Assembly: GCA_964247055.1 (NCBI GenBank)
Contig: OZ176055.1
Coordinates: forward strand, 7,130,001 to 7,194,000
Length of the DNA stretch: 64,000 nucleotides
Direction: 5' to 3'
Origin: Paragordius varius
Lineage: Eukaryota > Animalia > Nematomorpha
The notes under the pieces are model-generated. The model was given only the letters and a program-made list of their open reading frames with translations, ran no database searches and was not told the origin of the DNA. Of the stretch, positions 1 through 64,000 are shown one piece after another (the first letter of the stretch is position 1; every line of letters begins with the position of its first letter). The position numbers and the translations under genes were made by a program.

Positions 1-2650
1 CATATATTATTAAGAATCAAATAATATTCTCAACAATCAAATAATATTACTAAATAATATTTTAATGTTTCCAACAATCAACCATATATTTTCAACAATC
101 AAATAATATTCCCAGCAATCAAAAATTATTAACCAATAATATTTTAATGTTGCCAACAATCAACCATATATTTTCAACAATCAAATAATATTCCCAACAA
201 TCAAATAATATTACCCAATAATATTTTAATGTTGCCAACAAACAACCATATATTATTAAGAATCATATAATATTCTCAACAATCAAATAATATTACCCAA
301 TAATATTTTAATGTTGCCAACAATCAACCATATATTATTAAGAATCAAATAATATTCTCAACAATCAAATAATATTACCCAATAATATTTTAATGTTGCC
401 AACAATCAACCATATATTATTAAGAATCAAATAATATTCTCAACAATAAAATAATATTACCCAATAATATTTTAATGTTGCCAACAATCAACCATATATT
501 ATTAAGAATCAAATAATATTCTCAACAATAAAATAATATTACCCAATAATATTTTAATGTTGCCAACAATCAACCATATATTATTAAGAATCAAATAATA
601 TTCTCAACAATCAAATAATATTACCCAATAATATTTTAATGTTGCCAACAATCAACCATATATTCTCAACAATCAAATAATATTCCCAACAATCAAATAA
701 TATTACCCAATAATATTTTAATGTTGCCAACAATCAACCATATATTATTAAGAATCAAATAATATTCTCAACAATAAAATAATATTACCCAATAATATTT
801 TAATGTTGCCAACAATCAACCATATATTATTAAGAATCAAATAATATTCTCAACAATAAAATAATATTACCCAATAATATTTTAATGTTGCCAACAATCA
901 ACCATATATTATTAAGAATCAAATAATATTCTCAACAATCAAATAATAATACCCAATAATATTTTAATGTTGCCAACAATCAACCATATATTCTCAACAA
1001 TCAAATAATATTCTCAACAATCAAATGATATTACCCAATAATATTTTAATGTTGCCAACAATCAACCATATATTATTAAGAATCAAATAATATTCTCAAC
1101 AATCAAATAATATTACCCAATAATATTTTAATGTTGCCAACAATCAACCATATATTATTAAGAATCAAATAATATTCTCAACAATCAAATAATATTACCC
1201 AATAATATAATGTTTCCAACAAACAACCATATATTATTAAGAATCAAATAATATTACCCAATAATATTTTAAGGTTGCCAACAATCAACCATATATTATT
1301 AAGAATCAAATAATATTCTCAACAATCAAATAATATTACCCAATAATATTTTAATGTTGCCAACAATCAACCATATATTATTAAGAATCAAATAATATTC
1401 TCAACAATCAAATAATATTACCCAATAATATTTTAATGTTGCCAACAATCAACCATATATTATTAACAATCAAATAATATTACCCAATAATATTTTAATG
1501 TTGCCAACAATCAACCATATATTATCAACAATCAAATAATATTCTCAACAGTCAAATAATATTACCCAATAATATTTTAATGTTTCCAACAAACAACCAT
1601 ATATTATTAAGAATCAAATAATATTCTCAACAATCAAATAATATTACCCAATAATATTTTAATGTTGCCAACAATCAACCATATATTATCAACAATCAAA
1701 TAATATTATCAACAATCAAATAATATTACCCAATGATATTTAAATGTTGCCAACAATCAACCATATATTATTAACAATCAAATAATATTCTCAACAATAA
1801 AATAATATTACCCAATAATATTTTAATGTTGCCAACAATCAACCATATATTATTAAGAATCAAATAATATTCTCAACAATAAAATAATATTACCCAATAA
1901 TATTTTAATGTTGCCAACAATCAACCATATATTATTAAGAATCAAATAATATTCTCAACAATCAAATAATATTACCCAATAATATTTTAATGTTGCCAAC
2001 AATCAACCATATATTATTAAGATACAAATAATATTCTCAACAATAAAATAATATTACCCAATAATATTTTAATGTTGCCAACAATCAACCATATATTTTC
2101 AACAATCAAATAATATTCCCAACAATCAAATAATATTACCCAATAATATTTTAATGTTGCCAACAATCAACCATATATTATTAAGATACAAATAATATTC
2201 TCAACAATAAAATAATATTACCCAATAATATTTTAATGTTGCCAACAATCAATCATATATTTTCAACAATCAAATAATATTCTCAACAATAAAATAATTT
2301 TACCCAATAATAGTTTAATGTTGCCAACAATCAACCATATATTATTAAGAATCAAATAATATTCTCAACAATAAAATAATATTACCCAATAATATTGTTT
2401 CCAACAATCAACCATATATTTTCAACAATCAACTAATATTCTCAACAATCAAAAATTATTACCCAATAATATTTTAATGTTTCCAACAATCAACCATATA
2501 TTTTCAACAATCAAATGTATTCACAACAATTAAAAATTATTGCCCAATATATTTTAATGTTTCAAACAATCTCTATATTTTCAACAATTAAATATTATTT
2601 TTATCAATCAAATAAAATTACCCATTAATATTTGATTGTTTACAACAATC
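1..2650. repeat. Tandem satellite array, ~82-bp higher-order unit built from four related ~20-bp monomers
   Basis: Unit AACAATCAACCATATATTATT-AAGAATCAAATAATATTCTC-AACAATCAAATAATATTACCC-AATAATATTTTAATGTTGCC recurs (ATGTTGCC at 311 and 393 gives an 82-bp period). Some units lack or duplicate a monomer. The array degenerates after ~2400, runs off the left edge and has no ORF. Confidence 0.97.
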
Positions 2651-3870
2651 AAACATATGATTTTTTCATTATGCACCCTCTTAATAAAATTTTAATTAAA
2701 AACTTTTTCTTTGAAAATATACAACACATACACATTTTTAAAAAATCATTTGAGTAATCAAAACTCTATGCATACTATGTTTTACAACGCTAGTTATTAA
2801 TGGACATAGGAAACCACCAACTCGCGAAGTGAGAGCGTTTTTCTTAAATAACATATTTCTAAAACTAATGGATGAAAATACCTCAAACTTTGTTTTGACA
2901 ATGAATGCCCAAACAAGATAACACAAAAGGTTTTTTCGAATAAAACACTCAATTGCTTTTATATCATTCAAAAGAGCTATTTTTTTGGTTTTTTAAAAAA
3001 TTCATATCATCAACATTAATTTATTTTTTTTAGGAGACTTATAATTTCAACAAAGACTAAAAACAAAGTTTAAGGTATTTTTGATCCTTTTACCGATTAT
3101 GTAATAAATTACAGTTATAACTATGCATTTTAGTATACACTGGGTAAAATAATTATGGTAATAATGATTTTTATTAAAAAAGCAAACCAAAAGCTTTTTC
3201 AAAGATGTTTTTAAATTTATTACTAATGTAACCCTAAAAATTATATTAAAATAATTTATATGATTTTTAAATTATTTTGTCTGTGAAAATTTTTAACTTA
3301 TTTAATGGTGCAAATATTTTACATCAGGTTTAGTTAAATGACTTACTACCATTCAAAGGAATCAGTTTTTTGCGCTGTTTCGAATGATATATACTACATG
3401 GCTCTATATTTTTAATTTTGAAAATTTCAAGTTTAAAGTTAAATTGGGGTCAAAAATTATCGATAAACCCTAATAAATAAAATTAGGTAATAGACAAATT
3501 TTTTTCTATGCTATTTACGTAATTTAATTATATAAATTTTATTATTACATGAATGGCACTTTAAAAAAAGTCAAAATTTATTATCGTGTAATGTATTTGA
3601 TATATTTAGCATAGTTGACACAAATTAGTTGTTTTTTCTAAGTGTCATCGTATACTTATACACATTCATTGCTATAATAATAATTTTTGCTTTTACTGTA
3701 TATTGACTTTGCTAAACATTTGCTACTCATGAAACTGGTCATTAAAAGATTTTGAGATGGGCATTATTTATATGAACCATATTAAAAGTCAATTAAAACT
3801 TTTGATACAATCAATCGAAATTAGTTGCGTTCATAATCCTGTGCTTTAAATAAGGTATTTTATAATAGAA

Positions 3871-4248
3871 ACTCGACTTTATACCGATACTATAACCGCC
3901 AAATTTCTCGGTAAAAGGAGCGAAATTGAGAGGGTGATTGATGATGAAATCGATTAGGGTGCTGTGAAGAAGATCATAAAATTAGCCAGGTTTGGACTGT
4001 AATTTGAATATCATTATATGTTTAGTAGAAGATCACTCGACCTATACCGATAATCTTAAACCGCCAAATTTTCTTTGAAGGAGCAAAATTGTCAGGGTGA
4101 TTGATGAAATTAAATTTTTAGCTGTTAAAAAGATGATTGAAAGTAGCCAGGTTTGGACTGTAATTTAAATATCATAATATGTTTACCAAATAACTCGACT
4201 TGATACAGATACTCTTACCGCCAAAATTTCTCGAGCAAAGTTGAGAGG
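3871..4248. repeat. Diverged tandem repeat, ~160-bp unit, ~2.3 copies
   Basis: ACTCGAC..ATAC(C/A)GATA..ACCGCCAAA starts at 3871, 4035 and 4193; AGCCAGGTTTGGACTGTAATTT is shared by the first two units. Confidence 0.9.
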
Positions 4249-5834
4249 TTAAAATATCTTAAATCTATGTCGTTACACATAAAATTGATGATTTTGATTT
4301 GCTATTTAGTTTTTGCCCAATATTTAAGTTTGAAAGATGTTTTTAGTTTACATTTTAAAATATAATTGGGATAATGATTATAGTTTTTAAAAGCATGAAA
4401 CCATTAAATTATATAAATGATTGTTGTTAAAGCGATTTGATTCATATACAAGGGTATAAAGTAACACTAGACAACAAATTTTAATTATCAATTGCAATTT
4501 GTAAAAAATCAAATTTATTTCATTTAGGTGGAAAAACAACATATATGGAAAAATTTTAGTTTAGATCCTAGACTTCTTTGAAAGTTATTTTAAATATTAA
4601 CTAACATAATTATTCAAAATAATAGTATAAAAGCCATAGTATTACACGGTAGCAGCAAAAAAAAATTATGTAACATTGGATGGCTGAAAGATTTAGGTTA
4701 ATGAATATTGAAACGATAAATGTGGGTAAAATTGAAAAAAGCTATTTTGATTTTCTTTACTTAACAGAAATTAAAAAATCTCATGATTAGGTCAAAATTA
4801 GATTAAATGCTGTGTGAAAAGATTCAGCTAAATTTTATTTATTAATATGTTTTTTAAGGATCATCCTAGAATATTGTTACGATAAAAATTATACATTTTT
4901 GCAAAAGGTCGAAAGATTTACAGATATTAAAGGTAAAAAATGGCATATGTCATTTTTTTAATCATAAATGCGTATTATTATATTTAATGGACCTATGTAG
5001 AGTTTATTTATACCCATATATCATCGCGTCGAAAAAAGATTTAAGCCTTGTATAAAAAAAGAAATTTTTTAATAATTTGCAGGAGAGCGTAAGTACTGCA
5101 ATATTTTTTACAAAATATCAAATATGTATTATAAATTCTCACGATGCAGAAATTAACATCTATCAATTCAATATATTTGCAGCCCTAAACGATTGCTTCC
5201 AGTAAAAAAAGTTTAAAAAAAGTATGGCTGTGTTTTTAAAAAATATTTATTATAATTTTCGACGTTTTTCTGTAAATTTTGATTTTTATTGTAATCTTGA
5301 GCAGTCTCTAAAAATTAATTTTAGTAATTTCTCAAAGCATTCGTTCTCAGTAAAAAGATTTTACAAAATGAATAAAAAAATTAATAAGGGTCCTGCTTCA
5401 TATAATACTGACAAATATTACACTAACTATTTGAATATGCTATATAAATCGGTACAAGATTTATTTGTGGGACGCATATAAATCAGTTAAAGTGTAATTT
5501 TGCGTTTTTGATTTTCCAGAATCACAACAATGAAAATATCTACCCTAAATGACGTGTAAACTAGAAGCACTATGATCATTTCTCCAACATTGTTTCAAAA
5601 TGCGTCCATTTATTAATTTGTCAAGTATATTATTAATGCAAAATCATAAAATTCCGTTATTTGCAGATGCAAGTCAATAAGATAGTTCAGGTATTTAAAT
5701 TCAACAACCAAAGTAATTTAAAAAAATTAAAACTATAGTCCGGCCCATTATTTGACATTTAGTTTATCTATATATTAAGGATTATAAATAAATAATAATA
5801 AATCATTTATTAAAGAAATTATAAAAAAATAAAT

Positions 5835-7070
5835 TTAGGCTTCAGCAGCTGGCAAATTTCTGATAATATCGGAATCTCCTATTAAAAATAAATTAAAATT
5901 CATAAAGATTTAAGTCATAATATTTGAACACTTCGTTAGGTGATTGCAATTATAAATAATAAAAAGACAATTATAATATTGGGCCAATTATAAAAATAAG
6001 GATTCTATGGCCTTTGGGCAAATTATATAATTTAAATTTAATATTTTTTATTCAAAAAATTCCTGATATCTGCCAAATAAAAAAATATATTATGATTGAA
6101 AAATAAGCTTTAAAATATATATTTTAATGAAATTTTTTTTTATAATTTTAAAATCAGCTATTTGATGTATATAAATCATAACTTTCTATATTTAGCCATT
6201 AAGGCAGAGCTGAATGCCTAACATGCGGCTAGAACATTATGTGCGGTCCGCGAAAAATTTGGAAATTTATAATTTGCAAATATCCCCACAAAATCTTATA
6301 AACTTTATATTCTTAAAAAAATTTAATAAGTTAACCCATTGACAACAAACTAGAAAAAATTGGCATAAGTTTTTATTCAAAATCAAATATTTAAAAATGC
6401 TAATATATATTTTGAATACGGCTCGCCGGGTTTTTAAATAAGGCGGCCTGTGAATCCATTTGTGTTAGCCAGCCCTGTTTTAATCCTTAGACTGTAAAAA
6501 GTATAAGCTTTTTCAAACTAATATGTTAAGTTTAATAATAATATTTAGACAAAATAATTTTATATATTTTAATAAAAATTTTAGGCTTCCAAAATGTATT
6601 CTTTATATATATAAAAAATAATAAAGTGTAATTATATATATAAGAAAATAATTTAACATTGTTACATCAATTTATTATTTACATACCTGGATCGATGATG
6701 CTTAACATCCCCACTCGATAATACTTCCCACAAGCTGTACCCAAATCAATATTGCTTCCACTGTAGTGATGAACTCCAGTCTTAGCTAACATGGCATAAT
6801 ATTCAGCCTCACTTTTCCTATTTAATTAAAAATTGAGCAATCAATTTCAGAAGATAAGAAAATTAATATATACCGTAGTTGAGGGGTATTGTTGGCGATA
6901 ATTACTAATTTTGCTTTTCCATTACGTAAAGCTTTTAAGGTTTGTTGATAACCTAAGGAACATTTTCCACTCTTCATAACTAAAGCAAGTCGAGAATTCA
7001 TACTCTCTATAGCTTTTTTCTAAAAATTAATATAAAACAAAATATATACAGTTTTCTTTTGAGCAATCAT
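5835..7070 (-). CDS. RPL30: 60S ribosomal protein L30 (eL30), 4 exons: 7070-7050, 7019-6874, 6817-6687, 5878-5835
   Basis: Manual splicing at GT-AG sites gives [113 protein letters not shown], a clear eL30 sequence. Confidence 0.98.
6205..6477. mobile_element. Degenerate hAT-type MITE in RPL30 intron 3
   Basis: Ends CAGAGCTG...AGCCCTG, subterminal CATGCGG/GCGGTCCGCG/GGCGGCC motifs like the other hAT MITEs here. Both flanks fit NNNTANNN but do not match each other, so this is an old copy. Confidence 0.55.
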
Positions 7071-7164
7071 GCTGAAGTGGAGCTGATACAGGTGTATTAT
7101 CCGGTAGGACGATTGATAAAGAGTTACTGCAATTTTTTATTTTTCGGGACCAAATATTTCTTTT

Positions 7165-7419
7165 CTAATCCTGTAGTTCCATAAAAAATAGTTTACCTTG
7201 GCCTTTGGCTGATATTAATTGTTTTTTAAATAAATATTGCATAATTTCATGCAAAAAATCAATTTCAGACAGCACATTAAATTTAGATAACGCTTGTAGA
7301 TGATGATGTATATCGTCTAATGTTAATCCGTCTTTGTTATCCTTTAATAATTGCAAAATAACTGTAAATATTGATGAAAATATTTCTGATTCATCCCAAA
7401 TTGCTTTTTGAATATCCAT
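7165..7419 (-). CDS. Single-exon 84-aa hypothetical protein, possible winged-helix fold
   Basis: ATG-to-TAG ORF with protein-like composition (..ILQLLKDNKDGLTLDDIHHHLQ..LHEIMQYLFKKQLISAKGQGKLFF). An in-frame stop lies just upstream of the ATG and AATAAA follows ~20 nt after the stop. The fold call is inference from the pattern only. Confidence 0.55.
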   Translation of the reverse strand: MDIQKAIWDESEIFSSIFTVILQLLKDNKDGLTLDDIHHHLQALSKFNVLSEIDFLHEIMQYLFKKQLISAKGQGKLFFMELQD

Positions 7420-7772
7420 AAGTTAAAATAAAAAGCATAAGATATAGAATATATGTTTTCTAAACGCGAATGAATTCTCAAACGATTAAGGAAAAGCTAC
7501 AACCATTAAATATAGAAAAAAATATTTAATCTCCAAAAATATTAAATTTTACACAGTTAAATAATAATTTCAAATCATATAAATTTTAACTTAAAAGTGT
7601 GGGGATTTGCAGCTTCATTTAATTAGATAGCGTTTATTAAATAGAGAAGTGCTGTAAACCACCCTGCCTGAAAATTTATATGCTACATCTAAAAAGGCCA
7701 TAAAAATATTTCGTGTAATAAGCTAGCATATATTCCTTAAGTATTCAGTATAATATAATTACAATTATTTAA

Positions 7773-8223
7773 CACTTAAATTTAAATTGGGGTATTTAAA
7801 TACCCCAGACGATATTAAAATTCATATTATTAAGAAACTACAAAAAGAAACGGTTCCAATTTAAATTTATGCTATAATCCTACTAAAAATTATATTATAT
7901 TAACCAAAATATCCAAATAAAATTTTAGTTTTGTAAAAAAAATTCCGTATCAAAAAACTTGAACGCCATTTTTATTTTACAACGTTTTTGCTATCGTTTT
8001 TATTTGATTCTAAGGCTTAAATTAAGTTTACTTATTAAAACCACATTTAACATTAATATAATAGTTTTATATTTAGCTCATGAAATATGTCATAATGGGT
8101 AAATTTTTAGCTTTGGGTTTAACCCCTGAATAAGTAAAATCAAGTAATTTTGTTTGAACAAGTCTGGGGTATCCTACCCCAATTTGAATCAAAGGACTAA
8201 AATATATATGTTGTATCCAAGTG
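7773..8223. mobile_element. piggyBac-like MITE, copy A
   Basis: TTAA|CACTT...AAGTG|TTAA ends; subterminal AAATTGGGGTA..TACCCCAG palindromic motif at both ends; internal homology to copies B-E. Confidence 0.85.
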
Positions 8224-8395
8224 TTAAAATAGTTTCATAAGTTAATACACAAAGGTTTTAATCTGTAATTAAAGGACTTTATTAAATTTAAAAGTGTTTG
8301 TTTGATAGGTGTGGAAATGGGTGCTTTAATTATTATTGATTTTTTCCAATATTTAATCGATGTAATCACAATTTAGAACAAAGTTTTTTGGTTAA

Positions 8396-8924
8396 CACTT
8401 GGGATACAACACATTTATTTATTCATCTAGTTCTTGGGATATTTTAGGACCCCAGGTTTCTTTATCCATTATTTCTAAAAATATGGGAGAAATTGGAACC
8501 ATTGCAAATGTTAGCACTTATATAAATGCACCAAATATTAAAGATCCAATTAAAAAACTTGATATTACTTTTTTATCAAGGTAAATATTATCGACATATC
8601 TGCATTAGCTAAATCGAATAATGATGCAATGCATATTATTTTTTATGTCCATATCAATGTTAGATGCAAGTCAAATAAAAAATTGGCTTAGAAAATAAAA
8701 TAATAAAAAAAAACATTTATTTTGCACAAAATGTTGTATAATAAAAATGTCGTCAAAGTTTGATATGAAATTTTTATAAACCTAAATTTTATTTGAATAT
8801 TTTGGCTAATTTTTATTAGGAGAGAAACATATATTTAAATTGAAGCCGTTTGTCAGTAATTTTATAAAAATTTTAACTTACATATAGTCTGGGGAACCTA
8901 GATACCCCAATTTGAAACGAAGTG
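8396..8924. mobile_element. piggyBac-like MITE, copy B (inverted relative to A, more diverged)
   Basis: TTAA|CACTTGGGATACAACAC...TACCCCAATTTGAAACGAAGTG|TTAA; internal similarity to copy D. Confidence 0.8.
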
Positions 8925-8949
8925 TTAATTATTAGTTTATAAAAACTGA

Positions 8950-9400
8950 TATAACACTTCAATACTTTATGGGGTACAGCGTCAAAATATCAGAAAAGAT
9001 ATTCAAGACAGAGGCATTCTTTAACCTTTTTAGTAGCATTTTTAAATATTATTGACATTCCATGACTTTTTACGGTAGTTTTATATCTGAGAATAAGTTG
9101 AGAAATAGATATCTTAAAAAGTATTAAATTATAAGGCCGAATTAAAAATATGGTTTCTTTAGCTTTATAATATACGAAAAAGTTTAAATAATTGTAAAAT
9201 TGTAGAAAAGGGCTCATCTCCAACTTTTTTACAGCCTATTTTCTTTTATATTATTTAATCGTAATATTAGGCAAATAAACGTATATTATGATTAGAAAAT
9301 ATAAATAATAAACTACCTTTCAGTAGGCATTTTACGAGCAAAACTTAATATTTATTGATTTTTAAATCAGCTGTTTAGATCAATCCTGTTGTGGAGCTAT
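8950..9400. repeat. Second dispersed repeat family (related segments at ~31320-31836 and, inverted, ~55520-55560)
   Basis: Shared blocks TATTATGATTAGAAAAT, GATTTTTAAATCAGCTGTTTAG, CTCATCTC(C/G)AACTTTTT and GGTAGTTTTATATC. The 31-kb copy ends GAAGTG|TTAA, hinting at another TTAA element. Boundaries are approximate. Confidence 0.55.
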
Positions 9401-9562
9401 GTAAAACTCTAGAACATGGGTATTCAACACGCTTTGCGTGTCGCGCTATTAGATTAAAAATTAATTTATGAGATTTCACACCTAAGACCTCAAAAAAACA
9501 GAATGCAACAATTTTCCTATTTGCTATTTGGATTGACTCATGATAATATGCATCCCTTAGAC

Positions 9563-11472
9563 CAGTGGTACTCACTAAAAAAATTTGACGGGCCAAATAA
9601 AATATATATTTTTTTCGAGGGCATATTTATACTCTAAATCAGCACAATTAATTTAATGCGGATCGCATGTAAATCCAACTAAAAACTCGTTTTGCACCAT
9701 TTAGTTTAAAAAATCAAATATTTTGATAACAACATTTGATATTAACCAATAATTTTTGACAAATTTGGTTTCGCCTCATGACAGACCAATCTTAATACGT
9801 CGTCCATATGATTATCGGTTAAGCGATTTCTGTATCTATTCTTGAGATACCTTATTTTTGAATATGCTGTCCACGGGTAACTTAAGAAAAAACAGTTAGG
9901 ATAACTTGAGCACATTTTTTTATATTTTCATATTTATTTGGCACATCTTGCCAAAACCATACATATCTTTCTTCTCTTCAATTCTCCTTATATATAGCCT
10001 CCGAATCGGAATCATTTTTAAAATCTACGAATTCTTCAATGATATGCGCCTGAACAAAACCGAGATGCTCAAGTTGCTTAATATTAGATGTATCCATACC
10101 ATGGATTTTCCACGAGTTTTAAGCAATTTTTAATATTTCTTAATTCTTTAATATGAATTTCATTAATTTAGATAGCTAAATAATTGTCTATTTTAAATGT
10201 TGAAAAATATAGGAGTGTTTTATTTATAAATTCTTGTTTATATATTATTAATTTTTCTTCAAAAGCAAATATTTGATTAGCAAATTGGGTTATTATTTTG
10301 CTCCCTTAAAAACTTGTATTAAGACTAAGTCTATAAGTAAATGTCGCAAAGGTAGGCAATAAAACCCACCATTGGTCACTATTAATTTCCTCGTGAAACT
10401 TTCTGTTATCTTTAACCGTTTTGATTACTGAATTGAGTGATTCATCTTTTACATGGGAAACCAAGTTTTGCTGTTGAGTAAATATTTTTCATATTATATT
10501 TGTTTTTCAAAAGAGGGATAAATCCTTCGTTTCATAGAGGGACAGCCATCTGTGCAGATCGAAACCAATTTTTTTCATAGATATACCATTATTATCAAAA
10601 AAAGTGCTTACCACTTATTAGACATTCTTTTATTAGTTGGGAATCAATAAACGGTTTCATATTTTTTCCTAAAATATAACAAATTTCATACGAAGCTAAT
10701 GTTACAGCTTTTCCTGGGAAAAAGCTATAAAAATAATAGAATTTCTTTCTGGTATAATTCCTTAATTTTTTTTCGTTTCTTTCCTCATGATTTTCTGGTA
10801 ATTTATGAGAATGATGGATTGTAAAATTTTCAATATTGTATTTTTTTATAATTATGTTGTCCTTGCATACAAGGCAAGTATCAACATTTTTAAAAACGAC
10901 AAAGAATTTTTCTTCCCATTCCTTTTTAAAGAGCGATTTTTATCGGATAATTTACGTTTTTTAGCATTAGATGTCATCCTTTGAAATTATATTCAAATAT
11001 TATGTAAATTTTTGCAAAAAATAGGAATATAATTTGAATTATGCTAAAAAGATAGGTAAAAAATTAATGATGTTGATTTGAAAAATATTTATGGGAGTTA
11101 TAAAAAATGATGTAGGATCGCTATGAAAAGAATATGTATATGCAAGTTTGGGTGAAAAGCTTGCTTAAATACAAAAAAGGAATTCAAGAAAAATTTCAAA
11201 ATAGAAAAAAAATAGAATACAGAAACAGAGACAACGTGTGCCAAAATTTTTAAATCATTTTATGTAGGGAAATTTTTCTACCAAATTGGGAAAAAATAGA
11301 AATTACAAAATAGATCTAAAGAAAATAAATTAATATCAAAATAGGCGAAAATTCGTTTATGTGTATTTTAAAAATTCATCAATAAAAATAATAATTTAAG
11401 TATCAATATGGTCATAGGGCAATTTTAACGCACTCTTAGAGCCGCATGCGGCCCGCGGTTTGAGTATCCCTG
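9563..11472 (-). mobile_element. hAT (Buster/SPIN/GTF2IRD2-like) DNA transposon, internally deleted
   Basis: Perfect 8-bp TSD CCTTAGAC at 9555-9562 and 11473-11480 (NNNTANNN, Buster-type). Imperfect TIRs CAGTGGTACTCA and TGAGTATCCCTG. Contains transposase remnants. Confidence 0.92.
9720..10977 (-). pseudogene. Decayed hAT transposase
   Basis: Minus-strand fragments broken by stops and frameshifts: MTSNAKKRKLSDKNRS..EWEEKFFVV..CLVCK (BED-like N-terminus), KLVSICTDGCPSM (catalytic D motif), FWQDVPNKYENIKKCA and KNRYRNRLTDNHMDDVLRL (dimerisation domain). Confidence 0.9.
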
Positions 11473-11933
11473 CCTTAGACTTTTCAGTACATTATTCATA
11501 AAACATTATTCAAAATATGTAGAATCGAAAAAATTATCACCGCCAGATATTGTTAAAAAGTTGCTAAAAATATTAATGATTTGTACTTAAATTTCTAAAC
11601 TTTCAAAGGAATTCAATTGTAATTTTAGCTCATTGGACTGTATAAGCTACATATTTATATGAGAATAAATTTTTTTCCAAAATACAGCGTAGTTATAATT
11701 GAACAGTTTAAATACAAATTATAAAACTTTTTTAAAGATAGTATTTTTAATGAAAAATTTTGTATGTAAGGAAAATCTTTCTTTTTATATTGACCATTTT
11801 TATGATTTTACCGTATAACAAATTCATTTTCGTTCGTTAACTAATATTATTGTCCGAATCGATAGTTCAATGATTATAATAAATAATAAAAGAATTTATT
11901 TTATTTACAAACTTTAAATTTATTTGTACATAT

Positions 11934-14900
11934 TTAAGACTTTTGTAGTCTAACAAGGTCTCGATTTTTTCCAGTCAATCTTTTTTGTTTGGGGTCAAAG
12001 CCTTTTTCAACGGATCCAAAAGTGGCCCAATCAGGAGTCGGAGCCGAGTATCTTATGGAATTTAAATGCTGGTTAATTAATTCTCGATCATGTTGAGATA
12101 TCAGTGTAGGATAATCAGATGATGCAATTTTTCCATTCGATTCTGAGTTTTTAGAGACAGGCTCATTACTTGGGATTGTTTTGTGATGATAAGCATCGTA
12201 ATAAGTTATAGCTTGTTGATTAAAACGACCATAATCTATCCATGTGTGCCAAACACCTTGGATTTTAAACTATAAAATGAAAAAAATATATATAGAGTCA
12301 AACAATTTAGTTATTATTAGCATTTAATCTAAAAGTAATTTTGTAGGCAATTTACTTTGGTATCGGCAATCAAAATGCAATTAGAGTGTTCATGTTCACA
12401 TGCCACTTCATAATTTGGTATTGAACCGTTAGCGGTTACTAAAATTCCACAATATAATAATTGAAATTTGGACATTGCAAAACAATTAAAACATCTTTCC
12501 CTCAAAAAAAGTTAATTAAATAATTTTATTGTTATAGCTACTATAAATTACTTTTATGATAGGGGTGTTTCAAAGCAGATATAAGGGTGAGACCAAATGC
12601 TAAAACATCAGTGTGCCATGGAATATCAGTCATTGTAAGGTGATTTTTCTTTTTTTCGTTACTCTTAGCCGTGTTTTCGGGATCCGTCGAAGCATCCCCA
12701 CAATATGTTACACCCTAAAATTTAATAATAAATAAAAATAATTTTGTAAAAATTACGATAAAAATCCCAAAATCTCTATAATCTTACCTTAATTTCAATG
12801 AAATCGGGTATGCCTAGTTTTATGAGATCAACATAGTTACGGACATCCTCTCCAAATCGATCTAGGTAGTCGCGCTTTAATTCTTCAACCTATACGCATC
12901 AATTAAATTATATTCATATTCTTTGGCAAAATAACTTTAGTGTGTAGATTTAACAAATTATTCAAATAAACTATTTCACAAACATTTTTAATCAAATCCC
13001 CAGGGCATTGTAATGGATCATCAGTAGATAAAGATGAATCTTGAGCGCAAAAATTCCATTTTTTCACGAGCGTTAAACGATAAATGGTTCGCGTGATACC
13101 TTTTTTCTCAGCAATAGCCTCTAACGAGCCAATAAAACGTTCCCAGAAATCCCGATTAAGGGGTCTATCTATAGCCTTAAGGGACATTTTATCATGCGCA
13201 TCTATACTAACGTACAATTGCGTAACTGGTCCTATACTCCTGTCATTGTAAATAGTGGAAAATGAGATTTAACTAAACATAAAACGTTAAAGACTCTTTA
13301 TATAAAAGAAATTTTTTTCTTTTTTGTCCATAACATTCATAATTTAAAACAAAAAATTGAATGTTACCAATTTACTTCTCTATTCTTTGCAATTTTTTTA
13401 GAGATATATAGATAAGCCATTTTCTTTTAATGCTCCTGAATAATTTTAAGTAAATTTTTTCATATGATTACAAAAAAGTGACACGAACCTAGTGAAGTTT
13501 ATTAAAAATATCCATTTTTCATAAATACCTAACATTACTATTTTCTCGCATTGTTAATAATACAAGTTCACTAAAATAAAAATAAAAAATAGGCAACAAT
13601 CCCAAACACTTTCTAAAGATCTGTAGCACGCCTCATTCTAAAACTGAATTCTATTAAAGTTTTTCACCAAAAATGTTTGTAAAAACCTAATTTGTTCGGG
13701 AAACTGGGCGTTTGTAACCAAAAAAGTTGAAACACCGCCCTGGTGCAAGAGTTGAACAAGTTCATTTATTCGGGGGTACATAATGGGTTCTCCCACGAGC
13801 GATAAGGCACAATGTTTAGGTTGCATAGCCGCATCAAAACGGTCTGGCGTTACACCAGGTACACCTTTTAACTGTTTTATCATACCTTTTTGGGTGATTT
13901 AAAATAAAAAATATGGTATATATTTTAAAAAAAACTACCAAATATAAGGAATAACATTTATTAAGCATGATTCGTAAAACTAATTTATTAAGAATATATA
14001 AATATAGATTACGAATTTAAAACTCAATAAAAGCCCATAAGGAAACATAAGGTGTAAAAGGTTTAAAACTTATTGTAAGAAATCACCATTGACACAAATA
14101 TAATCGAATATAATTACAAAATTATTATATTTTAAGGTTATATTTATAAATTATATTTTACAGCGGTTATTACACAATTTAAAACACTATAATGATTTAA
14201 AAAAATATCTAACCTTTATGTTGTGCTATAATCTGTTCATAAATGTATTGTGGTGGATCCATTTTCCAACGCCACTCTGTACCGACTGGATTGGTGTGAT
14301 GCCTGGAAAAAAGTATATATTTTTGTTTGTAACATTTTATTTTTTTTGTATTAGTATCAATCAAATTTCAGTATAATAACTATAGATAATTAAATAATCC
14401 TAACTTCAACCCAAAATACGTAAAATTTTGGTTTAATTAACAGTTTACCATTAAATACAAACGTTTAAATGTTGTAATATCATAAAAATAATATATGTAC
14501 ACATTATACTATAAAGGCTTACAAAACTTGTTATATTTTAAAAATTATGCCATGCATTTAATGCTTCTGCAACTAATATCATCAAAATTAATTTTAATAT
14601 AGGATATATAAAAACAATACTCAATATAAACCTATCTATTTCTTGGGAATATACATTAACCATGTAGAGCTTAAAAACTAGATCATTATTAAGAAATCGG
14701 AAAAAGGTATGATAAGCTAGAGCTAATCAATAAATAAAAAATTATATTGTAATGGTAAATGACGGATTGATTGTGTTTTGTAAAAACAGTTGTTAAATCC
14801 GTAAGATAATAAGCGAAAATTAAATAGAAAATCGATTGAAAGTTATAATTATTAACAGAAATTATAAATGATATGTGAAACCCTTTCGTCAATAGTAATC

Positions 14901-17900
14901 GTAGACTAGTTCGCGCTTGTTAGCACTCATCAGTACGACACAACTATTTGACTTGGGGTTTTTACATATCGATTTCGTATATATATCCAATGTAATTTTG
15001 GCATAAATGAAGTCGGTTATATAAATTAAAATAATCTAAGATTACTATTAACAAACACATATCATTCATAATTTGTGTTAATAAATATAAGTTTTAATTA
15101 ATTTTCGATTTAATTTTCGTTTATCATTATATGACGGATTTAACAACTGTTTTTTTTAAAAAAACTTTCTATTATAAGAGTAATAATTATAAATATATAT
15201 AACCTCCAACAAAAAACGCATTTATTTGCACAGGCCAAGCTTGGGGTAGCTTCGCAGCACAAACTAGAATTTATGCCGTAAAAGGAGAGTTTATAACACC
15301 CCCCTCGACCTCGTAACATAGAACGGGTCCATCGACACAACTTAACACCCGAATGGCCCCCAATAACTTTGTAACCTAAAAACAGATAACGACCGTTTTT
15401 AGATTGTAGCAAAATATATATTATAACATAAAAAATTAAGATTTTATTAAAATCTCATCTCAAATGTTTGTCTTGATGGTGTCATATCAAGAAATTGATT
15501 GAAAATTAAATGAAAAAAGTAATAATTATAAAATAATAATATAAATATGATATAAATAAGGGTTTGATGATCGATTTAATGTCAGTCTATTGAAAACAAA
15601 AGTTTTTAATATGACTTAAATTACTTTAAAGGGGATAAAAATAATACCTCTATATATAAAATTTAAAAAACGTTTTCTTTAAAAAACATAAAATTTTAAT
15701 CGGAATTTCATTAATCATAAACATTAAAAAAATATTTAGCAAAACTCACCCTGTTTAGTTAGATTAGATCTGACTTCCTCACTCAACATTTCCGGTCTAT
15801 TATCCAAAGTATTGTCGGTGTTTTCAAAACTTTTTGCATTTGAAATTAACTTATTTCCTTTTTTAAAGCTCCTCTTATTATTCAACGTTATCTGCGAGCT
15901 TATTGTATGTTGATTCTGTTTGGCGTCTAAAGGTTTTGGTACCTTATAGAAATATAAGCATATTGGGCGGTAAATATATGAAATTTCATCAATATTTAAA
16001 TATGCTAATAATAGGTAAAAATTCCTTATTTTAGATTAATTTATAATTTAGAGTTGATTAACGATTAAAACTTACCTTATTAAAAACGGTGGCCAAATCT
16101 TCAAGATCAGTTACAAGGCTATTATTAGCTTGGAGATTGGGTATCTTTTTTACAGAGATGATCTTTCTCGAATTCTGTTGATCTAAAAATTGGAAAATTT
16201 GATATATTGATTTTTATTTACTATAAAAATTGAATAATAAAATATACTTTTTCATGAAAATAAATAAACTTGGGATTGCGATAAAAAAAAAGATTGATTA
16301 AAAGAATTAAAATAGTATAAAAAGTTAAATTCGAAATAATTTAAGACTAATACAAAGTTAATATAAAATTTTTCGAGTTTAGCACAATTATTTTTAGATT
16401 TGGAATAAAGATTTTAGGTTCAAAAAATGGGCCTACTAGTGCATTTTTATAAAAAATTATTATAATTATTAAAACATCTAAAAATGATAATTTTCAAGCG
16501 TAACTATTTTTATAAAAATATATTTATTTGAATTATACCATTAGTTTCATGAGTTATATCGTCTTCCTTTCGTCGTGTTGAAATAATGTGCCATCTCGAA
16601 TCATCCTTATCATCTGATTCAGCTTGAACCATATCTTCTTTCTGCGCCCTGTCAATATCGTTAGAAAAATGCTTCTGGAATCTATTTAACCATATTCCCC
16701 GTAATTCCTGATTAAATCCTTCATTATATATAAAAAAAATAGCATTAAAATCCAAAATAAAAGATGTTTAATAATATAATATAAATGTAAAAAACCTCTT
16801 TTTTCATCAGCATTAAACATGGGAATAATTGGAGTTCCGCCCATTTTAGCCAAGTTTAAGCCCAATTCTTTGGCAACCTAATATAAACATGATATTTGTG
16901 GCGACAAATATTATTTAAACAGCAGATTATAAACTATATTATAGTTTTGAAATTATATAGGGTTAGGTTCGATCCTATATGAATATATTCATAGGCGTGG
17001 ACCGCATGTTTTAATTACTATTAGTTTTTTCATTATGTTCGTTTTTAATTTTAATTTTTATTATGTTTAAGAAAAAAAAAGATTGAACAAATATTTTGCA
17101 TATAATTTAGTTTAAAAAATATATTATAAATATTCAAATTATTTTTTTGATATATATATATATATATATAATCATATCGATATTTATCACTTGTGACATA
17201 AAAACAAATTTATGATGGAAAATTAAATATAATTTAAATATTTATTTTTTTGATTAATGCAGGGATGTCCAACATGCAGCCCTTATTGGAAATCCATAAT
17301 TTGCAAAAACATGCTAATGAAATCTCATTGAAATTGGTATATTAAACAATTTTTTAGAATAAATCCATCCGGATATACAAATTAAAAAGAAGTTTTTATT
17401 TATTAAGGCCCATGTATATTTTAAATGCAGCCCGTAAAGCCATTTATGTTGCACACCCCTATACTAATTGTCATAATAATGTTATATTGAAAGGTGGTAT
17501 TTTTCTAAAATAAGTTTTTTATCTGTAAATTTTGTAAAGGGGCGATCAAAGTGATTTTGATATTTTGATAAGTCAAATGTATTTTTAAATTATGGATTTT
17601 TTTAAAACAATATGCCAAATTCGATTTATTATATTATTTTATGAAAAATTAAATTTTCCAACCCTAAAATATATAATACTTAGGTTTGTCCATAACAAAA
17701 TATATTAAACAAAAATTAATTGATTAAAATTATAGACACTAGTATTAGAATATAAAAAACTCAATATTTCACATAATTATGTGCCACACTTAAATAAAAT
17801 AAACCAATATGATTATAAATTTAAGTTTATATGGAATGTTAGTTGCATCCAAATATAAGATGTCAAAATATTGCATTCGAAATTATAAAAAAATTCAAAC

Positions 17901-18367
17901 CTTGTTATAATTCAGACCATATGACGTATCGCCTAATCCAATTACACAATATTTGAGATGCTTTAAAGCACCAGAATCTATCCGAAAATCATATGGTGCA
18001 GTTTTAATCCATTCAGAAAACCAATTCAAATTATCTGGAGCTTTCCCTCCATTAATTGTTGGTATCATAAATACACAATAAGCTTTCTAAAATTTTGTTA
18101 ATCCATTTAAATAAAACTTCTTCGAGCAAAAACTCGGGATCATATTCTGTAGCACATGTTACTGTTAGAGAGTCAAAAATAGATAAATACTTAATTTTAT
18201 CAGCCAAAAAATTAGCTAGAGTCTATAATAGAGTGCCTATATTATATTAAAACCTCTGTATTTCCATATTGTGAACCGTATATAATTTTCAACTTATAAA
18301 GCGCTTTTTTGGTATTTTTTGTAAAGTTGAATTTATTCCATATAAAATTTTTGTTTGAAATTAAAAT
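11934..18367 (-). CDS. TYW1: tRNA wybutosine-synthesising protein 1 (flavodoxin + radical SAM), multi-exon; first exon(s) not located
   Basis: Flavodoxin motifs KIIYGSQYGNTE/TLANFLA and YCVIGLGDTSYG; radical SAM region KLCRWT..GRGGCYK..TPSLACANKCVFCWR/HHTNPVGTEWRW; HCALSLVGEPIMYP, YVSIDA, PDFIEIKGVTYCG, ACEHEHSNCIL, WHTWIDY, TPDWATFG..GFDP; stop at 11934. Confidence 0.96.
17260..17461. mobile_element. hAT-type MITE in a TYW1 intron
   Basis: CAGGGATGTCCAACATGCAGCCC...ATGCAGCCCG..GTTGCACACCCCTA; flanks GATTAATG and TACTAATT (5/8 match, central TA). Confidence 0.7.
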
Positions 18368-20359
18368 CTATTATATAAATAAGGGTTTTTAACTTTTAGA
18401 ATTATGTAATATATCAAAAAATGGCACAAAAATCGTACAATCGGTATAACCAAAACCAACATGCTTCGCAAGAGCATTACATATGTTTATGCGGTTGAAC
18501 AAAAAAACTATTATTTTCTAAAAGATAAAAATAATATAATTTTTAACGTGCTGTAGGAAAATTGCTAAATATTAAATGAATATTAATTTTTGCCAATAGA
18601 TATCTAAATATATTTTAAGTTTATTATCAAATAAATTACTTTCTTTTCTTTTAGGATAATTTTCACATTAACTATTTTAACATTTCAATACATTTTAAGC
18701 TTTTTGTCCGGGGTGTCATTCTTGGGTTGTTTTCGACAGGGCTTAAAGTAGCAATACTTTTGAAAGTTTTTTGGTTGAAACATAATTAAACCCTCGAAAC
18801 TGCCAAGGCTAAAACAATGCTTTTCTAGTTCTTGCCAATTTGATAGACTTATTTAGAAAAAAAGGTGAAAATATCAATTTCGCTACGATTTTGTGAGCAT
18901 ATATTTGTAATTTAGGAATTACAAAATTTTTCCCCGCTGAATTTGGACGGCCGCATGTTGAAAACCTTTTTTCTAGAAAAGTTTAGTAGCGCCAACACCG
19001 TTGAAAAAACAGCACATAATATAATCAAATGAGGTTATAATTTAAAAGCTCTTAATTTTTTATTTAATTTTTATAACCAAAATATACATTTGTTGCTTCT
19101 GGTATAATATAAAAATTTAAAGAAAAAATTATTCGGCGTTACAATTTATATATTTTTTTTAAAAAAATTGGATTAGATTAAAGATAGCATATTTATGAAT
19201 GACCAAAGCTTTAACAACACCTTAAAAGGTCTTGAACTGATAATATGCAGAATATCAACCCATGTAAATGCTCTTGAAATCGATCGTTAATCGAATTTAG
19301 ATGCTATAATTAAAGCCTGTAAAGCAGTAATACTCAAAAAAGGCGATGAATAAAATATTTTTTTATGTCTCAAAAACTATACCCCATATATTACCAATAA
19401 ATATCGCATTATTTGATACATAACCAGATATTTATATCCTAAAACACAACATCAAAAGTTAAATAAATATTTCAGTGCACTAATAAGCAACTTTCGAGCC
19501 AACTGCGACCCATGGGCTGTGATTCGAGAACTGCTCTAATAAATCTTAATTTATATCATATGCATAATTTCTGAGAATTACTTGCACAAAAACTTTTATT
19601 TAGTTTTTACGATTTTTAATAACCCTATAATATGTATCAAAATAACCCTATAAATGTATAAGTAAAAGAGCAATCAAATGTCATAGAGCACTATTTCAAC
19701 TAATTGCACATTTTTTAGTTATCCCAACATCCAATAAAATTTACCTTATCGGCTGGCTCCAAATTCAATTTCTATATGGTAAGTCTATAAAATAATTGTA
19801 ATTTTAATAATTTTATATATTTTTGTTTTTTTTTAAATTTTTGAAATATTTTTTTAGCCTCTTTAATCATACAATATTGAGTTTTTAAATTTTTTAATTT
19901 CTACACATAATATTGTAAAAGCAAATACATATTTTTTGATAATGATTTCCCCCTTATTGATATTTTTTGCAGTAATGTACCATATAAAATATATGGTAAA
20001 TAGATAACAAATACTATGCTATATATACAAATAATAGTAAAGAGTATTGTTTATAACGGTAATGATTTATGTATACATATCCCTTTATCCACTTCATTTT
20101 GTGATAAAATATTAACATACATTTTATTAATTAATTTTTTTTTTCATATTCGTTTTTAACTTATATTTATATATACGTTATTCAATAAAAAATTTTGATA
20201 CCTACGAAATTTCCAATAGTTTTTAATGGAAGATTTTTTGATTTTCACCTAGGATTTATATTCCCATTCACAATATATATTGCAAACACAAAATTGAATA
20301 ACCACATATAAAATTTCTAAATTTTGCGCTCATCTCCTGAACATACATCAAAGGAAAAT

Positions 20360-23300
20360 ATGCCGACAACAAAACCTGTTTCAAGAAGCGCTTCTCAGTC
20401 ACGGACCGGAAAACGAAGTAAAAGTCCTGGCCGAACACCTGTTGGAGCACGAGTTGCCCGAACTACTTCGCGGAGTCGAAGTCGCAGTCGAGGCAGACAA
20501 GAACCAAAATCGTCTGCTGCTAAAGGTTTTCAAAATGGCGACGCCCCTAAAAGTAAATCACGATCTACCTCAAGAGGTCGTCCTAAATCACCAGGTTAGC
20601 TCATTTTTTATCTATTATGTTATTAAAAGTCAATTTGCTTGTTGCTTATACGGAATTAATTTGTATTAGAAAAATTATTTGTTTTTTCTAAATCTAATGC
20701 TTTTATAAAATATCAACATAATTTTGTAGCGTTTATATTCATTTTGCTTTAACTCCAGCTTTTTGCAGATATATTAAAAGGCTTTAAATTATGAATTTGA
20801 TGATAGCTTTGAATTAGAGGTTTTCATCGTACATTTAAATATGTAAACTTTTATATAGGACGAACAGCTAAGCAAGTTTACAAACCAGGAAATAAGGGGG
20901 GCCCTCTTTCCTCCCCTAAAAAATCTACACTTGATTTAATGACATCAATGGCTGAAAAATATTATACACCAAAAAAGTTTGTTTTTTTACGCAAAATACT
21001 TTTATAACTTTATTTTAAGTGGTGTTTTATTTATATAGTGCTTCTAGACTTTTAAATGCTTTGCAATTTATTTAACTTTTTTAAATAAAGTATATTTTGA
21101 GATATTTTTTGTTTCAGGTGTTTTTTATGATTTAAAGGTAAAACACAATTAAAGTCGATTACTACTGTTTTTTGTGCCAGTTATCGATTCAATGAAACAA
21201 AAATATTGGGCGGCAAAATATTTTTTTTTCTGAATAAAACGCCTAAAATCATAAAATGCCTTAATTTCCTCAATGTTATTTTTTAGGTAAAGACTATCCC
21301 AAAGTATAACAAAGTATTATCACAAAGCTACCACGCCCCTTTTATTTAAGATAAATATTTTTTTCTATATGTGTTTTTTGGAAAATATTTGCATAAAAAC
21401 AGACGTTTTTAAACACATTTTTAAGTTTTTTATATATATAATTGCTGTGTGTTCGCTTGAGCTTATAATAAATAGGAATTTTTCCATTATAATCCTTGTA
21501 TTCTCTGGATTTACAAGTATATGTGAATTTCTTTTTTAGTATTCTACATAAATATGTGTTCAATATTGTAAAAGCTTGACCTTTTCTCAGAACATTAATA
21601 AATAATAAAACATTTTAAGTCTAAAAGTAAACACAAAATATATAATATGCTTTTGAGATTTCCATTAATCATGCAAAATCTTAATAACAATTAGACTTAA
21701 ATCAACCCTAACGCCACTCATTAAACAAGGGGCTAGTTCCGCTATGAAAACGGCTACCTCTGTCGGAAAACAGGCTTCAAAAGAAATGTATAATTATTTT
21801 ATTAAATTAACATTTGGGATTAAAAAAGTAACTTTATTTTTTTGTTTTTGGCTTATAGAAACAAAATTGGAAAAACTATACACCATGCTTTAGAATCTGA
21901 ATCGCCGGACGGTCTTATCCCAATCCATTTACGCAAAAACATAAACGTAACTATTGTTCATTTTTCTATAAATTCAAGCTTAAATAAAAAAAATTATAAA
22001 TTGTTTGTTTTTTCTCCTATCTTTTGGATTAAAATGCCTGAATACATTGCTAGTTTTTCATTAATTTTAGACAGTTACCATATCTAGCAAAGCGCGAATT
22101 GGCTTTAACTATTATTTTTCGCTATTAGCCAATAATGCTCTATGTTGATCTGGCTATAATTAATGAAAAACAACCATTATATTTTCATAACTTTCACTCA
22201 AAAATTAAAAATACTGTAATTATCAATTTATAAATATATATGTATGTGTTAATATCTATTTTACAAATATATCCGCGCAGCATGAATTACATGAATTGAG
22301 TCATATGGGGAAACAGGCATTAAGTCAAGCTCGACTGTACGCTTCACCCAAATTGGAGTTTGGGGGCCCGTTGGGTACAATGTTTCTCATGGGATTCCTG
22401 CCAGCATTTGTGCTTTACACCCTGCATTTGTGTGATAAGGTGGCGCATATTTCATTGTTTTGTTAACTAAACTGAAAATTGGGGTTTTCATTTTAGCCCG
22501 AAAACAGATTTGGATGTTTTGTTTAGATTTTTATATTTAAGTTGTCTTATCTGTAATAATACCAGAATAATTTTAAAAATAAATAAAGTTGATGCAAAAG
22601 CTACCTAGTATATTTTCATACTACACTTCAATGAAGAATTATTCTTCAATTTATCTTTTAGAGTTGAAAAAAAAAGTTTTAAATAAATTATCTATTCATG
22701 CAAATTACAGAAACTATTTTCACTGTGGAAAATTCCGCATTTCAGACGCGAACCCATGCATTATTTTGACACCTGGTCTCTGGTAGCTTTTACAGGCTGG
22801 ATGTTGTTTCAAGCCATACTTTACGTGTTACCGATTGGACCAAAAGCTAAGGGGGTACCCTTGGCCCCTGGTCAACCTCCTCTCATTTATAGATGCAATG
22901 GTATGCTAGTTAGTATAAAAGTTGGGATCGACCCCGAAATCCTTTCTAAGCTTTTTTTAATCAAAAACGTTTTAAACTGTTTGCCAGATCTGTGGTTTCA
23001 AAAATATTTTTAAATAAATTGTTATTATAACGGTAATGCTATTTTGGTTAATTTTGTATGTTTTCATTAGTTGTATATATATCAACGGAAAAATCTAGTG
23101 TATGTTAATTGTAATGGCCTGAATGTTACTATTTCATGGCAACTTACTCACATTGTACCAAAATAATTGGGTTTATGTTTAAAAGTCGAAATCCTAACCA
23201 TTTAACCAAAAAAACATTTAATCTAAAAAAGTAATCTTTGGAACCGGCAACTTTTTTCAGAACCATTTTTTAAAAACCGTAACCATAAAAAAAGAGTTTT

Positions 23301-25297
23301 ATAAAATGTGATATAAGACATCAATCTTTTTCTAATTAAGACTTTATAATAGTAGGGACTGTTTTTAAATTCATTTAACTTTATTATCATAATGTTTTTT
23401 ACACAGGATTGTATGCCTACATTCTGACTCTTGTATTGTTTGGAGCAGCTCTTTACTTTGGTTTACCCGTTTGGAGAGTTTGTAATCATGTCATCCCTTT
23501 GGCTTGTATTTCAACGCTATTTAGTTTTTTGTTTGCGGGCTATTTGCATTTCATGCACCCAAAAAGTCAAAATGATATGATGGACCCTTCTGGTTTAGAT
23601 CGACAACTTGACAACGCTAATGTTAAAGGTTATTAACCTTTTTAAGGCAAACTAATCTTTTTTAAAATAATTTTTATGTATTATATCATTCCTACCCTTA
23701 GGCAAAGGAATCTACTGTTATTTCATGGGAAGACACAAAAACCCAAGGTTTGGTCGCGATTTTGATCTCAAAATGTTTTTTGAAATGCGGCCTGGTCTTA
23801 TTGCATGGGTACATATACATATATAATTATAATTTTGATACATTTATTTATTGTACACCCTGTTATATATTATAACTTTTTATAAAACTATATACACACA
23901 CGAACGACTATAGATATTGTTGGATTTGTGTTATTTGGCTCAAAAAACGGTTGAACATCGTTTCTTATCGCTGCCTTTACTGTGTTTAACATTGTTGCAA
24001 GCATGGTACGTTTTAGATGCACAATGGAATGAAGTAACAATTTAAATTCAAGGACAAACATATATATATTTTAATTATCAAAATGATATACGCACTTAAA
24101 ATATAAATTTATAATAAAATTAAGCTTGAATTCTTATAAAAAATCCAATTTTGTTCAATACGCATTCATGCATAATTTTATAATAAATTATATATTTAAA
24201 TTATTCATTAATAAAGTTTATTTTTTGATTAGAAAAAATATTTTTCTCTTTCAGGAAAGAGTTTTATCCACATGGGATATTAGACATGAGGGCTTGGGTT
24301 GGATGCTTCTCTTTGGTGATATTGTGTGGGTCCCTTTCCTTTACAGTTTACAGGCCAGATATTTGGCTTATCACACAGTCGTAGTTCCCAAATGGCATTT
24401 AGCAGCTTGTATTGCTTTATACTGTAAGAATATAAATATTTGTTCAACTTTTATACATAGTTACATATATTGAATTTAAACAATTTTATATTATTACGTA
24501 TATAGTTGTGGGTTATGCCATATTTCGAATGTCAAATACGGAGAAAGCTTTTTACACGAGATCACCCAATCACCCCAAATTTTCAAGTTTTTTTTCATAT
24601 TTTCGTTTTTTTTTTTCAAATTATAATTATGTTGAGATTAAATGTTAATTAAACGAAACTTTGTTTTTCTCATAATAGATTACAGAACGATACCCACGAA
24701 TCAAGGAAAAAAACTTTTAGCAGGAGGTTGGTGGTCCCTGGTTCGACATCCAAATTATCTTGGCGATATTATCATAGCGCTTTCAATGTGCCTACTCTCA
24801 GGTGCATTTGTTCGTTTTTTCTATACAATTTGTAGATTTTGTGAACTTATGATATAAACGAAAGAAAAATTGAAAATTTTACTAAAAATTGATTTTAATA
24901 TGATGAAATGCTAAGTATAATAGTAATTGGAGACTACTCTGTAATATATTATATTCCAATATCAACCTTGTTTAGTAAAAAAAATGCTGCTTAGTTTTTA
25001 AATTGATTCCTATAAACTTTTAAGTAGGGTTAAACCTATTGTTAAATTTTCAGTTTATCTTAAATACACTACTTTAGTCAATAGCAGAATACCATATTGT
25101 AAGATTATATTAAACTTATATTTTTTATATTCCTAGGCTATGATCATGTTTTGCCATACTTTTATTTCTTTTTCCTGACTGGTCTTCTAATCCATCGACA
25201 AATCCGAGATGAAGCCTGGTGCCAGGCCAAGTATGGCAGAGCTTGGGATGAATACAAAAGCATTGTTAGGAACCGAATAATTCCATACATTTATTAA
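20360..25297 (+). CDS. LBR: Lamin B receptor-like protein: RS-rich N-terminus + ERG4/ERG24 (delta-14 sterol reductase) domain, ~12 exons
   Basis: Exon 1 [25 protein letters not shown]..; then [94 protein letters not shown] and [34 protein letters not shown] rather than TM7SF2 is chosen because of the RS domain. Confidence 0.88.
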
Positions 25298-25799
25298 TTT
25301 TTTTTGTAGGAAAACTTATTTAAAACAATTTTTTATTTAGCCTTTTATATTTTAAATATTACACCTAAAAATGCATTCAATTAATTTTTGTCATGTCGAC
25401 TTTCTATATATCTTTCTAAAATTATTTTATCTTTATTTAGTTATTATTTTAATTTTTATAATTAAAATTGTCTAATCTTGCTGATATTTCACCAATATGC
25501 CATTTATATACAAATTTTATGCACCATTTATAATTTGTAATCTAGAGACAATGCGACACACAAGGATTTTTACGATAGCTTTACTTTTAATTATACTATA
25601 ATATAATTATTTTTTTTATTATTGTGATAGTTAGTTATTTTTTATGTATATAGATATTATATGTATATAATTGATGTGTATATAAATGATATTTTTTGTA
25701 CATACTAAAAGCAAAATAAATATATTTATAGGCTATTTATAACTTTTTTTACGGTTCGGCAGATCAAACCTCTATTGCACGATTTTTATTTAGGATTTA

Positions 25800-26853
25800 T
25801 CAGGTGTAGTCATATGTTTTTACCAATTTGTTAAAAAAATCTAGTTTTAATCAATTATTTATTTTAATCAATATATTGTCCATCGGATTTTATATATTTC
25901 GGCCATCTCTCAGGCCATATATAAATTCCATTCAGAAAAGCGAATGTTTTTTTTGAAAAACCATTCGTAATGCCATTTTCAACGTCTTTAACAATATGCC
26001 TCATTGATGCGAAAAGGTAATAGTCAGATATGCCGAAGAGTTTCTCATTAAAGTGATTTTAAGTTGTATTTTACTAGTTTGTTTTGTGTAAAATGGAGCA
26101 TAATCTCATGCCTTCGCATTCCGATTTTTCCGATAATGCCTAGTTTGAATTAATCATTTTTTGACGATAGTGTTGTGTATTAATGGATCCACTAGGATTT
26201 AAAATTATATATAATACCTCTTCGGTTCCACTAAACACACAGGGTTTTCTTGCTGAAGCAATTTGGCCTAGGTGTTGATATATAGGTTTGCCAATATGAA
26301 AGCCCTGATTTTTTCCGCCTTGAATTTACATCCTTTTTTCATCACTCTTTCGTTGCACAAGGTTCACAAGTCACTTTGCAATTTTCCATTTAAAAATCCA
26401 AATACCCGATTTAATTTACTTTTTCGTCTTTCTCTTCGTATTTTATTTATTGTTTTTTGTGATACATTCAATGCTTCTGTGAATTGCTATTGAATTTGAG
26501 GTGGGTCATCATCCCATAACTCGTGTATCGTTTTCGCAGTTCTTTGATCTACCAGGGCTCTGACCACTCTATCTTGTTACCCTCATTTTAATATTTCAAA
26601 ACCATGTTTTATATGTTTTACTCAATGCCTGTTACCAATTGTCTATACCCGCAAGGAGTGACTTTCAACAGTATTTTTATGAAATGAGCAATGTCGCAAA
26701 CATTTTTTTGGTACAAAACTTGACATAATTACTGAATGATCAAAATATAACGCCATCTTTTGGCGAAGTTAGGTAGTACGGAGCAATTATCATATTTGTG
26801 AAAACCTGTCTGAAAGACTCGTATGCCGAAAAAACCATAAGCACTAATCCTAA
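25800..26853 (-). mobile_element. Decayed mariner transposon (Mos1/mauritiana-like)
   Basis: Minus-strand fragments MSSFVPKK.., CKVTCE, DYYLFASMRH and GIYIWPERWPKYIKSDGQYID match recalled Mos1 segments (MSSFVPNK, DYHLFASMGH, GIHKLPERWEKCVASDGKYFE). Degenerate TIR TA|TCAGGTGTAGTCATATGTTTTTACC with a loose inverted copy near 26830-26853. Confidence 0.85.
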
Positions 26854-28172
26854 TACAAATGGGGGTCAAACGTCATATAAAAGGAATGAATGCAAAAAAT
26901 AGCTTCGATCTTGAAATTTTTATATATAATATATATAAGAAATATTAAAAAAACAGTTAAAATAGCCTCTAAAAATAAAATATTGGATAATATGGATATT
27001 TTCTTAATTTTAACTTTTTAAAATCATCTAAAACTACCCGGATAAGATTTTGTAATTTATAAATAAAGATGAAGCTTTTGTTTTCTATATTTGATTTGAA
27101 TTATTTAAAAATCTTCGAGGCTAATCGAACATGTTAGGGCGCAAACACGCAAAGAAAAATCTACCTCTAAAAATACAATTCCGCAAGTAAAATTTATATG
27201 TTTGTTGGTTAATTATAAATTTAACCATATAAAATAAGCTTTTTACTATTTAAGCTATAATTGAACTGTATCAGGGTTCAAACAACTTTAATGACAGTTT
27301 CGGTGTGCAAAGACTTTCCAGCTGTTGATACGAGTAAAACTAAGCTAAAAAAGATTGATTATAAAAAAAAGTTTTATCGTTATTCACCGTGAGTTTTTAA
27401 ATATAGAAATTTAGATGATTTTAGCATGTTATATATATAAAAATTTTAAACGCTTTATCTAACCATCTTATTTGTGTTTTATAATTATATCAATTACTCA
27501 TGTTAATATGTATTCACAATTCAAATTCATCGGAAAATTCAAATTAGCCTTAAATATAAATTATGTGTTTTCGGGCTAAAATCCCGATTAATATATATAT
27601 ATATATATGTATATATGGCATGTTTATTATTTTTTCAGTATTATTTTAATTTTATACAAATTTAATTATTTTAATAAAAAACACATAATTTATTTTAGGT
27701 GAATTCAATTTAAAGGCTGAATTTCAATTGTTTAAGGGTTAATTTGAATTGTTTAAGAGTGAATTTGAATTTTTATAACAGTCATATATATGGTGAAAAA
27801 TTCATAAATTTTATTCTTAATTTTAATCAAAAATTTATTTATTTTAAAGATTTAAATTCATTTATTAAATAAATCATGAATACATCTTGACGTTTCCCTC
27901 TATCGCTTTTATCTTTATTCTGAATAATTAGAAACATACCATTAATAAAGTCAGATTTAGATGGGATCAATATATATGACAACCAAATTTTGCTATGAAA
28001 CATTATATGGCTAGTATATAAATTTTTACAAATAACTCGTGCGCTGTTTTATAACGATTCATCCTAACGGACAACTGATTTTAAAGGCTCTAAATTAAAA
28101 AAAAACTTATCAATATATTTTTGTAATTAAGAAAAATAATTATCCACAAATTTATTTGTTCACAGATAGGAA

Positions 28173-29769
28173 TTAAAAAATTTTGTCCGCGTATTGAGGG
28201 TATTGAGTTACAGGCATTGTAATAGATTGATTGCATACAGATGGTTTTTCTCTTTTCTTCGTCATGTGCAATTTTGATCGTTTATTCTGAAACCAATTTT
28301 TTACCTAAGAAACCGTATAAAAAACAATATAGAATTATTTAAGCGCAAAACTTAAAAAACTACAAATAAAAGTTAAAGATAAGACTACTACCTGATCTTC
28401 TTCCAACCCTAAACGTCTAGCAATTCCAATTCTACCCCAAGAATTTATGTAATGATGCTGGCTAAAATGTTCTTCCAAAATTTGTAATTGGAATTGTGAG
28501 AATTCAAAACGTTCCTTTTTTCTCGACAAGTTGGACTGCGTTGCATTTAACTGATAATCAGTAAAGTGTCCTGTAGCAAAAAAACATTAATTAGTAAATC
28601 CTAATTAGGTAAAAAAAAACTTTTTAATGTAAATATAATACACGACATACTACCTTGTTGAGCCATTTCACTATTTGCCACAATCAAATTATTTGTACTT
28701 TGACTCTGTGAGAAAGATTGTTGCTTAAAAATATATTGCTGATTTTGATAAACGTGATTATTGTAATTTTGTGCGGGTATTTGTGTTAAAACCGGTTGTT
28801 GTTGTCTTTGTTGTTCCGTGTTAAAATTCTTTAAAAAATTATTGTGATTAGAAATATAATTTGACGAAACTCGATTTTGATTAGAAAAATAATTTGATGA
28901 CACTCGATTTTGATTAAAAATATTTGCCAACACTCGGTTTTGATTAGAAAAATTTCGGAAAGCTCGATTTTTATTAGAAATATTTGCCAAAACTCGATTT
29001 TGATTAGAAGGAGGATTGTGACTGGTTAATTTTAAGCCATGATTTATTCCATTTAAAATATTTTTATTGTTATTGCTGATGTTGATGTTGTTAATAATAT
29101 TGCGTTGATAAAGAGTATTGCCACCAATTATATTATTATTGTTCTTATTATTGTAACAATTAATGTTTGCTGTATCCCGATTCACCACACCAGTTTGTTG
29201 AGCGTTTTGATTGCTTATTATTTGATTTAAATTATTGTTAATATCGAACTTAAATTGTAAGCCTGAATCATTGACGTTCTTAAGTGGTGCAGCCATTTTA
29301 ATATACTTTAATTTGATTGAAGCCTTTTGGGGTGATGGTGGTAATGTTTCTATTTGCCAGGGGTGAGACAAAGCCAGGAGCTCTTGTTTAATTTGAAAAA
29401 TTTTGGAGTAGGCATCATCAAATACGGGTTCCTCTGCAAGATATGCACAATCATTTGCAAGTTGAGATTTTTTATTCCGTTCAATAACTTGTTCATCACT
29501 GAAATATCGATTTATATCCCGCGTTGCGAATTCATGAGCTTCTCGTAGCGCGTTTTCCATTTCCGATAAACTATTGTCAAAATTCCTAACATAAGTTGGG
29601 CAACCTAAAAACCATTTAAAATTATGTCATAATATAATAAAATTGAAAAAATTATAAATGTGTTTTAAGCAAAATTATTACATTTTTTCGGTAAAACGTC
29701 TTGTAAAAAATTCATCATATCATCCATTGGAATCTCTAACTCACTTCTGGTATAGAATTCTATGGCCAT
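28173..29769 (-). CDS. Divergent homeodomain transcription factor (exons ~29769-29745, 29604-28654, 28570-28392, 28304-28173)
   Basis: Spliced 60-aa homeodomain RKKERFEFSQFQLQILEEHFSQHHYINSWGRIGIARRLGLEEDQ/VKNWFQNKRSKLHMTK with invariant L16, F20, W48, F49, N51, R53 and an intron between codons 44 and 45. Long N/Q-rich N-terminal exon. The start exon (MAIEFYTR, donor GTGAGT) is tentative. Confidence 0.9.
28843..29008 (-). repeat. In-frame coding minisatellite, ~5 units of 30-33 bp
   Basis: Peptide repeats NQNRVLANIS, NKNRAFRNFS, NQNRVLANIF, NQNRVSSNYFS and NQNRVSSNYIS within the homeobox gene's long exon. Confidence 0.85.
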
Positions 29770-31033
29770 CCTTTTTAATATCAAATGAGGAATTATTTCC
29801 CAAATAATATCGAATTGTTAAGTCCGATAAAATTGTAAAATTATGTAATAAAAATTAATTTTCTGGCTCAATGTCCAAAGTCCATGGTATTTATACTAGA
29901 TGACACCCCTAAAAGTTAATTTATTACAGGGGTGGAGAATCTTACACTTTATATATATATATATATCTTATTAACAAATTGATTTTTACCTTTACACACA
30001 CTCCACTTTTTCATAATGCAAAAGTCACTTCAATATTTCAATCAATTAACTTTATTTCGCTTTAAACTGGTTTAAATCCTTGTAAACATGTAACATAACA
30101 AAAATATTGTAGCCATTAAGTCTGTTAGACACTTGAATATTGGCTTTTTGTCACATAATAATACATATTCTAATTTTTATTTTTCATATCTGTATAAAAA
30201 TATTTTAAGTGTTTTGATTATATTTATTATGTAATTAAAAGTTATTAACAAGATTAATAATTTTTAACAAAAGTCTCCTCCGTATAATAACTTCTTTTGA
30301 GTAAGAATTAATTTATTTAATAACCAATAAATGATATGAGCTTGAACTTGATTTTAATTTATTTTATATAACATATTTAAAAGACCTAATTTAAATAAAA
30401 CTTTCTAAAACTCTGTACATTATTATTATTATTTGAAAAATTTACATATAAAAAATAAACAATAATAGGTAAAGTCTTTGTTGTTCCCACCAATTTTCGA
30501 ATATGAACGGTTTTTATTGAAAAAAAATAAAATCAATCAATCAATGATTCAAAAATTTTAGAGAAAATATATTATTTTTTGATTAAAGTTCATGACACAC
30601 ATTTTTACTTTAATAAAACTACAAAAAAAGTTAAGTTATATCGATATAAAGCAGTGAACAATGTAGGAAGTTACAGGGGTAGTTTGATGAGTTATATGCT
30701 GAATACAGTTAAGTGAAATTATTTGCTACTGAACAACACAAACTAAAACATTGAATCGCTTTTAAACTTTTACTTTTTAGAGAAATCAATAAATCAGTTT
30801 TTTTCTTCAAATTTTTTGACAATTCAATTACATATATTATAATATAATAAGATTAAAGACATGATCATTTTTCGCATGACCCTGTATTTATTTTATTTTA
30901 ATATCCTTTTATTGCAGTGATTATTTGATGGGATAATACAATAAAAACCTTTTCTTATAGAAGTAGCTCTAATTACCATTTCAATTCCATCATTAAAATA
31001 TTCGTTTTGGTAAAAAGAATTGCTTGGTATAAT

Positions 31034-34000
31034 ATGAAAATTTATACATATCAATCATTAACTTGGAATGTGGTAAGTTATCCAATTATATGTATCAAAT
31101 TTTAAAAATTTAACGGTATTTTTAAATTTTAAAACCACTAAATTATTGGGTGATTACTTTTATAAATTCATACAGTTTAGGGTGTTATCTTTTTTCTATA
31201 AGTATGATAAATTCTCTTAGGACCCGTGAAAGCTTAATTGCTAACATAAGGTTGACGATTATAGGTGATTTTACAATAAACACAACCTTCAATCTGACTT
31301 TACGAAAATAAAATCTATAACACATGATCTTTAGGGGTAGTTTTATATCCCCGAGCGATTTAAATACTGAATAATTTAAGGTATTAGGCCGAATTTAAAA
31401 TATGCACTCTTTACTTTTTAGGAGCATAAAAATTTTTTAATTTAAAATTGTTAAAATTCTCATCTCGAACTTTTTCGCCGCCATTTTCTTCTCTCATAGT
31501 TTTTTATCCTAATGCAATAAACAAAAAATGCATATTATGATTAGAAAATGTAAATAATTAGGTTTGGCAAGATTTTGGTTTGATTTTACCAGCAGAAACT
31601 TGATATTTATTGATTTTTAAATCAGCTGTTTAGCTTATTGCTTTTTATAGCTGTCTCAATTTTGACTAAGAAGTCACAAAACTCTAAAAAATAGAAGGCT
31701 TGTTATCTTCAATGAAAAATGTTTAATAATTAAAATTTAAACTAAAACTTTCAAATCAGTAGTTTATTTACAAGATTGAGCTCTGGGATATGAAATTACT
31801 TAAATATATCACGGACTAAGAAAAGGTAAATGAAGTGTTAAAACTCTAAAACAAGGTGTTCAATACAAATGGCTTCGTCAGCCGCATTCGAAATATGAAT
31901 AAGAATTTATTAGATTTTAAACATAAGACGGAAAAAATTTCCCAAAACTACAAATATTTTCTTCACCGTTTTTATTAATTTTGTTTACCAATGGAAAGAC
32001 TTACTCTGAAAATTGGTTTCACAAATCAATAGGATTAAGAACATATTTTTCCGAATTGTGGAATTCGTTTTTATTTGCTAATTTTTCAAAATATTTTGCA
32101 GGTCGCTCATAATATCTCTGAGACCTGCATGCGGCCCGCGAATGGGACACCCCTGATTTAAGATTTATAGAAATTTGAAGGGTGTCATTAAATCATGATT
32201 TGCACAAACGTTAGCATTAACACTTTGTATCAAACGGGGGTATTTAAATACCCCAGACTATATTTAAATTAATATTTTAAAAGATTTACTGAAAGAAACG
32301 GCCCCATTTTAAATTTATGCTTCTCTATTCTAACGAAAATTATATAAATAGGCCGAATCTAGATAAAATTTATTTTGAAAAAACTTATCAAACTACTTGG
32401 ACGCCATTTTTGTTTTACAACATTTTTGCAAAATATCGTGTTTATTTAATTTTAAAGCTAAATTAAAACTAATATTTTATTTGAATCAAATCTAACATTA
32501 ATAGAGACAGAAAAAGACGTTTATTTTATATATTTTTAAATTTAGCTAATGCACACATGTCAGGTTGACTAGATTTTAACTTTTGGATTTTACATATCAA
32601 GTATTTTTAAATGATTTTTTATATAATTGAGTCTATTAATGTATATAAGTGCAAATTTCTGCCATGGTTTCGATTTCTTCCATATTTTTTGAGGTATTAA
32701 TTTTAAACGGGCCTGGGGTATATCCATCTACCCAAATTTGAATTGAAGGACTGAAATGAATGTGTTGTATCCCAGTGTTAATATGGTTTATGTATATGTG
32801 TTGTATGGTTATTCATTTCATAAAATAGATATGGTTTGGTTTAGTCTTATTGTGTGTGTACAAAAAGACAGTTTATTCAAGCTCTCGGCTTGAAGAATTG
32901 AATAAATTTGCCCTTAAAGTCTATAAAATTGATAATACCCAAACTAATTATAAGCCAAATAAAAATAAATTTTCAACCGTACCAACGTACAAATATAATA
33001 CCTTCATGATGCTCACATCTACTATACCCACAACAACATTTTCAGAAACACGGGAAGTAAAAAAAGCTCTTCCTCTCACGAACCAAATCCTTGCCCCTCC
33101 TAAAAATACCAATAGAATCTGGATTTCAAATGGAATAGAAACATTTTCCAATTATAAATCCATCAATGAAAAGGGGGCTAAAACTCGCGTGAAACCATTA
33201 ATGATAGGCCAAAAAGTTGATGATGCCTCTGTTTTAAATAAACGACCCTATTACACATTTCAGATAAAGAATTCTACCAATTTCATGTCGGCTAAAAATT
33301 TTGATTCCGGTGCTAAATCCTATTATTACAATCCAAACACGTCTGTAGATAATATAGATCATATTAACCATATAAGAAATATAGATCAACCTTTAGGAGC
33401 GTATGACCTGGATGATTGGCAACACAATAAATTACAAGTATATAGAAAAAAGAAAAAAAGCGATTACCTTGTTAAAGAATTTTCTCAACGGACCAAAAAC
33501 CAATCCGATGGGATAATGGCCGACGTAAATGACAAACCTGACAAACTTTTACAGTTAGATGGGGCTGGTGGTTCTGTCCCATCTATTCACCAATTTATAC
33601 CTTATGCGTATGAGCGTGGATATGCATATTCTATCAAACAAATCGGGCCCCCCACTGATAACATTGATAAACTTTATCCGAGCTTTCTGAAACCGCCTCA
33701 AGATCCACCAGAATTGCCTTCAGCATCCTTGTTTCCAGCATACCATCCGCAAGTGTTACCGGATATACGTCCCAATGATAACACTAAACCAAAAACACAT
33801 CAAAAGTCTACTACCCACACAAAAATTAAAAGTAAAAAACGTAAGAAAGCCAAAAACACAAATAAGAAAGAAAAATATATGAAGATGGCATCCAAAAATC
33901 GATGGAATTTACAAAACTTTGACAAACCCATTGAAGATTCTAAGAATGAAAAAAGCTCTTGGAATGGTAAAAACGCTTCTCACAATAATAGAAATTCTCA

Positions 34001-37000
34001 GACCAAAAAAGTAAATGATAACCCTACAGCAGGTGAGAATGATGATAAAAGCGTAGCAAAATCGGGTTACATAAAATATGGGAAAGTGTATGGCAAAGGG
34101 ATTGAAAAAATCAAATATTACAACTATTCATCCGAAGCTAGCAGTAATTTTAATCAGAAGCAATCACCGCTAAAAAATAGGGATCCCATATCCAATTCTC
34201 ATACTGGGTCAGATTTCTTGCCATCCACACATTACTACAGTTCCGAGGATGATGGAATTGATGAGGAAAACGATGGTTCAGACCAAGCTCACCCCAAAAT
34301 TGAGTTTATGGATGAAAAATTGTTTGATGCAAGACGACGTAAAATTATCCAATCCAAAATAGAGGAAAGGGAACACGCTTTCAAAACCAAACTACAAAAT
34401 GGAAAAGACAATGTGCCAGAACAAGATCCGATTCTTGAAAACTTACGCAAAATACAGGAAGAGGAAGGCACAGGTGAGTTTTTTTATTCACCACCTGTTT
34501 ATCGTGTAAGCCATTATGAAGAAGATCCCAATTTCAATGCAAAAGGTTATGTTCCCTACAAAAGCTTCGATAATGGGAATGGAAATTTGCAAGCGCAAAA
34601 AGATTACACGGATGCAAGCATGTTCAAAAATCCGGAAAATAAAATTAAAAGTACAACCCTACAATTTATTTTTAACATGTGTAAGTTATTTTCAAACTGA
34701 ATAATTGCTTGTTTACAGATATACAAGTGAAATGTGACCTCTTCAAGGACACGATGGAAGTCAAGTTAGATTTTAATGAAGCTTTCGATGGGATAATTTA
34801 TACAAAGGGCTACTTCAAAGGTAGCAAATGTAAAGCGTATGGGACTGGGACAAAACAAATGTTTTTCACGTTTCCTTTGGATGCTTGTGGAACTGAGATT
34901 AAGAATCAAAAAGTATGTGAGATATTTGAATTTTTTTTAACAAAATCATTTAAATAAAATGTTTTCAAAACATTTCCATGCAATCAATCAGTTTAAAGCG
35001 AGTGATGACGCATCTGCTGGAAATGGTGTTGAAAATCAGGCGGCCTCTGGAACAGATTTAGGAAACGTCGGAACTGACAATGAAATAAACACGGGTGGAG
35101 ATATATATTATTTCAACACAATCATCATTTTGAATGAGGCTAAATGGGCCATCTTGGATGGTTTGGATCGAGCTTTTAAGATTAGCTGTCATGTTGGGAT
35201 GGAAGGCACCAAAAAAATTCAAAGCTATTTACGAGTACCGTAAGTTTTATTAACCAAAATATTTTGTTTTTTTTCCATTGGCAATTTAGATTGATAAGCT
35301 ATGGATTTTAATAAGGTTGGTAATATTTAGGGAATAGGCAACTGATGTATCAATAATAACATTAATATGCAAAACAATGCACCCCTTTTAAACCTGTTTT
35401 GTGAAACTGGTAATGCATTAGAAGCTGTATATATATTTTAATTTTGCAAACAATATTATAATGTAGCCTTAGTGATGTAATTTTATAAAATTTGGTATTT
35501 TTCAAATGATATGTTATAACATACTGCTCATTAAACCTAGAAATAATATTTACTTCCATACTTATAAGGATCGTTTAATAAGCGTAGCACTATTTAAATT
35601 TTTGTCACGCTGTCGTCAAATATGTAATTTCCTGAAACACCTTCTAAAATATTTAAAAAAATATGTGACAAAATTAAAATTAGTCATATTCAATGAATTT
35701 TAATAAATAAGCCGCTTTTCCACTTCAGACTATGTTTCGAATCGATAAACTATGTATGATGAAGAGTAAAGAATTATAAAAATCTAGGCCTCTTAATCAA
35801 ATACCGGAATCCCAGCTAGTCGCAACTATATTTATTATTATACAAAGTCTTTTTATAATGGTTGGAAAAAATATATATTAAGAAAAATTTATCAGTAAAA
35901 TTTTAAAATATTAATAGTTTTAAGGTCCGACAAAAGTTGATTCACAAACGACAGGAATAAAACGTTGTTAAGGAACTCTTTTTGACACCGCACTCGATTA
36001 TAACCACAGCAATAAAACTTTTTAGAATCGGTGTCGATGTTTATTATTATGTTTTTTATTTTGGAATTAGTATGTTTCACACAGAGGAAACAGCACCCTT
36101 TGAAATGACCCTTCCTGAGGTTTGGATGAAAATTGTTCAGGGGCGAGATCCGTTTCAGCGTGGCAGTGAAATCTTGGAACTCGGGAATGTAGGATCTCTT
36201 GTGGTCTTGCTGCATGATATAACTTGTAATAATATAATTTATTTCAATATAATTAACCATTTTTTTTCATATTATGATTTATTTTATATGTTGTTTGGAA
36301 TAGGTTCCTACGATTTGTACGTTTTCAATTGTTTTGCTCATGATGGCTACAACCAAGACAAAGTCAAATTAATTGACGAAAATGGGTAATATCGTGACAA
36401 TTTTTACATATTTGATATAATATGTTAAAATATGCATACATAATTTATATAACTTAGTTGTCCAGCTGAAAAGAATTTGATTTTACCGCAAGTCATCGAA
36501 AGAGCTAAATGTAAAACTGATACAAATGCATTGGAAAATGATATTAATATCCAAACCAGTCCCCAAAATCAAGATACCCTAAGCTTGTCTCCCTTCAAAA
36601 TTTTCAAGTTCCCTGACCAATCTCAAGTTTATTTTGAGTGTCATGCCAAAATATGCTTCTATGATTGCTATAAGGTAAATTTTTTTATACAGTAAAAATT
36701 GAAACTACACAAATAAAACGTAAAAATTAAAAGACAAATATTTTTGCTAAAAAGACTGCTATACTAAATCTTATTTCATACATAAACTTTAAATTACCAA
36801 TTTATATCTCTGATTCCCATTCCCACAAACACAATAAGTTATATTCAAACAAATCAAATCAATAAGTATGCTTTTAGAAAAAAAAATGTGTCCACGTTTT
36901 GTAATAGTTCATTATTTTTATAACTTTTTTTGTTCACAGCCAAAATGTGGTAATGAAGAGTCCCATTTACCAAGCTCTGAATTTGCCAGTGATGATAGCT

Positions 37001-37559
37001 ACACAAATGCCAGAAGGCGAAGAAGGCAAGCCAGTCAACATAACGGGAGTTACCCAGAGGGAACTTTCGTGACTACCATAAGCAGTTTGTTTGTAAATAA
37101 CCACAATAAAAGTAATTTAATGACCCAATCGCGACAAGATTCAACCCTAGATGGTAGTAGTAGTAGTAGTAGTAAGAAACATGAAGTTATCCCATTTGTC
37201 AATAAATCGGCCGATGTTAATTTATTTCAAGCAATCAAAGTTAGGATCCGAAATATTGACGAGGAGTTCCTAGCTGCCCAGGAACCTGGAAGTCTCTTCC
37301 ATACAGCAGATAGTATAAATGGTTACATTTTATATAAATTTATAAGTGAAGAAAATGTTGTTTTTACCTTCATTTCAATTTTCTTGTTTTAGGTGGTGCC
37401 ATAACTCTGCCTCTGAATAACAACAAAATCTGTTTTCCATTCTTGGGCTTTCTAACTACGGCCGGTCTATTAACGTCCTTCATGTTTGCCACAATATTCG
37501 CTTGCATTTATCTTTATACTGTGCGTCGTTTACCCAAAATGATGCAAAACTCATTTTAG
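31034..37559 (+). CDS. Type I membrane ZP-domain protein (cuticlin/Dusky-like apical extracellular matrix protein)
   Basis: Exon 1 MKIYTYQSLTWNV (donor GTAAGT) joins in frame to IWFGLVLLCVY at 32829, forming a signal peptide. A ~600-aa low-complexity region follows, then ZP-N (IQVKC..MEVKLDFNEAFDGIIYTKGY..CGTE; DRAFKISC), ZP-C (EVWMKIVQGRDP; YDLYVFNCFAHDG..KLIDENGC; FKFPDQSQVYFECHAKIC), furin site RRRRR, a TM helix and a short tail ending TAG at 37559. Confidence 0.92.
31852..32155. mobile_element. hAT-type MITE in ZP gene intron 1
   Basis: CAAGGTGTTCAA..GCCGCATTCG...GCATGCGGCCCGCGAATGGGACACCCCTG; flanks CTCTAAAA and ATTTAAGA (central TA). Confidence 0.75.
32221..32777. mobile_element. piggyBac-like MITE, copy C (ZP gene intron 1)
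   Basis: TTAA|CACTTTG..GGGGTATTTAAATACCCCAGAC...GTTGTATCCCAGTG|TTAA; collinear with copy A. Confidence 0.88.
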
Positions 37560-37993
37560 CACATTCAAATATACCTGAAAATATTTATATATATATATTA
37601 ATTTTTATATTTTAAGATGAACGAAATCGATTATGATATTGTAATGAAATTTGGAGCAAATAATTCAAAAAAATTATTTTTTACATTTACATGGTATTTT
37701 TCTTTATCATATGTTATTTTGTATAGCTTAACATTTATATTTTTTTCTAATAAATATTATTTATATAATGATGCAGTAAAAATTGACGTACTTTATGATT
37801 TATCAAATATTACAAAGTTTTCATATTTATACATGACTTGATATGTTTTCGGTATCTATATTTGTTGGTTAAATTTATTGAGCCCAGCTAATTTAATTAT
37901 GATCAATAATCAGTAGTAATTTTACTTTACAAGCATCAAAAAGATATTTTAATTTAAAAATATGAGATTTATCCTAACTGTTTTTGAAACTTG

Positions 37994-39139
37994 CCAGATG
38001 TATTCATAATCATTACCGGTTTAACTAAGAACGTAGGCGAGTGTGCAAACAATAATTCAATGCACACACCCCATCTTGCTCATCTGGCATTAAACTAAAT
38101 ATGAGTCCGCCAAAAGATAGCGTCTTTTTTAATCATACAGTAATTTTGTCGCATTTAATACCTGAAAAAGAATATTTGCATTAACTTACATTTTATCAGT
38201 AAGAAAAAGGCTGTTGCATGTCATCGTTTGCTGGTGGAAAGAAATGGTAAACATGCTTTGCCAAAAACATGCGAAACATGCTGTCGAAAATATAAAGGTG
38301 GTGTTTACAATGCGAAATAGAGAAGAGTATGGTAACAATAAAGTCAAGAGTTATTGGTTGAAGACCTATCACTCAAGAAATGACAGAAGCAATACATGTA
38401 ACACGAAAACAATTGGTAAACGTCTACGGGCAATGGGAAATACCATTTAACTTGTAAATGAATCCCACAATATTTAAATGAACTTAAAAACGAAATAGGA
38501 AATTGACTTAATCCGGCTTCAGCGTCTCGAAAGGAAATCATTTTTGCATCGAATTGTGACGGGCGATAAGAGGTGCCTTTATTTAAATAAAAGCGAAAAA
38601 AAATCATGGCTTTTATCTTGCCAAGCGATTCCATCAAAACCAAGCCTAAGTCGCTTCGGCAAAAAGATTACGCTCTTTATCTCTCTGATGGAAACAGAAC
38701 GGTATTATATATTGCGAACTACTGAAGGGTAAAACCGTTAATAAACGCTAACGTCAACAAATGATCAATGTAACCATGCATTAATCGAAAAACGACTGGA
38801 ATGATCCAGAAAACATGGCAAAATGATTTTACGCGTTAATGTTCGTATCACACAGAACCAGTTAGAGACTTCTTAAAATCGCTTCATTGGGAAATTTGCA
38901 TCATCCGCTAAACTCTTCTGTCATAGCGGCATATTATTAGTACATATTCGCATCAATGGGGCATTTGATTGGCACACTAATTATTTCAAAGACGTTGATA
39001 AATGGTATGACGAATATGCCGCAAAAAAACTGTTTACACAGAATCCGTTGGACAATATTTAAAATAAAAAATAATTGAATTCCTTTCGAATTTACATTTT
39101 TCTATTGAAACAGGTAAAAACTTATGACACTTAACTTGG
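37994..39139 (+). mobile_element. Decayed mariner transposon (Mos1/mauritiana-like), near full length
   Basis: HRIVTGDK..KKSWL..SRFGKK matches the mariner HRIVTGDEKW/RFGKK motifs, and other fragments are collinear with Mos1. Imperfect TIRs CCAGATGTATTCATAATCATTACCGGTTT and AAACAGGTAAAAACTTATGACACTTAACTTGG|TA. Many stops and frameshifts. Confidence 0.9.
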
Positions 39140-39681
39140 TAAATAAATTAATAAATAGTTAAGAGGCATATTGGACTGAAATAAAAAACTAACGGTATAA
39201 GGACTCCCGTAATGTTTTTAGCGTTATGGTTTATTTTTTAAATTAGTGCCAAACTATCATCAGTAGACATTTGACAAACTTTACATTAATGGTATAACAA
39301 TAATCCAAAATGTAGTAATTAAATGGATTAAGTTTGTTTACTCTAAAAAAGACGTTATTGTTTGTATCAAAAACATTATAAACGGACACATAAGTAGTTA
39401 TATGGGTATCAAAAATAATTAGTCAAGAAATATGTAAATCAAATTATTAGTATTTTATTAATCATTTATTGCATCTTAAGTGGCCAAAACATAAAGAGTT
39501 ACAAAGATACATAATATACCATATACAGTGTATTAAATTTTGGACTTTAAGGTTAATTATATTTAGATAAAGACAAATGGGCTTTAAATTCGCGAAAAAC
39601 TTAAAAATCGATCATATAAAAGAAACAATCGCAAAAAATCCAAATGTGCCAAACAACTTTCCAATATTTTAACTATAAATA

Positions 39682-39857
39682 CTGCGTGCATTTTAATGCT
39701 GGCTTATTCATACTATAGTTGGTCAATTGGCAACACAGTAGTGTCTGCAAAAAAAACTAAATGTTAAATAAAATAAACAAAGTTGTTTATTTTCCATACA
39801 CTACTGTATTGCCAGTTAATGAACTATGTGCATAAGACAGCATTAAATTGCATACTG
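39682..39857. repeat. Long imperfect inverted repeat (~75-bp arms, ~30-bp loop), probable Tc1/mariner-type foldback MITE
   Basis: Left arm CTGCGTGCATTTTAATGCTGGCTTATTCATACTATAGTTGGTCAATTGGCAACACAGTAGTGTCTGC pairs with right arm CATACACTACTGTATTGCCAGTTAATGAACTATGTGCATAAGACAGCATTAAATTGCATACTG. Confidence 0.85.
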
Positions 39858-40242
39858 TGTAATATGTAGTGATTCAATTAATAAATTATTTAAATAAGAA
39901 ACATCTAATTTTAGCAACCAATGTGGCTCCAATATTTAATTTATGTATTCAAAAAATCACCGAAGATGTTAGCTTTAAAGGAGGTATAGAGGTACAGCTA
40001 AAAAAACGTTATGCAAAATGTACAAAATGAAGTTCCCGCACTTAGACACAAAGAATTTATATACAAAAAAAATAAATTTATTTAAAACTATGATACAAAA
40101 TATATTTTGAAACAACAAATGTAACTATTTCTCATTTGTCTATCAATACTCTTTCACAAAATTTGATGCTCCTATTTTATCCTTCTAACCATTCAAATAT
40201 TCTTTCATTTTAGAAAATACATCATCACAGATATTTGTTGGT

Positions 40243-43200
40243 TTATATTTTTTGATTGTCGCTTTCAGTAGTCCCGTTTGGGTCCATTATTGTATTAGGT
40301 GCTAAAGTTTCAGATGTATTTAAAAGAGTGGATTTCATAGAAAGATTATCATCGTTTTGTGTTGAATATGTATTTGCGCCTTCATACAATCCCACCAAAG
40401 TCTGCGACATAGATTGCAAAAGGGAACCGCTCGAAAATGTCAGTGTGGCAATTTCTTTTGATGGGTTTTTATCGATTTTGGCTAAAATTTGGTTACGTAA
40501 ATAATTTTCGATTTTTGTTCCGGTCCGTCCAATCATGGAATATGGGCTATTGTATGTCCGACAATTGGTAAAAATGAGTTTAACTTTGCCAAGAAAATGG
40601 CATATAACTCTTTCAAACGGCGGCGAAATGGTGGATTTTGAGTATTTTTCATTGATACTAACAAAATTATCTTGATTAGTGGTCAAAGGAGCACAAAAAG
40701 TGGGAATTAGAGATTCTAGAGTTGATATATCCATAGGCTCCTTAATGACATCGTAATAATCGGGAACCTATCATTACAAAAACATAAGTTAGTATAATAA
40801 TACGATATCATAACTGATTGGCCATTGTAGAAATATTAAGCATATACAATTTTAGAAATAAAACATGTCTGAAAATTCAAAACCAAGTTATTTAATTTTA
40901 ATAAAAGTGAGTCAGACAAACGTTTAAAAATTCTCTTCAGCCTTAGATTTTTGGTATATCAAAAAAATTTAGGGCTACAAAAATTTTATTGAAACCTGTA
41001 GTTTATTAACGGGTTCCAAGAAAGGCCAACTATCAGGGTGTTTTTTTATTTTAGCAACAATGTGTGACATAATAAGCGTAGCGTATTTAAGAGTATCAGT
41101 AGGTGAAAATTTCTCAAAATTTTTTGTTGGTAGCAAATCTAATGATATTTCAGGATTATTTTGTGGAATAACGCTGGTTTGATTAGGTGAATCTCGGAAA
41201 CGGAATATATTAAGAGAGTTTGGCGAGGAATGACCATTAGTTAGGTGGTTATATTGATGATTTTTATTTGCCCCAAATATTTTAGGTTTATTGCCATTTT
41301 TATGTTTTGCATTGCTAATTATATGAGGGGATTTGGTGCCATCTAGGGCCATGTTATGTGTCTATGCAAAATATAGTTAATAAATAAAGGTATAATTTGT
41401 CATTTTTAAAATGGAAATTGTTAGTTTAGTTATTACAAAATACCGTATTTTCAGAGTTCTTTTTCACGTTTGCATTTAAAGAATTGGTTTCCTTATTAAC
41501 TACCTTTTCTGTGTGGGAAGGTGAGGGAGTTAAAATATATTTATTGTCATTTAAGATATTTTCTTCGCCTGTATGATTATGTAAAGGGATGGTAGTATTA
41601 ACAGAATTATTATTGATACTATAAAATATGGTGCTTTCATTTGTAAGATCTACGCTGTCATCAAAACGATGAGACCGTTTTATTTGACGCCCACTTCGAC
41701 TGTATAATTGCAAATTTGATAGGGGAAGGGGTGAACCTACAATAAACGTAAAATTTGAGTATTAGCTTTAAAAACTAAAATGAACCCTTTAAAAGTACAC
41801 ATAAACTTTAATCAAATATATATTATGTATGTATACTTTCGGTGGAGTTTGGCACATCATTGGCAAATTGTTTTCTAGCGAGATCATCAAGGCTATCATT
41901 GTTCTCAACTAATGTGTTCATATAAATTATATTTGAACAAAAATTAAAAAATAAATCTCAAAAATAACCCACCTTTAGCTGAGTTATGATTGCGACGAAT
42001 CTTTTTATGTGCCAATTTTTCAGGCGTAGTGAATGATTGATCTTCATCGTTGTGTGAGAGGTATGTGTTTGGGGGTCGACCTCTTTTTGTGTGATTTGTC
42101 GTTTTTTTCTTAGAAAGATTATCGGAAAAAGTGTTTTGATCGAAATATACAGTTGTCGGTACATCATTTGCTACAAATGAAGGGGACACGGCTATTGATT
42201 GTGAATTATTATGGCTTCGGGAAGTTAAATTCATCCTCTCATCAACCGTATTACCGGCCAACATTTCAACCGGACTTATTTCAAACAGATCTTTGGTTGA
42301 GGCCTCTTTTTCTAATATTCCCTGAGATTCCGACATATCATGTACATTATTAGAAATTGATATACTATCATTTGGCAAAGGAGTTAAATGATTAGGATCA
42401 AAGTTTATTGACGTTTCTTGATGATTTATGATTAGTGCAGATTCATGACTTATTTCAAGGTTAGTTTGCGGAGTGTTATCATTACCAGTAATATAACTTA
42501 AATTGGAGGAGCTACTTTGTCGGTGAGTCGACTGAGAGGTCAAAGAATTCAAACAATTGAAACAATACCAATCACCCTCGGGAATTTTCTAATATGGATG
42601 ATGTATAAACATTTATTTAATAATGCATCTTTTAAAAAGGTTTAAAAAACCAAAGAGTTATATATACCTTAATTCTTGGTCTGATACAGTAGGTATGGTA
42701 ACCTTTATTGCATGAATCACACAAGAGAAGCTGTTCTGGGGCATTTTTCTTTTTACACAAAATACAACGTACCTAAAAAGAAAAAGCATTTTTACAAAAA
42801 TATAACAATTAGCACATAGAATTTTAGCGATAACAATATTGCAAAAAATTATACTTTAAGTAATGAAGCTGACCAATTTATACATCTATCGAGCTGGAGG
42901 GCCATAAGACTAATTTGACTCAAATTTGAAACTGTGTAAAAACTTGTCATAATTAAAGTTTTCCCTGAGTCATCCCTAGTTGTATCGGAATTAAGAGTAC
43001 TATTATTATTATTATAGAGAGTTTTAGCACTCAACAATTCATCTTGCCACCTTAAGGAAAAGGCTGTGATTGAAGGCATTAAAAGGTCATTGTCTGCGTT
43101 AACTGATTTTGAGTCCCTGATCAGAGTTTCTTCCATACCATGCTCACCTATGTGAGTGATAAAGAATTTATGTTAAATTCAAAAGTTAAAGGAGTTCTAT

Positions 43201-46200
43201 TTTTAAAAGCAGTCGTTTAATTGCTGTCGACATAAAGTTTACTTTACCAAAAACGAAAAAATTAATTTTTCCAAAGATAGTTAAATTAATTGTTAATTTA
43301 TTTACCAGGAGACGTTCGCGCAATAAAATTTAACATTAGTGCTTTGATCCTTTCTTGCTTTTCGGTCACATGTTCACCTTAATAGTAAAACAACACCAAC
43401 AAAAAATTAGTTACTATTAACTGAATATATTTTATTCTAGGTTAGCAAATTACCCAAGGGATATAGAAGGTATCTCACATCAATCCCCTTAGCGATTTGA
43501 ACCAAGGCTCTGGCCAACGTTTGTAAAGCACTTGTTTCGCTTTTAACTGCGTCTGGGTTTCTTACAAAACAAAGGATTTATGATTTTTGGTAAATTTTAA
43601 AAAATATTAATCAATAGCGTTAAATCACTGGAAAATATTTACTGTGCTGCAGAGTCATTGTCCATCAAATAGCTGTCTGAATCAATTAAATTTTGAGCGA
43701 AGATTGGATCGGAAAATTGACCAGTTTTGAGAGCAGTTCTCCATTTATCTCTTTCTTCTACCTGTATAGAAATTGTAATAAGATTTACAATTTTTTTAAT
43801 GTTTGATTGTGCGAGAGACAAAAAATTAAATTTTTTTAAAAAAAATTTGAGTAAAGAGATTAAAAATTTTAAAATTAAATTTGATTCGTATTTCTTAACA
43901 TAAATTAAAAATTTAATGCGTAACAAAACTCTTAAAAACTGTATTAAATAGTTAGATACCGCAACTTGTCCCAAACCATTGGTATAAATGCGCTCCTCCA
44001 AATCTAGCAGTTGGGTTTGAAGCAAAACCTCACATGCTTCTTCGGCAGATACGGGGGTTTCAATAAAACTTGGGTTGTTTTGTGACTTAATACAGTAAAA
44101 ATTGAAATTATGCAGACAAAAAACTGCAAAAAATCTTAAACTTTGATTTTAAAAATATAACTTATGGTTTTGGGTTGCATTAAAAATAGAGATTTAAATT
44201 GGTAACAGAAAAATATATATAATATAATAATTATATAGCTTTAAATAAAAAAAATCAGAAAAAGTATGGAGTTTACTGTATGATTTTTCTCTAATTTATA
44301 TAATGGTGTAAGCAATCGATCATCAATCCAAGTGTTGCTGGTAGACTTATCAAAATTTTCGCCTTGGTCCAAAACTATGAGTTGCTTAAATTCAAGCAGG
44401 GCAGATTTAAGTGCTCGTTCTCGATAACCTCGATCATTAAGGCAATCCATGAGGTGGTTGAAATTAGCCTCAATGGCCAATATGTGTGGGGGTATAACTG
44501 TGTACCCTTGAATCATGTGGTAACTAAATATATATTTACAATTTTTTATATGGTATGAAAAATTTAAGTTACAATATAAGCGATAAATACATTGCTAGTG
44601 TTCCATTAAATATTGCCAGATATCACTTATAGTAGAAGGACTATTTAACAACTAAAGGATTTTTTCTTGCCAACCAATAATATATCTCTTTTCTGTATAT
44701 GCTATCTGGCAACGTTTGGCGAATAACTGACATTTAAATAAAATCCCAAAAAAACTTACCCATGAACCGGACAAAATGGATTTACATCATGACACTTCTC
44801 ATTAATAGTAGTAGAAATTTTATCATCAATTTTTGATTGGAAAAAAGTATCTTCACGACCAAGGCATGCGTGTAAATGACTATAAGGGAAACTAAATGCA
44901 TTTTTATGCGGATTATTATCATCATCAGTATCGCTTGTTACAAAACTCAGAATATATTGCAAAACATCAATGCAGACATCTTGAACGGTTTCAAAACCCC
45001 CAGCCGACTCAGTCAAATCATTCATTATGGTGTGTTTGCCATGGAGAGATGATGATATGACACAAGATAAGGGACTTTCTTTGCTATTTACACCATTTTT
45101 TACGAGATATTTCATTTCTTTTTCTTGGTTATTTGACACATTTTTTTCGTTTGGTTGACAAAATTTTGATAGTTTTTGCACATGAGCCAAAGTGTGGGCC
45201 CAAGGTCGACGAGTAAAAGGTGTAAGAGTGAGGGGAGTCGGTATATCTTGACAAACACCTAGATGTATTAGTTAGATATAAAAATATATTTGGCAAAATA
45301 AATGCGATAGATACAATAAAATATAAAAAACTATTTTATATTATGAATCATAATAACTCCTTTTCCAAAAATATTTAATTGTTAATATAAAACACTATTA
45401 GGTTTTTATAATGCGATAAATTTAACATAAAATTTTCTATTTTTAAAAAATTTCTTTATATAAAATAGTTATCTTATATGTATTTTTTATAATTTAAACA
45501 TTAGAATATCAGCTGCTAGTAAAACAAAACAATTGTAAATTTACGTTATTACTACCACAAGAAACTTAGGAACCCTAAAAAAACTTATGCAAAAATCATT
45601 ATAAAGACACATATATTTTGAACCTTGATGCAGTGTATTGCTACATTCCGAGTCTCCCCCATTCTCAATGAAAATAGCTATCGTGTGGCGTGGACAAGAA
45701 AAAGATGTTGGTAAGCAAATGGCCCACCAACGTCTATAAGCTCTATCTCGTCCCAGCGGGTAAAGCGCTGACCGCTGAAGCGTAAAATGCAGTTCAAGCA
45801 ATTTGGAACGATACAACTCAGCATCATGACGGGCTCTTTCGTTTTCATCTTCCATGCCTTCGACCAAACTTGCTTTGGCTAACGAAATGTAAACAAGGCG
45901 GGTTATGCGAATTAAAAACTTGACTTTTTTTACCATATTTATGAGAGGGGGAGTATAGGTATTATTGTGTTTCAAATACGATATTTATGAGAAAAAAATG
46001 CTTTGTAAAAAATATTCATATATACCATTTACCAATCAAGTTAACCCTAAAAATAAATTATGAATTTTCGGGCTAATATAACACATCCTTAATATGAAAT
46101 ATATCTTTATGCCATAGTTTATTATTTTTTCATATTATGTAATAATTTCATTTTTTTAAATATAAAAAAATATAGGTAATATTTAATATTAAAAACATAT

Positions 46201-49200
46201 AATTTATTTTAGGGTGAATTCGAATTGTTCAAGGGTGAATTTCAAGTGTAGTTCGTATACTCGGTATGCCTTATGCTTGCTAATATAGTGTTTTGGATAT
46301 TTTTTCGCTTTTTGGTAAATAGGGTTATATATTCATCAGTGATAATCATGGATAGGCATATATATTGTTTTGTTTAAAACTTAAATATGGAAAATATTGT
46401 TTAATAAGTATTTATAAAAACGTATTATTGCTAATTTTGGTAAAACACAATGAGATATGAAAATTAATATGATTTATTAGTTTACGTTATTTGATTCGCA
46501 AAAGTATTTTATTTTTATGTTAAGTTTGGTTAAAAAAGGTATGTGTTTCTGGAACCAAACCATAAAATGACATTAAATAGCAGTCATTAAACTGCTTATT
46601 TACCAATTTTTATGTTTTAGCAGTCAAAAATATCAAATAGCTTGTTAAACCAGAGTAGGACATAAATAAAATATAGCTATAAATATAAAACCTTTAGCCG
46701 ATGTAGACGAATGTGAGGCGGTATGAGCGTGTGCATGAGCTAAAGCCTTAAGTTCAATGCGGATATTTTTAACTTTATCCAGGGATGTTTCAATCCGCTC
46801 ACGAAATTTGACATGTGTTAAAAGTTGCGTTTGAAGAGTCACCAAAATTTCAGCTTTGTCACGTGGCGTCAGTCCAAACACAGATGATTGGCTGCCCGCT
46901 AACGATCCAATCAGATCGGGTCGTCTGCACTTGAAATCCAATCCTGGATCATCACGTGACACGTAGGCACCACGTTGCTGATGTCTAAATACACCAAATA
47001 AAAATCAAATAATTAATAATTGCGAAAGCGCAAAAACCGAAAATTATTTAGGTAAAATATTTCGGTATTAACACTGATCATTTTTCAATCATATTAAATA
47101 TAAAATATATATATAGAAATTGCAAAAGAATCAGAATAATCCGAAAATATTTGATCATAATATTATTTATTGAGGCGTTATAAATCAATTTGTCTTTAAA
47201 TTAAAACTCGTCTCCAAAATATTAAACCTGTAAAGCACATTTTTAGGATGGCCATAGCCACCGGCGCTCGCAAAATGAAGGCGTAAAAGTTCAGTAATGG
47301 TAGATGGTTTGGAATCTCTTTGTACCAATTCACGTAAACTCACGCCATAATGTACGAGGGAAAGTCCGCTATCCCATGTAGCTTGTTGAATTATTTGAGG
47401 TTGATTTTTAAGTTCCTCTGTATGAATGTTTAAAATAAAAAAAAAGTTTGTAACAAAGAAGTGTCATTTATGTAGCAAAAAACAAAATTTTACCCAATAT
47501 TTCATCTGGGACATCCAAAAATTCGTTGGAAAACTCATCATTGTACTGCGTTTCAAGTACGGCCAAAAGGTAACAATTAATTAATTGAAATAATGGTCCA
47601 TATACTGGTTGATTTGTTAACAAAGCCTCTTCAATCATTTCTAATAAAAAGGGGGTCAAAAAAAGAGTCTGACATGAATGAAATAAAATAACTCTATATT
47701 ACCCTAAAGCAGGAGTGTTAACCACAAATAGCCTCGTGAGCCGCATTTTGGATTGAAAAAATTCGCAAAATATATGGGCAATAACAAATATTTTTATAAA
47801 TTTTGAACATAAGGCAAAACTATTTACTTAACAATTTTTGGTAGGTCATTGCCAAAATTTGGAAAAACCTAATCAAAAATTTGTTTAAATCAATTCTATT
47901 TATATTAAGTATAATTTTATATTTAAGATTACTCTCGGACTGCAGGAATATTTTAAAGAACCGCGTTTTGTACACCCCTGATTTATGGTATAAATTTTAA
48001 GGGATGCTTACCAAACGTTAACCAGGACAGAGGATTTAAATCTATATCGCTATTGGTAAAGGTACTAGTGGAATCATTCAAACCCAAAAAAGAAGCTTTT
48101 AAATCAATCAAATCGCCAAAAGCCAACCCAAATTGGTATATGGTGAGGGCAAGACCAAAAGTGTCACAATCCAATTTTGTTGGTACGGTATATTCAATCC
48201 AACTTGGAAACGGTTTAAGATCATCACATTCCAAATCATCTCGTGGTTTTGACCAAGTTTTTAGAAATTCGGCACGGAGTTTGGCTTCCTCTCGTTTCTG
48301 CATCAAAGAATAATTATATAGTTATAAGGAAAACAAAAAGTAAGAAAATAACATTTAATTAAAGTACCTGTTCTCTTTCCATTTTTTTGAGCTCGGCCTC
48401 TGAAATTTCTTTTGGTTTGTTTGTGGGTTCGCCCGCGTTATCTTTTGTTTGAGACGTGGGCATAATTGAACTATAATCTAAATGAAAATTAATTTATATG
48501 TTAGTAAATAAAACAAAAGATATATCTAATAACACTACCATGTTCTAGGCCATTATCAATAGAATCCAAAATAACCCGAGTTTCTGGCGACTCTTTAGTC
48601 AATTCGATTGGCAGAGGAATTTGCGGATTGAATTGAGGAGGCACATCACCGAAAAAGTCGGAAAATCTAGCTGCTTTAAGATTGTACTGCTTAATAAATT
48701 CGGGCTAAAAAATTAATTAAATAAAATCAAATAAATAATTTGATAGTTTATATAAAGACAAACCAACCTTAACAATTCTTAGCTTAAGTTTTGGATCCAA
48801 CATTGTATGATTTTTAAGGAATAGCTTATTTTTAACGCGCGTGAAGACACTTTTCATCCGTTGAACGTTATCGGGTTTTACCCAAAAAGCTTTTCGACTC
48901 CCCTGAGACTGTATATTCTTATCATCTGGTGCAGGGTAGGATGGGCATTCTCGAACTAAATATTTGAATTGATTAGGATGTAAAGAGTTTATAGGGGTAT
49001 TCCGAGTACTGGTTGTGGTATCATCCAATTCTCTGTAAAACAAATTTATTAATAAAATTTAAGATGGAAATATGTTGTTTTTTTACTTAACAATTGTTCG
49101 TTTTTTGAAACTTTCTTCAGAGTTTAGGGGTTGTACTTGAATGATTTGACATGTTTTTCTAATAAGATTAAACAAAATTTTACTTGTTAACGCCCAACAT

Positions 49201-49594
49201 AACTTGAACGATTTCCCCGATAAAAAACCTATCTTTAACATATCCAAATATATCGTCGCTCATTTCATTGAAAGTGGCTCTATGAGTTAATGGAACCAAA
49301 TATAAAAGAGGTTTTTGCAATGCATCGGGAAATTCTTCCAAACTTTTAAGAGATTTCTGTTCCGATTCCAAAGCCTCTTGATATGTCAATCCACATCGAC
49401 CAGATATCGAACATGTCCATACCAAACTATTGCACACAATGACTCGTTCGAAAAATTCCCTAAAATTTAATAATAATATACTCATAATCCCGAAATATTT
49501 CTTTCGTCAATGAACAGAAAAATACTTCTTCATTGTCTTTCAAATCTTGAGGAATGGATTTTTTCGAAAATGCGTGTTTCTTTAAAAGAGGCAT
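40243..49594 (-). CDS. BAZ1A: BAZ1A/ACF1 ISWI chromatin-remodelling subunit (WAC, DDT, WHIM/WSD, PHD, bromodomain), multi-exon
   Basis: N-terminus MPLLKKHAF..EEVFFCSLTKEIFRDYE/EFFERVIVCNSLVWTCSISGRCGLTYQEALESE (WAC); DDT region WSKPRDDLECDDLKP..FGLALTIYQF; PLGRDRAYRRWW; LLDLEERIYTNGLG; PHD CILC..LLLCDSCNKGYHTYC..IPEGDWYCFNC; bromodomain HPDSWPFLEPV..PDYYDVIKEPMD..NCRTYN. Confidence 0.97.
46045..46324. mobile_element. Short TTAA|CCCT...AGGG MITE in a BAZ1A intron (related fragment at ~27540-27790)
   Basis: TTAA|CCCTA...TAGGG|TTAT ends. TTTTCGGGCTAA and GGTGAATT(C/T)..AATTGTT(C/T)AAGGG blocks are shared with the 27.6-kb region. Confidence 0.55.
47710..47980. mobile_element. hAT-type MITE in a BAZ1A intron
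   Basis: CAGGAGTGTTAAC..GAGCCGCATT...CCGCGTTTTGTACACCCCTG; flanks with central TA; resembles 31852-32155. Confidence 0.7.
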
Positions 49595-49931
49595 AATAAT
49601 GTGAATAAATAAATAAATGGATCAAAACAACACAATCAACACCACACTATATCAAAAATAAGGTTCTTTTAAAACAAAAATATTTTTATTCTTCAAAAAG
49701 TACAGTCAAAATTTTCTTCAACTCAAATTATCGTATAAACAAAAGTACTCCATATTTGAAGCGTATGTGGATAGAAATGTGTTTGTGTTGTTTTGAGTAA
49801 TGTATAATTTATATGTAAAAACATACATGTATATGTAATTCTTTACCTCTCCCAGTTAGGAATATGGTAGGCGGTGAAATCTAATGATTTTGAAAATCAA
49901 TAAAAATAAAAAATTATTTAATTATATTTAA

Positions 49932-50513
49932 CACTTGGATACAACACACTCACTTTAGTCCTTCGATTCAAATTGGGGTAGTTGGATACCCCAGGCCTGT
50001 TTAAAATCAAATACTTTAAAAAGTATGGGAGCAATCGAAACCATGGCAAAATTGTGCATTTATATAACATTAATAAACCGACATATATAAAAACTTTTAT
50101 TCAAAAATACTTGATATTACTTATTTTGAGCTAAAACTGAAAGGTAAAAATTTAGTCAACGTGACATGTGTCAAATTGTAAAATTAAAAAATAATACAAA
50201 ATAAACCGTTTTTTCTATTTCTATCAATGTTAGATGTAATTTATATAAAAAATAAGCTTTAGTTTTACCCTTAAAATTAAATGAAAACGATATTTTGCAA
50301 AATTTTTGTAAAATAAAAATGGCGTCGAAGTAGTTTGAGATGGAACTTTTTTTTCAAAACAAAATTTTATCAAGATATTTTGGCATATTTATATAATATT
50401 TATCAGGATAGAAGCATAAATTTAAATTGGGACCGTTTCCTTCAGTAGTTTTTTAAAAATTTTAATTTTAATTTAGTCTGGGGTATTTAGATACCCCAAT
50501 TTGAATCGAAGTG
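49932..50513. mobile_element. piggyBac-like MITE, copy D (best preserved, 582 bp)
   Basis: TTAA|CACTTGGATACAACACACTCACTTTAGTCCTTCGATTCAAATTGGGGTA...TACCCCAATTTGAATCGAAGTG|TTAA. Confidence 0.92.
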
Positions 50514-50634
50514 TTAAATTAAGAAGCTATATAAAATTATTTACCAGTTTAATTAAAATATTATACCCTAGTTCAAAAAGATTTCGCTAGCCTATTATCT
50601 TAAGGTACAAAATCAGAGTATATCAAACATATCT

Positions 50635-50636
<2 letters not shown>

Positions 50637-50678
<42 letters not shown>
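50637..50678. repeat. (TA)n microsatellite
   Basis: About 20 uninterrupted AT dinucleotides. Confidence 0.98.
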
Positions 50679-50680
<2 letters not shown>

Positions 50681-50739
50681 CATGGAAAGAAAGGTATTTA
50701 TACTTTTGTGGTAGTTGCTCAATATAGAAAGGCGCAAAA

Positions 50740-52291
50740 TAAGCGCTTATTAGGCCAAATATATTTTTTTGTGAAAGAGTGATCCGTCTAAAAAAATATC
50801 ATTAAAATTATTATATAATATAAAAAGCCATTTTTAGATGCGGGTTCCACAATCTAAAATTTCAGTCCACTCGGAAATGGGCTAAACATTTTTATACGTA
50901 CAAAATCAGGTACAAAAAATATATCTTGGGAAATTACATTATCCTGATGAATATGTATTCAGATAGATAAGTATATCAGTTTTAACGGTACTTTTGGTTT
51001 TGGGTATAACGATTGATATGGCATAAATATTAGCACTTGAATGGTAATAACTCGATCTCGTAAAATCGCAATATTACATTGCGTCCTAAATCAGGGGATA
51101 TAATATATCCTAAAATAAATATAATTTGACAAGATTATGATTATCATGGGGTGGTTTTGGCCCTTACAAGCGATTTAAAATAGTTAACATTTTTGTGAAA
51201 GGTGCTCCATATCAAAAAATGGCAAAATATACGCATTTTATTTAAATAATTGTTTTGGTGAAAGGAAAATGCTCCATTCAAAGTAATAACACAAACTACA
51301 TTAATAAGCATCACTATCTTTTAAAAGAAATCCTATTTTTAGATGTGGGCTCCAAACGTTAGTTTTTCGCATTTCAAAAATCGGCTGGTTCTTCTAAATA
51401 TACTTAAAATGCCGAGATTTCGCGATCAAAGTTTAAATATATTGTGAATGTTGATATCAAGTAAAAATCTTTATAAAAATATGTATATTTTTTTTATAAA
51501 TAGTAGCAAAATTTTGTTGAAGCTTACTTTTTATTATAGGATGGAATGATAATCAAATCGCAGCCCTAAAGTTTAATATGTCGCTGAAATAAAAGTTTTT
51601 TTGAATGTTTAGATATTAAAAATAATTGCGTTGATATTTGTTTTTTCAGTATCCAGAAATTTCCGCCTGGTGCCCTTATTATCCGATTTTTTTCGTTTAT
51701 ATTTAATGTTCGGTTTTGATCATGCACATTTGATTAATCAATCATATTCAAGTTTTAAATAATAATTGAAAATTGGAAGATAAGGCTTGAATTTCCGCAA
51801 GATTTGCCAAATATAAATAAAAAATAGAATCTTAATTATCCTTATTGTTTTTGTTCAGGTCCATCGAGGGAGAATTTTTTAAAAGCAAAATATGTCAAGA
51901 GACATAGGGATACGACGTTGGATATCTCTGTTATAATATTAAGAATTGTCAAAAAATATGAGTTATGTCCAATATAAGATGTTATGACAAAATAGCTGTG
52001 TATATCCGGCAAAAAATCACGGTCTACCGATTTAATATACAAATATCCGTAATTGAAATTATGCTATATTGGTCGGTATGTTTTGTGGCCCTTGAGCAAA
52101 AAAACATTTTAGCCAAAAAATATTTGGTGAGTAGCACTGCTTTAAGTTGATTTAAAAATGTTTTTTATATAATATAGTGTCCACCGAAAATCTGACCCAA
52201 TATATATTCTGATATGAAGGTGCTTTTAGTTTTGGCCCTTACGAGTGTTTTAAGTTATTTGCCCTTTTGTGATAACTGCTCTATATAAGAA
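50740..52291. repeat. Degenerate region with recurring internal direct repeats, probably an old DNA element
   Basis: TTGGCCCTTAC(A/G)AG..TTTTGTGA(A/T)A..TGCTC.ATAT at ~51158 and ~52232; TTTTTAGATG(C/T)GGG(T/C)TCCA at ~50832 and ~51336. Family not identified. Confidence 0.45.
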
Positions 52292-53650
52292 CAAGTAAAC
52301 AGTGTAGCGTCGAAAGATCGTCGGACACCTGCCGTAAGGCAATTGCCCCGTAACGCATTGAGCTTCAGAGCGGGGAGACACATCGGAGGTTGGGTTTGAC
52401 GTTAGTATCTACATACATAAATAAATGCCTTCATGTTAGATGTGTTAATGTGAGTTAGTATAGTTAATAAGCTATATATATATATTAAAAGAGATGTTAA
52501 TTTCGCCCTGTTAGGTAGGTAAAAGCAATATTTGAGTTTAAATAACCGTACAAACGGGGTTTGATCCTTACTCCAGAAAGTAATGTCAAAGGTCTATGTC
52601 GGGTCAAATGTAGAGTTAATTTTAAAATCTTATCTTTGGTGTGGAAGGGGGTTTTCTTTAACTAAATGAGTGTGGCCTTTAAGGTAGACCAATTTTGGAG
52701 ATATTAGACATTACAAGCATCAAAGTTACCCCTTTGTCCGACCATGTTTCAGTTGTACCTTCAACTGGGCCAACCCGGGATAAGTGGTCGTTGACCTTGC
52801 TCTGAGCTAAGTCTCAACTCCGACCAACAGAGATGTCGGAGATTGGTAACCAGCCCTGCTCAAATATCAGCGGCTCCAACATTGTTTCCCAGGACGTCGT
52901 CCCACCATAATTGGCTAATAGTTTCGTCAGAGTCGCGTCTTGCATGATATAGGCTTTCAGTGCTACATTTTGTTCGTGGGATTTCTGTGTGAAGCAGTCT
53001 ATATTATTAACTAACTGTAATATAAGTGTTTACCATTAACAGATTTAGTTGTAAATATTACATCAATACTAACTGACTTTAACAGAGCGTTGTAAAATAA
53101 AAATTTATACCTTATCCAGCAGTGGATCAACCTTAAAATACTGACTTCGCAATAGCACCATTCAATCTGGAGCAAAGTATCCGGTTAAATAAAGTTGAAG
53201 ATTGGTAATCAGCCCTCAACTATCAGCGGTTCCGATGTCATCGTCATACAAGGAAGTTTTGCGTTGGGCTCCAACGGGATAGGATTAGTAACTCTGGTGC
53301 GTTTCCTCGTTGTCAGGAGTTTAAAAGTGATCGAGGTTTTTCGGATATAATCCTAATCGCGTTCATCAGCTCAGCTTCAAGAGCCCAGTTGGTCACAGTT
53401 ATTGAAGTTCTTTCGGTAAGTTTTAAAGATGGGGTCATTAGGTTGTACAGTCATTGTTCGATTCTAGCCTGGAGAGGATTTCGCCATTGTTGCGTCAGCC
53501 GGTACCATGGTAACGATTATGGGTAAAAAAGGTCTGACAATCGCATATGTAATATATAAAATACTGCCAATAAAGAGGTTACTTTATTTTGAATTAATTT
53601 AGGCATCAACGCGCCTTACATACAAAGGTGAGATGTGTGTTTGGGATATT
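52292..53650. mobile_element. GC-elevated ~1.36-kb insertion flanked by 13-bp direct repeats, unclassified
   Basis: CTCTATATAAGAA at 52279-52291 and 53651-53663; visibly higher GC than its surroundings; internal ~38-bp duplication at ~52841 and ~53200; no recognisable ORF. Confidence 0.45.
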
Positions 53651-53672
53651 CTCTATATAAGAATGGAATTAA

Positions 53673-54136
53673 CACTTGCAAGCAACACATTCATTTCAGT
53701 CCTTCCATCAAATTGGGGAACCATAAAAAAGTTTTACTTATATAACATGTATAAACCGGAATATATAAAAAACTTTTTTTTTAATTGACATTACTCATTT
53801 TAAGACCCAAAGGTGAAAATTTTAAACGAGACATCTATCAATCGTAAAATTAAAAAATACAAAATAACCGCTTTTTCTATTTCTATCAATGTTAGATGTA
53901 ATTTAAATAAAAAATTAGCTTTATTACCCTTAAAATTAAATGAAGACGATATTTTGTAAAAATGTAAAATAAAATGGCTTTGAAGTAGTTTGACATGGAA
54001 CTTTTTTTTATAACAAAATTTTATTTAGATAGTTTGGCATATTTATATAATTTTTATTAGGTTAGAATAATTTAAATTGGGATCGTGTCCTTCAGTAGTT
54101 TACAAATTTAATCTAGGGTATTTAGATATCGACGTG
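53673..54136. mobile_element. piggyBac-like MITE, copy E (degenerate right end)
   Basis: TTAA|CACTTGCAAGCAACACATTCATTTCAGTCCTTCCATCAAATTGGGG; internal blocks collinear with copy D. Confidence 0.8.
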
Positions 54137-57100
54137 TTTAATAAAAATTTGTTGGTGAAAGCCGAATGCCTTATTCCAAAAATATCACTAAAATACATCA
54201 TCCTCATATAAAAAGAAAAACAAATTTTTACAAAATTTTAAATGTGAGCAATGAAAGTCTATAATTTTAGGACCTGTTGTCTAAAATGAACAAGTTCTTA
54301 CAAATAGAGACGTATTAACATTATAAAGATATTAATTGTGAGAGCAAAAAAAATTTTTAATCGAAAAAATGACATTTTTCTTAAAAACTTAATTTATAGC
54401 AAAATAATGAACCGAGTATTTTGAGCATAGCGGAAACGGTATAAAAATGTCAATATGAACACTTTTTCTATAATATTTCTATCACCTCAGATTTCAATTT
54501 AGAGGTTAGTTTGATTTTAAATTAAAGTAAATTATGGTGAAAAAGACAATTTATCATTAACATATTCTAAGTTGACAGAAATGTTCATTATCATCATTGA
54601 TATATAGAGTAAGCTTGTTTATAAAATATCTTAAGCAATTTTATTCAGTTTCGATTATGCCTCAAATACGTTTTATAATATTTATTTATAAATTAGTTTT
54701 TTGAAAGTGGTCATTATTTCAAAAATATTTTCTAATGCCATAATCTAGCATATAGTTAACAAATTATTGCGAGATCCCTCATTTTCACTAAGAAGATTCG
54801 ACCATTTTAAAAGTGCGAAAAAACTTGAGACTTGGAATTTCATAAAAATTAAAGAATTATAAAAACAGTATTTTGCTTTTTATTTACATCATAGGATGAT
54901 ATTTTTGAAATAAAGCTTTTAGCTTTTACCAAAACATTTAATCTCTGACAATGTACATAAATTTTCCGCTTTTTCGATATGATCCAGCAAATGCAGATTC
55001 TTACGTAGGCCCCATACCCAAAAGCACCATGAGATTGCTGATATATATAGCTATGATAATATACATATTTCATCGGGATATTTTTTGTACTCCTTTTGGA
55101 AGCGGTGTAACAAGATGATGCTGAACAGTTCTCTGTCACCTCACAATTTTAATAAAAGATCCTTTCGTTATATATTTATAATTTTTTTTTAAAAAACAAT
55201 TATCTAACTAAACTTTCATTTCATTTTTTTAAATAGACTATCTTTTCTACCCTAAGGCAAAAAATACTACTGTATGAGTTGTTTTAGGTAAAAATTAATT
55301 ATTAAATCTCATGTATTAGTTAGAGACGCTTATACTTTTTTAACAGGTTTCAACTTCTACAGTCCCGAATTCGGATAGCAAAAGAGGATCAAAGAAACAG
55401 CTAATTTCTATAAAATTTTGCTGGTAAAATGGAATCGACAGCATTCTTAAGTTAATTATTTGCATTTTTTTAACCATAATATACATAAATTTGTTGTATT
55501 AGGGATTTTAAAAAATCAAAAGAATAAAAATGATGGCGAGAAAGTTTGAGATGAAGATTACAAATTTATTTTTTTAATAAAAATTTTCAGACATGCGTCT
55601 AAAAATTTTAAGGAAATATTTTTGACCCAATCCACCATGAAAATCCTGATACATAAGTTTATCAGAATATATATATATATATATATATTTCATCGAGTTT
55701 TTCATAACTTCTGGTTATGTGCGCAGTATATATATATCTTTATTTTTTATCGCTGACCCACTCACGTGTCGCTGTGACTTAGTCTCGATAATTAGTGAAT
55801 CGACAAACAAATATATGCAATTAACTGAGAAAACGGGAAAAAAAGATTTTTAAAATCTGAGCATATTTTTATCAAAAATGTCTTACCCATCTCTCCATTG
55901 CATTCACCAATATTATTGTCATTACACTCTATTTATACTTATATTCAACTATTTTACTACCTGTTTAAAAAGTTTTTTCTTTAAAAATGTGATAAAAATT
56001 ATTTAATAGTGTCTGATCCATGAAAAATAGACTCGACAATGATCCCCGTTATAAAAAGAATGTATGAGAATAGATTTTTACGAATTCCCCCAAACATTCA
56101 TTTTAAGGGCCATATCAGAAAATGTCTGACTCACCCTCAATGCCTTTTAGAAATTATCCACCTTAAATCATTTCTGAAAGATACATTAACAATAACTTAA
56201 AAATTCCATTTTCACAAGGCAAGGTTGAACTGAGGACCTAAAAAAAGTGGCCCGGACATCATCTTAAAATTTATAAATGAATAAAAATTTTGACTTTGGA
56301 AATAGAAGCTTCGTTTTCCTGGAAATTTCTTCATATTCAAAATAGCGGTGCTACTCTGTCAAATTTTAAAAGACAAAAATTTCTTAAAATGAGCCCCTCA
56401 CGTTTTTTAGAGAATTTTAACCATTAATTAGAAAACATATTTTCATACATGCAGGGCTGAACCGAGGAGCTTAAAAAGATGGTTCCGTTACCCTTGGCGC
56501 ATCCGCGACACAATCAAAAAATTATTCCATTTATATAGGCCTCCACGTTAATCATGATGAAAACTAAACATTTCATCTTATAAAATCCTTGTCAATCACA
56601 GAATCATTTGACAAGTTTTACAAAAAGTATCTTGAATTTGTAGTCGAGATGATCTTTATAATATTTTGAGGTAAAAGTTCAGCATGATTATTAAAAAAAT
56701 TTTAACATCTTAAAGTGATTTCGTTTTCTAACAATATTCAAAAAAACCATAAAAACAAAATTAAAAATCTAAATTTATAGCCAAGTATATGATATCTTTC
56801 ATAAATAATACATTTTGATGTCATAATATAGCAATGTTAAAAATTATCACGCAATATCAGTTCTTTTACGCCTCTTGAAAATCAGTTCATTTTAACGAGT
56901 TCAAGCGAAACTCTCAGAACTCTAATTTTAATTTAATTAATTGTTTTGCATTTGAAATATAGTTTATGATATATTTCAAAATATTTTTTAGAAAGAAGCA
57001 TTCATTTTTTATTGGTAAAAAGTGGTACGGACGATGCTTTTAATTTTGCTATTTTTTTTACTACGAGTTTTAACATTAAAGATTAAATTATATTTTAAAT

Positions 57101-58075
57101 GACGCGTCGAAACGATTTGTCGAAAAAAATGGTTTCTATGTGGCAAACAGCTTTGTTTTTTATTTAATTTTTTAAGAAGAGCCCTACAAAATCTTTTAAA
57201 AGTCATTCGATTCCAATATTTTGATACATTCTGAGATTACATAAAAATGATTATAGCACAAACTACAATTATGACTCGAATTTTCACTTACATACGATTT
57301 TATTAGCATAAAATAAACTCATGTCATTTTATTTGTTATTTTCAAAATACAGGGCCATGTAAATGACCCGGATCAATCATTCAATGACTCAAAATTGCAT
57401 TAATATTCTATGCCCCGAAAAACCAAATATTTAAATACATTATGAGTTAGAAGTAGGAAGCAAATAGAAATCACTCAAGTTGGGCTTATTTACTTGGCCC
57501 CAAATTTTTTGCCTATCCATAAATTATATTAATATTTTAAGCCATATAATAACATTATTTTTAATTATTTTTCTAACGATATCACCATCAATCGTTGATA
57601 TTGCGCAGAATCAATTAAATCTCGCAAATTAAATTCTTAAACTCATGTTTGCAATTCACGCATTGCTGGCCAAAAGATTGACTTTAATGAAGGCATCTCT
57701 AAATATTTATGAAAATAATAAAAAAATTTATTATCTAGAGTGCAAGTCTGTGTTTAGTTATAAAAAAAGTAAAAACTTGCAAATATAATTGCGTCTAAAC
57801 AAAAGAATATATAATGCAACTAAGCACTATAAAAATGTAAATGCAGTCATTATACATGATTGGTTGAAAAATTGAGATTCTAAATATAAATCTAAAAATT
57901 TACAGTAATGTATTGCAATAATTGGACTAAAAATTTTGTATTTAAATCTATTGCCATAATAATATAATAAATACACATGTAAATATGTTAAATGCATAAT
58001 CAAATAAATATCAGGTAATTAAAAAAATATGTATAGCACCATCAAGCATAATGTCAAAAACTGTCGCGTTTACAT

Positions 58076-61000
58076 TCACATCAAGACAAAACATTTCCCA
58101 TCCTTTAAATCATATCCACTTGTTGAATATGATTTTCTAAAATAAATAATAGTTATGAAATATAAAAATTCCAACAAAAATATAAAAAATGAGTTTACTC
58201 AATTTCCATAAATGTTGCCATAGTGTGTTTGATCAAGTTTTTAGCTCCATGATTGTTAGCGAATGGTAGATGTAATTTTCCATAACTTTTTATATGTATA
58301 TCCCAGGCCATCCCTTTCTGAGATTCTTTTTCCAGGCCACTATCAGTAGAGTCTAAAGAAATGGTTCGATTTAACCCAGAACCAATAGTGTAGGCATTTG
58401 AAAAAACTGTGATTTGTGATTCCCCCACATATTGTAGCCTGGGGGAAATACAGTAAAAATTAAAATTATGCTTAGAAACAACGTAAAAATTAAAAACCAT
58501 ATTTTTTAATTCTAAATATATAAAATAGATCTCTTTGTTTTGATTTGCAAAGTAACGAATAGAAATGATTGTTTATTCCACGAAATTATAAAATCTAAAT
58601 TCTGATTATATAGTTTATAGATAGATCTAGGCGATCTTTTCTAATAGTTGACTTTTCTATGTTTTTCCTTAATAATTTTATTCATTACTACAGTTATGAA
58701 TACAGGGTAAAAGTCACTTTTTCTTTTTTTCTTATATAAATATACCATCCTGACTGACGCGTTAAAAAAGATTATTAAACATTAGCATTAAAGGAAAGAA
58801 AATAAAAAAAACCTAATTTTAAGGTTCATAGTGTAATTTTGCCTGAAAAGATCCATAGATAGATGGCCATAAGCTGATGCCCGAATCAGGCCATACACAT
58901 TAGAGGTGACTGGAAACCCGTTTGCCAAGCAAAATATATTGTTTTCATCATGGATCAGAAAATTTATCTATGAAAACAATTTGAAAAATACAATCATATC
59001 ATATAACAATGGATTGAGTAAACATATGCTCGTACACCTATTGTACGACAATAAATTTGCATAGCATAAAAGTAACTATGTATGTTTCAAATTATATATG
59101 TAACCGTTTAAGAAATTGTATCCTATTTTATTTTGTAATTTTCGTAAAATAGAAAAATGCAATTATTTTTATCTCTATAAAATTATCAAACGATCTATAT
59201 GATAAAATTTGTTTCTATAATAAAACTCAAAAGCGGAGTTGATGTGCAAATAAATAATATCTCTGCACTTTTCCAATAATCCCCCCCTCAAATAAATGCC
59301 CAATTAGAGTTAAATTTTTGACACGATCAAACGAATTAGACTAATGACTTATACATGTACAGTTCGTGACCAATAATATTCACACAAACGAAAATATGAT
59401 TTTAACCATTAAATCGATCAAATTAGTTTCAATTTTGAAAATATTTTTAAACAATAAACGAATTCGATATAATAAAAAATTTCATTTTTAAAGTAAACAT
59501 ATCAAAACATGTTAAGTATTTCTTTTTATCCACACAAGTTTCGATAGCCACAATACAAAAGTAATATATTGACCGAAAATTAATTTACATCAAAAAAGTT
59601 TTTATATCCCTCATCCATGGTTTCCGTATTAGTTATTTGCAAGGCTAAATCTATCAAATCTTGTTTCCCATGTACGAGGGAAAGGGGCTGACCCTCTAAA
59701 CTTAACATACGGTTGAGTAAGGCCTCACTTAAATCAGGGTAGTCTCGTGTCGAAGGTAACTCCCCTACATCTTGGTGTTTATGAAGATCCAACATTTGAC
59801 CTAGGTTTTAAAACAATTTTTAAAACTTTTTTATTTTAAAATAATGTCATTTTAAAGCACAGTACTCATATCAAGGCCCATGGGCCGCATGCGATCCTAA
59901 AAATGCTTTTTTGTGACCCTAAATTGTTAATTAAATTTTTTTAAGCATTTATTTGAAGCATAAATATTTAAATCGGTATTATATACCCTAGAGACAAGAA
60001 AATTGTTTTTTGGCCCGTAAATTTTTAGTGAGTGCCAATGTTCTAATATATTTGAAAAAGATACTTTCTAACATATACAACCACCGTAGTCAAATCTCTT
60101 TTGTTAAGCACACATTATTTTTGTAAGTAACCCATTCAAAATTATTTTGAAACTTTCTTAATACTTTAGTGCCAAAACTATCTAACCATAAAAGTGCATC
60201 AAACAGATTCTTAAAAATAAAATATGCATAAAAATTTCTAACAGTTAGCTATTACAAATGATTATATTGAAATATCCTTATAAACTCATTTATTGGCATA
60301 TACAATTAACACAAGATTGGTTTGTGCGATCCCATACTTTCTTAAAACTTAGAAGTGTATATAAGAAAATAAGAGCATGTTAAAATACCCATAGTTGAAA
60401 AGGCTAAGGTGATTTCTGGTGATGATTTAAGATTGGATCCAAAGCTTTTTTCGAACGCCAAAAAAGATAATGCAGCAAATCCATTAACAATTTCGTGGAT
60501 ACCCTGAGCCAGTCCGGATGTTTTTAAATCAATCTAGGGAGAGATAGCCAAAAATATTAATGGTAAAGAAATTGTTTAAAAACCTGTTATCAGGATTGAA
60601 AAACAATATGTATAAAAATTTATGAGAGACGCATAATAAACGTTGCTTACTTTTAAAATTGGTTGTCCTTTAAGCAAAAAGCCGATATTTACGTGTGTAG
60701 GAAATCCGGAAAAATCTTTTTGATAATCAACTTGATAAGAAAAATCTATAATAAAAATATTTCTGAAAATATCCTATTCGCCGGGTTAATAATCACTTAG
60801 TATTAATAATACCTTTTGTGATTGGTGTAATAATGTATGGTTTTGTGGTGGCTGAATTACCAAATAACATTAAATAGGGTTTTTGGAAACGGTTTGCAAT
60901 CATTCTATACATATCGCTACATATGCAGAAAAACAAGTAAATTAGATTTATAAAATTATATGTAATTAAACAACCTTACTGCATACTTTTCTCTAGTTCT

Positions 61001-64000
61001 CCGTTTAAAGGATTCATCTGTGTTAAGGAATTTTATAAAACTATGAAACACATCTTGAAATAGTTTTAAACTGTTCTTATGGCTATAGTGAGTTGACTTA
61101 TCGGTCAATTGTTTTTTGATGAATATTGAAATAAAAATTCGATTTAGTATTCCTTCAATCATAAATGGACTTCTATCACATTTTAGGGCTAAGTCAAAAG
61201 CTAAAGGAACAAAACTATCAAAGCGACCATCCGTATGCAATGTGAGTATATTAGCTATCCCATGTAATACATTATAGGGGTGTATGTTGTTTAATAACGA
61301 TTCATCATCTATCATACCAGGGGACGAAGGTATATAAAAATTCATATTAGAAAGCATTTCTAACGGATTTCGTCTAGGATCCTGGGCATTTAAATAATCT
61401 ATTTTTTCCATTTTATGGAGCATTGAGCACGGAAATTTCGATATGGCTTCAATGATATTTGTGAGAACAGATGAGTGATTCCCATAGTGCTTATTATTTT
61501 TATTATCGTGATAAGATGCATATCTCAAGAGTTGATATGTTAGTAATGATAAACTTTGATACGTTCGTACATTAGCCAGTGCGTTATGTATAATAATTAA
61601 CTGATCTAAAATGTCAGTATTTTGTGCATTTATATCCTCATATAATTGCTTGTTTAGCATTGTCAGTCGATGTGTAGCAAACGTGTAGAATTCGTTAATA
61701 AAATGATACTTTGCATCCTACACACATATAAAGTTATATGGTATTTAGGGTTCTTACCAATATAAAGAAAACTTGTAACAATAGTATGTTCGCAAAATAA
61801 ATTATAAATAAACAATGTACAAATTTCGAAAAAATTGTAACCTTTGAAACAAGGCAATAAGTATTGTAGTTACATTCTTTCCAAATCAAAACACTAGCCA
61901 AGTTTAGAAGGGAAGAAAATCGTTGGATAGAAAAATCATTGGATAAGGATTTGGCACTTTCAAAGTGAGAGTTTAAATGTTCCTAAAAAGAACAATACAC
62001 CTAAATATATAAGCTAACACATACAAAGATTTTTTGTTAAATCTAACAATTTTTTTGGCAAAATTTTGGGTTATAATATAAAACGCATTATTTTGCATAC
62101 TAATATATCTTTTATGATAAAAAGATTTTTTGTTATATCTAACATTTTTTTTGGCAAAATATTGGGTTATAATATAAAACTCATTATGCATACTAATATA
62201 TCTTTTATGAGATCAATGGTAGAATAGCCATTTGACAGAGTGCCAACGATTGGCCTTATTTGGGCAAGAGCTAAAACACTTCGGATAAAATACGGTTTAA
62301 GCTGTTCCTTTAAATATTCGTCAAAGTTGGGCTTATCATTCAATTCGTGTTGTACTTTGGTATAATTGAAAATATCAATATTAATATAATTATTCTTAAT
62401 TTCCGTTTTTGCAGGTTGAGAAAGTTGTAAAAGATATTGAGATGCAAATTTGAGCGTTGAAGACGTTTGTGCAGACAGAGTGATTTCTATCATCACTGGT
62501 CTTGATATGGACAAAAAGAAATGTTTTAGGACTCATATAAATTTTAAATGAGCAAATCAAAAAAACCTTACAGTGTTTGAGGCCATTGATCTAGGACTTT
62601 ATGAAAGATTTTAAAAATTTGAGATTGTTCAGAATCATCATTTTCCTGTAGTTTATATCCTTGTCTTAAAAGTTTTATCAGGTGAATTTTTTGATGTTGG
62701 ACTTCAAAGCTAAGAGGATTAGTTGAAAGATATTTGGCCAACACTTCGTAATGGTGCAGAAATTCATTCTTCAATATATTTATAAATATAATTTTTCTAA
62801 GCCTTTTAACCATAATATAACATTAATATTATAAATAATTTTTTACAAATATTTTAGGCTAATGTAAACGGAAATTTAGGTAAAACGGACAATAATACCT
62901 CAGAATCTATATTTTCTGCATTTTGTTTTACATGTAAAGTTGAATCATGGTCGGGATTAAATTTAAGGGTTTGAGAATTCATTTTAACGGAATATTTGGG
63001 ATCAATTTGGAGTAAGGCTTCATTTAAATTGGATGCACCTTCGATTATTTCTTGACGGGTTAATCGTTCAACTTTAACCAAGGTCAATTTTTGGCTAAAT
63101 ATATTTAAAAAATCTTGATAAACATTTTTTAAACATGTCAAATTGTGTTAATTATAATTCTAAAGTTGCGGATAAGCTTTTGATCATAAAATTAAGGACC
63201 TGATATCTTATTTGATTTTGTTGATGGATCAAATAAAAAGTTATATCAAAATTACCATAAAGGCAAATATTGGGCACATTATGCCATAACTAAGAAGTTA
63301 GTTACCATTTAATTACATTTTCAGCAATACATGGTAATCTCGTGTAAAATCATCGTTTTTGTTAAATTAGACTTATATATATTCAACAAAAGCTTTTGGG
63401 AGCCTTTTTTAGTTAAAAAATTTGCATTTTCTTGCATCTTATGATAAAGGTTAATTTTTGATTTGGTAGCTCATTAAATTTGGTAAAAAGGTGGAATCAT
63501 ATATATAGTCATACTTAACGGAACAATTAAATATTTTAGTGTAAGGTGATAAGTAAGATGTTAGTATAGTTCTCGATTGACTGCGAACACTTGAAAAATA
63601 TGATAAAGGATCATTGTTTTTGAAAAGAAAATGCGTTTTATCCAACGGATTAAAGTCATACAGCGTTTGAGTTGTGGTATACATATCTAAACTTTTGATC
63701 TAAAAAATAGTGCGCTATAGAGTTCAATATAAAAAAGTTTTAAAAAATAAGTTAAACTATGCTTCGATCTTGTGAGAAAGCAGAAAATGCTGGATGATGA
63801 CAGAATTTATTTTTGCGAATTTTATATCCGGTTTTGTACACATAATTGACTTCGCAATCATGCTGAGTGTCTCGCTACAAAGTTAAATACGAAACTACGA
63901 ACCTCGGTCATATTATGATTGGTAAATTGAAATAAGCTTAAAATTCCCTTTTTAATCTGCAGCTCAAACGGACTCTCCATATTATTGATAAAAAGTGGAG
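58076..64000 (-). CDS. MTTP: Microsomal triglyceride transfer protein large subunit-like (large lipid transfer protein family), 5'-partial, multi-exon
   Basis: Spliced segments follow recalled MTP in order: QIKKGILSLFQ..E/RDTQHDCEVNY (ENIKRGLASLFQ..EVDISGNCKVTY); SQKLTLVKVE (SKQKLELKTTE); an alpha-helical domain; IDLKTSGL (VIEAQGL); NRMLSLEGQPLSLVHG (KMLSASGDPISVVKG); LIHDENNIFCLANGFPVTSNVYG ([22 protein letters not shown]). Stop TGA at 58076; the frame is open at the window edge. Confidence 0.82.
59858..60040. mobile_element. hAT MITE related to the 9563-11472 element, in an MTP intron
   Basis: GGCCCGTAAATTTTTAGTGAGTGCCAATG is the near reverse complement of CAGTGGTACTCACTAAAAAAATTTGACGGGCC at 9563; the other end carries GTACTCA..GGGCCGCATGCG. 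Confidence 0.75.
62025..62210. repeat. Tandem duplication (~93-96 bp) spanning an MTP exon-intron junction
   Basis: AAAGATTTTTTGTTA..TTGGCAAAAT.TTGGGTTATAATATAAAAC.CATTA..GCATACTAATATATCTTTTATGA at 62025-62117 and 62121-62210. Confidence 0.92.

Follow-up and report, generated by a model that had tools for sequence, protein, structure and literature searches.

Comparative evidence for a putative class of 21–31 nt GT-AG introns beside kilobase-sized introns in the hairworm Paragordius varius

Among 51 animal genomes surveyed by Hadjez et al. (2026), introns of less than 30 nt were confined to myxobolid myxozoans and a dicyemid; each of these hosts is a minute parasite whose genome is compact, and further cases were expected by the authors (PMC13644364). 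Myxobolids (Henneguya, Thelohanellus, Myxobolus), which hold the shortest animal introns known (PMC13644364), were missing from the original prediction's list of tiny-intron hosts, in which dicyemids, ciliates and nucleomorphs were named. They resemble Paragordius varius, of which a window of 64,000 nt was analysed here together with genes elsewhere in the genome, in having GT-AG introns of about 20–30 nt at conserved positions with weak splice-site motifs, in retaining canonical U2 and U2AF, and in the tendency of short introns to have short neighbours (PMC13644364). Their introns have a median of 22–27 nt and lie in compact, TE-poor genomes (PMC13644364), whereas tiny introns in P. varius form a discrete minority beside introns of 53–86 nt and kilobase-sized, repeat-bearing ones; moreover, myxobolids are tiny parasites, whereas the present host is a macroscopic worm in whose splice acceptor T is retained at −3 and −5. 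Dicyemids (Dicyema; Ogino 2010, Lu 2019, Zverkov 2019) are, like P. varius, bilaterian parasites, and have a conserved exon-intron structure with mostly sub-30 nt introns (median 27 nt); two thirds of their introns fall below 30 nt (PMC6543705), whereas whole P. varius genes have none, as in CCT.

The hairworm Gordionus montsenyensis (GCA_954871325.2), an annotated relative, shares intron positions with P. varius in RPL30 and in a ZP gene and is likewise AT-rich (26.9% GC, against 28% in the window), but the orthologous introns there measure 39–49 nt in RPL30 and 43–260 nt in the ZP gene, and neither of these two genes showed one below 39 nt. Introns are nowhere mentioned in the preprint on the Gordionus genome. 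In the sister phylum, the nematodes, introns of C. elegans have a mode near 50 nt, a UUUUCAG acceptor and no branch consensus. A T-rich acceptor hexamer and a weak branch signal are features shared with P. varius, although nematode short introns are about twice as long and end in CAG, where TAG predominates in P. varius. Tiny introns are also known in Paramecium (about 25 nt), Stentor (15–16 nt) and the Bigelowiella nucleomorph (18–21 nt). Ciliates and nucleomorphs share with P. varius a conventional spliceosome and a tight range of lengths just above a hard floor, but they are unicellular and their introns are near-uniform in length, without long introns alongside; in P. varius long introns coexist with the tiny ones.

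Eight introns of 22–38 nt had been proposed in the window from its letters. All eight segments have the proposed lengths and begin with GT and end with AG on the gene strand, and open frames meet across every one. The features concerned, with the boundaries favoured here and the other introns of RPL30, are as follows.

7020..7049, minus strand: RPL30 (eL30) intron 1; 30 nt, phase 0, in frame and carrying a stop; after codon 7 (MIAQKKT/KKAIES)
6818..6873, minus strand: RPL30 intron 2; 56 nt, of the middle size class
5879..6686, minus strand: RPL30 intron 3; 808 nt, containing a repeated element
18223..18253, minus strand: TYW1 flavodoxin-domain intron; 31 nt, phase 0; from the Flavodoxin_1 profile
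18087..18117, minus strand: TYW1 flavodoxin-domain intron; 31 nt, phase 0; from the Flavodoxin_1 profile
49460..49481, minus strand: BAZ1A/Acf1-like WAC-domain intron; 22 nt, phase 2; from the WAC_Acf1_DNA_bd profile
49159..49183, minus strand: BAZ1A-like intron; 25 nt, phase 2; from frame geometry, 7 residues beyond the end of the WAC profile
63875..63902, minus strand: ‘MTP’ candidate intron; 28 nt, phase 0; from frame geometry
60763..60796, minus strand: ‘MTP’ candidate segment; 34 nt; from frame geometry only
34651..34718, plus strand: intron of a ZP/cuticlin-like gene; phase 1 and most likely 68 nt long; from Gordionus orthology

Exons were searched singly, and sequence was joined only locally, 30 nt either side of a candidate junction, for the junction peptide. 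In RPL30, tblastn with eL30 queries from Gordionus (P0001) and Priapulus (P0036) left a 10-codon gap with a stop, exactly at 7020–7049, and exon 2 begins at position 2 of the Pfam Ribosomal_L7Ae profile. All three RPL30 introns have counterparts at the same positions in both species: in P. varius, Gordionus and Priapulus, respectively, intron 1 measures 30, 49 and 111 nt, intron 2 56, 39 and 352 nt, and intron 3 808, 45 and 1478 nt. The longer introns at the site of intron 1 indicate that the tiny RPL30 intron is, on this comparison, an ancestral intron that has shrunk, and the 39–49 nt lengths in Gordionus at the same sites suggest that the shrinkage was recent enough to be traced. In TYW1, Flavodoxin_1 positions 1–11 lie on the upstream exon, a 35-aa exon fills positions 12–46, and residue 2 of the next exon is position 47. 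The 22-nt junction of the BAZ1A-like gene falls similarly within a profile, with WAC_Acf1_DNA_bd positions 1–15 before it, position 16 on the split codon and positions 17–101 after it; Pfam matches to WSD and Bromodomain lie downstream within the same gene. At the 25-nt segment of this gene there is a stop at the donor in the upstream frame, and the 24-aa exon that follows is putatively homologous to BAZ1A. Thus the introns of 30 nt in RPL30, 31 nt (twice) in TYW1 and 22 nt in BAZ1A were borne out by exon-wise Pfam and tblastn searches, whereas the 38-nt ZP intron is probably mis-delimited.

It is rather probable, indeed, that part of the list consists of something other than tiny introns, the ZP intron being 68 nt long, the 34-nt ‘MTP’ segment being an exon or gene end or having other splice sites, and the class ending at about 31 nt. 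The Gordionus ZP orthologue (P0121) reads ...KIKN/IQVKC, with a 184-nt intron after a homologous ATTAAAA/GT. Its counterpart in the window is the donor GTACAA at 34651; splicing from there removes an intron of 68 nt and yields PENKIKNIQVKCDL, identical to Gordionus across the junction. The 38-nt version (34681–34718) arises from GTAAGT at 34681, a downstream donor in the same frame; this is the stronger consensus donor, and both may serve, but the ZP intron is most likely the 68-nt one. At the 34-nt ‘MTP’ segment a TGA ends the upstream frame right at the proposed donor, so that an exon, or the gene itself, could just as well end there, and the segment is longer and more GC-rich than all verified members of the class. 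Nor did the naming of this gene as MTP find support: its 234-aa exon had 0 matches among 1.84 billion representative proteins, ten exons gave no Pfam match, the two exons flanking the 28-nt intron matched no PDB sequence, and comparison with the ESM Atlas returned helical-repeat noise only. The host gene of the 28-nt candidate is a putative secreted, large-lipid-transfer-like one, and the E-x6-C..Y spacing there agrees with that of MTP. A short class was therefore upheld, with good support at 21–31 nt and none at the 34–38 nt end of the proposed range.

The same class was found outside the window. From a table of Ras-family exons, intron lengths were predicted locally (gap plus three times the profile overlap), a global length formula having been abandoned because it failed where profile matches ran through in-frame introns. 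Seventy introns were resolved, 48 in Ras-family and 22 in CCT genes, a sample weighted towards one protein family: 23 measured 21–31 nt, 0 measured 32–52 nt, 11 measured 53–86 nt and 36 measured 246–2976 nt. Contigs C1, C2, C3 and C5 carry the nine Ras-superfamily genes that contain the 23 tiny introns, each intron having a single GT..AG solution; their lengths have a mode of 22–25 nt, with none below 21 nt. The Ras profile is contiguous over three junctions in a Rab11-like gene (positions 2–66, 68–101, 103–131 and 133–160, with 67, 102 and 132 at the junctions) and over two in a RhoA-like gene (1–47, 48–96 and 97–159). In RhoA, tblastn with two Rho1 proteins shows a 23-nt frame break and an 8-codon insert, and the 23-nt intron lies within one codon of a 3097-nt intron of Biomphalaria; a word search for the Gordionus RhoA orthologue was saturated by Rho1 of other animals. 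Four of the tiny introns that are in frame lack a stop codon (Rab11-like, 24 nt; RhoA-like, 24 nt; Rab8-like, 27 nt; Rab18-like, 21 nt), so their retention would be invisible from the frame and only conservation of the G domain argues for their removal. Subfamily names (Rab18, Rab11 etc.) are provisional and follow human sequences.

Despite its wide occurrence, the class is unevenly distributed, with tiny introns making up 23/48 of Ras-family introns but 0/22 of those in CCT. The Rab18-like gene (C5:5361113–5361730) has five (21, 21, 22, 22 and 22 nt), the Rab6-like gene mixes introns of 27, 31, 693 and 306 nt, and RPL30 mixes 30, 56 and 808 nt. Neighbouring introns tended to agree in class, with 13 tiny-tiny, 4 mixed and 10 long-long pairs (Fisher P=3e-4). 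Introns of ≤30 nt are frequent, yet most of those sampled are ≥53 nt, and 36/70 are ≥246 nt. The coexistence with longer introns that had been predicted is thus evident from the 53–86 nt and kilobase-sized classes, sometimes within one gene, and the claim of a genome-wide class gained nine further genes on four contigs, although the class is strongly clustered by gene. The core of the proposal, that ultra-short GT-AG introns form a separate class present genome-wide, holds on this comparative evidence, and the proposal as a whole is partly supported. A table of Pkinase exons was sparse (124/502 candidates scored), and a homology-free scan, in which frame-restoring GT..AG segments were set against those with any other end dinucleotides, met too many chance solutions in the AT-rich DNA to be of use. 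For proteasome genes the corresponding table points to no more than one tiny intron among roughly twelve.

Very probably, judging from sequence, the tiny introns are U2-type GT-AG spliceosomal introns of the ordinary kind, reduced in this nematomorph lineage to near the minimum length that a spliceosome can process. The standard spliceosome would excise them by intron definition, and would recognise a short donor (G/GT[A/T]T), a branch adenosine within an A-rich patch about 7–10 nt before the acceptor, and an acceptor, (T)TNTAG, that is rich in T and leaves no space for a polypyrimidine tract. Their origin would lie in a deletion-driven collapse of ancestral introns, the same introns measuring 39–49 nt in Gordionus. 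The class coexists with the 53–86 nt class and with TE-bearing introns of about 250 to 3000 nt.

The splice signals and machinery bear on this reading. The acceptor of tiny introns is mostly TAG, with C at −3 in 2/30 and T kept at −3 and −5. Adenosine occupies positions −10 to −7 in 47% of cases, against 27% in the comparison (P=0.001). The branch motif originally put forward, TTAA(C/T/A), did not hold up in the independent set, where it occurred in 7/23 introns compared with 6.2 expected from base composition (P=0.42). Among the splicing components, U2 (with GTAGTA) and U1 (with ACTTACCTG) are canonical, SF1-HH was matched on contig C5 above cut-off (74.9 bits), and a U2AF-large-like gene (U2AF_lg) is present on C8 as collinear exons, each below the whole-protein cut-off.

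If the class is real, hairworms would be a third, independent animal lineage with introns of less than 30 nt, the first such case in Ecdysozoa and in a large animal, and theirs would be the first genome in which a single pre-mRNA can hold 22-nt and kilobase-sized introns. The presence of both in one large-animal genome would imply that intron miniaturisation is separable from genome compaction, and would provide a natural setting in which to study what determines the shortest intron that an animal spliceosome can process. Moreover, introns this short are ignored under the usual defaults (minimum intron 21 in STAR, about 39 in AUGUSTUS). Since common tools pass over such introns, gene models, BUSCO scores and claims of gene loss in the phylum would need re-examination.

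A bolder reading, and an improbable one, is that two splicing regimes operate side by side and that part of the published ‘rampant loss’ of universal genes in Nematomorpha is an annotation artefact. The minimal regime may act gene by gene on introns of 21–31 nt, with a floor of 21 nt, GTWT donors whose +4 base no longer pairs with U1, and a branch A situated 7–10 nt before a TAG acceptor; it may employ a U1 variant or recognition independent of U1, long introns being left to the normal regime. That tiny introns have a dedicated recognition mode, distinct from that of long introns and relying on a variant U1, U1-independent recognition of the 5′ site or SPF45-type factors, has little chance of being correct. 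Such a mode could account for the discrete size class, with its gap at 32–52 nt, and for the clustering by gene. T at donor position +4, found in 21/30 tiny introns (70%) but 11/34 longer introns (32%; P=0.005), removes one base pair with U1, and a U1 variant (with ACTTACTTG; C6:606254–606419) adjoins the canonical copies. However, that variant may be unexpressed, most of the U1 and U2 copies found are canonical, and the donor difference could be mere AT drift under relaxed constraint; a conventional spliceosome, moreover, handles such introns in myxozoans and Stentor (PMC13644364).

The standard-spliceosome reading presupposes that the segments are real and present in DNA. That the genes are really uninterrupted, the segments being spurious indels or collapsed stretches of a long-read assembly, is exceedingly improbable: long-read indels are common in AT-rich assemblies such as this, but the segments are of 21–31 nt rather than 1–2 nt, 30/30 begin with GT and end with AG, and other species have orthologous introns at the same codons. 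The check for assembly indels came out in favour of the assembly at RPL30, the site covered. There the 30-nt segment was reproduced exactly in independent short-read DNA contigs, which effectively refutes an artefact for RPL30, and contigs from runs X1 and X2 crossed intron 1 without any difference (5400–11399 examined). Excision from somatic DNA in the manner of ciliate internal eliminated sequences, instead of RNA splicing, is scarcely credible: the size range overlaps the shortest eliminated sequences of Paramecium, and programmed DNA elimination exists in some nematodes, but the ends are GT..AG and not TA..TA, the segments sit at ancestral intron positions, and the RPL30 segment is still present in whole-animal DNA contigs from three runs, with no joint listed across it.

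Searches for transcripts were confined to RPL30: no reads of the putative RNA run X6 matched 5400–11399, a search for eL30 proteins recovered the annotated Gordionus protein only, with no transcript-derived hairworm protein, and a retrocopy of RPL30, which would serve as a natural cDNA, was sought in the genome, but the gene alone was recovered. Runs X1, X2 and X4 behave as DNA, with depth even across intergenic DNA and repeats. A spike in read depth was seen at 6200–6399, within RPL30 intron 3, and the repeats adjoining RPL30 had very high summed depth.

Tiny introns of 21–31 nt are a real, discrete, genome-wide class of predicted ultra-short spliceosomal introns in this hairworm. The whole assembly (110.6 Mb, 44 contigs) was sampled with the Ras and Cpn60_TCP1 profiles, matches being taken exon by exon with their profile coordinates. 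Intron length was predicted between neighbouring matches as the genomic gap plus 3 × the profile overlap, after which GT..AG pairs keeping both frames open were sought; in-frame and double cases were settled by sequence reading and a junction-peptide test. In total, 23 introns of 21–31 nt emerged, each with exactly one GT..AG solution, spread over nine genes of the Ras superfamily (contigs C1, C2, C3 and C5).

Tiny introns in Ras-superfamily genes (subfamily labels are presumptive, by resemblance to human sequences)
Rab18-like: 21, 21, 22, 22, 22 nt; no other introns resolved
Rab8-like: 27, 29, 28, 23 nt; no other introns resolved
Rab11-like: 25, 24, 25 nt; no other introns resolved
Rab10-like: 23, 26, 31 nt; other intron 1391 nt
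Rab6-like: 27, 31 nt; other introns 693, 306 nt
RhoA-like: 23, 24 nt; no other introns resolved
Ral-like: 21, 24 nt; no other introns resolved
Two more Rab-like genes: 25 nt; 26 nt; no other introns resolved

In the Rab11-like and RhoA-like genes, trimmed exons occupy consecutive Ras profile positions, with the split codon alone between them, and the RhoA-like breaks were also seen by tblastn with two Rho1 proteins. Four tiny introns are divisible by three and stop-free:

C3:8184200-8184223
C5:8097808-8097831
C2:7965250-7965276
C5:5361261-5361281

If retained, these would add 7–9 residues to the GTPase core and evade nonsense-mediated decay.

The length spectrum of 70 resolved introns, all outside the window, was broken by a gap.

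Intron lengths outside the window
21–31 nt: 23/70
32–52 nt: 0/70
53–86 nt: 11/70
246–2976 nt: 36/70

The core of the original prediction, a genome-wide ultra-short class beside long introns, is thereby upheld (23 tiny introns and 36 of 246–2976 nt outside the window); the class is discrete, but its best limits are 21–31 nt rather than 22–38 nt. One apparent 46-nt intron proved to be two, of 23 and 26 nt, flanking a 61-nt exon. Tiny introns were unevenly distributed between genes: adjacent introns within a gene formed 13 tiny-tiny, 4 mixed and 10 long-long pairs (P=3e-4), CCT genes had none (0/22), and the table for proteasome genes points to no more than one. Where classes were mixed, tiny introns mostly came first (RPL30, 30/56/808 nt; Rab6-like, 27/31/693/306 nt), and those of BAZ1A and TYW1 fall within the N-terminal domain. 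A CCT-like locus at C6:5283631-5285832 (minus strand) has an odd structure, with three profile matches within one 757-aa open frame and 1.4 kb separating matches expected ~100 residues apart.

Animal introns below ~30 nt were previously thought absent; among 51 genomes, Hadjez et al. 2026 found them only in myxobolid myxozoans (median 22–27 nt) and Dicyema japonicum, nematomorphs being unmentioned in the main text (PMC13644364). Median intron length is 27 nt in Dicyema and 57 nt in the orthonectid Intoshia (Zverkov et al. 2019, PMC6543705). The Gordionus genome preprint never uses the word ‘intron’, and our literature search found no report of introns below ~30 nt in hairworms. Unlike known ultra-short introns, those of the hairworm are a minority class in a repeat-rich genome, with long introns alongside. 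The present analysis adds a controlled sample drawn on other contigs, the gap in intron lengths, the clustering by gene, outgroup positions and a check against DNA reads.

Within the window (C6:7130001-7194000; G+C 28%), eight segments had been predicted as introns needed for frame. All eight are GT..AG at the predicted lengths on the strand of their gene, and open frames of compatible phase adjoin both sides (8/8). For junction tests, exons were searched singly, never as joined models.

Predicted tiny introns in the window
49460-49481, BAZ1A, 22 nt: WAC profile, exon before stops at 15, exon after begins at 17, split codon between
49159-49183, BAZ1A, 25 nt: 7 residues past the WAC profile end; frame geometry, with flank homology presumed by resemblance to the human sequence
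18223-18253 and 18087-18117, TYW1, 31 + 31 nt: Flavodoxin_1, exon 1 ends at position 11, exon 2 has 35 residues, residue 2 of exon 3 is position 47
7020-7049, RPL30, 30 nt: tblastn with Gordionus and Priapulus eL30, MIAQKKT and KKAIES... aligned, 10-codon gap including a stop between
63875-63902, ‘MTP’, 28 nt: agrees with what we take to be an MTP motif
60763-60796, ‘MTP’, 34 nt: geometry only; stop at the proposed donor
34681-34718, ZP gene, 38 nt: acceptor kept, length more likely 68 nt

The list was thus largely right, with 3/8 cases corrected. Further along BAZ1A, the WSD profile matches at 45.5 kb and the Bromodomain profile at 40.2 kb of the window. The frames fit both ‘MTP’ introns, but the identity of that gene, which begins beyond the window end with a signal-peptide-like first exon, was unsupported by any tool. 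A search of 1.84 billion representative proteins with its 234-aa exon (60959-61660, minus strand) gave no match at E≤0.001, and none in the annotated proteome of the hairworm relative Gordionus; ten exons gave no meaningful Pfam match, those either side of the 28-nt segment had no relative among PDB sequences, and the ESM Atlas returned helical-repeat noise only.

Gordionus protein P0121 is orthologous to the ZP gene product (ZP-N exons 78% identical), and Gordionus was the sole relative found for the N-terminal exon of that gene. P0121 reads KIKN|IQVKC over its intron, which comes after ATTAAAA|GT. This donor context recurs in the window at 34651 and, joined to the predicted acceptor at 34718, gives a 68-nt intron and the identical peptide; the donor of the 38-nt form is an in-frame GTAAGT 30 nt downstream. 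The intron and its acceptor are kept, but because of orthology with the P0121 junction a predicted length of 68 nt is favoured over 38 nt.

Sequencing runs matching the RPL30 stretch were DNA, with even depth over intergenic DNA, SNPs at half depth and enormous depth over repeats. Contigs from runs X1 (6868-7486) and X2 (6958-7182) span the 30-nt segment with zero differences, and one from X4 does so with two SNPs and one gap. Neither a joint nor an indel appeared at the segment in any DNA-run contig, and an assembly indel is therefore ruled out for RPL30. Nothing from a putative RNA run (X6) aligned to the stretch, and a retrocopy of RPL30, sought as a natural cDNA, was not found. An 84-aa ORF (7165-7419, minus strand), probably the last exon of a neighbouring gene, stops 90 nt short of the RPL30 start. 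Very high-copy repeats occupy 7600-11400 (summed contig depth 10^4–10^6 vs ~200–600 in unique DNA), among them hAT-like C-terminal ORF remnants at 9375-9915 (minus strand).

Gordionus sp. m RMFG-2023 supplied the best eL30 match, an annotated protein with 91% identity across exon 2. The three RPL30 introns sit at positions that also hold introns in Gordionus (49, 39, 45 nt) and in Priapulus (111, 352, 1478 nt). RhoA-like tiny intron 1 lies within one codon of a 3097-nt Biomphalaria intron; intron 2 had no counterpart there. Judged by these positions shared with longer introns elsewhere, at least some tiny introns are predicted to be shrunken ancestral introns. The Gordionus minimum, in the two genes compared, is about 39–49 nt. 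RPL30 and the ZP orthologue lie 9 Mb apart on one Gordionus chromosome (OX940787.2) and 27 kb apart in the window.

Splice signals were compared between 30 tiny and 34 longer introns. Tiny-intron donors read G|GT[A/T]T, with T at +4 in 70% vs 32% of longer introns (P=0.005); acceptors have T at -3 in 80% and at -5 in 77%, C at -3 being rare. At -10 to -7, A makes up 47% vs 27% in longer introns (P=0.001). In myxobolids and Dicyema, as in hairworm tiny introns, a weak A patch replaces the branch consensus and polypyrimidine tract (PMC13644364). The motif TTAA(C/T/A), proposed as a candidate branch site, is unsupported: counted where it starts 8–16 nt from the 3′ end, it occurred in 12/30 tiny introns vs 7.8 in composition-preserving shuffles (P=0.05), and in the independent Ras set stayed at shuffle level (7/23 vs 6.2, P=0.42).

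A survey of U1, U2, SF1 and U2AF for loss or divergence gave no sign of a reduced or unusual spliceosome: U1 genes carry ACTTACCTG, U2 genes the canonical GTAGTA branch-pairing box, an SF1-HH match on C5 is above cut-off, and a U2AF-large-like gene has four collinear exons on C8. One U1 copy (C6:606254-606419, L087:1501-1666; 122 bits) has ACTTACTTG in place of ACTTACCTG at its 5′ end, a C to T change at the base pairing with exon position -1; a canonical copy is found 1.4 kb away, and the variant belongs to a U1 cluster at C6:565-633 kb. U2 snRNA had 46 matches in the genome, with >20 U2 or U2-like copies of graded score in a 270-kb cluster (C3:257-527 kb) and others near contig ends (C8:6857, C6:8570, C4:7260).
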